From Delftia acidovorans NBRC 14950 (GTDB lineage Bacteria > Pseudomonadota > Gammaproteobacteria > Burkholderiales > Burkholderiaceae_C): 32,000 nt of DNA. Where the stretch lies: contig NZ_BCZP01000002.1 in NCBI RefSeq assembly GCF_001598795.1, forward strand, positions 330,001 through 362,000, read 5' to 3'. The notes under the pieces are model-generated. The model did no database searches and was not told the DNA's origin. It saw only the letters and a list, made by a program, of their open reading frames with translations. The first letter of the stretch is position 1. Every line of letters starts with the position of its first letter. Below are positions 1-32,000 of the stretch, one piece after another. The position numbers were made by a program, and so were the translations under genes.

Positions 1-353
1 TCGGCCAGCAGCCGGGGCAGAAATCCCGCAAATGCGGAGTTGTTGGCCCACAGGCGCAACTGGCCCGTGGCGCCGCTGCGAAAGTCGTCCATGGCGAGGG
101 CCAGATGTTCCAGCCGGGCCACCACGTCCACGGCATGGTGGTACATGCTCTGGCCGGCGGGCGTGGGCGTGACGCCGCGCTTGCTGCGCACCAGCAGGGT
201 CACGCCGCAGTGCTGTTCCAGCTCGGCTACGCGCTTGCTGGCGGCTGCCAACGACAGCCCCAGCGTGCGCGAGCCCGCCGTCAGGCTGCCGGCATCGACC
301 ACGGCCACATACAGGCGCAACGTCAGCAGATCGAATCGGTGCAGGTTGATCAT
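1..353 (-). CDS. LysR-family transcriptional regulator, N-terminal part (C-terminal part lies outside the window)
   Basis: Absent from the ORF track because it is open at the window edge. The reverse complement from CAT 351-353 reads MINLHRFDLLTLRLYVAVVDAGSLTAGSRTLGLSLAAASKRVAELEQHCGVTLLVRSKRGVTPTPAGQSMY..., a canonical LysR winged-HTH. It is divergent from the Bug receptor gene. Confidence 0.85.
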   Translation of the reverse strand, partial: MINLHRFDLLTLRLYVAVVDAGSLTAGSRTLGLSLAAASKRVAELEQHCGVTLLVRSKRGVTPTPAGQSMYHHAVDVVARLEHLALAMDDFRSGATGQLRLWANNSAFAGFLPRLLA

Positions 354-356
354 TCC

Positions 357-381
357 CATCCTCCACCACAGACGAAGGATG
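357..381. promoter_or_regulatory. Dyad CATCC-N15-GGATG in the LysR/Bug divergent intergenic region; candidate LysR-type operator
   Basis: catcc at 357-361 and ggatg at 377-381, immediately upstream of the LysR start. LysR regulators usually bind dyads in their own divergent promoter. The call rests on position and symmetry only. Confidence 0.3.
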
Positions 382-446
382 GATCAACGAGATACGGCTG
401 TTCGGCCGCGTGCAGGCCCGCAAGAATGCGCCGGTACAAAGAGAAC

Positions 447-1433
447 ATGGAGACAAGCATGAATCGACGCATTGTGCTGCAGGCCGCCGGCCTGGCAGCG
501 GCCGCCCTGTTGGGCGCAGGAACCGTCCAGGCCCAGGCCTTTCCAACCAAGTCCATTACCCTCGTGGTCCCCAACCCGCCCGGCGGCGTGGTGGACACGG
601 CGGCACGCCTGGCGTCCGACCCGCTGTCGCGCCTGCTGGGGCAGTCGGTGGTGGTGGACAACCGGGGCGGCGCCAGCGGCAACATCGCCTACCAGATGGT
701 GGCCCGGTCGCCCAAGGACGGCTACACGCTGCTGGCCTCGTATTCGGCCTACCACGTGGGCAATCCGGCACTGTTCCCCAAGCTGCCCTGGGCGCAGTCC
801 GAGCTGGCGCCCGTGGGGCTGATCGTGGCCGCCACCAATGTGATCGCCGTTCATCCTTCCGTTCCGGCGAACAATCTGCAGGAGTTCATTGCCTATCTGC
901 GCAAGAACCCGGGCAAGGTCAATTACGCGTCGCAGGGCAATGGCTCGCTGTCCCATGTGGGCACGGCCGTGTTCGCCCAGGTGACCCAGACCCAGATCAC
1001 GCATGTGCCCTACAAGGGGTCCGGCCCTGCCATCCAGGACGTGCTGGGCGGCCAGGTGCAGATGTTCATCACCACGCCGCCTTCGGTGCTGGGCCATGTG
1101 CAGACGGGCAAGCTCAGGGCCCTGGCCGTGACCAGCAAGACGCGCCATCCCATGCTGCCCGATGTGCCCACCACGGCCGAAGCGGGCCTGCCGGGCTTCG
1201 AGCTGGAAGCCTGGGTTGGCCTGTTCGCACCTGCGGGCACGCCGCCCGACGCCATCGCCAGGCTGTCGGACGCGCTCAAGACCTCCCTGGAGTCGCCCGA
1301 CGTGCAAAAGCGCGCGGCCCTGCAGGGCGTGGAGCCGCGATTCCTCGGCCCGCAGGCGCTGGGCGCCCTGGTCCAGCGGGAGACCGATCACTGGGGCAAG
1401 GTGATCAAGGCCAACCACATCACGATGGATTGA
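447..1433 (+). CDS. Bug-family (TctC-like) tripartite tricarboxylate transporter periplasmic substrate-binding protein
   Basis: Frame of ORF 105..1433, with ATG at 447 (METSMNRR) or 459. Signal-like MNRRIVLQAAGLAAAALLGAGTVQAQA is followed by FPTKSITLVVPNPPGGVVDTAARL, YASQGNGSLSHV and VPYKGSGPA, all typical Bug/TctC motifs. Confidence 0.9.
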   Translation: METSMNRRIVLQAAGLAAAALLGAGTVQAQAFPTKSITLVVPNPPGGVVDTAARLASDPLSRLLGQSVVVDNRGGASGNIAYQMVARSPKDGYTLLASYSAYHVGNPALFPKLPWAQSELAPVGLIVAATNVIAVHPSVPANNLQEFIAYLRKNPGKVNYASQGNGSLSHVGTAVFAQVTQTQITHVPYKGSGPAIQDVLGGQVQMFITTPPSVLGHVQTGKLRALAVTSKTRHPMLPDVPTTAEAGLPGFELEAWVGLFAPAGTPPDAIARLSDALKTSLESPDVQKRAALQGVEPRFLGPQALGALVQRETDHWGKVIKANHITMD

Positions 1434-1442
1434 TGGGTGGCA

Positions 1443-1541
1443 CCCCCTGAGCGGCTTACGCCGCTTCCCCCTCTCTACTCGCTTCGCGGGGGAGGGGGAC
1501 GACACCCTCGGGGCGGGGCGGCCCTTCCTCGGTGTCTCTGA
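1443..1541 (+). repeat. GC-rich REP-like extragenic repeat, copy 1
   Basis: ccccctgagcggcttacgccgcttccccct...ggggacgacaccctcggggcggggcggcccttcctcggtgtctctga. It matches the reverse complement of 2432-2512 except for a ~20 nt internal insertion and a few substitutions. It contains the internal hairpin agcggc-ttac-gccgct. Confidence 0.75.
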
Positions 1542-1585
1542 GTGGGGGCGCGCCAGTTTTATGTCCAGCGCTATGAAGAACTGAT

Positions 1586-2344
1586 ATGACTAGCAAAACC
1601 CATTTCCGCATCGGGCAGATCGTGCCCAGCTCCAACACCACGATGGAGACCGAGATCCCCGCCATCCTGCGCGCCCGCGAGGCCCTGGCGCCCGAGCGTT
1701 TCACCTTCCACTCCAGCCGCATGCGCATGAAGCATGTGACCAAGGAGGAACTGGCCGCCATGGACGGCGACAGCGACCGCTGCGCGCTGGAACTGTCGGA
1801 TGCGCGGGTCGATGTGCTCGGCTATGCCTGCCTGGTGGCCATCATGAGCATGGGGCGCGGCTACCACCGTGTCTCGCAAGCGCGCCTGCACCAGCGCACC
1901 GTGGACAACGGCGGTCCCGCGCCCGTGGTCACCAGCGCCGGCGCCCTGGTCGATGGCCTGCACGCCATCGGCGCGAAGAAGGTGGCGCTGCTGGCGCCCT
2001 ACATGAAGCCGCTGACGCAGCTGGTCATCGACTACATAGAGAACGAAGGCATCGAAGTGGTGGACAGCATCTCGCTGGAGATTGCCGACAACCTGCAGGT
2101 GGGCGCCCAGGATGCGCGCGCACCCATCGAGATCACGCGGCGCCTGAACACGGCCAACGCCGACGCGGTCATCGCCTCGGCCTGCGTGCAGATGCCCTCG
2201 CTGGCCTCGGTGCAGCCCATCGAGGACCGCGTGGGCCTGCCGGTACTGTCTTCCTCGGTAGCCACGACGTTCATGATGCTCAAGCGCCTGGGCTTGCCGA
2301 CAGCCGTTCCGGGATTCGGTGCGCTGTTGAGCGGTAAATACTGA
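1586..2344 (+). CDS. maiA: Maleate cis-trans isomerase (Asp/Glu/hydantoin racemase superfamily)
   Basis: MTSKTHFRIGQIVPSSNTTMETEIPAIL is the characteristic maleate isomerase N-terminus. The two Cys regions YACLVAIM and IASACVQMPSL are spaced as the catalytic pair. 252 aa. Confidence 0.85.
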   Translation: MTSKTHFRIGQIVPSSNTTMETEIPAILRAREALAPERFTFHSSRMRMKHVTKEELAAMDGDSDRCALELSDARVDVLGYACLVAIMSMGRGYHRVSQARLHQRTVDNGGPAPVVTSAGALVDGLHAIGAKKVALLAPYMKPLTQLVIDYIENEGIEVVDSISLEIADNLQVGAQDARAPIEITRRLNTANADAVIASACVQMPSLASVQPIEDRVGLPVLSSSVATTFMMLKRLGLPTAVPGFGALLSGKY

Positions 2345-2356
2345 ATCTTTCCTTGA

Positions 2357-2380
2357 GAAAGGCCGCTATTGCGGCCTTTC
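2357..2380 (+). terminator. Hairpin downstream of maiA (gaaaggccgc-tatt-gcggcctttc)
   Basis: Perfect 10-bp stem with a 4-nt loop, 13 nt after the stop codon. Only a short T-containing tail (tttctc) follows. Confidence 0.55.
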
Positions 2381-2431
2381 TCGGAGCGGGGCTGGTCTAA
2401 TTCGCGGCATCCAGAACTGGCATGAGCCAAG

Positions 2432-2512
2432 TCAGAGACACCGAGCAAGGGCCGCCCCGCCGCGAGGGTGTCGTCCCCCTCAGGGGGAAGCGGCGACGCC
2501 GCTCAGGGGGGG
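2432..2512 (-). repeat. GC-rich REP-like extragenic repeat, copy 2 (inverted relative to copy 1)
   Basis: The reverse complement reads cccccctgagcggcgtcgccgcttccccctgagggggacgacaccctcgcggcggggcggcccttgctcggtgtctctga. It abuts the stop codon of the LysM/BON gene. Confidence 0.75.
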
Positions 2513-2513
2513 C

Positions 2514-2984
2514 TTAGATTGCCGGAATGCGCAGCTTCTGGCCGGGGTAGATCTTGTCTGGGTGGCTCAGCATGGGCTTGTTGGCCTCGAAGATCACCGG
2601 GTACTTGTTGGCATCGCCATAGAACTTCTTGGCAATGGCCGACAGCGTGTCGCCGCGCACCACGTCGTGGTACTGGGCTTCGGGCTCGGGGTTGGTCACC
2701 GTCATCTGGTTGTCCACCGACTGCACGCTGGAGACGTTGCCGCAGCACAGCGTCACCTTTTCCTTGACCGCCTGGGTGGGGGCCGTGCCCAGCACCGTGA
2801 CCTTGCCCTGCGAGCCATCGAACTGCACCTTCACGTCGCTGACGCCCAGGTTCTGCGTGCCGATATAGGTCTCGATGGCCTTGGCGGCCTTGGCATTCAG
2901 GTCTTGCGCAGGCTCGGCTGCCTGTGCGGCGCTGCCGCCGAACAGCTTTTCGCCGGCTTCCTTGATGAAACTGAAAAGTCCCAT
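2514..2984 (-). CDS. kbp: BON + LysM domain protein, Kbp/YgaU type (potassium-binding / peptidoglycan-binding)
   Basis: MGLFSFIKEAGEKLFG N-terminus and C-terminal YHDVVRGDTLSAIAKKFYGDANKYPVIFEANKPMLSHPDKIYPGQKLRIP closely mirror E. coli YgaU/Kbp. An AGGAG Shine-Dalgarno lies upstream on the minus strand. Confidence 0.92.
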   Translation of the reverse strand: MGLFSFIKEAGEKLFGGSAAQAAEPAQDLNAKAAKAIETYIGTQNLGVSDVKVQFDGSQGKVTVLGTAPTQAVKEKVTLCCGNVSSVQSVDNQMTVTNPEPEAQYHDVVRGDTLSAIAKKFYGDANKYPVIFEANKPMLSHPDKIYPGQKLRIPAI

Positions 2985-3169
2985 GGGTGACTCCTGTTGG
3001 TGGGTGGAAAAACGGAAAGGCCAATGTAACGCCTAACAGTGGCAGCGCGCGCTGCCGGGCAGGAGCGCTCCCGGATTTTTGACATTTGCGCCATTCTTGC
3101 GTTCACGTCCTCACTCAGTTGTCGTCCATGGCTGACGCTATCCTCCGGAAAACTCCGATAATCGCGCCC

Positions 3170-3982
3170 ATGACTTTTTTGGCCATAGACATCGGCAACA
3201 CCCGCTTGAAATGGGCGATGTACGACGCGCATCGGCCTGGCGCCGCTTTGCTGGCGCACGGCGCGGAGTTCCTGGAGCACATCGAGCACTTGGCCGAAGG
3301 GCCGTGGAGCGACCTGCCCACGCCTACGCGCATGCTGGGCTGCGTGGTGGCCGGCGACACGGCGCGCCGGCGCGTGCACGACCAGATCGACATGATGCTG
3401 GGCTGGGATTTCGAGCCGCAGTGGGCCGTGCCCGGCGCGGCCGAGGCCGGAGTCACCAACGGCTACGACTTCCCCTCGCGCCTGGGGGCGGACCGCTGGG
3501 TGGCCATGATCGGCGCGCGCCAGCACATCCTGCAGCGCGGGCCAGAGCGGCCCCTGATCGTGGTCATGATCGGCACCGCCGTCACCGTGGATGCGCTGGA
3601 CCAGCACGGCCACTTCATGGGCGGTCTGATCCTGCCGGGGCACGGCATCATGCTGCGCGCCCTGGAAAGCGGCACGGCCGGCCTGCACGTGCCCACGGGT
3701 GCGGTCACGCCATTCCCCACCAACACCAGCGACGCGCTGACCAGTGGCGGCACCTACGCCATCGCCGGGGCCGTGGAGCGCATGTACCAGCATCTGTACA
3801 TGCACTGCAGCATGGAGCCCGCCTGCGTCATGGCCGGCGGTGCAGGCTGGAAGATGGTGCCCAGCATGACGCGGCCCTTCGAGCTGGTGGACAACCTCAT
3901 CTTCGAAGGCCTGCTGGTCATGGCGCAGCGCCGCTGGGGCGATGCCAGCGGCCTGCCTGCCGACGCGGTCAAAGCGGCCTGA
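3170..3982 (+). CDS. coaX: Type III pantothenate kinase
   Basis: Frame of ORF 3086..3982. ATG 3170 gives [16 protein letters not shown], the CoaX/Bvg-accessory-factor signature. GADRW and TSGG motifs occur later. Confidence 0.9.
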
Positions 3983-4132
3983 AGCCACTTCGATCGTGCG
4001 GCGCAGCATCGCGCCGTTATATCCGTTGCGTAACAGTTGATGACAGCGCTGATGCCGGGTGCGGGGGCGGCCGTGGACCCCACATCCGGAGCCTTTCGCG
4101 GGGGATGCGGCGACAGTGGATAATCCGCGGCA

Positions 4133-5860
4133 ATGTCTTCCACCAATCACGTCATGGAACCGATTGCCGGTGTCGAAGCCCCGATCAAGGGGCGGCTGGG
4201 CGAACGCCTGCTTTCCGCCGGCAAGCTGAACGAGCGCGATCTGCAAAACGCCCTGCAGGCGCAGCAGGAGCTGGGCGGCTACCTGGGCCAGGTGCTGGTC
4301 CAGCTGGGCGTGGTGGCGGAAGCCGACGTGGCCCAGGCGCTGTCCGAGCAGCTGCACATGCGCTGGCTGCGCGCGGAAGAGTTTCCCGATCTGCTGCCCG
4401 ATGTGCCGGGCCTGCTGGCCAGCTTTCTGGATGCGCAGTGCGTCTGCCCCATTTCGCTGCAGGACGGCGTGCTCGAAGTGGCCATGTCCGTGCCGCAGGA
4501 CCCCTTCATCACCAAGGCGCTGCGCCTTGCCACCGGGTTGCAGATCAAGCCCGTGCTGGCGCTGGAAGCCGATATCCGCAAGGCCCTGTCCGAAGCCGGC
4601 CAGGAACCCGAAGGCGAAGAAGGCCAGGACTGGGAGTCGGACGCCACGGGTGGCGACTTCGTCGAGCATCTGAAGGACCTGGCCAGCGAGGCGCCGGTCA
4701 TCCGCCTGGTCACGGGCATCATTTCCCGCGCCATCGAGCTGCACGCCTCCGACATCCACCTGGAGCCCTTCGAGGCTGGCCTGCAGGTGCGCTACCGTAT
4801 GGACGGCGTGATCCATGCGGCCGAACTCGTGCCGCCACGGCTGAGCGCAGCCGTGGGCTCGCGCGTCAAGCTGCTGGCCCATCTGGACATTGCCGAGCGG
4901 CGCCTGCCGCAGGACGGCCGCATCAAGACCCGCGCCAAGGGCCGCGAACTGGACCTGCGTGTCTCCACCGCACCCACGGTGCATGGCGAGAGCATCGTCA
5001 TGCGGGTGCTGGACCGCGCCAACGTGCGCCTGCGCCTGGAAAGCATGGGCTTCGAGGCCGATACGCTGGAGCGCTTCAACACCTTGCTGGCCAAGCCGCA
5101 CGGCATCGTGCTGGTCACTGGGCCCACGGGCTCGGGCAAGACCACCACGCTGTACGCGGCCCTGTCCAAGATCGACGCGGTTTCCAACAAGATCATCACC
5201 GTCGAGGACCCGGTCGAGTACCAGCTCGACGGCATCAACCAGATCCAGGTCCATCCGCAGATCGACCTCACCTTTGCCAACGCCCTGCGCTCCATCCTGC
5301 GCCAGGACCCGGACATCATCATGATCGGCGAAATGCGTGACGGAGAAACCGCGCAGATCGCCGTGCAGTCCGCACTGACAGGTCACCTGGTGCTGTCCAC
5401 GCTGCACACCAACACGGCCGCAGGCGCCGTCACCCGCATGCGAGACATGGGGGTGGAGAGCTACCTGATCACGTCCTCGGTCAACGGCGTGCTGGCCCAG
5501 CGCCTGGTGCGCACGCTGTGCTCGCACTGCAAGCAGCCCGACACGCTGCCGGCCGCCGCCGTCGAGGGCAGCGGGCTCAAGCGTTTTTTGCGCGAGGGCT
5601 CTCCCATCTACCGCGCCGTCGGCTGCGAGCATTGCCGGGGCACGGGCTACAAGGGCCGTACCGGCATCCATGAACTCATGGTCATCGACGAGCCGCTGCG
5701 CCGCGCCATCATCGAAGGCCAGGACGCCAACGCCCTGCATGCCATGGCGGCCAAGAGCGGCATGCTGAGCCTCTACGACGACGGCCTGCGCAAGGTGGCC
5801 TCGGGCGCCACCACGCTGGACGAAGTGCTGCGCGTGACCCAGGACCAGAGCGATGCCTGA
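4133..5860 (+). CDS. gspE: Type II secretion ATPase GspE with an MshEN-type N-terminal domain
   Basis: Walker A GPTGSGKTTTL, Asp/His boxes, tetracysteine CSHC...CEHC motif and a T2SSE_N-like N-terminus. 575 aa. Confidence 0.95.
   Translation: MSSTNHVMEPIAGVEAPIKGRLGERLLSAGKLNERDLQNALQAQQELGGYLGQVLVQLGVVAEADVAQALSEQLHMRWLRAEEFPDLLPDVPGLLASFLDAQCVCPISLQDGVLEVAMSVPQDPFITKALRLATGLQIKPVLALEADIRKALSEAGQEPEGEEGQDWESDATGGDFVEHLKDLASEAPVIRLVTGIISRAIELHASDIHLEPFEAGLQVRYRMDGVIHAAELVPPRLSAAVGSRVKLLAHLDIAERRLPQDGRIKTRAKGRELDLRVSTAPTVHGESIVMRVLDRANVRLRLESMGFEADTLERFNTLLAKPHGIVLVTGPTGSGKTTTLYAALSKIDAVSNKIITVEDPVEYQLDGINQIQVHPQIDLTFANALRSILRQDPDIIMIGEMRDGETAQIAVQSALTGHLVLSTLHTNTAAGAVTRMRDMGVESYLITSSVNGVLAQRLVRTLCSHCKQPDTLPAAAVEGSGLKRFLREGSPIYRAVGCEHCRGTGYKGRTGIHELMVIDEPLRRAIIEGQDANALHAMAAKSGMLSLYDDGLRKVASGATTLDEVLRVTQDQSDA
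4193..4351 (+). other. Tandem 24-residue MshEN-like c-di-GMP-binding motifs in GspE (residues 21-73)
   Basis: RLGERLLSAGKLNERDLQNALQAQ, then QELGG, then YLGQVLVQLGVVAEADVAQALSEQ, compared with RLGxx[LVI][LVI]xxG[LVI][LVI]xxxxLxxxLxxQ repeated twice with a 5-residue spacer. Confidence 0.6.
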
Positions 5861-7070
5861 TTACAGCTGGGAGGCCGTGGACAGCCGCGGCCAGATGGTC
5901 AAGGGCACTTTTTCCGCTGCGGCCGTGGCCGAGGTGGTGGTGCACCTGCGCAAGAGCCGGCTGTCGCCCATCAAGGTCGAGGAAGCCGTGGGCCTGGGCA
6001 ATGTGCCGCTTGCGGTGCGTGCGCTCAAGAAAGGCCGCATCAAGGCCGACGACATCCAGGGCATGACCACCGAGTTGGCCATCATGATGCGTGCCGGCCT
6101 GTCGCTGGACAACGCGCTCAAGGTCCTGGTGGAGATGAGCCACAAGGTGCAGATGCAGGCCATGCTCCAGTCCGTGCTCGACAGCGTCAAGGCCGGCATG
6201 CCGCTGAGCCAGGCACTGGGCAAGCACCACGACCTGTTCGGCGACTTCTATATCAACATGGTGCGCTCGGGCGAAGCCAGCGGCCAGATGTCGGGCGTGC
6301 TCAACCGGCTGGTGGAACACATGGCGCGCCAGCGTGCCCTGCGCGACAGCGTGGTCTCGGCCACCATCTATCCTGCCATCCTGCTGGGCGTGGCCGTGCT
6401 GTCCCTGGTGGCCATGCTGGGCTTCGTCGTGCCGCAGTTCGAGCAGCTCTTCAACGACATGGGTGACGCGCTGCCCCTTCCCACGCAATTCGTGATGGGG
6501 CTGGGCCATGCGTTTCGCAGCTACGGCTGGGCGGTGTTCATCGTGCTGGGCGCGCTGGGCTGGGTCTTAGCCCGCTGGGCCAAGAGTCCCAAGGGTCGTC
6601 AGACCTGGCAATCGTGGCTGCTGGGCCTGCCGGGCCTGGGTGGCGTGGTGCGCAAGTACCAGCTGACCCTGTTCAGCCGCTCGCTGGGCACGCTGCTGGG
6701 CAACGGCGTCACACTGCTGACCGCACTGCGCATTGCCAGCGACACGGTCTCCAACGTCGCCATTCGCGAGCGCCTGGAAAAAATGGGTCCCATGGTCAAG
6801 GAAGGCCATCGCATGGCCCATGCCGCCCAGAAAACCGGAGAATTCGAGCCCCTGGCCCTGAATCTGGTGCGGGTCGGCGAGGAAACCGGCCGGCTGGGCG
6901 ACATGATGCTGGAGCTGTCCAACATATTGAACCGCGAGGTCGAAAACGCGATCAAACGCCTCCTGACCATGCTGGAGCCGGCGCTGATCCTGGTCCTCGG
7001 TATCCTTATCGCCTCCATCATCGTGTCGATCCTGCTCGGAATCCTGTCCGTCAACGATCTGGCCGTCTGA
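5853..7070 (+). CDS. gspF: Type II secretion inner-membrane platform protein GspF
   Basis: 405 aa with duplicated T2SSF domains and 3 TM segments. The start overlaps the gspE stop by 8 nt. Confidence 0.95.
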   Translation: MPDYSWEAVDSRGQMVKGTFSAAAVAEVVVHLRKSRLSPIKVEEAVGLGNVPLAVRALKKGRIKADDIQGMTTELAIMMRAGLSLDNALKVLVEMSHKVQMQAMLQSVLDSVKAGMPLSQALGKHHDLFGDFYINMVRSGEASGQMSGVLNRLVEHMARQRALRDSVVSATIYPAILLGVAVLSLVAMLGFVVPQFEQLFNDMGDALPLPTQFVMGLGHAFRSYGWAVFIVLGALGWVLARWAKSPKGRQTWQSWLLGLPGLGGVVRKYQLTLFSRSLGTLLGNGVTLLTALRIASDTVSNVAIRERLEKMGPMVKEGHRMAHAAQKTGEFEPLALNLVRVGEETGRLGDMMLELSNILNREVENAIKRLLTMLEPALILVLGILIASIIVSILLGILSVNDLAV

Positions 7071-7102
7071 TGAATCTGAATTGTCTGAAAGGTATATAGA
7101 AG

Positions 7103-7543
7103 ATGATGCGCATGCAAAAGCAACTGTCCTCCCGCGCCCGCAAGCGTGGCTTCACGCTGATCGAACTGCTGGTCGTGCTGGCCATCCTGACCCTGCTGGC
7201 CGGCCTGGTTGGCCCCAAGGTGCTGAACCAGTTGGGTGGAGCAAAGACCAAGACGGCCGGCGTGCAGATCGCCGACATCGAAAAGGCGCTGGAGCTGTAC
7301 AAGCTCGACGTGGGCCGCTATCCCACCTCGCAGCAGGGCCTGGACGCGCTGGTCAAGCAGCCTGCCGGCGTTGCCGGCTGGGCGGGCCCCTACCTCAAGG
7401 GCGGCGTGCCCAATGATCCCTGGAACAACCCTTACCGCTACACCTACCCGGCTGCCAATGGCGACCTCGAGATCCTCTCGCTGGGTTCCGACGGCACACC
7501 CGGTGGCGAGGGCGAGGCCTCTGATATCCGCAACACCAAGTAA
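7103..7543 (+). CDS. gspG: Major pseudopilin GspG
   Basis: Prepilin motif KRG|FTLIELLVVLAIL, plus IEKALELYKLDVGRYPT, DPWNNPY and the C-terminal LGSDGTPGGEGEASDI Ca-site-like loop typical of GspG. Confidence 0.95.
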   Translation: MMRMQKQLSSRARKRGFTLIELLVVLAILTLLAGLVGPKVLNQLGGAKTKTAGVQIADIEKALELYKLDVGRYPTSQQGLDALVKQPAGVAGWAGPYLKGGVPNDPWNNPYRYTYPAANGDLEILSLGSDGTPGGEGEASDIRNTK

Positions 7544-7595
7544 GTTGCTGGTCTGACGCCGTAGTGCAACGCTGCCTCCGTGCCGGGAATATGTC

Positions 7596-8039
7596 TTGAA
7601 GCGCGCCCATGGTTTCACGCTGATCGAGTTGCTGGTGGTCTTCGGCATCCTTGCCGCGATCATCGGCATCGTGCCGCCCGCCATGGGCAAGTTGCGGGAT
7701 GCCGTCGCCTACCGCCAGACCGTGCAGGACGTCACGGCCCTGCTGCGCAAGGCTCGGCAGCAGGCGACGCTGCAGGGCATGCCCGTGGCGTTTGCCGTCA
7801 ATACAAATAGCCGCCAGTACGGCATTGCCGGGCAGGCGACTGCCAAATTGCCAGACACCCTGACAGTGCAATTGACCACGGCTGCGGGCACGGCCCTGGC
7901 CGATGGCAGCCAGACCATTGTGTTCCTGCCGGAAGGTGGCGCCACTGGGGGCAGCATCTCGCTGATTCGCGGCGAGGGCAGCGGTGTACGCCTTCGCGTG
8001 GACTGGCTGTCCGGCCTGGTCACCAAAGAGGGCTTGTGA
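7596..8039 (+). CDS. gspH: Minor pseudopilin, GspH-like
   Basis: TTG start. Prepilin motif AHG|FTLIELLVVFGIL. The size (147 aa) and the position after gspG fit GspH. Confidence 0.75.
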   Translation: MKRAHGFTLIELLVVFGILAAIIGIVPPAMGKLRDAVAYRQTVQDVTALLRKARQQATLQGMPVAFAVNTNSRQYGIAGQATAKLPDTLTVQLTTAAGTALADGSQTIVFLPEGGATGGSISLIRGEGSGVRLRVDWLSGLVTKEGL

Positions 8040-8443
8040 TGCGCCGCCACACTGCAGCCCGCGGCTTCGCGGGAGGCATGACCCTGCTGGAGTTACTGGT
8101 GGCATTGACCATCATGGCCATCTCCGTCGCTCTGATATATCGCGCTGTCGGTGGATCAGCCCGGGGCGTGACGCAGTTGGAGCGTAACCAGGGCGCTGCC
8201 ATGCTGGCAGAGTCGCTGATGGATGCTTTTTCCATGGTCGATCCAGGTGGAACCCAGGCCTCGGGGCAAGATGGGTTTTATACGTGGCAAGTTGCGTCAG
8301 CGCCTTTTCCTGTGGGTGATCTCCCAGAAACGGCCGTCCCGCTGCATGCCCTGCGCATCACGATTGTTTCTGAAGGGCGCAGCTGGGTGTTCGAGACCCT
8401 TCGTCCGCAGCGGCCACTGCAACAGGGTGAGGTGTCGCGGTGA
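8036..8443 (+). CDS. gspI: Minor pseudopilin, GspI-like
   Basis: GTG 8036 or ATG 8039 overlaps the gspH stop. Prepilin motif AGG|MTLLELLVALTIM. 135 aa. Confidence 0.7.
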   Translation: MMRRHTAARGFAGGMTLLELLVALTIMAISVALIYRAVGGSARGVTQLERNQGAAMLAESLMDAFSMVDPGGTQASGQDGFYTWQVASAPFPVGDLPETAVPLHALRITIVSEGRSWVFETLRPQRPLQQGEVSR

Positions 8444-9111
8444 CAAGACAGTTGCGACCCGCTCGGCCGTACCAGTCAGGCTTCACCCTGGTGGAGTTGC
8501 TGGTTGCGATGGTGCTGCTTTCCATGCTGACATTGGGGCTGGCCTCGGTGATGTCCACCGTATCGCAGACTCAGGAGAGAGTCGATGTTCGACTGGACCG
8601 CATGGATCATCAGCGCGTGGCGATTGGTTTTTTGCGGTCCACTCTCGGACAGATATCGGCGGTGAGGCGCCAAGCAGGGATGCGCAAACAAGGTGAGAGC
8701 GAGTTCTTCTTTCAAGGGGGACCGCGCGGCATGCAATGGCTGGGCATCATGCCGGCCCGGTTCGGGATGGGCGGACGTACGCATTTCAGGCTGGCTGTCG
8801 AGGGTGATGCCTTGACACTGTATTTCGCGCCGTGGAAGGCTGCGGATGTTGCACCTGATTGGGCGCAGGGGCAGTCGTATGTGATCGACCGGGGCGTCAC
8901 GGCTTTTGCCCTGAGTTACCAAAATGTCAAAGTAGGGGTCTCGCAGTGGTCGCCACAATGGGAAAATGAGAAGGAACTGCCCTCGGCGGTACAAATACAG
9001 CTTCAAGGCGGTTCTGGCAGTTGGCCCCTGATTGCCGTGGAGTTCCATACACCACCGGCGACGAATCGCTCTACCAGCGGCGGGGCTGTCTTTGGGGGCG
9101 GTCAGCGATGA
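8440..9111 (+). CDS. gspJ: Minor pseudopilin, GspJ-like
   Basis: GTGA overlap with gspI. Prepilin motif QSG|FTLVELLVAMVLL. 223 aa, the usual GspJ size and position. Confidence 0.75.
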   Translation: MTRQLRPARPYQSGFTLVELLVAMVLLSMLTLGLASVMSTVSQTQERVDVRLDRMDHQRVAIGFLRSTLGQISAVRRQAGMRKQGESEFFFQGGPRGMQWLGIMPARFGMGGRTHFRLAVEGDALTLYFAPWKAADVAPDWAQGQSYVIDRGVTAFALSYQNVKVGVSQWSPQWENEKELPSAVQIQLQGGSGSWPLIAVEFHTPPATNRSTSGGAVFGGGQR

Positions 9112-9881
9112 AGAGTCTGCAACGCTGGCCGATAGCGGCTTCGAACAAGGGGATGGCGCTGGTTCTTGTGCTGTGGATCGTTGCGGCGCTTGCCATCTTT
9201 GCTAACAGCTTGGGTGGCGTGGTTCGCAGGGAAGCGGCGGTGGCCAGCGTGGTGCGCAACTCCATCTATGGCCGAGGGGCTGGTGAAGCAGCCATTTTCC
9301 GGTTACTGCAGAAAATAGCAATCCAACCCTCAGACTTTGCGGAACGCCGAGTAGAGGGTGTCCCCTGGGGGGGGCAGATAATAGAGGTCGAAGTCGCCCC
9401 CTGGAGCGGGCTGATCAACATCAATGCTGCCCCGCAGAATCTGTTGGCGGTGGTGTTGAAAAAACTGGGTGTACCTCAGTCCGAAGCTTTGGCGCAGACG
9501 CTGGTTGAAACACGCCAGGTGGTCAGGGCAGGATCTGCGGGCGTGGCCTGGGAATCCCCCGAGGATTTGCTGCAGGTGCCAGGGATGACCTATGGCATCT
9601 ACGCACAAATGCGGCCCTTGATCGTTGCAGATACAGGCGGAAGATCCGGAGTCAACCTGAAGGCGGCCCCGGAACTGCTGCTGAGGCTGCTTGAGGGTGT
9701 GGAGGATGGGGCGGTTCGCGGAAATATCACCAGTACGCGTTATCGACTGACGGCCAGAGTACCCGTCGAGGGAGGGGGCGCCGTGCTGGTCATCCGAGAT
9801 GTGGACGTTTCAAGGGCACGCCAGAATTCACTGCCCTGGGTGGTGCTGTCCGCTTCCCAGGTGTGGGCTGGGCGTATGTGA
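9108..9881 (+). CDS. gspK: Minor pseudopilin, GspK-like
   Basis: ATGA overlap with gspJ. NKG|MALVLVLWIVAAL lacks Glu+5, as is typical of GspK. Two helix-hairpin-helix-like segments are present (ININAAPQNLLAVVL and VNLKAAPELLLRLL). Confidence 0.75.
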   Translation: MKSLQRWPIAASNKGMALVLVLWIVAALAIFANSLGGVVRREAAVASVVRNSIYGRGAGEAAIFRLLQKIAIQPSDFAERRVEGVPWGGQIIEVEVAPWSGLININAAPQNLLAVVLKKLGVPQSEALAQTLVETRQVVRAGSAGVAWESPEDLLQVPGMTYGIYAQMRPLIVADTGGRSGVNLKAAPELLLRLLEGVEDGAVRGNITSTRYRLTARVPVEGGGAVLVIRDVDVSRARQNSLPWVVLSASQVWAGRM

Positions 9882-9985
9882 TGTACTCAATCGGATGTGG
9901 CGCCAGAAGTTAGGAGAGCGCTGGACCGCTGCTAGCCGGAAGGAAAGAAAGTGAAAGTAATACTATTGAATGGTTGTGGCGTCGT

Positions 9986-11104
9986 ATGACATTGATGACT
10001 TCTGATGCCAAACTGTTCGGTTTGGACTTGCGGGGGCTTTCATCGGAGCTTCGTGAGGCATGGCAGGCACTTCAGCGCCTACCATTGCTCAGCCGGCTGC
10101 TTCCGGCATCGATGGTGCAAGTCTGGGTTGGTGCCCAGGCGCCTATCGTCGCTAGGGCGCAGGGCGTCAACATCGAGTGGCTCGATGGATCGACCACTCT
10201 CTTGGCGCAAGCACAGTACACGGCGGTTCTGTTGGAGGACGATCAGGTTCTGCAGCGGGTTCTGAAGCTTCCGCAAATGGGACCGACTGCAATGAGGGGC
10301 GCCATTGAGCTGGACGTGCAGACGATGACGCCCTTTGCTCCACAGGACACGCTTTGGGCCTATGCGGTCCGGCCCGCTGCGCGGGCTGGTGCGCTGCTGC
10401 ATGTTGAAGTGGTACTTGCCTCGCGTGCGCAAGTTGAACAGGTGCTGCGCCAGCGGGCTTCAAGCATGCCGGAGGGTGTCCACCCTGAGGTTTGGGCCCC
10501 CACCAGTGGCAGCCCTGTCGTGTTGCCGGGTTTTGGCGAAACATCGCGCTGGCGTGGCGAAGCAAAGCGGGGCGGCTGGATCGGGTTGGGCGTGATCGGG
10601 GTGCTCGTCATGGCCCTGGCCCTGGCGGTCACTCCTACCGCGCAACTGAGATTGCGTGCGGTCGATGCGGGAGAACAATTTTCCCGGCTCAGCAAATCCA
10701 CCTCCGAGGTTGTGGCACAGCGCCAGGCCCTGGTTGAAGGAGTGCAAGATCTGGGCAAACTGCAGGAGCGTGTGCAGCAGCAAATCAATCACCTGCAGGT
10801 GCTGGCGACGCTGACAAAGGTATTGCCCGATGACACAGCAGCTCAGCGCGTGGTGTTCAGAGGCAGCAAACTTACGGTCCAAGGGCTTACCAACAATGCG
10901 TCTAACGTAGTGGCATTGCTGGCTAAGACTCCTGGCTTTCAGGAAGTACGACTGCCAACGGCCGTGACGCGTGTCCCCGGATCTGGCAAGGAGAGCTTTA
11001 CGCTGGAGGCGAACATCGATCCGCAGGTCCTGGGCATGCTCGCCAAGGCAGAAGAGGACAAGCCGCCAGCGGAAGGCGGGGCGATTGCCAAGGAGGTCCA
11101 ATGA
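9986..11104 (+). CDS. gspL: GspL-like bitopic assembly-platform protein
   Basis: Frame of ORF 9974..11104, with possible starts at TTG 9974, ATG 9986 or ATG 9995. A ~200-aa cytoplasmic part contains LKLPQMGPTAMRGAIELDVQTMTPF (GspL-like). A single TM (WIGLGVIGVLVMALALAV) and a periplasmic coiled/ferredoxin-like tail follow. The position between gspK and gspM fits GspL. Confidence 0.65.
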   Translation: MTLMTSDAKLFGLDLRGLSSELREAWQALQRLPLLSRLLPASMVQVWVGAQAPIVARAQGVNIEWLDGSTTLLAQAQYTAVLLEDDQVLQRVLKLPQMGPTAMRGAIELDVQTMTPFAPQDTLWAYAVRPAARAGALLHVEVVLASRAQVEQVLRQRASSMPEGVHPEVWAPTSGSPVVLPGFGETSRWRGEAKRGGWIGLGVIGVLVMALALAVTPTAQLRLRAVDAGEQFSRLSKSTSEVVAQRQALVEGVQDLGKLQERVQQQINHLQVLATLTKVLPDDTAAQRVVFRGSKLTVQGLTNNASNVVALLAKTPGFQEVRLPTAVTRVPGSGKESFTLEANIDPQVLGMLAKAEEDKPPAEGGAIAKEVQ

Positions 11105-11688
11105 CAGCAGGCGCGCAGAAGCTGACCTTGCGTCAATGGGCCCTTCTTGGTGGGATCGCCGTCCTCTTGGTTGTTCCACTGTTACTCCTGGGAAGCTGGA
11201 TTTATTCCAAGCACCAATGGGCCCAGGAACAACTGGGCACACTGGAGCCGCGCTACGCGAGGCTTGCCGGCATGCAGGGGCAGACGGAGGAAATTCAGGA
11301 AGCGCTGAAGAGGATCGAGTCCACCAAGGCTCTGCACATCTACCCGGCAGAGCAGGACAGCACTCAGACTGGCAATGCACTTCAGCAACGCTTGCGGACC
11401 GTCTTGGACAAAGCGGGACTCTCCGTGGTCAGCAGCCAAGTGCGTCCTACCTCTGAATCAGGTGAATCTGATCAGGGTCCTTATGAACGCATTTCCGTGT
11501 CGATGACGGCAGAGGGCGAATGGTCTGCCATCCAATTGGCCATCATGTCATTACCCGAAGTTACGCCCACCGTGTGGCTCGATGATCTGCAACTGAATCT
11601 GCTGGGCAATCTGGAAAGCAACAACCTCAGAGTGCCGCCCAAGATCAGCGCGCAGTTTGTTTTCAGCATTCTTCGGAGCAAGCCGTGA
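11101..11688 (+). CDS. gspM: GspM-like protein
   Basis: ATGA overlap with gspL. 195 aa with one N-terminal TM (WALLGGIAVLLVVPLLLLGSWI). The size, topology and position match GspM. I did not recognise strong sequence motifs. Confidence 0.6.
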   Translation: MTAGAQKLTLRQWALLGGIAVLLVVPLLLLGSWIYSKHQWAQEQLGTLEPRYARLAGMQGQTEEIQEALKRIESTKALHIYPAEQDSTQTGNALQQRLRTVLDKAGLSVVSSQVRPTSESGESDQGPYERISVSMTAEGEWSAIQLAIMSLPEVTPTVWLDDLQLNLLGNLESNNLRVPPKISAQFVFSILRSKP

Positions 11689-12362
11689 ACCAGCGCATTC
11701 TTTGGACCGCAGGGTTGTCCGTGCCCGTGGCGCTGTTGGGGGGAGCACTTGCGTGGATGTGGTTGACACCGCAGATGCAGCTCAAAAACGCTGGCTGGGA
11801 GGCTCCGCATCCGATCAAGGCAGATATTCAATCGCTTGTGCCTGCCGAGCAGGCACTTTCTGGTAACAAGCCGCAGGGCGAGATGCAGCTGCTGGAGATG
11901 CACGAACGGCCGCTGTTCGTGATGAACCGCAGGCCCCCACCGCCTCCCCCACCGCCAGAGCCTGAGAAAAAAGTCGAAGAAATCCCTGATGCCTGGGTGC
12001 AGGCGCGTGTCACAGGCATTTTTGAGGGGCCTGTCACCGGGATCATTGTCCATATCGATGGCAAGGAGCGACGGCTCATGCTCAACCAGAGTTTTGCGGG
12101 CTGGAAGCTGCAAGGCATAGAGCAGCGCAGCATCCTTTTGGAGCGCGGCGGTCAGATACGTTCGTTGCAATTGGCGAAGGCCGTCCTCGACAAAGGCCCT
12201 AGCATTCCGGCCAGCATGCGCGTGCCTTCCGTCGGCGCGGGGCCTTCGCCTGGCAGCAACTCTGGCGAATCGGCTTCTGAGCGCGCAGAAGGGGAGGCAG
12301 GCGCCCCCCCGGCTCGGCCAGCACCGCGTGCCGTATTCGGCGGAACCTCGAGCCGCAAATGA
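11685..12362 (+). CDS. GspC/XpsN-like secretin-coupling protein (no PDZ domain)
   Basis: GTGA overlap with gspM and ATGA overlap with gspD. It has an N-terminal TM, a poly-Pro linker RRPPPPPPPPPEPEKK, then a short beta-rich segment (VTGIFEGPVTGIIVHIDGKERRLMLNQSFAGWKLQGIEQRSILLERGG) resembling the HR/PilP-like secretin-binding fold. Its position equals that of XpsN. Confidence 0.5.
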   Translation: MNQRILWTAGLSVPVALLGGALAWMWLTPQMQLKNAGWEAPHPIKADIQSLVPAEQALSGNKPQGEMQLLEMHERPLFVMNRRPPPPPPPPEPEKKVEEIPDAWVQARVTGIFEGPVTGIIVHIDGKERRLMLNQSFAGWKLQGIEQRSILLERGGQIRSLQLAKAVLDKGPSIPASMRVPSVGAGPSPGSNSGESASERAEGEAGAPPARPAPRAVFGGTSSRK

Positions 12363-14854
12363 AACAGTTTCTTAAGAAAACCATGAAATTGCAAAACAGA
12401 CATTTTCATACGGCGCTGTCGCTGGCGGTTTGCCAGCTGTTGGTTGCCTGTGCACAGCCCCAGCAGAACAACTATGTCAGCCATTTCGGCGCGGGTCAGC
12501 AATCCGAAGGCTATGTGTTCAATGACGAAGATCAAAGCGTGGGCAAGAAGGCCTCCGAAAAATCATCGACGCCCGAGCCACGCCTCCTTGAGGGGACTGG
12601 TAAATTGCTGGCCGATGCCAAGCCGTCCAAGGCCTTGAAAGATGCGCAGGTCAAGCTCAGTTTCGAGGATGCGCCTCTGGCCCAGGTCGTGCGGACAGTG
12701 CTGGGGGATATTCTTGCGCTTGACTATGTGCTGCACCCGCCGATTACTGGAACAGTCACCCTGAGCACGCAGCAGAATGTCTCGGGGGACAACGCGTTGT
12801 ATCTGCTGGAGGCGGCCTTGCAGGCCAATGGCATGGGTATAGCGCGTGATGCTCGTGGCACTTACCATGTCGGCCGTCTTGATGCGCTCAAGGGCTTGGG
12901 GGCTGCAGTACGGCAGGCGTCGCCCACTCAGCCACTGGCGCCAGGATACGGAGCCATTGTTGTGCCGCTGAACTATATAGGTGCCAATGAAATGGCGGCC
13001 ATCTTGCGTCCCATGGTGCCGGGTGATGCCATTCTTCGTGTTGACAACGTGCGCAACATGCTGGTGATGGCCGGATCCCGTGCACAGGCGGAAGGTTGGC
13101 TTGAGATGGTTCGCACCTTCGACGTAAATGTTCTGGAAGGCATGTCGGTAGGCGTTTTTCCTCTCAAATATGTCTCTATCCAGGAAGTCAGTGCCGCTTT
13201 GCAACTGATGAGCGGGGGCGGTGCCCCTGGGGCTGGGGCTCCTGGCGCGGGTGTGGCTCCTGCTGCAACTACGGCAAGGCCAGGGGGGGCGGCGACTGCA
13301 GCACCTGGCGCTTCCATGGCGGCTCTGGGCGAAGGCAATCCGCTATTTGGTGCCCTGCGCATCATTCCCATTGAGCGGCTCAACAGTATCTTGGTCATCA
13401 CGCCTCGCGCCTCCTATCTGGATGAGGCGCGCCGCTGGATTGCCAAGCTCGACCAGGCTGGCACGGGTGGGGCGCAGCCGCAACTCAATATCTACAAAGT
13501 GCAAAACGGCAATGCTCGGCACCTGGCAAGTGTTCTGTCGGGTATTTTTGGAGGGTCTGCCGGAGGTATGTCTACCAACAGCGGCGTGGCGCCAGGACTG
13601 GGTACATCCACGACGAGCATGGGGGGGAGCAGCTTCGGAAGCGGCGGCTTGGGTAGCAGCAGCTTTGGCAGTGGTGGTTTTGGCGGCGGTGGTTTGAGTA
13701 GTGGCGGCTTTGGTGGCGGCAGTTTTGGCAGCGGTGGCTTTGGTGGTGGTGGACTCGGCGGGGCGGGGCGTGGCTTCGGGCAGACCGGAAGCACCGGCCA
13801 GTTGGGCGGAGTGGCAGGGGCAAGCGCCGCAGCCACCAGTCTGGGCAGCGTTCGTGTCATGGCGGATGAACTCAACAACTCCGTGCTGGTCTGGGGTACG
13901 CCCGCAGAGTACGAGCGTATAGAGGCGGCGCTCAAGAAACTGGATTTGCCTCCCACGCAAGTGCTGATAGAGGCAAGCATCGTGGAGGTGACGCTGAACG
14001 ACACCTTGCGGTACGGTTTGCAATGGGCCTTCAGTGGTGATGTCGGCAACAAGGGTTATAGCGGTACGGGCAGTGTGCTGACCGGGGATGCTCCCGGTTC
14101 AACAGGATTCGCAGAAACTGGCGGACTGGCGGCAACTCTTGGCTCAGGCTTCAACTACACGGTCAAGAACTCGCTGGGCAATATCAAGGCAGTGCTCACT
14201 GCTCTTTCGGGCAAGACCAATGTCAAGGTGGTGGCCAGCCCTACGGTGATGGTGCTGGATAACCATACGGCGGGCATCATGGTGGGCACACAGCAGCCCT
14301 ATTCGGCGGGCTCCACCACATCGACAACGACGGGAGTTACTACCAACATTCAGTACAAGGATACCGGGGTCATCCTGCAAGTCACTCCTTCGGTCAATTC
14401 CGGCAATATCGTCACCATGAATGTCGATCAGACTGTCTCGGCGCTGGGCTCGAATGTAACTGTAGGGGGGTCCAGCAATCCCTCCTTCTCGCAGCGGCAG
14501 ATCTCCAGCAGGGTGGCAGTGCGCTCTGGAGAGTCAATTGTCATGGGCGGACTGATCCAGGAGCGCTCTACCAACACGCGCAGTGGCATCCCCATACTGC
14601 ATGATCTTCCGGTGGTTGGAAATCTCTTCGGGCAGACATCGAACGTGGGGGATCGAACAGAGCTGCTTGTCGTCATCACGCCAAGAGTCGTTCGCACGGA
14701 CATTGATGTGCGGGTGGTCAGCGACGATTTGCGTGAGCAAATGCGTTCTTTGACGCCCTTGCTGAAGTCACCCAATACAGTTCCTGCTGCTGACGACGGT
14801 GCAAGGGGCAAGCCGCTGGTGGAGGTGGGGCCCCTGACGCCTGAGCAGCGCTAG
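12359..14854 (+). CDS. gspD: Secretin GspD, predicted lipoprotein (liposecretin), with low-complexity insertions
   Basis: 831 aa. Lipobox LLVA|C with Cys31 (codon 12449-12451). N0-N3-like repeats are present (LSFEDAPLAQVVRTVL..., VPLNYIGANEMAAIL..., FPLKYVSIQEV..., IYKVQNGNARHLASVL...). The secretin core reads VLIEASIVEVTLNDTLRYGLQW ... GIPILHDLPVVGNLFG ... ELLVVITPRVV. Confidence 0.93.
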   Translation: MKQFLKKTMKLQNRHFHTALSLAVCQLLVACAQPQQNNYVSHFGAGQQSEGYVFNDEDQSVGKKASEKSSTPEPRLLEGTGKLLADAKPSKALKDAQVKLSFEDAPLAQVVRTVLGDILALDYVLHPPITGTVTLSTQQNVSGDNALYLLEAALQANGMGIARDARGTYHVGRLDALKGLGAAVRQASPTQPLAPGYGAIVVPLNYIGANEMAAILRPMVPGDAILRVDNVRNMLVMAGSRAQAEGWLEMVRTFDVNVLEGMSVGVFPLKYVSIQEVSAALQLMSGGGAPGAGAPGAGVAPAATTARPGGAATAAPGASMAALGEGNPLFGALRIIPIERLNSILVITPRASYLDEARRWIAKLDQAGTGGAQPQLNIYKVQNGNARHLASVLSGIFGGSAGGMSTNSGVAPGLGTSTTSMGGSSFGSGGLGSSSFGSGGFGGGGLSSGGFGGGSFGSGGFGGGGLGGAGRGFGQTGSTGQLGGVAGASAAATSLGSVRVMADELNNSVLVWGTPAEYERIEAALKKLDLPPTQVLIEASIVEVTLNDTLRYGLQWAFSGDVGNKGYSGTGSVLTGDAPGSTGFAETGGLAATLGSGFNYTVKNSLGNIKAVLTALSGKTNVKVVASPTVMVLDNHTAGIMVGTQQPYSAGSTTSTTTGVTTNIQYKDTGVILQVTPSVNSGNIVTMNVDQTVSALGSNVTVGGSSNPSFSQRQISSRVAVRSGESIVMGGLIQERSTNTRSGIPILHDLPVVGNLFGQTSNVGDRTELLVVITPRVVRTDIDVRVVSDDLREQMRSLTPLLKSPNTVPAADDGARGKPLVEVGPLTPEQR
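13547..13843 (+). repeat. Gly/Ser/Phe-rich low-complexity insertion in the N3-like domain of GspD (about residues 397-495)
   Basis: FGGSAGGMSTNSG...GGSSFGSGGLGSSSFGSGGFGGGGLSSGGFGGGSFGSGGFGGGGLGGAGRGFGQTGSTGQLGG, with 8 FG dipeptides. The DNA shows imperfect tandem ggc/ggt/ttt-ggc repeats. Confidence 0.9.
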
Positions 14855-14868
14855 CAGCTCAAGTTCCC

Positions 14869-14894
14869 GGAACATTCTTCTTCAAAGATGTTCC
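14869..14894 (+). promoter_or_regulatory. Hairpin/dyad ggaacat-N12-atgttcc just after gspD
   Basis: 7-bp inverted repeat in an AT-rich 68-bp spacer, followed by aaataccttttt. It could be a weak attenuator or an operator. Function is not assignable from sequence. Confidence 0.25.
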
Positions 14895-14922
14895 AAATAC
14901 CTTTTTGGACCAAGATACACAT

Positions 14923-15369
14923 ATGAACACGTTGACAAAGATCCCTGCATTGGCAGGCATGCGCCGGATTTTGTGGGGTGCGGGTGTGGCTGGCGCCTTG
15001 GTGCTGGCCGGCTGTGCCACCACAACAGGGGGCGAGCAGAGCAAGGCTCAGAAACCCGAGGAGGCCGTAACGCAGCGATCGAACGAGTTCTGGAAGGTTC
15101 GCATGGCGGGGGATGTCGGTCAGGCCTATGCTTTCACCACTCCAGGCTATCGTGCGGTCAACAGCCTGGAGAAGTACCGGCTGAACCACGGCGCCGTCCC
15201 GTCCCTCAGTGGTGGCTCGATCGCCTGGGTCAAGTGCGAGGACAAGCGCTGCGAGGTTCGCAAGAACTTCACCACCAGCAGCCCGGTCATGGGCAATACA
15301 CAGATTCCTATCTCTATCAGCGAGGTGTGGACGCAGGAAGACGGCCAGTGGTGGCTGTTCCTGGAATAA
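14923..15369 (+). CDS. Small lipoprotein of unknown function (NTF2/DUF4878-like appearance)
   Basis: ATG 14923 in the frame of ORF 14905..15369. Signal plus lipobox LVLAG|C. The mature part contains EFWKVRMAGDVGQAYAF and the C-terminal EDGQWWLFLE, reminiscent of small NTF2-like lipoproteins. Confidence 0.75.
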   Translation: MNTLTKIPALAGMRRILWGAGVAGALVLAGCATTTGGEQSKAQKPEEAVTQRSNEFWKVRMAGDVGQAYAFTTPGYRAVNSLEKYRLNHGAVPSLSGGSIAWVKCEDKRCEVRKNFTTSSPVMGNTQIPISISEVWTQEDGQWWLFLE

Positions 15370-15675
15370 GGCGGCTATGGATCTGGCGCGCCGTGCGGGC
15401 TGGCGTCAGGCCAAAGGTTGGTAGCGTTCTCCGGGCATGCCTCATGCTCGGTATGGACGAAGCCAAAAGTCGGGCAGGGTAGGCGCTGGAAGCAATGTTT
15501 GCCATAATGCGCCGTCCCTGATCTGGTGCTCGCTAGGGAAGTGTTGTTTTTTTTCAAAACAAGGCTTGGGCGCCTCCGAAAAGCGGTATGGGGGCATGAC
15601 CGGCTGTGCTACGATTCCCTGGCGATCAATCGTGGTGGTTGCAACTACCTTATCTTTTTACTGGAGATAGTTCTT

Positions 15676-17184
15676 ATGAAGAAAAATGTTCTGGCCCTGA
15701 GCATTGCTGCCATGGTTGGTGGCCTGGGCTTCGCTGGCGCTGCGTCCGCACAATCGTTCCAAGTGAACGAAAGCGGCACAGGCCACATCCTGGTGGTGCC
15801 CTACTACACCGCCCAGAACGGCAACATGTCCGTGTTCCACCTGACCAACACCGACACCATCCGTGGTAAGGCTGTGAAGGTGCGTTTCCGCGGTGCTTCG
15901 AACTCCGACGACGTGCTTGACTTCCAAGTCTTCATGTCGCCTGGTGACGTGTGGACCGCTGCTGTGACGGCTGACGCCGCTGGCAAGGCCCAGCTGGTGA
16001 CTGCAGACAACACCTGCACGCTGCCCGCTATCGCCAAGAACACGCCTGTTCCGTTCGTGACCGATCGTCTGGCTCGTCAAGGCTGGACTGACGCGGACAA
16101 GGCTGCTCAGACTCGTGAAGGCTACGTTGAAATCCTCAACATGGCCGACATCTCGAATCTGAACCCTGCTGCTTCGTCCTTGTACAAGGCCACGAAGCAC
16201 GCGAACGGCGTTGCTCCTTGCACCTCCTCGGTCCTGCAAGACACGCTGCTGGGCTACCCCGCCATGACTTCGCAGAACGAACTGTCCGCGCCCACCGCGA
16301 CGCTGACCGGTTCGTGGTATGTGATCAACGTGGCTCAGTCCACGACGTTCTCTGGCGCCGCTCCCGCTCTGGTGGGCAATGCTCCTACACGCGTCGTGTT
16401 CTCGCCCCAAGTTGAAGGCGAAACCACGTTCAAGACGTCTGACCCGCTGATGGTTGCTGGCACTATCAAGGCTCAGCACTATGACGTGCCTGACCTGTCG
16501 ACGCCTTACTTCGCCAGCCAATCGCTGACGAGCCAGACCGACGCCGACACCAATGCTACGAACCTGACGAATGCTCTGGGTCGTAACACCATCATGAACC
16601 AGTACGCAACGGATCTCAGCATCTCTGCTAAGACCGACTGGGTGTTCTCGATGCCTACCCGCCGCTACACTGTGGCTGCTAACTATGCATCGACGGCCAC
16701 GAACTATGCTGGTCAGCTGAATGTGTCTGCCACTGGCACGCCTACGACTGCTGAACTGAACGCTTACACGTACATCAACAGCGCTGTGACCGGCAACATC
16801 TTCTCGACAGGTGCCAAGGTTTCCGCCAATGACCAAGGTCAGCTGTGCGTGACGGCTTCCAAGCAAGAGTTCTACGACCGTGAAGAAAACGTGCAGTCCA
16901 GCGGCGCGATCTTCTCGCCCGGCACGACCAAGACGGCCAAGCTGTGCGGTGAAGTCAGCGTGCTGTCCTTCACGTCCGATGCTTCGGCTCTGGGCGCTGC
17001 TGTGGCACGTCAGACCGTGGCTGCTCCCTACACTAACGGTTGGGGCACCATCGGCTTCGGTACGGACCGCGCTCCCGTCCTGGGCGCTGCGTTCCTGAAG
17101 CTGACCAACCCCCAAGCCGTTCCTGGCACCGTGGGTACGTACGGCATCACCTGGCCCCACGCTTACGGCTCTGCCGCTCAGTAA
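15676..17184 (+). CDS. Abundant-type secreted/surface protein of unknown family; candidate T2SS cargo
   Basis: ATG 15676 is preceded by GGAGA. Sec signal MKKNVLALSIAAMVGGLGFAGAASA|QSF. The protein is rich in Ala/Thr/Ser/Asn/Gly and has 4 Cys. Codon usage shifts to GCT/GGT/CGT/TTC/AAC, unlike its neighbours. I recognised no domain by eye. Confidence 0.85.
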   Translation: MKKNVLALSIAAMVGGLGFAGAASAQSFQVNESGTGHILVVPYYTAQNGNMSVFHLTNTDTIRGKAVKVRFRGASNSDDVLDFQVFMSPGDVWTAAVTADAAGKAQLVTADNTCTLPAIAKNTPVPFVTDRLARQGWTDADKAAQTREGYVEILNMADISNLNPAASSLYKATKHANGVAPCTSSVLQDTLLGYPAMTSQNELSAPTATLTGSWYVINVAQSTTFSGAAPALVGNAPTRVVFSPQVEGETTFKTSDPLMVAGTIKAQHYDVPDLSTPYFASQSLTSQTDADTNATNLTNALGRNTIMNQYATDLSISAKTDWVFSMPTRRYTVAANYASTATNYAGQLNVSATGTPTTAELNAYTYINSAVTGNIFSTGAKVSANDQGQLCVTASKQEFYDREENVQSSGAIFSPGTTKTAKLCGEVSVLSFTSDASALGAAVARQTVAAPYTNGWGTIGFGTDRAPVLGAAFLKLTNPQAVPGTVGTYGITWPHAYGSAAQ

Positions 17185-17218
17185 TCGGGCACTTTCACGC
17201 GCAAGCGTGATCTAGAGA

Positions 17219-17252
17219 AGGCGGGAGGAAACTCCCGCCTTTTTTGTTTTTT
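17219..17252 (+). terminator. Strong Rho-independent terminator after the cargo gene
   Basis: aggcgggag-gaaa-ctcccgcct (9-bp GC-rich stem, GAAA loop) followed by tttttgtttttt. Confidence 0.9.
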
Positions 17253-17264
17253 CGGAAAGGACTT

Positions 17265-18200
17265 ATGACTGCTTCCATCCAACGACTGACGATGGCCTCG
17301 CTGATGTTGACTGCCATGATGGCAGGCCAGTGGGCCTGGGCTGAAGCCAAGTTGCCCGACGCTGCGGATGCCCGCAAGCCCGCTGCTGTTCAGACGCTGG
17401 CACAAGGCCAGAATATAGTGATCACGGATCTGGACGTGCAGGCGGATGCGCAACGCATCCCCCCAGATGTGCGCCCCTTGATTCTGGCGCGCTCACAGAA
17501 TGTGGGGCAGATGGCGTCTGATCTCTATGTCTTCCGCAACATGGCCAAGATGGCGCAGCAGCTGGGAATGGAGCGCGATCCCCGGGTGGCTGCTGCCCTG
17601 CAGGTTGCGCGTGACCGGGTGCTTGCCAACGCCTGGATGGATGCGCTGGATGAAAAGAACATGCCCAGCCTGGAGGCCGCAGAAAAGCAGGCGCGCAGCA
17701 TTTACCAAGCACAGCCAGATCGCTTCAAGGTTGGTGAAGAAGTGCGTGCGCGCCACATTCTGATTTCAGGCAAGGATGCCGAGGCGCGTGCCAAGGCAGA
17801 ACAAGTGTTGGCGCAGCTCAAGTCAGGTGCAGACTTTGCAACGTTGGCCAGGGAAGTGTCGGCTGACAAGGGCAGTGCAGCGCGTGGTGGTGACCTGGGC
17901 TTTTTCGGCAGGGATCGCATGGCTCCGGAGTTCGAGAAGGCCGCTTTCGCGCTGCAAAAGCCCGGTGATCTCTCCACTGTCGTGGAGACCCAGTTTGGTC
18001 AGCACATCATCCAACTGGAAGCACGTCGTCCCGCCGGCATCAAGCCTTTCGAGGAAGTGCGCGAAGGTATGGTCAAAGAAATCCGCTCCATCGCTGCCAA
18101 GGACGTGCGCTCTGCAACGGCCGAGCAACTCCGTGCGGATGTCAAGGTTGACAATGCTGCGGTTGAAGCCTTCGCTTCAAAGAACGAACCCAAGCCCTGA
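17265..18200 (+). CDS. Periplasmic parvulin-type peptidyl-prolyl cis-trans isomerase (PpiC/SurA/PrsA-like)
   Basis: ATG 17265. Signal ...AGQWAWA|EAK. The rotamase domain reads VRARHILISGKD...GADFATLAREVSADKGSAARGGDLGFFGRDRMAPEFEKAAFAL...TQFGQHIIQLE. Confidence 0.88.
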   Translation: MTASIQRLTMASLMLTAMMAGQWAWAEAKLPDAADARKPAAVQTLAQGQNIVITDLDVQADAQRIPPDVRPLILARSQNVGQMASDLYVFRNMAKMAQQLGMERDPRVAAALQVARDRVLANAWMDALDEKNMPSLEAAEKQARSIYQAQPDRFKVGEEVRARHILISGKDAEARAKAEQVLAQLKSGADFATLAREVSADKGSAARGGDLGFFGRDRMAPEFEKAAFALQKPGDLSTVVETQFGQHIIQLEARRPAGIKPFEEVREGMVKEIRSIAAKDVRSATAEQLRADVKVDNAAVEAFASKNEPKP

Positions 18201-18375
18201 GCATTGAGCCGCGCGTGTGCTATCGAGCCATGTGTTGCCTTGTTGTTGCAAGCATTTGAAATGCTTTGTCTTCATCGTAGGCACGTGACGCTGTGATGCG
18301 CGAAAATGCCAGGTTTGGCATGAACTGAAGTGCCGCCGCCGTCTCTGGCGCGCGGCACTTGTCGCATAACAACGC

Positions 18376-19176
18376 ATGTACTCTTTACTCGGCGAATGCC
18401 GCGCGCTGTGGCAGGCTCGCAGCCTGCTGTGGGTGATGACCCGGCGCGAAGTGGCTGCCCGCCACGCAGGCACGGCCGCGGGCGTGCTCTGGCCCTATCT
18501 GCAGCCGCTGCTCACCGTGGCGGCCTACTACCTCGTGTTCGACGTGGTGTTCTCGATGCGCCTTGGCGACAACGCACCCACGCATGCCGTGGGCGCGTTT
18601 CTTGTTGTGGGCGCCTTGCCGTGGATGGCGTTTTGCGACGCTACGGCACGTGGCATGAACAGTCTGGTCGAGGCGGGTGGCATTCTGCAAAAGAACCCGT
18701 TGCCGCCAGTGCTGTTTCCCATGCGTGCGGTACTGGCCAGCAGTGTGATCTTCGGACCCTTGTTGTTGCTGGTGGCCTTGGCTTATCTGCCCCAGCACGG
18801 CTTGACCTGGTCGCTCGTGGCACTCATCCCCCTGTTGCTGGGCCAGCTGCTGCTGTGCGCCCTGCTGGCTTATGCGCTGGCTATTCTGACGGCGGCACTG
18901 CGCGATGTGGGGCAGCTTGTGACCTTCTTTCTGTCCGTCGGTATCTATCTCTCGCCCATTCTTTTTCCGCTGGCCTTGTTTCCCGAGCGCTGGCGCTGGG
19001 TGCTATGGGCCAATCCCATGACGGCGTTGGTTCTTGGCTACCAGAATGTGCTGCTGCAGGGGCTGTGGCCTCAAATGGCGGTCTGGGCGGCTTTGGGCAT
19101 CTGGATTCTGGTTTTGGCTGTGCTGCTCAATGGCTTGGTGCGACGCAGCCGTGATCAACTGGTGGACTGGCTATGA
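18376..19176 (+). CDS. wzm: ABC-2 type polysaccharide export permease (Wzm)
   Basis: 266 aa and polytopic. The N-terminal LWQARSLLWVMTRREVAARHAGTAAGVLWPYLQPLL is typical of O-antigen/teichoic ABC-2 permeases. There is a 4-nt overlap with wzt. Confidence 0.9.
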   Translation: MYSLLGECRALWQARSLLWVMTRREVAARHAGTAAGVLWPYLQPLLTVAAYYLVFDVVFSMRLGDNAPTHAVGAFLVVGALPWMAFCDATARGMNSLVEAGGILQKNPLPPVLFPMRAVLASSVIFGPLLLLVALAYLPQHGLTWSLVALIPLLLGQLLLCALLAYALAILTAALRDVGQLVTFFLSVGIYLSPILFPLALFPERWRWVLWANPMTALVLGYQNVLLQGLWPQMAVWAALGIWILVLAVLLNGLVRRSRDQLVDWL

Positions 19177-20453
19177 ACGCCAAGCATGTCGAATTGCCTG
19201 ATGACCTGGTACTGCGTGTGCGCAATCTGGGCAAGGAATACAAACTTTATCCCTCGCCGCGAGCGCGCTTCAAGGCCTTGCTGACCGGTGTTGCCACGCA
19301 CCGAAGCCATTGGGCATTGCGGGATGTGTCATTCGAATTGCGCCGAGGCCAGTGCATTGGTGTGATTGGCGACAACGGTGCAGGCAAGAGCTCGCTGCTC
19401 AAGCTGCTTGCTGGCACCTTGCAGCCCAGTTGCGGGCAAATAGAGCGTGTGGGTCGGGTCACGGCCATTCTGGAGTTGGGCGCGGGATTTCACCCTGATT
19501 TCAGCGGACGCGACAATCTGTATTTCGGTGGCAGCCTGATTGGTATCTCCCCTGAGCGCATGCGTGAGCTGGAGCCCGAAATCGCAGCCTTTGCGGAGTT
19601 GGGCGAAGCACTGGAGCGGCCGGTCAAGACCTACTCTTCGGGGATGGCGGTGCGCCTGGCGTTTGCACTGGTGACGGCCGTGCAGCCCGATGTGCTGATC
19701 ATTGACGAGGCGCTCGCTGTAGGCGACCAGCATTTCCAGAAGAAGTGCATTGAGCGCATCATGGCCTTCCGCAACAGCGGCTGCACCATCCTGTTTTGTT
19801 CCCATAGCCCTTATCACATCCGCCATCTTTGCGATGCAGCCCTGTGGCTGCGCGGCGGGCATGTGGCGCAGTTTGGTGCGACCGAGCCAGTGCTGGCCGC
19901 CTACGATGCACATACCCGCGAGCGCCAGGAGCGCGAGCAGAGGGCTTTGTGCGGCGAGATGCTGCCTGCTGAAGTGGAGCCCGCTGTGCCAGCGCCTGCT
20001 GCGGATGAAGTGCCTCCCGCGCCGGTCGCTGCCGTGGACAGCGGCACAGCCTGCATCCTGTCCGTGGATGTGAAGGATCTGGCTGAACCTGTGGGGGATC
20101 AGCCAGGGTTGCTTCAGAGCCAGGATCTGGTTGTGACCATTACCGCGAGAGGACGTGGCAACGAGCGGCCGCACATCGGCTTCATGATCGAGCAGTCCAA
20201 GGGCGTGGGCATTACTTCGCTGGCAACGCATGAGGATGGTGCAGCCCCGCGGCAATTGCCAGACGGAAGCTGGCAGACCGTGCTGACCTTTCCCGAGTTG
20301 CCTCTGCACAGCGGAGACTATGTGATCAGCGCCTTCCTGTTCGATGAAACCGGGCTGGCCGTCTATGACGAATGGTTCCAGTTCCTGCACCTGCGCTTTA
20401 TTTTCCCCAAGCCCCTGCCTGGACTGGTGCGCCTGCCCCACCACTGGAGCTGA
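19173..20453 (+). CDS. wzt: Polysaccharide ABC exporter ATP-binding protein (Wzt) with a C-terminal carbohydrate-binding domain
   Basis: Walker A GDNGAGKSS, signature YSSGM and Walker B LIIDEA. An Ala/Pro linker is followed by a ~135-aa beta-rich C-terminal domain (residues ~292-426) of Wzt_C type. Confidence 0.9.
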   Translation: MNAKHVELPDDLVLRVRNLGKEYKLYPSPRARFKALLTGVATHRSHWALRDVSFELRRGQCIGVIGDNGAGKSSLLKLLAGTLQPSCGQIERVGRVTAILELGAGFHPDFSGRDNLYFGGSLIGISPERMRELEPEIAAFAELGEALERPVKTYSSGMAVRLAFALVTAVQPDVLIIDEALAVGDQHFQKKCIERIMAFRNSGCTILFCSHSPYHIRHLCDAALWLRGGHVAQFGATEPVLAAYDAHTRERQEREQRALCGEMLPAEVEPAVPAPAADEVPPAPVAAVDSGTACILSVDVKDLAEPVGDQPGLLQSQDLVVTITARGRGNERPHIGFMIEQSKGVGITSLATHEDGAAPRQLPDGSWQTVLTFPELPLHSGDYVISAFLFDETGLAVYDEWFQFLHLRFIFPKPLPGLVRLPHHWS

Positions 20454-20507
20454 GCGGCTCTGCCACACCCGCGCAAGCGGCTCGGCTGTCTCCCTATTCC
20501 ATACCCC

Positions 20508-21404
20508 ATGACATCTGACAATTCTTCTACTCCCATCAGCGATGGGCAGCGTTTGCTGAATGAAGCCCTGCAATTGCTGGCAAGCGGCGACCGGGCTGGT
20601 GCAGCACAGGTCCTAGCCCGTGCCCGCGAAATGGACGACAGCCTGTTGGAGGCGCATTCCCTGATCGAGGCCAATGGTCTGGTGGGTTCGTTTTCCAACA
20701 TGACGGGACTCGATTGCCGGATTTCTGCGCAGGACGATATCTTCGGCTTCTTCCGTGGTCACCCTTCCAGCGTCAATCCCCTGCGCGACTACTTCGCCGA
20801 CGGTTGGCGCACGCTGTCGGAACTGATGCTGCTGCTTGAGGCTGTGGACAAGCCTTTGCTGCGCACGGCCAGCGTCCTGGAGTTCGCCAGCGGTCACGGC
20901 CGCTTTACGCGGCACCTGGTCAAGGCGCTGGGGGCGGAACGGGTCACCGTCTCGGACATCGTGGTCGATGCTGTGGATTTTTCGCAGCAGACCTTCGGCG
21001 TGAAGGGCTTTGCTTCGGCCAGCGTGCCGGAGCAGGTACGCTGGCCGCAGCAGTACGAGCTGGTGTTCGTGCTCTCGCTGTTCAGCCATCTGCCGCGCTC
21101 GACCTGGACGCGCTGGCTGCAGGTGCTGCGCGATGCGGTGGCTCCTGGCGGGTTGCTGGTTTTCAGCACGCACGGCATGAAGGCCGCAAATTTCGACAGC
21201 GTGAAGCTGGATGACGAGGGATTTTTCTTTGCCCCGTCCAGCGAGTCGAATGCCATCGATGCCAATGAGTATGGAACGGCGTTCACTTCCGAGCAATTCG
21301 TCCTGGACCGCATTGCCGAAACCTGGGGCACCGATGCGCTGCGCCATCGATCACTTGTGCATTTCTGGAACCACCAGGATGCCTATGTGCTTCAGCGGCT
21401 GTGA
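20508..21404 (+). CDS. Class I SAM-dependent methyltransferase
   Basis: Motif I VLEFASGHGRFTRHL, post-I VSDIV and motif LVFVLSLFSHL...GGLLVFSTHG. 298 aa. Confidence 0.8.
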   Translation: MTSDNSSTPISDGQRLLNEALQLLASGDRAGAAQVLARAREMDDSLLEAHSLIEANGLVGSFSNMTGLDCRISAQDDIFGFFRGHPSSVNPLRDYFADGWRTLSELMLLLEAVDKPLLRTASVLEFASGHGRFTRHLVKALGAERVTVSDIVVDAVDFSQQTFGVKGFASASVPEQVRWPQQYELVFVLSLFSHLPRSTWTRWLQVLRDAVAPGGLLVFSTHGMKAANFDSVKLDDEGFFFAPSSESNAIDANEYGTAFTSEQFVLDRIAETWGTDALRHRSLVHFWNHQDAYVLQRL

Positions 21405-21446
21405 GCGTGTTGACAGGGTTGTAGAGAGAACAGAGAGGACGATTGC

Positions 21447-22307
21447 ATGAGTTGGATGCTGCGTTTGCAGGAACGGCTGTTGGGCCTGGCGCCATGGGAC
21501 GCCGGTAAGATCACCGATGAGTGGTTTCGTGCGCATTTCAACTATGCAGCGGATCTGGCCCATGACTGGCTCGGACGGTCGTTGGACCTGTCCAAGGCCA
21601 GGTTGCTGAATTTCGGATGTGGCGATGGCATCACCGATCTGGCTTTGGTACTGCGCCATGGCGCAACCTCCATCCATGGCATCGATATCCGTCAGGAGTA
21701 CGCCAAGCTGCCCCGCATTGCACGCGAGCAGTTGGGCATGTCGCGCATTCCCGCTGCGCTGAGCTTCGAGACCATCGTGCCGAATTCGCCATTGGCCGGC
21801 CGGCATGCGAACTATGACGGATTGCTCAGCTGGTCCACCTTCGAGCATGTGCAGCGCGACAAGGTGCTGCCGATCCTGTCCGACCTGCATGCCTGCCTGC
21901 GCTCGGGAGGCGTGTTCTTCCTGCAAATCGAGCCCTTGTTTCATTCTCCCTGGGGCTCGCACCTGCGCCGCTACGACGATGTGCCCTGGCACCACTTGCT
22001 GGCGTCGGAGGAGGAGTTGTGGAGCATCATCGAAAAGCATGAAGGTCCGCTGGACGCCGCCGAGGTGGACTTCGGCTTTGCTGATTTCGGTGTCGATGGC
22101 TACAAGCGCTTTGTCTTCAAGGAGTACCAGGCGCTGAACCGGTTGACGGCAGACGAGCTGGTCGATATCGCTCGTCAGGCCGGCTTTGAGGTGTTGCGCG
22201 AGGAGCGGCGCCAGGTGGACATGGCCATTCCCGAGGCGCTGGCGGGGCGCTACCCCGAGGAGTGGCTGCGCAACAACGAGATTTTGCTGTTGCTGGGCAA
22301 GAGCTGA
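21447..22307 (+). CDS. Class I SAM-dependent methyltransferase
   Basis: Motif I LLNFGCGDGITDLAL, followed by GIDI and LLSWSTFEHV...GGVFFLQIEP. 286 aa. Confidence 0.8.
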   Translation: MSWMLRLQERLLGLAPWDAGKITDEWFRAHFNYAADLAHDWLGRSLDLSKARLLNFGCGDGITDLALVLRHGATSIHGIDIRQEYAKLPRIAREQLGMSRIPAALSFETIVPNSPLAGRHANYDGLLSWSTFEHVQRDKVLPILSDLHACLRSGGVFFLQIEPLFHSPWGSHLRRYDDVPWHHLLASEEELWSIIEKHEGPLDAAEVDFGFADFGVDGYKRFVFKEYQALNRLTADELVDIARQAGFEVLREERRQVDMAIPEALAGRYPEEWLRNNEILLLLGKS

Positions 22308-22314
22308 CGAAGCC

Positions 22315-23358
22315 ATGCAGGAGCTGGCCCCCACGATCTCTTCACCCGTGCGGCCTGCATATTCCAATGGCTTTGATGCACTGCGCATAGCCGCTGCATC
22401 TGCAGTCATTTACAGCCATCATTTCCATATCACGGGCACCAGACCGCCATCGTGGCTGCATGCGGACATGGTGGGCGGCGTGGCAGTGATGACTTTCTTC
22501 ACGATCAGCGGCTTTCTTGTCACGCTGAGTTGGCTGTGTGACCCTCGGGCGGCGGCCTTCATGGCCAAGCGTCTGTTGCGGTTGTGGCCGGGCATGCTGG
22601 TGGCTGTTGTGGCTGGCGTGCTGCTGTTCGGCCCGGTATTTACTTCATTGCCACTGAAGGAGTTCTGGCTTCATCCGCAGACCCTGGATCACTGGCGCAA
22701 TCTGCTGCTGATCAAGGACTACGCCTTCATGCCGGGCGTGTTTTCTTCCAATCCGCTGCCAGGGTTGATGAATGGCCCTTTGTGGACCATCCCCATCGAG
22801 CTGATGTGCTACGTGGTGCTTGCTGCACTGGGCATATTGGGAGTGCTGCGGTCCAGGCTTCTTGCCAGCCTGGCTGCAGCTGGATATCTGGTCTTTTTCC
22901 TGACACAGCGCAATGCCGATTTGGCTGGAACCATGTTTCATTGGTTCGAGTATCCGGCCTATTTCGCCTATGGCTCGCTGATCGCGCTATTGCAGCCTGC
23001 CTTTGCTGCCCATGGTCGAAACTTGCTGTTGATCCTGGCGCCTGTGGCTGGGGTGCTTTTCTTTGGCTTGAAGCTGGAGCACTCTGCCGGCCTGCTGCTG
23101 CTGCCGCCGCTGCTCATCTATTTGGGTTCCATGCGTTCTAGGGTGTTTTCCGGGTTGCATCGACTCGGAGATCCTTCTTATGGTGTCTACGTGCTGGGCT
23201 GTCCCATCCAGCAGGCAGTTCAGGCGCTGTGGCCTCAGCTGCCATTCCACTCCAGTCTGGCGCTTGCATGGCTGCTTGCGCTGGCTGCTGGCTATGCCTC
23301 CTGGCACTTGGTCGAGTCGCCGATGCTGCGGCTCAAACACTTGGTGTACCGCACCTAG
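22315..23358 (+). CDS. Acyltransferase-3 family membrane O-acyltransferase
   Basis: ATG 22315 in the frame of ORF 22186..23358. GFDALRIAAASAVIYSHHF, FFTISGFLV and the C-terminal SWHLVESPMLRLK are typical of the acyltransferase_3 family (OafA/WecH-like). Polytopic. Confidence 0.85.
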   Translation: MQELAPTISSPVRPAYSNGFDALRIAAASAVIYSHHFHITGTRPPSWLHADMVGGVAVMTFFTISGFLVTLSWLCDPRAAAFMAKRLLRLWPGMLVAVVAGVLLFGPVFTSLPLKEFWLHPQTLDHWRNLLLIKDYAFMPGVFSSNPLPGLMNGPLWTIPIELMCYVVLAALGILGVLRSRLLASLAAAGYLVFFLTQRNADLAGTMFHWFEYPAYFAYGSLIALLQPAFAAHGRNLLLILAPVAGVLFFGLKLEHSAGLLLLPPLLIYLGSMRSRVFSGLHRLGDPSYGVYVLGCPIQQAVQALWPQLPFHSSLALAWLLALAAGYASWHLVESPMLRLKHLVYRT

Positions 23359-23369
23359 AAGGGAGTGCC

Positions 23370-24512
23370 ATGCGCAGCGTTGAAGAGAGGGGGAACCGCT
23401 TTGACATGCTGCGCTTGACGGCGGCGCTTGCAGTGTTTGTTGCGCACGGAGAGTTTCTTTACCGCCTGCGTCTTGCCGAACCCTTTGCCGGCCACAGCCT
23501 GGGGTCGCTTGCGGTCTATGTATTCTTCTTCATGAGCGGGTATCTGGTATGCCAGAGCTGGATGCGCGAGCCGGTCTGGCATGCCTTCTGGCTGAGGCGG
23601 CTGATGCGGATTTTTCCGGGCCTGATCATGGCCGTGGTTTTCTCGGTTTTCGTCATTGGCTGGGCGATGACCTCGCTTGATTCGCTGCAGTACTGGCAGT
23701 CACCGCAAACCTGGAGTCATCTGATCAACAACATGACAGGGCAGGCCACGGTTCAGATACTGCCGGGCGTATTCGAATCCAATCCCTTTGCCTATACGGT
23801 CAACGGGTCCCTGTGGACGTTGCGGTATGAGCTGGCGATGTACCTTGTGCTGGCCACCTTGGCATGGCTTGCAAGAGGCAAGCGCTGGATCCATCCCCTC
23901 ATGGCTGGCGTACTGGCGATCTTGTGGCAGATGGCCAGAGTCAAGGGGTGGGACCAGGGCCTGGATGCCATCCACACCCCGCTGGTCGATATGTTCCGCT
24001 GGCGGGACTTCTGTGGATTTGGTGTTCCCTTCTTTCTGGGAAGCACGATGGCTGCCTATGGCATACGCCATCGCACATGGATGGCTGCAGTCGCGCTGGT
24101 GCTGGCTGTATGCGCATTGCTCACCGCCAGCACCTGGATGCGCCAGGTGGCAGTATGGGGATTGGTGGCCTGCGCAAGTTTTTATCTTGCCCATGCAGGC
24201 CATGTGGCCGCAAGCCACCGTTGGCGCACCGATCTTTCTTATGGCGTCTACATCTACGCCTTCCCCGTCCAGCAGGCCATGACGGCCATTTGCCTGCGTG
24301 AGGGCTGGTCATTGGGCATCTGCATGCTGCTGTCGCTTGCCTTGACATTGGGCCTGGCCTTGATGTCATGGTATGGCGTGGAACGGCCCTGCATCCGGAT
24401 GGCGCAGCGATGGCTGGCGTTGCCTGGGCGGCGCCTAGGCCTGCAGCCAATTCTTGACCCGGCGTTGCCAGTGCGCGGGAATGCGCCTGGCCACGCCGCG
24501 CAGGATGGGTAG
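23370..24512 (+). CDS. Acyltransferase-3 family membrane O-acyltransferase (second paralogue)
   Basis: ATG 23370 is preceded by AAGGGAG. RFDMLRLTAALAVFVAHG, FFFMSGYLV and SWYGVERPCIRM are present. The last 78 nt overlap the 3' end of the convergent gene. Confidence 0.85.
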   Translation: MRSVEERGNRFDMLRLTAALAVFVAHGEFLYRLRLAEPFAGHSLGSLAVYVFFFMSGYLVCQSWMREPVWHAFWLRRLMRIFPGLIMAVVFSVFVIGWAMTSLDSLQYWQSPQTWSHLINNMTGQATVQILPGVFESNPFAYTVNGSLWTLRYELAMYLVLATLAWLARGKRWIHPLMAGVLAILWQMARVKGWDQGLDAIHTPLVDMFRWRDFCGFGVPFFLGSTMAAYGIRHRTWMAAVALVLAVCALLTASTWMRQVAVWGLVACASFYLAHAGHVAASHRWRTDLSYGVYIYAFPVQQAMTAICLREGWSLGICMLLSLALTLGLALMSWYGVERPCIRMAQRWLALPGRRLGLQPILDPALPVRGNAPGHAAQDG

Positions 24513-27500
24513 CGAGCGTAGATGGGCCAGCAGGATCAAGGCCCCAGATCTTGCCGCATGGTCCTGGCGTTGCAGGCGATGTGTGGCCAGAAAGGCCGCA
24601 TCCAGCGGCTGAAGCAGGGCCTGATCGCGCGGCTGCAGCCCCTGGAGATAACCGTCGCCATAGAAAGTGGTTCCCGGCTGGGCGGCCGCACTCCCTGTCG
24701 CGGTGGGTTGCTGCGGTGGCTGCCCTTCAATGAAGTGGCGTTCGCGTATTTGCGCGAAGAAGTCCAGCCATTGGGCGGCGCTGGCGTCCCAGGGCATGAC
24801 CCAGGACCAGTCGCGGCCCGCCAGCCTTTCGGGAAAGGCCCCTATGTCGGGCGCGACGATCGGCAGCCCGGCGGCCAGGCAGGCGCTCAGGGTGTAGCTG
24901 TAAGTCTCCGGCCATTGGGCAGGGAACCAGGCCAGGTCGGGCTGCAACCACTGCAGCAGAGCAGGCAGTTCTTCTTCCTTGTAGCCGCCGTGCACGGTCA
25001 GGCGTGCGCGTGGCTGGGTCTGCAGGCTGCGGTAGCCATAGCCGAGCAGATGGAATTCCACAGGAGCTCCCCGCTTGGCGGCTTCGATCGCCACGGCTTC
25101 CAGTACGTCGGCGCCCTTGATGGCGCTCATGGCTCCCAGTACGACGATCTTGAGCGGGGCCGTGGCGGCCAGCGGGTGTGCCACCGGGGCCGGCAACTGT
25201 GCCGGCAGGTCGGTGTGGGCAACCGCCTGGACGCGGGCACCGGGCACGAAACCGGAGATCCGGCTGGCCGTGTCCTGGCTGGGGGCCAGCACATGGCGCG
25301 CGTTGTTCAGCAGCAGCGCATTGCGGTGGCGCCACTGGGCCACGGTGCCGGCATAGGGGGCTGTGTCCGTGGGTTCGCAGCAGCCGCACTCGCCCGCGCG
25401 GGGCGGCACGACGTAGCGGTTGTCGATGCCGGTCAGCGAGATGTTCTTGCAGTAGGTATAGAAATCATGGGCCGTGAAGTCATGGGCCGCACCCAGACGG
25501 GCGGGAAGGTCCAGGATGGCTTCGCTATGGCCCAGGAGATGCTGGTAGTGCACATGCACCACGCCCAGCTGGCGCAGGGCCTGTACCAGCTCCTCCATCT
25601 GGTCGTTGATGCGGAAGGCGAGCTCGAATGCTTCCTTCTCCTCGGCACGGCGCAGGACCACGACGCCACCGGCGGCCGGGGACAGCATGAGGAACAACGC
25701 CTTGCCTTGCAGGAACTGCGCCAGTTCGCGCACATGGCGCACCGTGCCGCCCGCCCGGTCGTGGAGCACGGCCAGCACCACAGGCTGGTGTGCGGCCTCT
25801 GCCTGCAGGCGTGCCACGTCCAGCGCAAGGCGTGCGGTGCGCGCAGGGTCGGCCTGGACGAAGGCCATGACATCGGCTTCGTAGCGCGGATGCAGGCGGC
25901 GCAGGGTTTCCATGGCGGCACGTTCGCGCGGGCTCTTGCTTTCTCCGAAGCTCACGCCGCCAGTGTGCAGCACGAAGGTGTCCAGCAAATGCAGGTTGCG
26001 CCAGCCAGCGGCTGCGGCACGCTGGCAGAAGTCGTTTTCTTCGCCATAGCCCTTGCCGAAGTGCTCGGTATCGAACAGGCCGACGGCGTTCAGGCTGTCG
26101 CGGCGGATGTACATGCAAAAGCCCACGCCGGTGGGCACGTCCACCACCTGGCCGGGGTTGGTGCGCGCGCACAGTGCGTCGATGGCGGCGGTGTCCATGC
26201 CGGGCGGCAGATCGTTGCCCTCGCAAAAGCGCGGGTAGCTGCAGATGGTGGCGTTGTTGGAGAACGGAGTGACGGAGGCGATGCGTGCATCGCCGTAGGC
26301 AGCCTGGCGGATGCGGTCCAGCCAGTCATTGGCGACCACGGTGTCGCTGTTGAGCAGCAGCACGTCATGGGCGGTGTTCAGCGCCATGCCCCGGTTGACG
26401 GTACCGACGAAGCCGAGGTTCTCCTCGTTCTCCAGCAGGGTGATGCGGGGCTCCTGTGCCGCCTTCTCGCGCAGCCAGGCCGTGACTTCGGGCTCCGGGC
26501 TGGCATCGTTGATGACCACCAGTTGCCAGTGCGTGCGGCAGGGGCTGGCCAGCACGGATTCGATGCAGTTGCGTGTGTCGTCCAGCCCCCGGTACACGGG
26601 CACGATCACATCGACGGGCTGCTGGGGCATCGGCTGCGGTACGGGGGTATGGAGGACAGGGGCAGGCACGGGCGTGCGGCCCAGCAGGCGGTCAATGCGC
26701 ATCTTGGCGTGGACGAGGGGGCGCGTGGCCCGGAAGACGGTGGAGTTCTCTATGTCGCGCAGGTGTTGTTCCAGCCGTGCGAAGTCCCGCTGTACGCGGG
26801 TGGCTTCCTGTTGCCAGATGGCGCGCTCCTTGCTCTGTGACTGGTGGCTGTCTTCCAGGAGGGCATTGCGGTGCTGCAGCCTATGGATCGCAGCGCTGTG
26901 CTCTTCCAGTTGCTGGACATCCTGCGCATGCTGCTGCTCAAGCAGCATGCGCTGTGTGTTCCACTGATCCTGCAGATCATTGGCCCGGCTGCGCTCCTGC
27001 GCGATCTGTCGTTCAAGCGGCTGCACGGCGCCAGCCAGCGCCAGATAGTCGGCCGACATGGGCCATCCCATCTCGATCTCCAGCGAGGCGCCACGCAGCG
27101 CAGCTAGGGTTTCTGCAGGAATGGGCAGTTCGAACCAAGGGTCATCGCCGGTCAGCAGCAGCATCAGCGAGAAGGCGCCTGCCGGATGAAGTCCATTCCA
27201 CACGAGCTGATGATGCGGGCGTTGCCCCAGCAAGGCGGCGTCCGAATCCTCGGGCAGCCATTGCCAGACGACGGCGCCTTGCGCATCGAACAAGGCCAGC
27301 CGGTGCAGATGTACGAAGCCCGGCCGGTCGGCCAAGTCCAGGCGCAGATGGCTCAGCGAAGTGTTGTGGTCGGGCAGTGCAAAGCGCAATGTCTGACGTG
27401 CCTGGCCAATGATGCCGGTGGTGGAGAGCTTGCTCTCTTCCTCATAGCGGCCAGCGCGCGCCATGTAGAGCTGGGCCGTGAACAGTGCATGCCCTTGGGG

Positions 27501-28226
27501 GTAGTTCAGTGGCGGCTCGATGGGCAGCGCCTGGGCGGCGGGCGCCGCACTGGCGATGAACTGGTAGGCCAGTGCATCGGGCGTGGCCAGAAGGTGGCGG
27601 GCAACGGCAGGGGGCAGGCTGTCGTAGGCGACGCGGAATTCGGATTCGGGAAGAGCGCGCTCGATAGTGTCGATGTCGTCCACCTGCCAGCCTTGCTCGG
27701 CCAGAAAGCGCGACAGCGAGCGCCGCGTGAAAAAGCGCAGGTGGGTGCGGTCCAGCAGGCCTTCTTCGCGGTAGCGGAATTCGCCGTGCAGCAGTTCTGC
27801 CACCAGGCCGCTGTAGCCTGCATTGGGCACGGAGATCAGCAGACGGCCTTCGGGTGTCAGCCGCTTGCGGCAGGCGGCCAGAATGCGCTCGGGCTGGCGC
27901 AGGTGCTCGAGCACGTCGGCGCAGACGATGTAGTCATAGCGCGCGTCGCCGAAGAGCTGGTCCAGGTCGCAGTCCTCCAGGTCGGCCACATGGACATGGC
28001 GGTAGAAGGGCGCGGCATGGCGGGCCTCTTCCTGGCTCAGGGTGACGCCGTCGCAGACGCATTGCTTGTGCTCGGCGAGGAAGGCGCCCAGCGCGCCGCT
28101 GCCGCAGCCCAGATCCAGTATGTGCGCCTGGGCGCGGACATGGCCGGCCAGCACGGACAGCGACGTGCGCTCGTTCAGATCGACGGTGCGCAGGTAGACG
28201 TGGGGATCGGGAATGGGTGTGGTCAT
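24435..28226 (-). CDS. Multidomain O-polysaccharide assembly protein: SAM methyltransferase, beta-rich domain, coiled coil, GT2 and a GT-B glycosyltransferase
   Basis: I chose the internal ATG (CAT 28224-28226, MTTPIPDPHVY...). The 63 upstream codons of ORF 24435..28415 are Arg-rich with no domain. MT motif I is ILDLGCGSGALG. The coiled coil is Q/E/R/L-rich. GT2 motifs are VDVIVPVYRG...VVINDASP...LENEENLGFVGTVNRG...LLNSDT...GEENDFC. The GT-B C-terminal half has KIVVLG...FHLLGYG...YSYTLSACLAAGLPIVAPDIGAFPER. Confidence 0.88.
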   Translation of the reverse strand: MTTPIPDPHVYLRTVDLNERTSLSVLAGHVRAQAHILDLGCGSGALGAFLAEHKQCVCDGVTLSQEEARHAAPFYRHVHVADLEDCDLDQLFGDARYDYIVCADVLEHLRQPERILAACRKRLTPEGRLLISVPNAGYSGLVAELLHGEFRYREEGLLDRTHLRFFTRRSLSRFLAEQGWQVDDIDTIERALPESEFRVAYDSLPPAVARHLLATPDALAYQFIASAAPAAQALPIEPPLNYPQGHALFTAQLYMARAGRYEEESKLSTTGIIGQARQTLRFALPDHNTSLSHLRLDLADRPGFVHLHRLALFDAQGAVVWQWLPEDSDAALLGQRPHHQLVWNGLHPAGAFSLMLLLTGDDPWFELPIPAETLAALRGASLEIEMGWPMSADYLALAGAVQPLERQIAQERSRANDLQDQWNTQRMLLEQQHAQDVQQLEEHSAAIHRLQHRNALLEDSHQSQSKERAIWQQEATRVQRDFARLEQHLRDIENSTVFRATRPLVHAKMRIDRLLGRTPVPAPVLHTPVPQPMPQQPVDVIVPVYRGLDDTRNCIESVLASPCRTHWQLVVINDASPEPEVTAWLREKAAQEPRITLLENEENLGFVGTVNRGMALNTAHDVLLLNSDTVVANDWLDRIRQAAYGDARIASVTPFSNNATICSYPRFCEGNDLPPGMDTAAIDALCARTNPGQVVDVPTGVGFCMYIRRDSLNAVGLFDTEHFGKGYGEENDFCQRAAAAGWRNLHLLDTFVLHTGGVSFGESKSPRERAAMETLRRLHPRYEADVMAFVQADPARTARLALDVARLQAEAAHQPVVLAVLHDRAGGTVRHVRELAQFLQGKALFLMLSPAAGGVVVLRRAEEKEAFELAFRINDQMEELVQALRQLGVVHVHYQHLLGHSEAILDLPARLGAAHDFTAHDFYTYCKNISLTGIDNRYVVPPRAGECGCCEPTDTAPYAGTVAQWRHRNALLLNNARHVLAPSQDTASRISGFVPGARVQAVAHTDLPAQLPAPVAHPLAATAPLKIVVLGAMSAIKGADVLEAVAIEAAKRGAPVEFHLLGYGYRSLQTQPRARLTVHGGYKEEELPALLQWLQPDLAWFPAQWPETYSYTLSACLAAGLPIVAPDIGAFPERLAGRDWSWVMPWDASAAQWLDFFAQIRERHFIEGQPPQQPTATGSAAAQPGTTFYGDGYLQGLQPRDQALLQPLDAAFLATHRLQRQDHAARSGALILLAHLRSLPILRGVARRIPAHWQRRVKNWLQA
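26736..27020 (-). other. Predicted ~95-residue coiled-coil segment inside the multidomain protein
   Basis: LERQIAQERSRANDLQDQWNTQRMLLEQQHAQDVQQLEEHSAAIHRLQHRNALLEDSHQSQSKERAIWQQEATRVQRDFARLEQHLRDIENS has no Pro or Gly and shows heptad-like spacing of L/I/V/A. Confidence 0.6.
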
Positions 28227-28570
28227 AGGAAATGAGGTGCCAGGCGCGGTCCGGGCAGGGATCGATCGCCCGTCATATTCATCTGCGCCAGTCGACCGTG
28301 GCCGGTCCGCAGAGAGCAGCAGGGCACGCCCACGCCAGGCGCAAAAAATCCCGGAAGTCCGGGCGGCAGATTGTCGCGCATCATAATCCCGGCCACCGCA
28401 GTGATTGCTTGGCATGGCGGGTTAATGACATTTTGTGCGGCTGTTGCATTTCCTTGCATCACGGCATACCCGCTGACGCCTTCCGGGCGCCTTCCGCTGA
28501 ATACTCGGAGCCGCCGTTTTTTCGGCGCAGGTATGCGGGTTGGAATTTGAAGATCTGAAGGGCGGCATTG

Positions 28571-29344
28571 ATGGGTTCATCGTTGGTCGTGTCGGTGGTG
28601 AGCCACGGACATGGCGCTCATATACAGAGGCTGCTTGAATGCCTGGGTTCGGCGCGCCTTGCGCCGATGTCCCGCGTGGTGCTGACGCTCAATATTCCCG
28701 AACCGGAGCCCCGGGCTCCAGCGACCGGCTGGCCTTTTGTCCTGGAGATACGGCGCAATGCGCAACCCCTGGGTTTTGGCTGCAACCACAACCGGGCGCT
28801 GGCGAATGCCCGGGAGGCGTTTGTCTGCGTGATCAATCCTGACGTGTACTGGGGAGCGCAGGAAGAGCCGCTGCAAGAGCTTCTGGCGCTGGCGGCCCGG
28901 CCGGGGTTGGCGCTGGCCTATCCCCCGCAGATCGGCGAAGACGGCACGCTGCAGGATTCCGAGCGGGAGCTGCCATCTTTCTGGAATTTGCTGCGACGCA
29001 AGCTGCACGGGCGTGTGGAGCAGCGTGTGGAATGGGTCAATGCGGCTTGCCTGGTGCTGGGCCGGGATAGCTGGATGCGCCTGCGTGGGTTTGACGAAGG
29101 TTTCTATATGTATTGTGAGGATGTGGATCTGTGCCTTCGCCTGCGGGTGCTGGGCGGAGAGCTTCGGCGCGGTGAGTTGCCTGTCGTCCATGCGGGCCAG
29201 AGGGCGAGCCGGCGCAGCCTGCGCCATGGCGCATGGCACGTGGCCAGCCTGCTGCGGCTGTGGAGCCGTCCGGCCTACCGCAAGGCCCGAGCCTTGCCGC
29301 AGGCAGCGCCCTCGCTGCGCAGCCTGCATGGGGAGCCATCGTGA
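28571..29344 (+). CDS. Family 2 glycosyltransferase
   Basis: SLVVSVVSHGHGAHIQRLLECL, NHNRALANA, VINPDVYW and GFDEGFYMYCEDVDLCLRL are GT2 (rhamnosyltransferase-like) motifs. It is divergent from the large minus-strand gene. Confidence 0.82.
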   Translation: MGSSLVVSVVSHGHGAHIQRLLECLGSARLAPMSRVVLTLNIPEPEPRAPATGWPFVLEIRRNAQPLGFGCNHNRALANAREAFVCVINPDVYWGAQEEPLQELLALAARPGLALAYPPQIGEDGTLQDSERELPSFWNLLRRKLHGRVEQRVEWVNAACLVLGRDSWMRLRGFDEGFYMYCEDVDLCLRLRVLGGELRRGELPVVHAGQRASRRSLRHGAWHVASLLRLWSRPAYRKARALPQAAPSLRSLHGEPS

Positions 29345-30453
29345 TCTGGATGGCGGTATTGGCCTTCATGGTGTCTTGCACCGGCTGTGCACTGCTGGTG
29401 CGCTGGGCCGGGCGGTCCTCGACGTCCTCTTACGGATACGACAAGCCGCAGCGCTTTCACATCGGCGAGGTGCCCCGGCTTGGGGGCGTGCCGATGTACC
29501 TCGGACTGGCTGTCTCCTGGGGGGTGGGCACCTGGCTGAGCATGCGCGGAGATCCCTCCTCGCTGCGCATGCAGTTGTGGGTTGTCGTGTGCTTGGCCGC
29601 CATGCTGCCGGCCGTGGTCGGGGGGATCATCGAGGATGTATCGCAGCGCCTGAGCGTGCGTTACCGGCTGGTGCTCACCCTGCTGAGCGCCGTGCTGGCG
29701 GTTTTGCTGTGCGGCCTCACTGTGCCCCGGCTCGGCTGGCCCTGGCTGGAGCAGGCACTGGGTCCGGCCATGCCCTGGCTGGGCATGGGCCTGGCCGTCC
29801 TGGCCCTGACGGGCCTGCCCCATGCCTTCAACATCATCGACGGCTACAACGGGCTGGCCGGCATGGTGGCCACCATCATCTGCCTGGCGCTGGCCCACGT
29901 GGCACTGCAGGTGGGGGACCGGACCCTGGCCGCCATGCTGGTGACGCTGGCCGCCGCCACCTGCGGCTTCCTGGTCTGGAACTACCCGCGCGGCATGATG
30001 TTTGCAGGCGACGGCGGGGCCTATGTCTGGGGGCTGGCGATTGCCCTGGCCAGCATTGCCTTGGTGCAGCGCAATTCCGCAGTCTCGCCATGGTTTCCCA
30101 TGCTGCTGCTGATCTATCCGGTCTGGGAGACGGTGTTCTCCATCTACCGCAAGCTGATGCGCGGCATGTCGCCGGGCATGGCGGATGCCCTGCATTTCCA
30201 CCAGTTGATCTACCGGCGCATCGTGCGCGGTGTGTTCGACGACGATCTGGCACGGCGCATGCTGCGCCGCAATAACCGGACTTCACCCTACCTGTGGGCC
30301 TTCACGCTGCTGACCGTGGTGCCGGCATTGCTGTTTTGGAGCAACACGCCCGTTCTGGTGGGTTTTTGCCTTCTGTTCGTGGTCAGCTATGTGATCGCCT
30401 ATCTGGCCATCGTGCGCTTCAAGCTGCCGGGCTGGATGCAGAACAATGGATGA
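29341..30453 (+). CDS. Polyprenyl-phosphate HexNAc-1-phosphate transferase (WecA/WbpL/MraY family, GT4), initiating enzyme
   Basis: GTG 29341 makes a GTGA overlap with the upstream GT2; ATG 29350 is the alternative start. Polytopic. It carries the HAFNIIDGYNGLAG motif (NxxDGxDGLA-type) and FAGDGGAY. Confidence 0.85.
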   Translation: MIWMAVLAFMVSCTGCALLVRWAGRSSTSSYGYDKPQRFHIGEVPRLGGVPMYLGLAVSWGVGTWLSMRGDPSSLRMQLWVVVCLAAMLPAVVGGIIEDVSQRLSVRYRLVLTLLSAVLAVLLCGLTVPRLGWPWLEQALGPAMPWLGMGLAVLALTGLPHAFNIIDGYNGLAGMVATIICLALAHVALQVGDRTLAAMLVTLAAATCGFLVWNYPRGMMFAGDGGAYVWGLAIALASIALVQRNSAVSPWFPMLLLIYPVWETVFSIYRKLMRGMSPGMADALHFHQLIYRRIVRGVFDDDLARRMLRRNNRTSPYLWAFTLLTVVPALLFWSNTPVLVGFCLLFVVSYVIAYLAIVRFKLPGWMQNNG

Positions 30454-30563
30454 TGGCCGGGCGCCAGTGGGCGTTCCGTCATCCGGGCATGCAACACTGC
30501 CGCGCAGTTGCGGCACAATGCCCGCCTTGTTGTTGACTACTTCCACGCCCCAGGGCTAGCACC

Positions 30564-31454
30564 ATGAACGATATCCTCTCGATTGCCCCCCGCGACAAGG
30601 CCGAAATCCTCGCCCAGGCCCTGCCCTATATCCGCAAGTTCCATGGCAAGACCATGGTCATCAAGTATGGCGGCAACGCCATGACCGATCCGGCCCTGCA
30701 GGCCGACTTCGCGGAAGACGTGGTGCTGCTGAAGTTGGTGGGCATGAATCCGGTGGTGGTGCATGGCGGCGGGCCGCAAATCGAGACGGCTCTCAACCGC
30801 CTGGGCAAGAAGGGCGAGTTCATCCAGGGCATGCGCGTGACCGACGCGGAAACCATGGAAGTCGTGGAATGGGTGCTGGCCGGCGAGGTGCAGCAGGACA
30901 TCGTGGGCCTGATCCACCAGGCCGGTGGCAAGGCCGTGGGCCTGACAGGGCGCGATGGTGGCCTGATCCGCGCACGCAAGCTCAAGATGGTCGACAACAA
31001 GGATCCGAACATCGAGTACGACGTGGGCCAGGTGGGCGACATCGTCTCCATCGACCCCAGCGTGGTACGCGCGCTGCAGGATGACGCCTTCATCCCCGTG
31101 ATCAGCCCCATCGGCTTTGGCGAGGAAAACGAGAGCTACAACATCAACGCCGACGTGGTCGCCAGCAAGCTGGCCACCGTGCTGCAGGCCGAAAAGCTGG
31201 TGCTGCTGACCAACACTCCCGGCGTGCTGGACAAGGCCGGCAGCCTGCTGACCGACCTCACGGCACGCGAGATCGACGCCCTGTTCGCCGACGGCACCAT
31301 CTCGGGCGGCATGCTGCCCAAGATCAGCGGCGCCCTGGATGCCGCCAAGGCGGGAGTCAACGCCGTGCACATCATCGACGGCCGCGTGCCGCATGCCATG
31401 CTGCTGGAAATCCTGACCGACCAGGCCTACGGCACCATGATCCGCAGCCATTGA
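30564..31454 (+). CDS. argB: N-acetylglutamate kinase
   Basis: [43 protein letters not shown] and ISGGMLPKI. 296 aa. Confidence 0.95.
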
Positions 31455-31537
31455 GGCCCGATGGCGCGGACTTTGCGGTTCGCGTTACCATCGCGCATGG
31501 CCCGGGCGTGGTCTGACGGCCTGGGCCGGTTTGCTGC

Positions 31538-31566
31538 AAGCCGCCTTTGGGCGGCTTTTGTTTTTT
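31538..31566 (+). terminator. Rho-independent terminator after argB
   Basis: aagccgcc-tttg-ggcggctt followed by ttgtttttt. Confidence 0.8.
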
Positions 31567-31575
31567 AGGTTTGAT

Positions 31576-32000
31576 ATGCGTTTGCTTCTTGTGGAAGACG
31601 ATGTGATGGTGGCCAGCGGCATCAAGCTGGGGCTGTCCGATGCGGGCTATGCCGTGGACTGGGTCGGCAGTGCCGAGCGCGCCCTGGAGGTGCTGGCCCA
31701 GGAAGCCTTCGACCTGGCCGTGATCGACATCGGCCTGCCCGGTATCGATGGGCTGGAGCTCACGCGCCGCCTGCGCAGCAGCGCGGTGGAGAGCTCGGCC
31801 ATGCCCGTGCTGATCCTGACGGCGCGCGATGCGCTGCAGGACCGCGTGCAGGGCCTGGATCAGGGCGCCGACGACTACATGGTCAAGCCCTTCGAGCTTC
31901 CTGAGCTGCTCGCCCGGCTGCGTGCGCTGCTGCGCCGCTCGCAGGCAGCCACATCGGCCGTCCTGAGCTTTGGCCCCATCGAGCTGGACACGGCAGGCCG
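31576..32000 (+). CDS. OmpR/PhoB-family response regulator (QseB/PmrA-like), receiver domain; 3' end lies outside the window
   Basis: MRLLLVEDDVMVASGIKLGL...DLAVIDIGLPGIDGLEL...PVLILTARDALQDRVQGLDQGADDYMVKPFELPELLARL is a classical receiver domain with the phospho-acceptor Asp in VIDIGLP. Confidence 0.9.
   Translation, partial: MRLLLVEDDVMVASGIKLGLSDAGYAVDWVGSAERALEVLAQEAFDLAVIDIGLPGIDGLELTRRLRSSAVESSAMPVLILTARDALQDRVQGLDQGADDYMVKPFELPELLARLRALLRRSQAATSAVLSFGPIELDTAG

Follow-up and report, generated by a model that had tools for sequence, protein, structure and literature searches.

A Delftia surface-layer locus in which an Xps-type type II secretion system adjoins NpdA, its one presumed export

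The window analyzed here (the whole 32,000-nucleotide stretch of DNA) contains the Delftia surface-layer (S-layer) locus, which has been described before and in which a type II secretion system (T2SS) adjoins NpdA, the one protein that it presumably exports. We consider it quite probable that the region as a whole serves S-layer biogenesis in a Delftia strain near D. tsuruhatensis, with an Xps-type T2SS that would export NpdA and an O-polysaccharide that would anchor it. The link between npdA and the upstream gsp cluster was already reported by Gajbhiye et al. in 2023, D. tsuruhatensis included (PMC10765051); D. tsuruhatensis CM13 appears in Fig. S5B of that study, whose text mentions near npdA only the gsp genes plus a single 'hypothetical X'. 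In its main text and, by term search, in its supplement we found no treatment of how the lipoprotein folds, of the parvulin, of the linkage to wzm/wzt, of the mosaic within the species, of the MshEN motif or of the promoter. Our additions to the earlier work are the NTF2-like lipoprotein, the continuation into O-polysaccharide genes, the Delftia mosaic, the MshEN motif of GspE and the expression signals of npdA.

Results

NpdA, the presumed cargo

The 502-aa protein encoded at 15676–17184 (forward strand, as are all genes below unless noted) is, by sequence, an ortholog of NpdA, the S-layer and nanopod protein, and a putative T2SS cargo. Over its full length it shares 52% identity (E = 3e-146) with the experimentally verified NpdA of Paracidovorax citrulli; a D. 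tsuruhatensis 'cell surface protein' is 98% identical, and other Delftia alleles are 64–66% identical, among which that of the D. tsuruhatensis type strain differs from the allele here with 64% amino acid identity. In P. citrulli, deletion, proteomics and cryo-EM have demonstrated that NpdA forms an S-layer, and it has been classified as an S-layer protein (SLP) family of its own (PMC10765051); in Delftia Cs1-4, disruption of NpdA led to loss of both the S-layer and nanopods (Shetty 2011, PMC3110197). No enzyme domain was found by Pfam or NCBIfam. The AF2 model (pLDDT 85) predicts a beta-rich fold, for which the PDB gave no match at E ≤ 1e-3, and four invariant cysteines suggest disulfides. 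The expression-optimized codons noted in the original prediction were evident also in our analysis (Nc 31.8 vs 48–56 in the gsp neighbours of similar GC), and this heavy bias fits a very abundant protein.

The control region of npdA (15542–15675, forward strand) is conserved across 79 loci. A degenerate inverted repeat, TGTTG-N8-CAAAA (15542–15559; 48 of the 79 loci, at a fixed distance of ~60 nt), and an extended -10 element, TGCTACGAT (15606–15614; 78 of 79), precede a conserved leader of ~55 nt in which GGAG serves as Shine-Dalgarno sequence; a hairpin in this leader was tested and found unsupported. Downstream of the gene lies an intrinsic terminator (17213–17246, forward strand) that consists of a 15-pair stem with seven G-C pairs and a subsequent T-run. 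npdA would be transcribed alone, from its conserved promoter to this strong terminator.

Type II secretion genes

Eleven gsp genes had been predicted in the order E-F-G-H-I-J-K-L-M-C/N-D, and Pfam and NCBIfam confirmed this gene content and order. The T2SS ATPase gene gspE (4133–5860; T2SSE, E = 6.5e-143; TIGR02533, 634 bits vs a cutoff of 630) encodes a CxxC...CxxC tetracysteine motif and a tandem MshEN c-di-GMP-binding motif at residues 21–73 (regex matches at 21–44 and 50–73), so that c-di-GMP may modulate export; NCBIfam model NF053729 also matched GspE (55 bits vs a 38-bit cutoff). gspF (5853–7070), encoding the inner-membrane platform protein, matched Pfam T2SSF in two stretches (E = 3.5e-55). 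The major pseudopilin gene gspG (7103–7543; T2SSG, E = 5e-40, and N_methyl) is followed by those of the minor pseudopilins, gspH (7596–8039), gspI (8036–8443; XpsI model below cutoff at 42 vs 150 bits), gspJ (8440–9111) and gspK (9108–9881; weak T2SSK/GspK matches), a group that also gave GspH, N_methyl and T2SSJ matches. The cleavage motif G↓(F/M)TL(I/L/V)ELLV is present in GspG (G↓FTLIELLV), GspH, GspI and GspJ, whose N-terminal segments are covered by a 4-copy DNA repeat family. Since the GspK motif G↓MALVLVL lacks Thr and Glu5, as is usual for GspK, four of the five pseudopilin motifs can be called intact, not all five as had been claimed.

Next come gspL (9986–11104), with a PilN-type periplasmic domain (PF05137, E = 9e-11), and an XpsM-type gspM (11101–11688; T2SSM_b, E = 2e-21; XpsM equivalog NF040576, 84 bits vs a 60-bit cutoff). 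The product of 11685–12362 is tentatively assigned as GspC/XpsN-like on the basis of its position, presence in 72 of 82 loci and a weak T2SSC match below cutoff (E = 0.005); it combines an N-terminal transmembrane segment with a poly-Pro linker, and Pfam showed no PDZ domain in it. The secretin gene gspD (12359–14854; TIGR02517, 449 bits vs a cutoff of 351; Secretin, Secretin_N and N0 domains) encodes an 83-residue Gly/Ser/FG-rich insert at residues 405–487 and a lipobox-like LVAC near the N-terminus, which is missing in many orthologous, npdA-linked secretins.

The chaining of H through D by 4-nt overlaps with a sole break between K and L, as originally described, was verified at the junctions (H/I, I/J and M/C, GTGA; J/K, L/M and C/D, ATGA). 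The K-L gap is 92–104 nt depending on the choice of the gspL start, of which ATG 9986 agrees with the 372-aa ortholog annotated in D. acidovorans; an 8-nt overlap joins E and F, and the gaps flanking G and H are 32 and 52 nt. gspO and a GspS-type pilotin had been noted as absent from the window, and Peptidase_A24 and PulS/AspS gave no Pfam match in any assigned gene; the prepilin peptidase must be encoded elsewhere in the genome.

Lipoprotein and parvulin

The three exported products placed downstream of gspD were all recovered: a lipoprotein, a periplasmic parvulin and, between them, the 502-aa Sec-signal protein. The lipoprotein (14923–15369; lipobox LAGC) is of outer-membrane type and has no Pfam or NCBIfam match. 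Its AF2 model, with core pLDDT above 90, gave NTF2-like matches in Foldseek (about E = 4e-5), and the protein is not pilotin-like. C105, C110, W136 and W143 are invariant, and the gene occupies the gspD-npdA interval in 81 of the 82 npdA loci. The lipoprotein is a constant component of the module; judging from its position, our best guess is that it is anchored in the outer membrane, in the inner leaflet, where it would assist the secretin or hold NpdA before export.

The parvulin-type PPIase (17265–18200; Rotamase_3, E = 3e-30; signal peptide ending in AWA↓EA) probably starts at ATG 17265 rather than TTG 17244, because the 15-bp-stem terminator fills 17213–17246. The same terminator shows that the gene is not simply co-transcribed with npdA. 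It is found in 77 of the 82 loci, each time directly 3' of npdA, and such a position suggests that the parvulin probably helps NpdA to fold in the periplasm.

Co-inheritance across genera and mosaicism within Delftia

gspE to gspD, the lipoprotein gene, npdA, the parvulin gene, wzm and wzt are collinear in 82 npdA loci of more than 15 genera, including Delftia, Acidovorax, Paracidovorax, Comamonas, Diaphorobacter, Simplicispira, Ottowia, Azoarcus, Thauera, Rhizobacter and Ideonella. Cargo and gsp cluster were co-inherited in all 82 loci where the contig is long enough, down to 35% cargo identity, in agreement with a published neighbourhood analysis (PMC10765051). Three metagenomic loci found via distant lipoprotein homologs have the same gene order, and in the two that extend through npdA the product is 36% identical. 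Linkage is not absolute, as npdA lacks adjacent gspE-K in the gammaproteobacteria Thiothrix and Nitrosococcus (PMC10765051).

Within Delftia, the segment from gspI to the parvulin gene is a mosaic, ~30% diverged between flanks that are ~97% identical. gspC, gspD and the lipoprotein, npdA and parvulin genes vary as one block between these near-identical flanks, and gspI-gspD, atypical in composition (GC3 ~0.65 vs ~0.88 in the flanks), are replaced along with npdA alleles inside one species. The breakpoints differ between strain pairs, and the block variation may reflect crossover sites set by flanking homology, not co-adaptation.

These patterns, together with the same inference by Gajbhiye et al. 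in 2023 (PMC10765051), support the original prediction that the T2SS is dedicated to one adjacent cargo. Alternatively, the gsp cluster could be a general system secreting many enzymes, with npdA a highly expressed neighbour whose product is one substrate among many. T2SSs usually have multiple substrates, other cargos are compatible with the content of the window, and in some Gammaproteobacteria npdA has no complete gsp set next to it (PMC10765051). Yet we regard such a system as unlikely: adjacency and order have held in 82 loci of many genera, to 35% NpdA identity, the compositionally atypical gspI-gspD are swapped with npdA alleles, P. citrulli carries a separate second gsp cluster, gsp2 (PMC10765051), and dedicated systems have precedents in Aeromonas and P. 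tunicata. In the sole reported gspG mutant of P. citrulli both gsp clusters were removed, and no mutational proof that NpdA export requires the gsp cluster was found in the literature.

Continuation into O-polysaccharide genes

The unit at 4133–18200 had been taken as self-contained, which did not hold: the conserved block runs on into wzm (18376–19176; ABC2_membrane; collinear in 77 of 82 loci) and wzt (19173–20453; ABC_tran and the glycan-cap-binding domain Wzt_C; collinear in 76 of 82), encoding an O-polysaccharide ABC exporter, and then into O-polysaccharide biosynthesis genes on both strands (20508–30453; Pfam matches). The latter encode two methyltransferases, two acyltransferases, a GT2-like ORF, a WecA-type GT4 initiating transferase and, on the minus strand, a 1326-aa methyltransferase-GT2-GT1 protein; the same gene set is present in D. 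acidovorans.

Discussion

In the pathway that we propose, pre-NpdA would cross the inner membrane via Sec with an unusually conserved 25-residue signal peptide (cleaved at AASA↓QS), fold in the periplasm and leave through the secretin of the upstream-encoded Xps-type T2SS. Surface NpdA would then bind LPS bearing the O-polysaccharide from the adjoining wzm/wzt cluster, and crystallize; reassembly of the D. acidovorans SLP needed LPS (PMC3110197).

It is very improbable that NpdA surfaces otherwise, by vesicle budding or another outer-membrane translocon, and that the T2SS exports, for instance, the parvulin or a layer-modifying factor. NpdA is closely tied to outer-membrane vesicles and nanopods (PMC3110197), its gene is transcriptionally insulated from its neighbours and its T2SS dependence has so far been inferred; however, a Sec signal plus an adjacent T2SS is the pattern experimentally shown for the Aeromonas S-layer protein, as cited in PMC10765051. 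Moreover, the conserved block encodes no alternative exporter, and the signal peptide of the parvulin is an ordinary, periplasmic one.

The layout had also been likened to Pseudomonas Hxc/LapA, of which the single adjacent cargo stands, whereas that cargo is the S-layer protein NpdA, not an anonymous or LapA-like enzyme. Hxc of P. aeruginosa is a second, specialized T2SS that lies next to its one cargo, relies on a shared prepilin peptidase and may have a lipidated secretin, and LapA is a phosphate-starvation alkaline phosphatase released to the medium, not a lattice protein. A system of this kind, conditionally expressed and releasing a soluble enzyme-type cargo, is scarcely credible here: although the lone adjacent Sec-signal cargo fits it and LVAC of GspD recalls the liposecretin HxcQ, the cargo is an NpdA ortholog with no enzyme domain and a predicted beta-rich, lattice-type fold, many orthologous GspDs have no lipobox, the gene order is Xps-like rather than Hxc-like, and the codon bias indicates that expression is constitutive and very high. 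The order E-F-G-H-I-J-K-L-M-N-D is that of Xanthomonas Xps, which the present system further resembles in passing the XpsM equivalog and in a GspC equivalent without PDZ; Xps differs in being a general secreton, which exports enzymes that degrade plant cell walls.

The dedicated reading has nearer parallels among S-layer systems. At npdA-gsp1, Delftia sp. Cs1-4 and P. citrulli AAC00-1 carry the same protein family and the same upstream gsp cluster (PMC3110197, PMC10765051). Slr4 of Pseudoalteromonas tunicata and marine Gammaproteobacteria is likewise a Sec/SPI S-layer protein encoded directly downstream of a conserved T2SS operon, inferred to be dedicated by its authors, but it belongs to another, mainly marine SLP family and was modelled on RsaA (PMC7821379), whereas the NpdA model has no PDB match at E ≤ 1e-3.

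In Aeromonas salmonicida and A. hydrophila, an S-layer-specific T2SS adjoins the S-layer gene, as here (PMC4483657; Noonan & Trust 1995, as cited in PMC10765051). spsE-L, spsD/apsE and vapA lie within the wb(salmo) cluster, joined to wzm/wzt and O-antigen genes as in the present locus, and in A. salmonicida the ABC-2 O-antigen cluster includes the arrangement wzm-[spsE..L, hypothetical genes, vapA]-wzt (PMC4483657). Both cargos are ~50 kDa with a Sec signal, and the Sps proteins E to L (552, 395, 143, 131, 132, 235, 288 and 371 aa) are similar in size to those here (575, 405, 146, 147, 135, 223, 257 and 372 aa). The S-layer module is placed between wzm and wzt in Aeromonas and upstream of both here; since the conserved unit runs on into wzm/wzt, its closest analogue is Aeromonas sps/vapA, not Pseudomonas Hxc/LapA.

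Identity of the cargo as an NpdA ortholog

The 502-aa protein encoded at 15676–17184 (+) has thousands of relatives, of which the best match was 98% identical and annotated as 'cell surface protein [Delftia tsuruhatensis]', and no Pfam or NCBIfam domain was found in it. It was 66% identical to the D. acidovorans protein P0005, and aligned over its full length with NpdA of P. citrulli (WP_011797163, query sequence from the supplement of PMC10765051; 52% identity, E=3e-146). Because this full-length identity is to a verified NpdA, the protein is, as judged by its sequence, an NpdA ortholog. NpdA ('nanopod protein A') forms the S-layer and the sheath of the vesicle-filled nanopods in Delftia sp. 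Cs1-4, as evidenced by gene disruption, immunogold labelling and proteomics (PMC3110197), and its role in Paracidovorax citrulli is the same by deletion, proteomics and cryo-EM (PMC10765051). Assembly into a paracrystalline outer-membrane layer has been demonstrated for the orthologs and is putative for the protein studied here. Both features that characterize the NpdA family were present, i.e. a Sec signal peptide (MKKNVLALSIAAMVGGLGFAGAASA↓Q) and an upstream gsp cluster.

The signal peptide (15676–15750; MKKNVLALSIAAM.GGLGFAGAASA) was among the protein's most conserved parts across genera, and such strong conservation is unusual for signal peptides. A constraint at the nucleotide level was rejected, with a synonymous-codon conservation of 0.72 versus 0.69–0.79 in other conserved blocks; since synonymous conservation was not raised, the constraint apparently lies on the protein. 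The AF2 model of NpdA was of good confidence (pLDDT 85, pTM 0.86) and largely beta. A sequence search against solved structures gave a chance match only (E=0.64), and a Foldseek search of the model against the PDB returned nothing at E≤1e-3, with only weak jelly-roll/galectin-like partial matches, which is consistent with NpdA being a separate family of S-layer proteins (SLPs).

Gene set of the T2SS

Fourteen genes lie on the + strand at 4133–18200, and GC content in the window was 59–68%. The parts of the type II secretion system (T2SS; gspE-F-G-H-I-J-K-L-M-C/N-D, 4133–14854) were identified with Pfam and NCBIfam: GspE (T2SSE, E=6.5e-143; TIGR02533, 634 bits), GspF (T2SSF match), GspG (T2SSG, E=5e-40), GspH (GspH match), GspI (N_methyl, along with weak GspI/XpsI matches, XpsI being below cutoff), GspJ (T2SSJ match), GspK (weak match), GspL (PilN-type periplasmic domain), GspM (XpsM equivalog NF040576, 84 bits against a 60-bit cutoff), a GspC/XpsN-like protein (225 aa, without PDZ match, T2SSC at E=0.005 only) and GspD (TIGR02517, 449 bits). 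The T2SS core set (E, F, G, H–K, L, M, C and D) was present; E, F, G, H, J, M and D scored above cutoffs, and I, K and C gave weak matches at the positions expected for the set.

The gene order and 4-nt junctions of the original prediction were reproduced (GTGA/ATGA overlaps at H/I, I/J, J/K, L/M, M/C and C/D), as was the gap between gspK and gspL (92–104 nt); gspE and gspF overlap by 8 nt. Its count of five intact pseudopilin motifs was slightly overstated, because G, H, I and J carry the full G↓(F/M)TLxELLV motif, whereas GspK reads G↓MALVLVL and has no Glu5. Absence of Glu5 is normal for GspK. At the DNA level, the pseudopilins G, H, I and J make up a repeat family of four copies. Among the Pfam-scanned window genes there was, as had been predicted, neither gspO nor a known pilotin family, and a search for the prepilin peptidase GspO/PilD gave no Peptidase_A24 match in these genes. 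GspO/PilD is often encoded away from the gsp cluster and is common to T2SS and type IV pili.

Near its N-terminus, GspD reads ...LLVAC followed by AQ, containing a lipobox-like LVAC (12440–12451). Among its orthologs, some had a lipobox (Simplicispira, Ottowia) and the N-termini from Comamonas were without Cys, extraction of the N-termini being imprecise. A universal liposecretin as a family trait was rejected because Cys is missing from many orthologous GspDs. In addition, residues 405–487 (13571–13819) form an insert of 83 residues that is rich in Gly and Ser and in which FG dipeptides recur (GSSFGSGGFGGGG...), and residues 285–320 a second low-complexity stretch rich in Ala, Gly and Pro. 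The insert differs widely in size between orthologs (26 to 64 G+S per 100 residues).

Residues 21–73 of GspE (4193–4351) matched a tandem MshEN-type motif of 2 × 24 residues with a 5-residue spacer (residues 21–44, RLGERLLSAGKLNERDLQNALQAQ; spacer, QELGG; residues 50–73, YLGQVLVQLGVVAEADVAQALSEQ), as defined in PMC5013675. It departs from the motif at K31, at Y50 (Arg in the motif) and at V66 (where the motif has the first Leu of LxxxLxxQ), and the score against NF053729 was 55 bits (cutoff, 38). With this predicted c-di-GMP-binding motif on its ATPase, the T2SS may connect S-layer export to biofilm signalling.

Co-inheritance of npdA with the gsp cluster

Synteny was evaluated by tblastn with all sixteen window proteins at 82 loci, 80 of which came from an NpdA-alignment scan (one genome per species) and 2 from locating the gene for one D. 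acidovorans NpdA homolog. The scan patterns were derived from betaproteobacterial sequences, and the gammaproteobacterial exceptions Thiothrix and Nitrosococcus lie outside the sample. Wherever the contig reaches, gspE-F-G-H-I-J-K-L-M-C-D, the lipoprotein gene, npdA, the parvulin gene, wzm and wzt formed one collinear block (gspD at 80, lipoprotein at 81, parvulin at 77, wzm at 77 and wzt at 76 of the 82 loci), the genera including Delftia, Acidovorax, Paracidovorax, Comamonas, Diaphorobacter, Simplicispira, Giesbergeria, Ottowia, Ramlibacter, Rhizobacter, Ideonella, Azoarcus and Thauera. The conserved unit therefore extends past the parvulin gene into wzm/wzt and the O-polysaccharide genes. 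Three metagenomic contigs, reached from distant lipoprotein homologs (23–36% identity), had the gene order seen here, and the two of them that extend through npdA encode NpdA-like proteins of 574 and 622 aa that are 36% identical to the present NpdA (E=1e-83 and 2e-90).

Co-inheritance of the cargo gene with the gsp cluster, on which the original prediction of a single-cargo T2SS had in part been staked, was thus observed in this sample as a collinear block as far as the contigs extend. The synteny supports that prediction, which had already been published (Gajbhiye et al. 2023), with dedication to NpdA presumed. These authors reported that a 12-gene gsp cluster precedes npdA and that the linkage is conserved in 62 species of Betaproteobacteria, among them D. 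tsuruhatensis CM13, and 49 of Gammaproteobacteria, with Thiothrix and Nitrosococcus as exceptions without gspE–K; of the two gsp clusters in P. citrulli, gsp1 is the one next to npdA (PMC10765051). They drew a parallel with vapA of Aeromonas and slr4 of P. tunicata, and named mutational proof of the T2SS dependence of NpdA as future work (PMC10765051); our literature search found no later paper giving such proof. The system is already known, and the observation is confirmed. Its chief value lies in the right annotation, in which 'cell surface protein' and its neighbours are the Delftia S-layer/nanopod locus and not a new single-cargo secreton.

Lipoprotein and parvulin

The three exported proteins predicted 3′ of gspD were recovered, namely a lipoprotein (14923–15369, +; LAGC), the 502-aa protein with AxA↓Q, and a parvulin (Rotamase_3, E=3e-30). 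No Pfam or NCBIfam family covers the lipoprotein at 14923–15369. Its own family has a conserved lipobox, invariant C105 and C110 and two invariant Trp, and all members whose genomic context was checked were placed gspD-lipoprotein-npdA. In the AF2 model the core (pLDDT >90) formed an NTF2-like cone, for which the best PDB matches were NTF2-like domains at about E=4e-5. A PulS/OutS or AspS pilotin was rejected, there being no Pfam/NCBIfam match and the predicted fold being an NTF2-like alpha+beta cone; on this model and these searches, the lipoprotein was excluded from the known pilotin families. It may nonetheless have a pilotin-like role; candidate functions are those of a helper of the secretin, a holdase for NpdA or an anchor.

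The TTG start originally assigned to the parvulin is overlapped by a terminator at 17213–17246. The true start is probably the ATG at 17265 (gene, 17265–18200, +), as judged from the sequence, and the protein read from it agrees with a 310-aa D. acidovorans ortholog and has a signal peptide of the ordinary periplasmic type. Since it is placed behind the npdA terminator, the parvulin gene is not simply co-transcribed with npdA.

Expression and control region of npdA

The expression-optimised codons noted earlier for npdA were borne out by its Nc of 31.8, compared with 48–56 for gspI–gspD at the same GC content. Its terminator (17213–17246) has a 15-bp stem. The upstream region (15542–15675) was conserved across genera, with a nearly invariant leader. 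Of 79 loci, 78 had an extended -10 element (TGnTAnnAT) upstream of npdA, and 48 had an inverted repeat TGTTG-N7-9-CAAC some 60 nt further upstream; this repeat, which may be a regulator site, is degenerate in the window. A window-wide search for TGTTG-N7-9-CAAMA found the npdA site alone, one match not being above chance. A hairpin plus U-run in the leader (15634–15649) was rejected as an attenuator or stabilising stem: RNAalifold gave no consensus pairs, the single-sequence fold had z=-0.26, and pairing was 71%, about equal to that with the partner slid by one column. Rfam gave no family match anywhere in the window. Two long antisense ORFs on the - strand, one of 500 aa opposite npdA (15658–17160) and one of 947 aa opposite coaX-gspE (2897–5740), were taken as artefacts of GC-rich, codon-biased sequence and not as genes.

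O-polysaccharide cluster and locus borders

The wzm (18376–19176) and wzt (19173–20453) genes follow npdA within 1.2 kb and were collinear with it in 76–77 of 82 loci. They are unusually conserved (~70% aa identity across genera), and wzt encodes a Wzt_C glycan-cap-binding domain. They are followed by genes for two methyltransferases, two acyltransferases, a 1326-aa methyltransferase-GT2-GT1 protein (-), a GT2-like ORF and a WecA-type GT4, and then by argB; 18376–30453 is a complete ABC-transporter-dependent O-polysaccharide pathway. A cluster of this kind in A. salmonicida has vapA and the S-layer T2SS placed between its wzm and wzt (PMC4483657), and reassembly of the D. acidovorans SLP requires LPS (Shetty et al., citing Engelhardt; PMC3110197). 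Because of the Aeromonas layout and this need for LPS, together with the synteny, the linked O-polysaccharide probably anchors the S-layer.

The flanks contain a TctC-family receptor gene, an Amdase-like gene, a gene for a BON-LysM protein (2514–2984, -) and coaX at 105–3982, and argB at 30564–31454. These are housekeeping genes, bracketing the S-layer locus. No tRNA, integrase or IS element was found at the locus borders, and a search for mobile-element signs across the window gave no tRNA and, as repeats, only the pseudopilin N-terminal family and the GspD low-complexity stretches.

A within-species mosaic of T2SS parts and cargo

NpdA of Delftia falls into five or more divergent allele classes, with 45–98% aa identity to the present NpdA. 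When nucleotide identity to the D. tsuruhatensis type strain was followed along the locus, it was about 97% in gspE–G (5500–7500), dropped within gspH, stayed at 65–76% from gspI to the parvulin gene (8000–18300) except for a 90% island over the npdA promoter, leader and signal peptide (15500–16000), and returned to 97–98% from wzm onward (from about 18500). The diverged stretch was foreign-looking in composition (GC3 ~0.65 and Nc 48–56, versus GC3 0.83–0.89 and Nc 30–37 in the flanks). A second strain pair had other breakpoints, with identity as far as gspL and divergence over gspC–wzt. Since the breakpoints differ between strain pairs, the region (7600–18400) is a mosaic, and gspC, gspD, the lipoprotein gene, npdA and the parvulin gene form the variable core common to the pairs.

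The mosaic may reflect co-adaptation of T2SS recognition parts to the cargo, and may equally well merely mark where conserved flanks permit crossover. Extending the co-adaptation reading, gspC–parvulin (gspI–parvulin in some strain pairs) would constitute an 'S-layer type cassette' open to exchange, in which the NpdA allele travels with co-adapted GspC, GspD, tip pseudopilins, lipoprotein and parvulin as T2SS-cargo specificity forces a joint swap, the lipoprotein would be a new S-layer/secretin assembly factor, and c-di-GMP would gate export via the MshEN motif of GspE; we regard this combination as a whole as rather unlikely. How a T2SS recognises its substrate is a long-standing question. 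The within-species block swap of T2SS parts and cargo is the most interesting lead. Replacement of recognition parts together with the S-layer allele inside one species is a natural experiment on substrate recognition.

Comparison with known systems

The locus is best described as an NpdA S-layer biogenesis locus, consisting of an Xps-type T2SS with NpdA as its presumed sole cargo, a conserved pair of accessory genes and an O-polysaccharide pathway that probably provides the anchor. Beyond the NpdA papers found, the present analysis adds the lipoprotein, parvulin and wzm/wzt genes at fixed positions, the allele-linked T2SS swap and the GspE motif. The lipoprotein, the parvulin and the wzm/wzt exporter are three candidates for a part in assembling and anchoring the S-layer.

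Hxc-type T2SSs, the analogy of the original prediction, have a self-piloting liposecretin with an N-terminal GspD lipobox. GspD here may be lipidated at its lipobox-like LVAC, and its orthologs are mixed in this respect. The adjacent cargo is not a LapA-type alkaline phosphatase but an NpdA ortholog without Pfam/NCBIfam domain. With Xps-type T2SSs, the cluster shares the order E..M-N-D, the XpsM-type GspM and the PDZ-less GspC/N, whereas GspI matched the XpsI model below cutoff only. In gene layout, the locus resembles Aeromonas sps/vapA, in which a dedicated T2SS and an SLP gene adjoin O-antigen genes of the ABC-2 (wzm/wzt) type.

Follow-up and report, generated by a model that had tools for sequence, protein, structure and literature searches.

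[quoted passage not shown] The gene lies in the analysed window, a stretch of 32,000 nucleotides (contig NZ_BCZP01000002.1, positions 330,001 to 362,000). The MshE-type reading of the motif is supported by the sequence comparisons, and binding itself is predicted by homology. We consider it rather probable that Delftia GspE binds c-di-GMP via this MshEN module and that the module gates T2SS secretion, the likely substrate being the surface protein NpdA encoded nearby. The features of gspE are as follows.

4133..5860, + strand: gspE, T2SS ATPase, ORF of 575 aa (TIGR02533, Pfam T2SSE, Walker A)
4193..4264, + strand: c-di-GMP motif 1, residues 21-44, RLGERLLSAGKLNERDLQNALQAQ; 10/11 consensus positions, K31 at position 11 deviating
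4265..4279, + strand: spacer QELGG, residues 45-49; 5 residues, as long as the MshE spacer
4280..4351, + strand: c-di-GMP motif 2, residues 50-73, YLGQVLVQLGVVAEADVAQALSEQ; 9/11 consensus positions
4403..4612, + strand: MshEN_C / N1E-like alpha-beta subdomain, residues 91-160 (Pfam MshEN PF05157, 50.6 bits; model pLDDT >95)
4682..5833, + strand: N2E and C-terminal ATPase domain, residues 184-567 (Pfam T2SSE, E 6.5e-143)

The GspE model TIGR02533 was passed narrowly (634 bits against a trusted cutoff of 630.25, covering residues 95-569), and the PilB model TIGR02538 scored 582, under its cutoff of 675. A Walker A sequence (GPTGSGKT) and a CxxC...CxxC tetracysteine motif were seen in the translation, and the cluster members carry the name GspE [Delftia]. 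Delftia orthologues are 568 aa long in the NCBI annotation, which fits a start at M8 of the 575-aa ORF; the NCBI start is thus probably at 4154, and residue numbers in the public records are 7 lower than those used here.

The initial annotation had placed two 24-residue motifs at residues 21-44 and 50-73, split by QELGG, and this is borne out by the translation of 4193-4351 (+ strand), which reads RLGERLLSAGKLNERDLQNALQAQ-QELGG-YLGQVLVQLGVVAEADVAQALSEQ and corresponds to GspE residues 21-73. When scored against RLGxx[LVI][LVI]xxG[LVI][LVI]xxxxLxxxLxxQ, which specifies 11 positions per motif and 22 per tandem, the sequence reached 19/22 with a spacer of exactly 5 residues, the length of the MshE spacer (Wang 2016, PMC5013675). 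The three deviations were those already listed there: K at position 11 of motif 1 and, in motif 2, Y50 for R (position 1) and V66 for L (position 17). NF053729, a curated 53-position NCBIfam HMM named "c-di-GMP_motif, MshE-related", spanned residues 21-73 over its positions 1-53/53 with 55.4 bits (E 3.9e-15; cutoff 38). Pfam MshEN (PF05157, formerly T2SSE_N) also matched, with 50.6 bits against a gathering threshold of 23.1, only at residues 91-160. Since this model begins inside motif 2 and leaves motif 1 outside (Wang 2016 supplement), its match is uninformative on the binding motif; PF05157 was therefore dropped as a motif test, NF053729 being the right one.

The predicted fold (AF2 model, pLDDT >95 for residues 21-155) consists of a four-helix bundle (MshEN_N), with helices at residues 22-28, 34-47, 51-58 and 63-74, followed by an alpha/beta subdomain (MshEN_C). 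Foldseek superposed the model on MshE with bound c-di-GMP (5HTL) with a TMt of 0.81 (rmsd 2.4 A, 139 columns), on XpsE-N (2D28) with 0.75 and on c-di-GMP-bound PilF GSPII-B with about 0.73; the match to EpsE N1 complexed with EpsL (2BH1) was weak (TMt 0.73, E 0.49). Motif 1 aligned without gaps with MshE R9-Q32 and motif 2 with R38-Q61, so that R21 corresponds to R9, G23 to G11, Q44 to Q32, G52 to G40 and Q73 to Q61. Taking the ligand-contact roles from Wang 2016 (PMC5013675), 10/12 contact residues are identical, the two exceptions being the conservative V66 for L54 and Y50 for R38; L22, G23, L37, L41 and Q44 align with MshE L10, G11, L25, L29 and Q32, and L51, G52, V66, L70 and Q73 with L39, G40, L54, L58 and Q61. 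K31 sits where MshE has I19. The sole MshEN_C contact, MshE D108, corresponds to V120 in the alignment and is not conserved; this loss is judged minor because isolated MshEN_N binds c-di-GMP even more tightly without MshEN_C (Wang 2016, PMC5013675). The curated HMM, the ungapped alignment to 5HTL and the predicted fold together show that GspE has an intact MshE-type module. The HMM and structural comparison proposed in the initial annotation as a check finds the motif positions equivalent to those of MshE, and the MshE signature given there is recovered by NF053729 and by the alignment.

By homology with MshE, the first about 75 residues form an intact four-helix module of the MshE type (MshEN_N), predicted to bind c-di-GMP, directly N-terminal to the N1E-like subdomain, which contacts GspL in other GspE proteins. 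One c-di-GMP molecule would be bound across both motifs, its guanine O6/N7 read by the backbone amides of G23/E24 and G52/Q53 and its ribose and phosphate held by Q44 and Q73; L22, L37, L41, L51, V66 and L70 would act as hydrophobic clamps, with R21 and Y50 as stacking partners of the two bases. If the analogy with MshE extends to function, ligand binding would bring the bundle into the conformation in which GspE can engage GspL and the platform and extend the pseudopilus. Secretion would then be licensed when c-di-GMP is high and stalled when it is low.

Gating of secretion by c-di-GMP may reasonably be proposed from MshE and from PA14_29490 of Pseudomonas aeruginosa. It is nevertheless conceivable, if rather unlikely in our judgement, that c-di-GMP is bound and the output is something other than an on/off licence, such as tuning of localisation or of partner choice, or inhibition, or that another dinucleotide (3'3'-cGAMP) is the ligand. 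In vitro, c-di-GMP shifted the ATPase activity of MshE by less than 10%, and the non-binding triple mutant L10A/L54A/L58A is constitutively active (PMC7096442); both observations fit an output of this kind, as does the loss of the motif in some NpdA-linked relatives, by which export would be able to run without it. Against this, in MshE, the one well-studied case, extension requires binding: with c-di-GMP bound, the enzyme favours extension of the pilus, and the G11I variant has no pili (PMC7096442). As to the ligand, MshEN does bind cGAMP, but weakly, with an affinity about 600-fold below that for c-di-GMP (Wang 2016, PMC5013675).

The reading of c-di-GMP binding through an MshEN module was further weighed against the alternative that the bundle is a scaffold only, kept for structure or GspL docking as in XpsE, with an inherited motif that has lost useful affinity for c-di-GMP. 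XpsE, which has the same fold, does not bind c-di-GMP, and I19R is one of the eight changes given for it (Wang 2016, PMC5013675); K31 shares the basic character of the XpsE arginine at this position, and the replacement of R38 by Y50 and of D108 by V120 points the same way. This alternative could be confronted with a comparison of 56 relatives (Burkholderiales, Rhodocyclales, Cellvibrionales, Thiotrichales) and 18 Xanthomonadales XpsE-type proteins. The scaffold residues L26, G30, L32, D36, A40, G48, L58, G59, V61 and D65 are conserved in both groups. The ligand-only residues G23, G52, Q44, Q73, L41 and L70 are present here and in most of the 56 relatives (G23 in 56/56, G52 in 48/56, L41 in 50/56, L70 in 49/56 and Q44 in 48/56), whereas in the non-binding XpsE lineage ligand residues are replaced although the scaffold stays (G23, G52, L70 and Q73 each 0/18). 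Taking into account also the NF053729 score well above cutoff, we regard a purely structural role as improbable.

The first position of motif 2 deserves separate treatment. In Thermus thermophilus PilF GSPII-B the two first positions are K and L, yet the Kd is 6 nM, and 2 nM in the K167L variant, so that nanomolar binding is compatible with first residues other than arginine, and the published consensus was widened to begin with (R/K/L)LG (PMC11731258). At this base-stacking position R21 fits, and Y50 falls outside the published R/K/L set; its aromatic side chain could stack on the base. Y, L or M occupies the position in the orthologues, which makes the substitution a family trait, with L in many Comamonadaceae orthologues. 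PA14_29490 binds c-di-GMP with a Kd of 480 nM (Roelofs 2015, PMC4624772). In PA2677 of P. aeruginosa PAO1, which we take as its orthologue, motif 1 begins with P (Wang 2016 supplement). As the initial annotation states of canonical EpsE/GspE, the V. cholerae protein lacks the motif; nor does it bind c-di-GMP (Roelofs 2015, PMC4624772; Wang 2016 supplement).

A chance resemblance of a helical segment rich in L, A, Q and G, of the sort expected from a high-GC genome, whose proteins are rich in Ala, Gly, Arg and Leu, is practically out of the question, given the HMM E-value, the ungapped alignment to solved MshEN domains, a tandem register conserved across hundreds of homologues, and the tandem score: the sequence of the cluster representative P0001, which shares 99% identity with the window protein, was shuffled 2000 times, and the best tandem stayed at or below 12/22 with a mean of 9.0, where 19/22 is observed.

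Among relatives the spacer residues E46 and G48 are conserved as well. Motif scores ranged from 7 to 21 among 150 representatives from a representative-library search, which confirms that intact and degenerate versions are both widespread. Among its top matches are proteins of 1000 aa in which the ATPase domain is duplicated and which have no bearing on GspE.

Downstream of gspE the genes follow in the order E-F-G-H-I-J-K-L-M-N-D, then npdA, which is that of an Xps-order T2SS.

5853..7070, + strand: gspF (Pfam T2SSF; in NCBIfam TIGR02120 GspF matches best, 355 bits, under the cutoff of 424)
7103-7543, + strand: gspG pseudopilin (passes the NCBIfam cutoff)
7596-8039, + strand: gspH pseudopilin (under the NCBIfam cutoff)
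8036-8443, + strand: gspI pseudopilin (under the NCBIfam cutoff)
8440-9111, + strand: gspJ pseudopilin (under the NCBIfam cutoff)
9108..9881, + strand: gspK-like minor pseudopilin (weak T2SSK/GspK matches under cutoffs; position conserved in related loci)
9974..11104, + strand: gspL-like gene (Pfam PilN only, residues 275-347; position conserved in related loci)
11101-11688, + strand: gspM, XpsM type (T2SSM_b; NF040576 GspM_XpsM, 84 bits against a cutoff of 60)
11685-12362, + strand: gspN/C-like ORF (weak T2SSC match)
12359..14854, + strand: gspD secretin (TIGR02517 GspD, 448.8 bits against a cutoff of 351)
14905..15369, + strand: small conserved ORF, lipoprotein-like, between gspD and npdA (most related loci have a homologue at this place)
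15676..17184, + strand: npdA, S-layer/nanopod protein, 502 aa with a 25-aa signal peptide (BLASTP to a listed NpdA orthologue)

The four pseudopilin genes gspG to gspJ gave T2SSG, GspH, N_methyl and XpsH/XpsI/GspJ-type matches. The product of 9974..11104 matched no GspL model, and that of 14905..15369 gave no family match. An MSHA-pilus ATPase was ruled out by the gene order and by the GspG, XpsM-type GspM and GspD models; among the window ORFs the MshL and PilQ models stayed far under their cutoffs. GGDEF, EAL, HD-GYP and PilZ domains were absent from the window ORFs scanned, and the window holds no diguanylate cyclase or phosphodiesterase gene.

The most obvious substrate of this T2SS would be NpdA, encoded just downstream. 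The 15676..17184 product aligned over its full length with an NpdA orthologue listed in PMC10765051 (BLASTP, E 1e-109), and its homologues carry the name 'cell surface protein [Delftia]'. Experiments in Delftia Cs1-4 and Paracidovorax citrulli have identified NpdA as their S-layer protein, the npdA-gsp linkage has been published, and dedication of the npdA-linked T2SS to NpdA was proposed in 2023 (PMC10765051). In at least 20 related loci a homologue of npdA follows gspD. Motif intactness showed no clean relation to this linkage: loci with npdA in view had a median score of 16 and the others one of 15, in 10-kb flanks that often ended short of npdA. Some npdA-linked loci (L011, L014, L022) have degenerate motifs, and G52/Q73 are lost in some NpdA-linked relatives (L011 Caenimonas, L014-L016, L022 Rhodoferax), which suggests that c-di-GMP control is dispensable in some lineages.

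With NpdA as substrate, the c-di-GMP signal would couple surface-layer export to the surface or biofilm state. That c-di-GMP directly licenses NpdA export at the motor ATPase, and through it the renewal of the S-layer and the formation of nanopods, is a tentative extension, which we hold to be possible and short of probable. If true, a second messenger would control S-layer secretion by acting on the secretion motor. Such control would be conserved in many Beta- and Gammaproteobacteria, with repeated losses in some lineages (Xanthomonadales Xps, Caenimonas, Rhodoferax), and would tie the making of S-layer and nanopods to the surface lifestyle switch. For c-di-GMP biology as such, GspE is one more predicted MshEN receptor, and an ordinary one. 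T2SS ATPases that bind c-di-GMP are not new: they were described in 2015-2016 (Roelofs 2015, PMC4624772; Wang 2016, PMC5013675), MshEN ATPases are also encoded in typical gsp operons (Wang 2016, PMC5013675), and NCBI has a dedicated motif HMM. The only new angle is that the motif-bearing T2SS adjoins the S-layer gene npdA. Our literature search found no paper connecting NpdA or S-layer T2SSs with c-di-GMP; PMC10765051 mentions neither c-di-GMP nor the GspE N-domain. Direct evidence in vivo that c-di-GMP controls a motor of the GspE family comes from pilus systems (MshE); for a genuine T2SS whose substrate is known, we found none. The Delftia/Paracidovorax system combines a complete T2SS with an abundant and easily scored probable substrate encoded beside it, an S-layer that can be seen by TEM and extracted with LiCl; npdA mutants exist in Delftia Cs1-4 and P. 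citrulli, and the relatives that lost the motif are natural controls. With these genetics, the effect of c-di-GMP on a T2SS ATPase could become directly testable.

Among known systems, MshE of V. cholerae (5HTL) has the same two 24-residue motifs and 5-residue spacer in ungapped register, is also 575 aa long, and shows the same succession of four-helix bundle and alpha/beta subdomain N-terminal to a GspE/PilB-type ATPase. MshE, however, powers a type IV (MSHA) pilus, whereas Delftia GspE belongs to a T2SS; the two are only about 27% identical over the domain, differ at Y50/R38, V66/L54, K31/I19 and V120/D108, and Delftia GspE has fewer basic residues before motif 1. [quoted passage not shown] Likened by description, PA14_29490 of P. 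aeruginosa is, as here, a GspE-branch ATPase of a putative T2SS operon whose N-terminal T2SSE_N domain binds c-di-GMP and, through its presumed equivalence with PA2677, has a first motif position other than R. We know of no linkage of PA14_29490 to an S-layer gene. The closest solved T2SS N-domain is that of Xanthomonas campestris XpsE (2D27/2D28; phmmer E 4e-15, Foldseek TMt 0.75), and the xps T2SS shares with the Delftia cluster the order E-F-G-H-I-J-K-L-M-N-D and an XpsM-type GspM. Both ATPases have a basic residue at motif position 11 (R in XpsE, K31 here), but XpsE has lost the equivalents of MshE G11, L29, R38, G40, L54, L58 and Q61, of which Delftia GspE keeps G11, L29, G40, L58 and Q61, with V66 for L54 and Y50 for R38. 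Finally, in gsp1 of P. citrulli (Comamonadaceae, PMC10765051) and in the S-layer-dedicated T2SS of Aeromonas salmonicida, the S-layer gene lies beside a complete gsp cluster, as in Delftia.

The initial annotation had described, in the secretion ATPase GspE, a tandem of the 24-residue c-di-GMP-binding pattern RLGxx[LVI][LVI]xxG[LVI][LVI]xxxxLxxxLxxQ of MshEN, the N-terminal domain of Vibrio cholerae MshE. The segment lies in the following ORF:

4133-5860, + strand: gspE, 575 aa; motif segment at residues 21-73

Translation of window positions 4193-4351 (+) gave RLGERLLSAGKLNERDLQNALQAQ QELGG YLGQVLVQLGVVAEADVAQALSEQ. Scored against the published pattern, the first motif fits at 10 of 11 specified positions (the deviation is K31, at position 11) and the second at 9 of 11 (Y50 for R and V66 for L), the two being separated by the five-residue spacer QELGG. 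The tandem score is 19/22, compared with a best of at most 12/22 in 2000 shuffles, a control run on the cluster representative P0001, which is 99% identical to the window GspE. The curated NCBI model NF053729 aligns all of its 53 positions to residues 21-73 (E 3.9e-15, 55.4 bits, cutoff 38). The tandem motif is far beyond chance, and translation, pattern score and NF053729 confirm it together with the deviations and the spacer originally described. The Pfam MshEN match is restricted to residues 91-160 and cannot count as evidence for the binding motif, since the Pfam model starts only within motif 2 (Wang 2016 supplement). Two in-frame ATG starts (4133 and 4154) are available for gspE; Delftia orthologues are 568 aa long at NCBI, which fits a start at M8 of the 575-aa ORF, and 575 aa long in JGI records, the motif residue numbers differing by 7 between the versions. 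Alternative-frame ORFs at 2897-5740 (-, 947 aa) and 3211-5340 (+, 709 aa) overlap coaX and gspE and were treated as spurious, as is usual in a high-GC genome.

In a phmmer alignment the GspE segment pairs without gaps with MshE of 5HTL, the c-di-GMP complex. R21, L22, G23, L37, L41 and Q44 of motif 1 correspond to MshE R9, L10, G11, L25, L29 and Q32, and Y50, L51, G52, V66, L70 and Q73 of motif 2 to R38, L39, G40, L54, L58 and Q61; in MshE these residues provide guanine stacking, leucine clamps, recognition of O6/N7 via backbone amides, and glutamine contacts to ribose and phosphate (PMC5013675). An AlphaFold2 model of residues 1-180, made from a 35-sequence alignment, has pLDDT >95 over residues 21-155 and predicts four helices followed by an alpha/beta subdomain. 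By Foldseek the model matches 5HTL (TMt 0.81, rmsd 2.4 A, 139 columns), XpsE-N 2D28 from the Xanthomonas T2SS ATPase (TMt 0.75) and c-di-GMP-bound PilF GSPII-B. Because the alignment is ungapped and the predicted fold superposes on that of MshE, the structural equivalence of the motif positions, on which the original claim depended, is upheld.

A genome scan gave 80 loci, and the 53-residue segment was taken from 74 of them; the six left out were L045 and L078 (truncated or mis-registered) and L058, L061, L074 and L077 (outlying Bryobacterales, Solibacteraceae and Thiothrix). The ligand-contact residues are kept in 56 relatives from Comamonadaceae, other Burkholderiales, Rhodocyclales, Cellvibrionales and Thiotrichales (G23 56/56, G52 48/56, L41 50/56, L70 49/56, Q44 48/56, Q73 38/56), whereas they are absent from 18 Xanthomonadales XpsE-type proteins (G23, G52, L70 and Q73 each 0/18). 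Scaffold positions L26, G30, L32, D36, A40, G48, L58, G59, V61, S62, E63 and D65 are conserved in both groups alike. Exactly these ligand-contact changes are reported to have cost XpsE its binding (PMC5013675). Since the contacts are kept in one group and gone in the other with the scaffold intact, selection in the window GspE lineage acts on the ligand site, not just on the fold. Motif 2 is lost, with G52 and Q73 replaced, in the Burkholderiales relatives L011, L014-L016, L022 and L049; the putative c-di-GMP site is therefore dispensable in some lineages, and these natural loss-of-site variants could serve as controls. The gsp cluster is intact in L011, L014, L016 and L022, L015 is truncated after gspK and L049 consists of gspE only; npdA was seen in the available flank of L011, L014 and L022. 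Relatives of about 1000 aa in the representative library (P0122-P0136) show two matched stretches each, P0122 having two T2SSE ATPase domains and T2SSF fragments; they are either unusual fusions or gene-calling/assembly artefacts.

The deviations from the consensus characterise the family: in 120 close homologues K recurs at position 11 of motif 1, as do Y, L or M at position 1 and V at position 17 of motif 2. PA2677 is presumably the PAO1 orthologue of PA14_29490. It has P at motif 1 position 1 (Wang 2016 supplement), and PA14_29490 binds c-di-GMP at 480 nM (PMC4624772). A binding motif need not begin with Arg. PilF GSPII-B, with K167 and L196 as first residues, has a Kd of 6 nM and its K167L variant one of 2 nM, and the consensus now extends to (R/K/L)LG (PMC11731258). 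For Tyr as the first residue no binding test was found in the literature searched. K31 aligns with MshE I19, and I19R is among the changes listed for non-binding XpsE (PMC5013675); by alignment register the MshE D108 contact becomes V120. K31 and V120 are both mild arguments against c-di-GMP binding. However, the four-helix bundle MshEN_N alone binds c-di-GMP more tightly than whole MshEN (PMC5013675). Within the limits of sequence and predicted structure, the reading of the GspE N-terminus as a putative c-di-GMP-binding domain is supported.

The window GspE belongs to a cluster of 152 near-identical sequences annotated as GspE from Delftia acidovorans, D. tsuruhatensis and D. lacustris; it narrowly passed the GspE equivalog model (634 vs 630.25) and failed the PilB model. 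The genes around it are:

downstream of gspE: gspF, G, H, I, J, K, L-like, XpsM-type M, N/C-like ORF, secretin gspD
9974-11104, + strand: ORF at the gspL position, PilN domain only (residues 275-347)
14905-15369, + strand: small lipoprotein-like ORF between gspD and npdA, 154 aa, lipoprotein-like signal sequence
15676-17184, + strand: npdA, secreted protein, 502 aa, after gspD and the lipoprotein-like ORF
17244-18200, + strand: secreted PpiC/SurA-type peptidyl-prolyl isomerase, directly 3' of npdA
18376-30453: ABC-transporter-type polysaccharide/O-antigen cluster, directly after the T2SS-npdA block

The gsp genes follow the order of Xanthomonas xps, which is conserved across related loci. No GspL model matched ORF 9974-11104, in which the cytoplasmic domain expected to dock GspE is not recognisable by sequence. 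Profile searches found no family for ORF 14905-15369; in most related loci the interval from gspD to npdA holds a homologue (22-40% identity). The protein may be an accessory factor, either pilotin-like or one that anchors the S-layer.

The npdA product has no Pfam or NCBIfam family, and its homologues are named only "cell surface protein [Delftia]". An alignment of the npdA product with an NpdA orthologue from the PMC10765051 supplement spans its full length (E 1e-109). NpdA is an experimentally established S-layer/nanopod protein in Delftia sp. Cs1-4 (PMC3110197) and in Paracidovorax citrulli (PMC10765051). The latter paper (2023) described a conserved cluster of 12 gsp genes upstream of npdA and proposed, as a proposal only, a dedicated NpdA export system as in Aeromonas salmonicida; c-di-GMP goes unmentioned there. 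Its npdA-carrying taxa are those holding the closest GspE relatives in our scan. Divergence is much faster in NpdA than in the T2SS genes: identity to a homologue from a 6.5-Mb D. acidovorans contig drops to 66%, while GspE falls within a 90%-identity cluster of 152 spanning several Delftia species. In three Cellvibrionales loci (L030, L032, L036) npdA and the isomerase gene stand together upstream of gspE, which suggests that npdA-ppiC is a conserved pair. The polysaccharide cluster contains Wzm, Wzt with a C-terminal binding domain, several methyltransferases, two acyltransferases, a WecA-like GT4 and a 1326-aa methyltransferase-GT2-GT1 fusion (-). Because LPS is reportedly needed for NpdA to assemble its lattice (PMC3110197), the adjacency of this cluster to npdA may be functional.

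Beyond the domain identity, register, predicted fold, selective conservation and operon context established for this GspE, a mechanism can be proposed in which c-di-GMP would bind across the two motifs and bound GspE would favour productive engagement with the platform. This proposal is supported by the MshE pilus results, the two XpsE-N forms and the EpsE N1-like subdomain. In V. cholerae, c-di-GMP on MshE promotes extension of the pilus, a G11I mutant makes no pili and the triple variant L10A/L54A/L58A is constitutively active (PMC7096442); the nucleotide shifts MshE ATPase activity by <10% in vitro. XpsE-N crystallised in two forms with the N-terminal helices placed differently, and by Foldseek our model fits one form (2.6 A) far better than the other (12.1 A). 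The subdomain after the bundle resembles, in a weak Foldseek match, the N1 domain of EpsE, which binds EpsL (2BH1). That c-di-GMP licenses S-layer export is a tentative idea, which we hold with somewhat more doubt than belief.

The motif of the window GspE is already recognised by standard annotation models. Since MshEN ATPases encoded in typical gsp operons (Wang 2016, PMC5013675) and, in 2026, a motif-bearing Leptospira GspE have been reported, it is a protein of an already known kind and its novelty is low. No earlier report of the MshEN motif on an NpdA S-layer-linked T2SS was found in the literature searched, and the link to NpdA makes this T2SS a tractable system, its substrate being visible.

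Follow-up and report, generated by a model that had tools for sequence, protein, structure and literature searches.

A probable npdA S-layer gene and its type II secretion and glycan neighbours in a Delftia genome

A gene for a secreted protein of 502 residues lies directly downstream of a type II secretion system (T2SS) cluster in a Delftia strain. What is this protein, and what might the surrounding genes do for it? We address this question in a stretch of 32,000 nucleotides (the window). The preliminary description of this DNA treated the product as an orphan and proposed, on the model of Aeromonas vapA, that it is an S-layer or other abundant surface protein served by the dedicated T2SS next to it. 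We conclude that the gene is very probably npdA, the S-layer structural gene of this strain. This identity is already known, the family having been published in 2011 and 2023, and is no discovery; since a published S-layer family is merely re-identified, the core finding alone adds little. NpdA homologues abound in public genomes and metagenomes, and because many of them are unnamed or labelled 'hypothetical', a correct label aids annotation.

Family membership and predicted structure of NpdA

The open reading frame and the parts of its product are as follows.

15676-17184, + strand: npdA, with its ATG at 15676 and stop codon at 17182-17184, encoding 502 aa
15676-15750, + strand: Sec signal peptide of 25 codons, MKKNVLALSIAAMVGGLGFAGAASA, cleaved after AASA and followed by QSF
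15751-17184, + strand: mature NpdA (477 aa, 50.1 kDa; BLASTP) and the stop codon

The homology to a verified NpdA is full-length. In BLASTP, residues 1-497 match NpdA of Paracidovorax citrulli AAC00-1 (WP_011797163) with 52% identity and an E value of 2e-161. The top database match (98%) is a D. tsuruhatensis 'cell surface protein', which is the label that NCBI gives to NpdA homologues. One search returned more than 3,000 of these homologues and another gave 2,747 clusters at 50% identity, so the gene is no orphan and belongs to a named, published family. In some genomes (L076, L080) there is also a second npdA paralogue, unlinked and lacking the secretion genes.

In Delftia and Acidovorax, NpdA is known as the protein of the surface layer and of "nanopods" (PMC3110197, PMC10765051). 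The S-layer is lost on deletion of npdA in P. citrulli (PMC10765051), and in Delftia sp. Cs1-4 disruption of npdA removes both the S-layer and the nanopods (PMC3110197). The protein is dominant in the outer membrane and in nanopods, and its oligomers, of at least 150 kDa, withstand SDS (PMC3110197). Cryo-EM revealed an S-layer in 15 of 16 additional npdA-carrying cultures, and D. tsuruhatensis is among the listed carriers (PMC3110197, PMC10765051). An upstream gsp cluster is a published trait of the family (PMC3110197, PMC10765051), and here gspE-F-G-H-I-J-K-L-M-C-D and a lipoprotein gene, X, precede npdA on the same strand at 4133-15369. With a full-length NpdA homologue at hand, and with orthologue mutants that lack the S-layer (PMC10765051, PMC3110197), the proposal of an S-layer or abundant surface protein is upheld. 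The protein shares with NpdA of Cs1-4 and P. citrulli AAC00-1 the full-length homology, the signal peptide, the upstream gsp cluster, a similar size and the lack of known domains. Delftia is the genus of the founding family member as well as of the allele described here.

The N-terminal Sec signal of about 25 residues, as read from the sequence, is identical at 24 of 25 positions to the P. citrulli NpdA peptide, for which the SignalP 6 score is 0.9989 (PMC10765051). This bears out the signal, with cleavage between AASA and QSF, that had been proposed earlier. The mature protein has a pI of 5.4 and contains 13.8% A, 12.8% T and 8.2% S; D, E, K and R together make up 12.9%. An A/T/S-rich protein with few charged residues and four Cys had been described before, and the values computed on the mature protein agree. 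The Cys residues, at positions 114, 182, 391 and 424, are kept in at least 90% of 144 NpdA-family sequences. All the invariant residues of the family alignment are present together with these four nearly invariant Cys.

The searches revealed no other conserved domain in NpdA. There were 0 hits in Pfam and only noise well under cutoff in NCBIfam, and neither sequence nor profile searches of the PDB returned a match, in keeping with the earlier remark that no enzyme or domain signature is recognisable. The AlphaFold2 (AF2) model (pLDDT 90.8, pTM 0.91, mostly beta) predicts a compact beta-rich protein without a membrane barrel. A Foldseek search with such a model had been suggested in the preliminary description as a check. 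When it was run against 350,542 PDB chains, nothing fell below E 1e-3, the best TM-scores were 0.13-0.16, and the protein was assigned to no known enzyme family. The matches in PDB and BFVD are weak jelly-roll, ConA and laminin-G-like noise (TM at most 0.17 over the query), and we rejected a fold assignment at this level. The absence of a PDB match for the AF2 model was not found in the NpdA literature searched. A confident model with no PDB relative would represent an uncharacterised fold, which makes the lattice worth examining by cryo-EM or cryo-ET.

These results bear on two other readings of the gene. It could encode a porin, a binding protein or another abundant protein of the periplasm or integral to the outer membrane, whose place beside the T2SS is due to chance. 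The Sec signal, high beta content and expression-type codons also fit major porins. However, no porin or beta-barrel is among the 50 best PDB matches listed by Foldseek and nothing falls below E 1e-3; the outer-membrane and binding-protein models of Pfam and NCBIfam gave no match, and the homologues are proven extracellular lattice subunits. We therefore give this reading very little credence. Just as improbable, in our view, is a secreted enzyme or nutrient-scavenging exoprotein as cargo of the T2SS. Though T2SS substrates are usually hydrolases and the sequence of NpdA gives no evident function, no catalytic family emerges by sequence or fold, and the homologues serve as structural subunits of lattices. 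Conservation falls on dispersed Asp, Glu, Pro, Gly and Cys residues that form no recognisable active-site motif.

Codon usage and transcription signals of npdA

Codon usage sets npdA apart from its surroundings. GCT accounts for 42 of its 73 Ala codons, whereas its share in 16 neighbouring genes is 14% (p 2e-18). GGG and GGA are absent, TTC:TTT is 18:0 and GAA:GAG is 10:1. When the bias is measured as npdA versus neighbouring genes across 80 loci, it recurs in all 80 orthologous loci relative to their own neighbours. The pattern is typical of strong translational selection and, as far as codons can indicate, suits very high expression. The codon shift reported for npdA earlier is thus confirmed, whereas the accompanying picture of neighbours that use 'almost only GCC/GCG and GGC' applies to gspE and gspF only; the other neighbours have mixed codon use. 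An antisense ORF of 500 aa (15658-17160) was dismissed as a gene; we attribute it to the strong bias of the coding strand.

The elements that would define the transcription unit are as follows.

15607-15615, + strand: extended -10 element TGCTACGAT, promoter-like, conserved across genera
15622-15675, + strand: predicted 5' UTR of about 54 nt, conserved across genera at the DNA level
17213-17252, + strand: intrinsic terminator, with a hairpin at 17213-17246, a 15-pair stem with 7 G-C and a TTTTTTGTTTTTT tail

In 70 distinct sequences upstream of npdA, drawn from many genera, the pattern TG-n-TA-nnn-T never varies. The weak -35 explains why a simple sigma-70 consensus scan returned no promoter near npdA, so it is cross-genus conservation alone that carries the promoter call. 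From the position of the extended -10, transcription is predicted to start near 15622, giving a 5' UTR of about 54 nt. A leader of some 300 nt had been proposed before. The intergenic gap does span 306 nt, but we rejected a leader of that length in favour of the shorter UTR on the strength of the invariant extended -10 in the 70 upstream sequences. The UTR has a conserved core, GCG..AATCAATCGTGG..GTTGC, and holds a small hairpin at 15634-15649, a T-run and the GGAGA Shine-Dalgarno already noted in the preliminary description, at 15663-15667, 8 nt ahead of the ATG. A structured RNA in the leader was also considered but not adopted. Rfam returned no match and RNAalifold no consensus structure for the leader, and covariation was weak or none in two hand-drawn hairpins, one of which, of 5 bp, was 86% paired with only weak covariation.

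Downstream, the 70 nt past the npdA stop codon fold at -34.7 kcal/mol, and a comparable hairpin with a T-run lies 3' of npdA in 66 of 81 loci. The terminator is real, though its earlier ranking as the strongest in the window is true only in part, since two canonical terminators score best there and this is one of them. An Rfam match to isrP on the minus strand (17214-17280; 28.5 bits against a gathering threshold of 45) overlaps the terminator hairpin and was put down to chance.

Secretion, folding and glycan genes around npdA

The neighbouring genes on both sides of npdA are as follows.

4133-14854, + strand: T2SS gene cluster (Pfam, NCBIfam)
4133-5860, + strand: gspE
5853-7070, + strand: gspF
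7103-7543, + strand: gspG
7596-8039, + strand: gspH
8036-8443, + strand: gspI
8440-9111, + strand: gspJ
9108-9881, + strand: gspK
9986-11104, + strand: gspL
11101-11688, + strand: gspM
11685-12362, + strand: gspC-like gene
12359-14854, + strand: gspD
14923-15369, + strand: lipoprotein X, 148 aa, lipobox LAGC, between gspD and npdA
17265-18200, + strand: ppiC, a secreted PrsA/SurA-like parvulin peptidyl-prolyl isomerase (rotamase domains)
18376-22307, + strand: ABC-transporter-dependent surface glycan module (Pfam)
18376-19176, + strand: wzm (Pfam)
19173-20453, + strand: wzt with a Wzt_C domain (Pfam)
20508-21404, + strand: SAM methyltransferase (Pfam)
21447-22307, + strand: SAM methyltransferase (Pfam)

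The T2SS that had been seen beside npdA is a complete set directly upstream of it (Pfam, NCBIfam). GspE passes the TIGR02533 equivalog cutoff (634 bits vs 630), as does GspD for TIGR02517 (449 vs 351), and GspM is of the XpsM type (84 vs a cutoff of 60). GspC and GspK have weak matches only. With GspF, G-K, L, M and C present as well, the set is that of a canonical T2SS. T2SS synteny is kept in 69-74 of 82 loci, and the order gspF..gspD-X-npdA-ppiC-wzm-wzt in about 70-77 of 82. In its N-terminal domain (residues 21-73), GspE has an MshEN motif of the c-di-GMP-binding type.

Lipoprotein X is present at a fixed offset in 77 of 82 loci, and it gave no match in Pfam, NCBIfam or PDB sequence searches. 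Its AF2 model, built with database homologues, has an overall pLDDT of 82.5, which rises above 88 in residues 45-148. Foldseek matches this model to NTF2-like domains (E 3e-5 to 1e-3, probability 1.0), and X is thus predicted to have an NTF2-like fold. A role of X as a T2SS pilotin was considered, but to our knowledge the modelled fold resembles none of the known T2SS pilotins.

The parvulin gene lies directly 3' of npdA in 77 of 82 loci; the NCBIfam matches of its product (PrsA, SurA and PpiC-type) fall below equivalog cutoffs. Next come wzm and wzt, 1.2 kb downstream of npdA, and then the methyltransferases. Of the 82 loci, 76-77 have wzm and wzt after npdA-ppiC, and 49-55 have the methyltransferases there. 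We suggest that the glycan module may serve to anchor the S-layer, because abcA has such a link to the layer in Aeromonas and because lipopolysaccharide is required for assembly of the D. acidovorans layer (PMC3110197, PMC10765051). Alternatively, the adjacency of the O-antigen cluster could be historical, not functional. The downstream synteny of parvulin, Wzm/Wzt and methyltransferases (about 77 of 82 loci), the conserved NTF2-like lipoprotein gene between gspD and npdA, and the MshEN motif of GspE were not found in the NpdA literature searched.

Taken together, these genes suggest a pathway. We propose that npdA would be transcribed as its own unit, from the extended -10 about 70 nt before the start codon to the strong terminator. 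The 502-aa precursor would pass through the inner membrane via Sec and lose its signal peptide of 25 residues. Mature NpdA (50 kDa) would fold in the periplasm, probably with two disulfide bonds formed by the four conserved Cys and probably with help from the co-located PrsA/SurA-like parvulin. We infer, as the literature does, that export depends on the T2SS, and the adjacent GspC-M/GspD machinery would then push NpdA through the outer membrane. The NTF2-like lipoprotein may have a part in this pathway too. On the lipopolysaccharide, NpdA would assemble into a paracrystalline lattice that may also sheathe outer-membrane vesicles ('nanopods'). Most likely, a methyl-capped O-polysaccharide, which the downstream Wzm/Wzt cluster would make and export, would serve as the anchor. 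Together, the promoter, 5' UTR, subunit, foldase, lipoprotein, T2SS and O-antigen exporter provide a testable model for the making and anchoring of a Gram-negative S-layer.

Known S-layer systems resemble this arrangement to different degrees. In Aeromonas, O-polysaccharide tethers the layer, whose attachment requires an O-antigen ABC transporter. The vapA gene of Aeromonas salmonicida, like npdA, lies beside a dedicated T2SS-type exporter and encodes an S-layer protein of about 50 kDa that depends on Sec, and abcA, an O-polysaccharide ABC transporter gene, is located near vapA as wzm/wzt are near npdA. The npdA locus thus has the Aeromonas-type architecture, a T2SS-type exporter and an O-polysaccharide ABC transporter flanking the S-layer gene, and the likeness is one of architecture only, not of family membership. 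NpdA and VapA share no Pfam or NCBIfam model. The Delftia locus differs in its additional parvulin and NTF2-like lipoprotein and in its complete T2SS (E to M, C and D). NpdA is treated as a new S-layer protein (SLP) family by the authors of PMC10765051. Slr4 of Pseudoalteromonas tunicata is also encoded next to a T2SS and is broadly distributed across proteobacterial classes. Unlike NpdA, it is described as a separate SLP and is mainly marine, and slr4 lies upstream of the T2SS whereas npdA lies downstream. RsaA of Caulobacter crescentus, an abundant S-layer protein anchored to the LPS O-antigen, likewise has its own secretion system next door, but this is a type I system. RsaA has RTX-type repeats and no cleaved N-terminal signal peptide. 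NpdA is not of this type, as it has a Sec signal and an adjacent T2SS, and its Pfam search gave no RTX or HemolysinCabind match.

Allele variation within Delftia

The allele described here is distinct within its genus, being 46-66% identical to other Delftia NpdA alleles. It is most distant from a 570-aa Delftia allele (L074; 46%) and shares 54-66% with three others. The L074 allele matches WP_275825027 in the published NpdA data file; going by its predicted mass of 61 kDa, the Cs1-4 work was probably done on this allele.

Because the allele is so divergent, we considered that this NpdA-family surface protein could have a main role other than a cell-covering lattice in this strain, for example as a sheath of outer-membrane vesicles or nanopods only, an adhesin, a matrix protein or a phage decoy. 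In addition to the identity of only 46-66%, one of the 16 additional npdA-carrying cultures lacked an S-layer in cryo-EM, and the unlinked second npdA copies have no secretion genes, which suggests that family members may have diversified in role. However, the whole conserved locus (T2SS, lipoprotein X, ppiC and wzm/wzt) is intact, and the codon bias, promoter and terminator are the same as in the orthologues. The family-invariant residues and the four Cys are all present, and in Cs1-4 the nanopod sheath is itself the S-layer (PMC3110197). We consider a different main role unlikely, and the S-layer structural gene remains our preferred identification.

The divergence extends beyond npdA, over the following stretch.

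7600-18300, no strand: hypervariable stretch resembling an 'S-layer cassette', minimum extent, from nucleotide identity to four other Delftia loci

To the left of about 7.5 kb, the identity to the Delftia loci is 96-99% (92-99% for L074), and from about 8.0 kb it drops to 65-76%. The low-identity stretch ends at 18.3 kb (L010), 21 kb (L005), 22 kb (L008) or 24.4 kb (L074), beyond which identity is back to about 89-99%. The parvulin diverges together with npdA inside Delftia (52-64% amino-acid identity vs 96-100% in the flanks). In these comparisons, the segment that runs from gspH through ppiC, some 10.5 kb, has the appearance of an S-layer cassette that strains can exchange. In Clostridioides difficile, an S-layer cassette consists of a strain-variable S-layer gene and neighbouring secretion or cell-wall genes, and recombination moves it between genomes that are otherwise nearly identical. 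The Delftia pattern (65-76% vs 96-99% identity), which comes from the comparison of this locus with four others, resembles it, though C. difficile is Gram-positive, its proteins are unrelated and it uses a SecA2 route. The cassette pattern in Delftia was not found in the NpdA literature searched.

A tentative reading, to which we give somewhat less than even chances, is that the npdA locus of Delftia is an exchangeable 'surface-coat supergene' in which ancient allele classes are swapped by recombination. The block, of at least 10.5 kb, would comprise the S-layer subunit, GspH-K, L, M, C, the secretin, the NTF2-like lipoprotein and the parvulin, and its GspH-K, GspL/M/C and secretin would be the cargo-facing and outer parts of the T2SS. 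Its allele classes would be as divergent as different genera in genomes that are otherwise 96-99% identical. If this is true, cargo and secretion machinery would evolve together as matched partners, with diversifying selection exerted, for example, by phage or predators, and c-di-GMP may gate export via the MshEN domain of GspE. A strain-variable cassette would offer a natural experiment on T2SS substrate selection and could show if each T2SS accepts its own cargo alone. Between alleles, the conservation of NpdA is a mosaic. The signal peptide is 92-100% conserved and residues 26-160 are 65-83% identical, whereas residues 341-400 are only 21-45% identical; crossovers inside the block may fall in the conserved npdA promoter and N-terminal region.

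The npdA gene and its family

On sequence comparison, the gene at 15676-17184 is npdA, encoding nanopod protein A (NpdA), because its product matches NpdA of Paracidovorax citrulli over the full length (52% identity, BLASTP E 2e-161; sequence from the supplement of PMC10765051), 24 of the 25 signal peptide residues are the same, and both proteins carry the motifs SAKTDW.FSMPTRRY, FSPG, CGE.SVLSF and GTYGITWPH. The preliminary description had called the protein an orphan, which does not hold: one database search returned more than 3,000 homologues, the best being a Delftia tsuruhatensis "cell surface protein" (98%), and an exhaustive search gave 2,747 clusters at 50% identity (E up to 1e-3). 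The description is otherwise largely right, and its interpretation as an S-layer protein is supported by this full-length homology, since deletion of npdA in P. citrulli AAC00-1 leaves no S-layer (PMC10765051). In Delftia sp. Cs1-4, NpdA is a dominant protein of the outer membrane and of nanopods and assembles into SDS-stable oligomers (at least 150 kDa); disruption of its gene eliminates both S-layer and nanopods (PMC3110197). Orthologues are reported from 62 betaproteobacterial and 49 gammaproteobacterial species, including D. tsuruhatensis, with about 12 gsp genes upstream (PMC10765051). The window protein is thus a member of a published family, in the genus of its first description, and is already known. 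The interest rests on the conserved downstream module, the likewise conserved npdA promoter and UTR, the cassette that varies between strains, the uncharacterised fold, the NTF2-like lipoprotein X and a c-di-GMP motif in GspE. We regard these side observations as leads, not results.

Features of the npdA region (window coordinates)
about 7600-18300, up to about 24400: hypervariable block, gspH to ppiC and in some comparisons wzm/wzt; 65-76% identity vs 96-99% in flanks
14923-15369, +: lipoprotein X, 148 aa, no family, between gspD and npdA
15607-15615, +: predicted extended -10 box TGCTACGAT; its TG-n-TA-nnn-T pattern is invariant across 70 upstream regions
15663-15667, +: Shine-Dalgarno GGAGA, 8 nt 5' of the npdA ATG
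15676 (ATG) to stop 17182-17184, +: npdA, 502 aa (ORF analysis)
17213-17246, +: npdA terminator, followed by a T-run

The precursor begins with MKKNVLALSIAAMVGGLGFAGAASA, with cleavage before QSF, and the signal peptide proposed earlier is confirmed by its P. citrulli counterpart. The mature protein has 477 aa (50.1 kDa, computed pI 5.4). Its composition is as first described, with abundant A, T, S, V, G and N, 12.9% charged residues and four cysteines (114, 182, 391 and 424). Searches of Pfam, NCBIfam and PDB sequences were empty, in agreement with the earlier failure to recognise a domain, as was a profile search of PDB sequences. An AF2 model built from a 144-sequence alignment is confident and mostly beta (pLDDT 90.8, pTM 0.91). 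The structure search suggested as a check on the S-layer reading assigned this model to no known enzyme family: Foldseek against PDB and BFVD gave nothing below E 1e-3, and the returns were only weak jelly-roll-like noise (TM-scores over the query no higher than 0.17). In the alignment, the four cysteines are conserved or invariant, as are a number of Asp, Glu, Pro and Gly positions, and two disulfide bonds are plausible.

Many database homologues (P0001, 546 aa; P0009, 554 aa; and others) are annotated with about 44-52 additional N-terminal residues. The corresponding start here would be a GTG at 15526, and these longer starts are probably mis-called, since the extension (15526-15675) would cross the conserved promoter, UTR and Shine-Dalgarno sequence. 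A 500-aa ORF on the reverse strand (15658-17160), antisense to nearly all of npdA, is taken as a side effect of the strongly biased npdA coding strand and not as a gene. Two metagenome-assembled genomes each hold a second npdA paralogue (locus L076, 10001-11533; locus L080, 3674-5299), at loci without T2SS, lipoprotein X, ppiC, wzm/wzt or the conserved upstream element.

Expression signals of npdA

The codon bias first noticed in the window gene is borne out and recurs across the family. Alanine is encoded by GCT at 42 of 73 positions in npdA, whereas the GCT share across 16 neighbouring genes is 14% (p 2e-18). Neither GGG nor GGA is used in npdA, and the codon ratios are 18:0 for TTC:TTT and 10:1 for GAA:GAG. 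When npdA was compared with its own neighbours at each of 80 orthologous loci, GCT among alanine codons (medians 0.48 vs 0.12) and GGT among glycine codons were higher in npdA at all 80, and CGT, TTC, GAA, CCT and GTT at 75-79. Such a pattern is expected where translational selection acts on a gene with very high expression.

When 70 distinct upstream regions from numerous genera are aligned (A5), the approximately 75 nt before the ATG (15600-15675) prove to be conserved as DNA across genera whose coding sequences are merely 40-50% identical. TG-n-TA-nnn-T, an extended -10 pattern, is invariant. It is followed by GCG(TA)ATCAATCGTGG..GTTGC.., a T-run and the Shine-Dalgarno sequence. From the position of the -10 box, we infer a transcription start near 15622. 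The 306-nt gap upstream of npdA, previously described as a leader of about 300 nt, is real, but its reading as a leader is not supported, since the box implies a UTR of about 54 nt. A simple sigma-70 scan did not find this promoter site because the -35 is poor. The conserved UTR core consists of AATCAATCGTGG and GTTGCGC, and in Delftia contains the 8-bp palindrome GTTGCAAC. The leader matched no Rfam family and gave no RNAalifold consensus structure; a small candidate hairpin at 15634-15649 reaches 86% pairing but has only weak covariation. Given the lack of a clear RNA structure, the core could be a protein-binding site.

A strong terminator is present as claimed, ranking among the two best canonical ones in the window; a comparable element follows npdA at 66 of 81 loci. 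A weak Rfam isrP sRNA match on the reverse strand (17214-17280; E 0.008, 28.5 bits where the gathering score is 45) overlaps the terminator hairpin and the ppiC start, and is probably due to chance.

Secretion-system and glycan genes around npdA

The adjacent T2SS noted earlier is complete, with gspE, F, G, H, I, J, K, L and M, a weak GspC-like gene and gspD lying 5' of npdA, and GspE and GspD above NCBIfam equivalog cutoffs. The N-terminus of GspE (gspE, 4133-5860) carries an MshEN-type c-di-GMP-binding motif at residues 21-73 (about 4193-4351; NF053729, 55.4 bits vs a cutoff of 38; also a Pfam MshEN match), in which both RLGxxLLxxG..LxxALxxQ-like repeats are discernible. The motif raises the possibility that c-di-GMP influences how the S-layer subunit is exported. 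Lipoprotein X is probably the "X" ORF ("hypothetical protein") in the locus figure of PMC10765051. Its AF2 model (pLDDT 82.5 overall, above 88 for residues 45-148) matches NTF2-like domains (Foldseek E 3e-5 to 1e-3, probability 1.0), and two cysteines, 105 and 110, are invariant.

The genes 3' of npdA encode a secreted PrsA/SurA-like parvulin (ppiC), Wzm, Wzt, which bears a Wzt_C domain, and then two methyltransferases and a pair of acyltransferases. The opposite strand encodes a methyltransferase-GT2-GT1 protein (about 1,263 aa), and a GT4 initiating transferase lies farther downstream. Taken as a set, these genes make up an O-polysaccharide pathway of the ABC-transporter-dependent type. In 82 loci, which come from Comamonadaceae, Rhodocyclales and relatives, the neighbours occur at nearly fixed offsets: lipoprotein X, ppiC and wzt each at 77, wzm at 76, and the methyltransferases (ppiC to methyltransferases, 17265-22307 in the window) at 49-55. 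In most loci, Wzm and Wzt share 58-82% identity between genera and are better conserved than NpdA. This succession is unmentioned in PMC10765051, where a term search found no LPS, O-antigen, isomerase or promoter.

The arrangement resembles that in Aeromonas salmonicida, where vapA adjoins both its exporter and abcA, whose ABC transporter product is required for O-polysaccharide, and where the A-layer binds O-polysaccharide. Because of this likeness, and because the D. acidovorans layer needs LPS for its assembly (PMC3110197), our best inference by analogy is that the Wzm/Wzt glycan would anchor the NpdA layer.

A variable block, possibly an S-layer cassette, within Delftia

NpdA varies widely within the genus. 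Identity to the window protein is 66% in D. acidovorans CP022656 (L005), 64% in the D. tsuruhatensis type strain (L010), 54% in Delftia sp. 60 (L008) and 46% for a 570-aa allele (L074), which the PMC10765051 data file lists for D. tsuruhatensis and D. lacustris. The window protein is nearer to that of Acidovorax delafieldii (L058, 61%) than to two of these Delftia alleles. Sliding nucleotide identity to the four Delftia loci is 96-99% at 5.5-7.5 kb (L074, 92-99%), falls to 65-76% from about 8.0 kb, and returns to about 89-99% at 18.3 kb (L010), 21 kb (L005), 22 kb (L008) and 24.4 kb (L074). The Delftia genomes are otherwise nearly identical; the left boundary of the block is common to the comparisons, and the right boundaries differ. 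At 15.5-16.0 kb, identity rises to 82-91% in one conserved island that takes in the npdA promoter and UTR as well as the sequence for the signal peptide and N-terminal domain.

Amino-acid identity to the window (L008, L005)
gspF: 99%, 99%
gspG: 97%, 99%
gspH: 91%, 90%
gspI: 82%, 81%
gspJ: 70%, 79%
gspK: 53%, 59%
gspL: 48%, 66%
gspM: 59%, 78%
gspC-like: 44%, 57%
gspD: 67%, 73%
X: 36%, 56%
npdA: 54%, 66%
ppiC: 53%, 64%
wzm: 73%, 95%
wzt: 65%, 93%
last acyltransferase: 99%, 99%

For the central genes, divergence within the genus equals that between genera, and lipoprotein X is the most divergent (36-61% within Delftia). From sequence, the block resembles an exchangeable cassette for the S-layer, with cargo, outer T2SS parts, X and the foldase moving together, whether by co-adaptation or by linkage alone. 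Within NpdA, conservation between alleles is a mosaic: 92-100% in the signal peptide, 65-83% at residues 26-160, 42-57% at 161-300, 65-75% at 301-340, 21-45% at 341-400 and 52-69% at 401-502. GC falls to 0.59-0.61 over 8-24 kb, from the distal T2SS genes through npdA to the glycan cluster, vs 0.65-0.68 on both sides. The match between low GC and hypervariability is imperfect, since 22-24 kb is low in GC and yet the Delftia loci that can be aligned over it are 89-99% identical.

Follow-up and report, generated by a model that had tools for sequence, protein, structure and literature searches.

The window analysed here, a stretch of 32,000 nucleotides from Delftia acidovorans NBRC 14950, contains genes for the two components of an ABC-type glycan exporter, Wzm and Wzt (Table 1). 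Wzm is syntenic in the Comamonadaceae. The carbohydrate-binding module (CBM) at the C-terminus of Wzt spans approximately residues 290-408 (Wzt_C, E 2.1e-7, or 2.8e-8 with the C-terminal part alone), and its presence supports the ABC-transporter setting that the original prediction had assumed for the large gene of the locus. Two stand-alone class I methyltransferases (MTs), MTa and MTb, and two membrane acyltransferases are encoded on the same strand as the exporter. The acyltransferases occupy a variable accessory slot; they are missing from the other Comamonadaceae loci, and their place is taken elsewhere by a TPR-MT or a DUF7657/DUF7654 protein.

The large gene lies on the opposite strand, and divergent from it is the gene of a small GT-A-like glycosyltransferase (GT), a candidate adapter GT. 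This enzyme matches an MftF-like GT in NCBIfam (E 5e-11) and is kept as a neighbour in 9/13 Comamonadaceae loci (L001-L008 and L013) with 41-57% identity. The WecA/WbpL-like initiator also matches the NCBIfam model ECA_wecA (E 3.9e-21, below the family cut-off), and its true start is probably downstream of 29233. Besides the GT2 and GT4 modules of the large protein, Pfam and NCBIfam identified no polymerising GT in the locus. The locus occupies one and the same site (gspD ... argB) and keeps its core genes across the Comamonadaceae, where it is shared by Delftia, Acidovorax, Paracidovorax, Alicycliphilus, Xylophilus, Verminephrobacter, Comamonas and Ottowia.

Table 1. Genes of the locus and modules of the large protein, with coordinates counted from the first nucleotide of the window.
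Feature	Coordinates	Strand	Basis
Wzm, ABC-2 permease of glycan exporter	18376..19176	+	Pfam ABC2_membrane; NCBIfam Wzm/KpsM-type, weak
Wzt, ABC ATPase with C-terminal CBM	19173..20453	+	Pfam ABC_tran and Wzt_C
Stand-alone class I MTs (MTa 20508-21404, MTb 21447-22307)	20508..22307	+	Pfam
Two Acyl_transf_3 membrane acyltransferases	ORFs 22186-23358, 23229-24512	+	Pfam
Large multi-module gene, 1263 aa	24438..28226	-	ORF listing; stop codon 24435-24437
C-terminal cationic amphipathic segment, residues 1246-1263 (ARRIPAHWQRRVKNWLQA)	24438..24491	-	muH 0.61, net charge +5
GT4-type (GT-B fold) module, residues 826-1140	24807..25751	-	Pfam matches
GT2 (GT-A fold) module, residues 537-767	25926..26618	-	Pfam Glycos_transf_2 E 7.6e-15; Glyco_tranf_2_3 E 5e-9
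Pro-rich linker, residues 518-537	26616..26675	-	Sequence TPVPAPVLHTPVPQPMPQQP; 8 Pro in 20 residues
End-of-coil junction, residues 494-517	26676..26747	-	NSTVFRATRPL motif, then cationic amphipathic helix
Coiled-coil spacer, putative molecular ruler, residues 392-493	26748..27053	-	AF2, heptad periodicity
Uncharacterised beta-sandwich, residues 248-387	27066..27485	-	AF2 domain-only model
Class I SAM-dependent MT, residues 22-229	27540..28163	-	Pfam and AF2 Rossmann fold
Small GT-A-like glycosyltransferase, candidate adapter GT	28568..29344	+	Pfam Glycos_transf_2 weak, E 0.0023
WecA/WbpL-like polyprenyl-phosphate HexNAc-1-phosphate transferase, initiator	29233..30453	+	Pfam Glycos_transf_4 E 1.9e-32

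Modules of the large protein

The original prediction described a fusion gene of 1263 aa starting at 28226, and this gene model holds. The longest ORF begins at an alternative upstream ATG at 28415 and would encode 1326 aa. The ATG at 28226 is supported because close Delftia homologues (97-99% identity) are all 1263 aa long and because GC3 rises from ~0.55-0.7 to ~0.9 precisely at this codon. No clear Shine-Dalgarno sequence was seen for the large gene. Residues are numbered from this start; the ORF-track numbers used originally are higher by 63. Using Pfam, AF2 and direct reading of the sequence, every predicted domain was recovered where it had been placed. The order is MT, beta-sandwich, heptad helix, cationic amphipathic junction, Pro-rich linker, GT2, GT4 (GT-B) and cationic C-terminus.

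The MT head matches Pfam Methyltransf_23 at residues 31-183 (E 2.7e-19) as well as Methyltransf_12, Methyltransf_11 and Methyltransf_25. Motif I, LDLGCGSG (residues 37-44, nt 28095-28118), is intact. This motif and the SAM-binding residues are invariant in the wide family (743 50%-identity clusters at E<1e-30), as are residues G40, G44, D59, D104, E107 and H108. The closest solved structure is 3cc8, a putative MT of B. cereus (phmmer 1.9e-25, Foldseek 1.9e-16). Comparison with WbdD O8 revealed generic class I similarity only (hhalign 95.8% over 106 columns; BLASTP E 0.094), and WbdD was absent from the best 60 PDB profile matches and the top 50 Foldseek matches of the MT head.

The region ahead of the coil had been described as beta-rich and unassigned, and that description was borne out. 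Modelled alone with AF2, residues 248-387 form a sandwich of ~11 strands (pLDDT 86.7, pTM 0.80). It has no Pfam match at E<=5, a Foldseek search against the PDB returned nothing below E 0.04, and a PDB profile search was also blank. Nor was a carbohydrate-binding family matched by Pfam, Foldseek, hhalign or PDB profiles. The domain carries two conserved motifs, one of LRLDPADRPG type and the other WPMSxDY, and adjoins the MT in nearly all of 150 representatives of the MT subfamily. Two candidate identities were ruled out. Kinship with Wzt_C received an hhalign probability of 0.2%, and for a kinase between MT and coil there was no Pfam or NCBIfam match, the ~150 residues folding as a beta-sandwich instead.

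The spacer is a single continuous helix in the AF2 monomer model (residues 392-493, helix pLDDT 52-76), with a length of ~13-15 nm if fully extended. The range originally given for the coil, 26736-27020, corresponds to residues 403-497, as claimed. Residues 392-495 include one Pro and one Gly, along with 18 Q, 13 A, 12 L, 11 R and 10 E. Power at a period of 3.5 residues is 0.97, compared with 0.15 ± 0.14 in shuffled sequences, and was matched by 0.1% of 2000 shuffles.

The spacer is also the fastest-diverging segment of the protein. Among 120 orthologues it falls into 11 length classes of 80-130 residues, and the parts that flank it are nearly constant in length. The length differences (0, 4, 7, 11, 14, 15, 18, 29, 36, 43 and 50) are 0, 1 or 4 modulo 7 only, in related sequences that represent few independent events. 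Spacers of 87, 98 and 130 residues are found at the same syntenic locus. Spacer length therefore appears, from these alignments, to vary in steps that a coiled coil can accommodate. The protein probably oligomerises via the coil, which would then work as a chain-length ruler.

The helix ends in a motif that is kept in 120/120 close homologues and that lies C-terminally in stand-alone relatives. The pattern NSxx[FW]RxT at the helix end is common to E. coli O8 and O9 WbdD, with NSTVFRATRPL in Delftia, NSRSWRITQPL in WbdD O8 and RSRSWRMT in O9. Residues 499-517 of the junction have a muH of 0.59 and a net charge of +4, and the junction is a candidate docking element for the membrane or a partner. 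The C-terminal segment exceeds the 99th percentile of the whole protein in muH, and its residues are nearly invariant among homologues.

Of all the modules GT2 is the best conserved, Delftia and Acidovorax being 82-85% identical in it, and it contains the motifs VINDAS at residues 571-576 and LNSDT at residues 625-629. The GT4 module matches Pfam Glyco_trans_1_4 (E 1.4e-6), Glyco_transf_4 (E 0.0024) and Glycos_transf_1 (E 0.0031). The two modules presumably have polymerase activity.

Comparison with characterised systems

Capped-glycan systems are marked out by a Wzt with a CBM and a terminator with a coiled coil (PMC11231755). The original prediction had regarded the Delftia combination as uncharacterised. 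This does not stand for MT-GT fusions as such, of which WsaE and K. pneumoniae O7 ORF6 are characterised examples, but for the exact module set (an MT-only head, this beta-sandwich, a coil, GT2 and GT4) no characterised protein was found in the literature.

A characterised fusion with the layout MT(-kinase)/CBM-like/coiled-coil/two-GT2 is ORF6 of K. pneumoniae O7 (PMC11231755; Kelly et al. 2024, J Biol Chem). By description, the Delftia protein resembles it in carrying an N-terminal MT-containing putative terminator, a putative coiled-coil ruler and two C-terminal GTs of presumed polymerase function on one polypeptide, in an ABC-transporter pathway with a CBM-bearing Wzt. ORF6 has a beta-rich Ig-like/CBM-type domain directly before its coil, and the Delftia beta-sandwich is likened to it by position. 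ORF6 differs in that it installs methyl-phosphate and that a cryptic kinase of 223 aa separates its MT from its Ig-like domain, whereas only the ~150-aa beta-sandwich, with no kinase-like fold, lies between MT and coil in Delftia. Furthermore, the ORF6 polymerase consists of two GT2 modules rather than GT2 and GT4, and ORF6 needs an additional stand-alone ribofuranosyltransferase.

WsaE of G. stearothermophilus NRS 2004/3a, which caps an S-layer glycan, joins an N-terminal 2-O-methyltransferase to two rhamnosyltransferase domains; its MT makes a methyl cap thought to end chain growth, and methylation in vitro is independent of chain length (PMC2943079). Because of this independence, an MT-GT fusion alone does not prove a ruler. 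The WsaE work is reportedly that of Steiner et al. 2008. As described, WsaE shares with the Delftia protein an N-terminal O-methyltransferase followed by two GT domains, and wzm/wzt neighbours, which lie directly upstream in the WsaE locus. It differs in that it needs a third GT, WsaF, and that its own two are rhamnosyltransferases. The layout of WsaE seems to be matched more closely by coil-less MT-GT2-GT4 relatives in the Chromatiaceae than by the Delftia protein. One of them, in Allochromatium, fuses the MT directly to GT2 and GT4 and lacks the beta domain as well as the coil, and in Chitinimonas the same modules are split in a WbdD/WbdA-like manner. Judging from these sequences, split, ruler-fused and ruler-less arrangements of the same modules occur in nature.

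The WbdD of E. coli O8 and K. pneumoniae O5 terminates chains by methylation only. It combines an N-terminal class I MT with a coiled coil and a membrane-proximal C-terminal region and works with a CBM-bearing Wzt, all features to which the Delftia protein and its locus can be likened. The end-of-coil motif extends the likeness (LHNSRSWRITQPL in O8, IENSTVFRATRPL in Delftia). In contrast, WbdD O8 is without a beta-sandwich between MT and coil, and it recruits its polymerase, WbdA, as a second protein. In the WbdD of E. coli O9a and K. pneumoniae O3 the coiled coil is an experimentally validated ruler; the catalytic head is N-terminal and an amphipathic helix is C-terminal. The O9 WbdD of E. 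coli HS has the end-of-coil motif IHRSRSWRMT. The O9a protein differs in its bifunctional kinase-methyltransferase head, its methyl-phosphate cap and its separate polymerase.

WbbB of Raoultella terrigena and K. pneumoniae O12 unites terminator, coiled-coil ruler and C-terminal two-GT polymerase in a single polypeptide, the layout proposed here for Delftia. Its terminator is a GT99 beta-Kdo transferase whereas Delftia has an MT, and its polymerase modules are GT102/GT103 rather than GT2/GT4. No sequence relationship to WbbB was detected in PDB searches with the Delftia protein. A GT99 beta-Kdo terminator in the Delftia protein was ruled out: the N-terminal module is an MT, and Pfam, NCBIfam and the PDB gave no GT99-like match.

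Proposed mechanism and alternatives

The best explanation of the large protein, and one that we consider fairly probable, is that it acts as polymerase, terminator and ruler. The logic originally put forward, a terminator-type MT held across a coiled coil from a two-GT polymerase, is supported by the CBM-bearing Wzt, the cationic junction, the WbdD-type motif and the stepwise spacer lengths. The protein would be located in the cytoplasm, associated with the membrane, and would assemble a surface glycan of O-polysaccharide type that depends on an ABC transporter. The WecA-like enzyme would prime undecaprenyl phosphate and the small GT-A enzyme would then add the adapter sugar. The GT2 and GT4 modules, held at the membrane by the cationic amphipathic junction and the cationic C-terminus, would alternate in extending the chain at the membrane surface. 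An oligomeric coiled coil of ~100 residues would project the MT and the beta-sandwich ~13-15 nm from the polymerase, placing the fused MT, the presumed chain terminator, at the N-terminal, membrane-distal end. Only chains reaching the MT head would receive an O-methyl group at the non-reducing end, which would block further extension. The Wzt CBM would read this methyl cap, and the chain would then be exported. The searchable literature yielded no structure of an O-polysaccharide from Delftia or Acidovorax with which this could be compared.

The mechanism may be as proposed and yet serve a different product, a conserved "common" polysaccharide of the Comamonadaceae rather than a serotype-defining LPS O antigen. 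Such a glycan might be LPS-linked like the common antigen of P. aeruginosa or be carried on another anchor. Identity across the syntenic Comamonadaceae loci is 70-83% for GT2 and up to 84% for the Wzt CBM (in A. delafieldii), and the window contains neither sugar-nucleotide genes nor waaL. In A. oryzae RS-2 a strain-specific ABC O-PS cluster, equipped with an MT/coiled-coil terminator, is found apart from this locus (PMC11597636). Because the present locus keeps one chromosomal site across the family, and because A. oryzae has that separate cluster, the product may not be the serotype O antigen. On the other hand, ligation to lipid A-core is possible, the initiator is WecA-like as in O-antigen pathways, and the variable accessory slot and variable spacer look like antigenic diversification. 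We regard a common polysaccharide as possible, though on this evidence doubtful.

Another explanation is that the fused MT decorates internal repeats or the adapter, the coil serving for oligomerisation or as a scaffold while length is set otherwise, for example through a link between polymerisation and export. Modifying enzymes are plentiful in the locus, with two more MTs and two acyltransferases, the Allochromatium fusion has no coil, and ABC-transporter systems that lack a terminator exist, such as K. pneumoniae O1/O2 (PMC11231755). However, an internal decorator gains nothing from a distance of ~100 helical residues to the polymerase. The end-of-coil motif is common to true terminators, and the spacer changes in helix-compatible steps while the catalytic modules stay constant in length. 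Such a Wzt CBM has been described as a terminal-group reader; it is found here, and a Wzt C-terminal extension of at least 150 aa occurs in 41/42 loci, counted as those with this MT family within 10 kb of a wzt. A purely decorating MT is therefore unlikely.

Lastly, the stand-alone MTs could make the cap instead of, or alongside, the fused MT, which would then add one methyl or have no terminating chemistry. Three MT domains lie within one 12-kb locus, MTa and MTb are syntenic and 73-75% identical in A. delafieldii, and the terminal sugar might be methylated more than once. Terminal sugars with several methyl groups are present in other ABC-dependent O antigens, for example that of Rhizobium etli. 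We consider this quite improbable, since MTa and MTb show no coil or membrane-targeting element in their Pfam profile and are variably present (MTa only in Alicycliphilus L003, MTb only in P. avenae L004, neither in Ottowia L011/L012), while the fused MT and the Wzt C-terminal domain are retained in all of these. In Ottowia L011 Pfam matches none of the ORFs of at least 150 aa that lie between the large gene and wzt, and the locus contains no MTa/MTb homologue.

The polymerase-terminator-ruler reading can be extended, tentatively and with more doubt than confidence, to the variation among homologues. The beta-sandwich might be a new glycan-binding module that recognises the chain end, and the spacer alleles (80-130 residues, a ~7 nm span) might set strain-specific modal lengths of a backbone shared across the Comamonadaceae. 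Beta-sandwich, coil and junction might then be an insertable cassette that makes the ruler-less MT-GT2-GT4 form of the Chromatiaceae length-controlled.

Because WsaE, K. pneumoniae O7 ORF6, WbbB and WbdD are close precedents, the Delftia protein represents no new principle but an uncharacterised variation on a strategy that E. coli and Klebsiella have already been shown to use. What is new here is the beta domain, the end-of-coil motif common to WbdD, the 11 spacer lengths and the three natural arrangements. Since coil-distance capping read by a Wzt CBM is already established, the gain would be one of breadth and not a new concept. If the proposed mechanism is true, a compact single gene would supply polymerase, terminator and ruler using the simplest possible cap, a methyl, and its modules could be used for the production of glycans of defined length. 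Its homologues, nearly identical in other respects, would offer a natural range of ruler lengths with which the ruler model could be tested outside the Enterobacteriaceae without protein engineering, and a widespread, unannotated beta-sandwich domain would acquire a role.

Gene model and anatomy of the large protein

The longest ORF of the large gene extends from 24435 to 28415 on the minus strand (1326 aa), and a start at ATG 28226 yields 1263 aa. The ORF listing showed that the gene is real and that it lies on the minus strand. Close homologues in D. acidovorans, D. tsuruhatensis and related strains (97–99% identity) are all 1263 aa long, and GC3 climbs to about 0.9 at codon ATG 28226. Homologue length and the GC3 jump support this start and rule out the 1326-aa ORF from ATG 28415. 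The database name of these homologues is solely 'methyltransferase domain-containing protein'; they place the window in a Delftia-like member of the Comamonadaceae. The modules were found at the positions first assigned to them once the original residue numbers, which ran 63 too high, had been corrected.

Features of the glycan locus and modules of the large protein
Feature	Window position	Residues	Detail
wzm	18376-19176
wzt	19173-20453		with Wzt_C carbohydrate-binding module (CBM)
MTa	20508-21404		stand-alone methyltransferase, between wzt and acyltransferases
MTb	21447-22307		stand-alone methyltransferase, between wzt and acyltransferases
Two acyltransferases	22186-24512		Acyl_transf_3; slot between MTb and large gene
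Large gene	24438-28226		strand opposite to the other locus genes listed
Class I SAM methyltransferase (MT)		31-183	Pfam Methyltransf_23, E 2.7e-19
Pro-rich linker		518-537	8/20 Pro
GT2 module		537-767	Pfam, E 7.6e-15
GT4-type GT-B module		826-1140	Glyco_trans_1_4, E 1.4e-6
Small glycosyltransferase	28568-29344		GT-A-like
Initiating transferase	29233-30453		WecA-like

An AlphaFold2 model of residues 1–520, built with 25 sequences (mean pLDDT 72), contains a Rossmann MT (22–229), a beta-rich domain with strands between 248 and 387, and a single unbroken helix (392–493) followed by a second helix (496–514). Q, A, L, R and E are abundant in residues 392–495, which include one Pro and one Gly. The 3.5-residue hydrophobic periodicity of the helix was matched by just 0.1% of 2000 shuffles, and its heptad pattern has one register shift near residues 413–420. 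Two amphipathic segments are strongly conserved, residues 499–517 (muH 0.59, net charge +4) and the C-terminal 18 residues (muH 0.61, net charge +5, >99th percentile of the large protein).

The second acyltransferase ORF (plus strand, end 24512) and the large gene (minus strand, stop 24435–24437) are convergent and overlap at their 3' ends by 78 nt (24435–24512). Two antisense ORFs without a family match, 24522–26840 (plus, 772 aa) and 2897–5740 (minus, 947 aa), overlap real genes; the scarcity of stop codons in antisense frames of high-GC DNA most likely accounts for them.

The glycan locus and the natural arrangements of the modules

The glycan locus that contains the large gene is 12 kb long and lies between argB on one flank and ppiC with a type II secretion cluster on the opposite flank. 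The locus has no GT modules other than the GT2 and GT4 of the large protein, the small GT and the initiator, and for this reason we infer that GT2 and GT4 are the polymerase. No sugar-nucleotide genes or waaL were found in the locus. A syntenic locus occupies the same chromosomal site in Acidovorax, Paracidovorax avenae, Alicycliphilus, Verminephrobacter, Comamonas, Xylophilus and Ottowia. Wzm, Wzt with a C-terminal domain, the WecA-like enzyme and the large protein form the core that complete loci have in common. Nine of the 13 Comamonadaceae loci have the small GT gene, and the presence of the stand-alone methyltransferases varies.

The content of the slot between MTb and the large gene is also variable. 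It holds the two acyltransferases in the window and a TPR-methyltransferase in A. delafieldii (L001, 13769–15076). A DUF7657/DUF7654 protein of ~850–890 aa fills it in two Delftia-like loci with close relatives of the Delftia gene, L086 (4435–7116) and L087 (6440–8998), one of them a Logan metagenome contig. The type II secretion cluster (4133–14854) lies directly upstream of the glycan locus and comprises gspE, F, G and H, pseudopilins, and PilN-like, GspM-like and GspD genes; it likewise adjoins the glycan locus in Acidovorax. Between gspD and ppiC is a 552-aa ORF (15526–17184, plus strand) that has no Pfam or NCBIfam match and is kept at that position across the Comamonadaceae (31–50% identity by tblastn).

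Three arrangements of the modules occur in nature. In Chitinimonas, wzm and wzt are accompanied by a stand-alone 493-aa MT/beta/coil protein and separate GTs, which is the layout of WbdD/WbdA. Besides Delftia, about 30 other 50%-identity clusters have the full fusion. In Allochromatium warmingii and Chromatium weissei a closely related MT runs straight into the same two GT modules, GT2 and GT4; beta domain and coil are both absent, and these genes adjoin wzm and a long wzt. Compared with these ruler-less proteins, Delftia residues about 232–535 (beta-sandwich, coil, junction and linker) read as an inserted cassette. The A. warmingii relative is a 1200-aa MT-GT2-GT4 protein (L037, 9995–13597, plus strand), and similar proteins occur in loci L034 and L035. 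In its last ~150 residues the second half of the GT-B module seems to be partly repeated, and the neighboring Wzt has a 210-aa C-terminal extension.

The beta-sandwich, the spacer and the end-of-coil motif

Because K. pneumoniae O7 ORF6 has a kinase hidden in an unannotated stretch between MT and coil, the corresponding Delftia region was examined for a kinase. A domain-only AF2 model (residues 225–405, 65 diverse sequences) is a confident beta-sandwich of about 11 strands (pLDDT 86.7, pTM 0.80). At ~150 aa it leaves no space for a kinase, which is thereby ruled out. Kinship with the Wzt CBM was also rejected (hhalign probability 0.2%). The domain had no Pfam match at E<=5, its family profile had no match in the PDB, and Foldseek against the PDB gave only weak jelly-roll-like resemblances (best E 0.04). 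Residues 1–520 were searched against 1.84 billion representatives, giving 743 clusters at E<1e-30, and in nearly all of the best 150 of these the MT and the beta domain are adjacent. The beta domain is thus an obligate partner of the Delftia-type MT subfamily. Its role may be to bind the end of the glycan, to cover the active site of the MT or to aid oligomerization. In two proteins of the representative library, P0161 and P0168, a ~400-aa N-terminal extension precedes the MT/beta unit, and the beta domain runs directly into the GT2 module with no coil.

The end of the coil was compared with WbdD of E. coli IAI1 (O8, 425 aa) and E. coli HS (O9, 708 aa). The same short motif is present at this position in all three proteins: LHNSRSWRITQPL in O8, IHRSRSWRMTKGY in O9 and IENSTVFRATRPL in Delftia. 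It is shared even though the catalytic heads are unrelated or just generically similar; no specific MT homology to WbdD was found, the resemblance of the Delftia MT to those of O8 and O9 being of the generic class I kind only. All close homologues have the motif (120/120), and in nine stand-alone relatives found by motif scan it lies 13–23 residues from the C-terminus. We know of no earlier description of this shared motif. Written as [NR]SxS/V[WF]RxT, it occupies the membrane-proximal coil end at 26715–26747 in Delftia (residues 494–504), and in the E. coli O8 and O9 WbdD genes it falls within L084 (4457–5734, minus strand) and L085 (17966–20092, minus strand).

The distance from the end of the beta domain to the motif takes 11 values between 80 and 130 residues among 120 orthologues. 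Relative to the shortest spacer the excesses are 0, 4, 7, 11, 14, 15, 18, 29, 36, 43 and 50, which modulo 7 are solely 0, 1 or 4. Such steps are the ones that fit a coiled coil, which can take up whole heptads, stutters or hendecads, and skips. The pattern is only suggestive of coiled-coil-compatible increments, since the sequences are related and independent indel events few. Spacer alleles of 87, 98 and 130 residues were found in one and the same syntenic locus. The coil and the beta domain are the fastest-diverging parts; in the relative P0047 identity is 100% in the MT, 95% in GT2 and 91% in GT-B, against 72% in the beta domain and 52% in the coil.

Proposed mechanism and relation to known systems

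In the published model for capped ABC-transporter glycans, a coiled coil carries the terminator at its distal end; its proximal end has an amphipathic helix that binds the membrane, the polymerase is either fused to that end or recruited by it, and the Wzt CBM exports capped chains only (PMC11231755; PMC3482155). Five observations fit this model: the CBM, the shared motif, the variable spacer, the three arrangements and the MT of Ottowia. In 42 loci with a Delftia-type MT within 10 kb of a wzt, 41 of the Wzt proteins have at least 150 residues past the ATPase domain. The Ottowia locus (L011) contains no homologues of MTa or MTb, and no Pfam family matches the ORFs of at least 150 aa that separate its large gene from wzt. 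Its Wzt nevertheless retains the C-terminal domain, which favors the fused MT as the probable maker of the exported mark.

We consider a polymerase combined with a methyl terminator and a coil ruler the probable mechanism as a whole. The WecA-like enzyme and the small GT would make an Und-PP-linked acceptor. Oligomerization of the large protein would be driven by the coil, and the junction helix and the C-terminal helix would tether the GT2/GT4 polymerase to the membrane as it extends the acceptor. The rise of a helix is about 1.5 Å per residue, and the coil would set the MT/beta head 13–15 nm from the polymerase. Only chains reaching the head would be O-methylated at the non-reducing end, a modification that would both halt extension and create the ligand for the Wzt CBM.

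The product may be a conserved 'common' glycan rather than a serotype O antigen, a possible though somewhat doubtful reading that is compatible with the terminator mechanism. Synteny of the locus across the family speaks for it, as does A. oryzae, which has a separate ABC O-PS cluster that is strain-specific and encodes an MT/coiled-coil terminator of its own (PMC11597636). The literature searched gave nothing useful on O-polysaccharide structure in Delftia or Acidovorax. We think it unlikely that the MT decorates the glycan internally and that the coil serves just as a scaffold. That the cap is made by, or depends on, the stand-alone methyltransferases is still less likely, given the Ottowia locus.

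The Delftia protein has the architecture of the coiled-coil terminator class. By analogy it would work as a single-protein terminator, ruler and polymerase like WbbB, with a methyl-only cap like that of WbdD O8. Compared by description, it is also like the single-protein terminator/ruler/polymerase K. pneumoniae O7 ORF6, and like WsaE in the fusion of an MT to two GTs. The missing GT99 module and the different GT families place it outside the WbbB family, and the lack of a kinase separates it from the O9a or O7 kinase-methyltransferase subtype. The exact module set is uncharacterized, as was originally claimed, but the novelty drawn from it was overstated given these four proteins. A bioinformatic census by Mann, Kimber and Whitfield in 2019 reportedly catalogued capped systems of the terminator/ruler type, so the existence of MT/coil/GT fusions is unsurprising to specialists. 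Passages in papers citing Mann et al. 2019 link Wzt CBMs to terminating groups.

The overall finding would be no surprise to a specialist. New here are the unannotated beta-sandwich, the shared end-of-coil motif, a natural series of spacer (putative ruler) lengths, and relatives that are split or lack the ruler. The beta-sandwich is itself worth solving. If the proposed mechanism is true, the 50-residue natural spacer range would correspond to about 7 nm of ruler, and the Delftia family lends itself well to a natural test of the ruler model.
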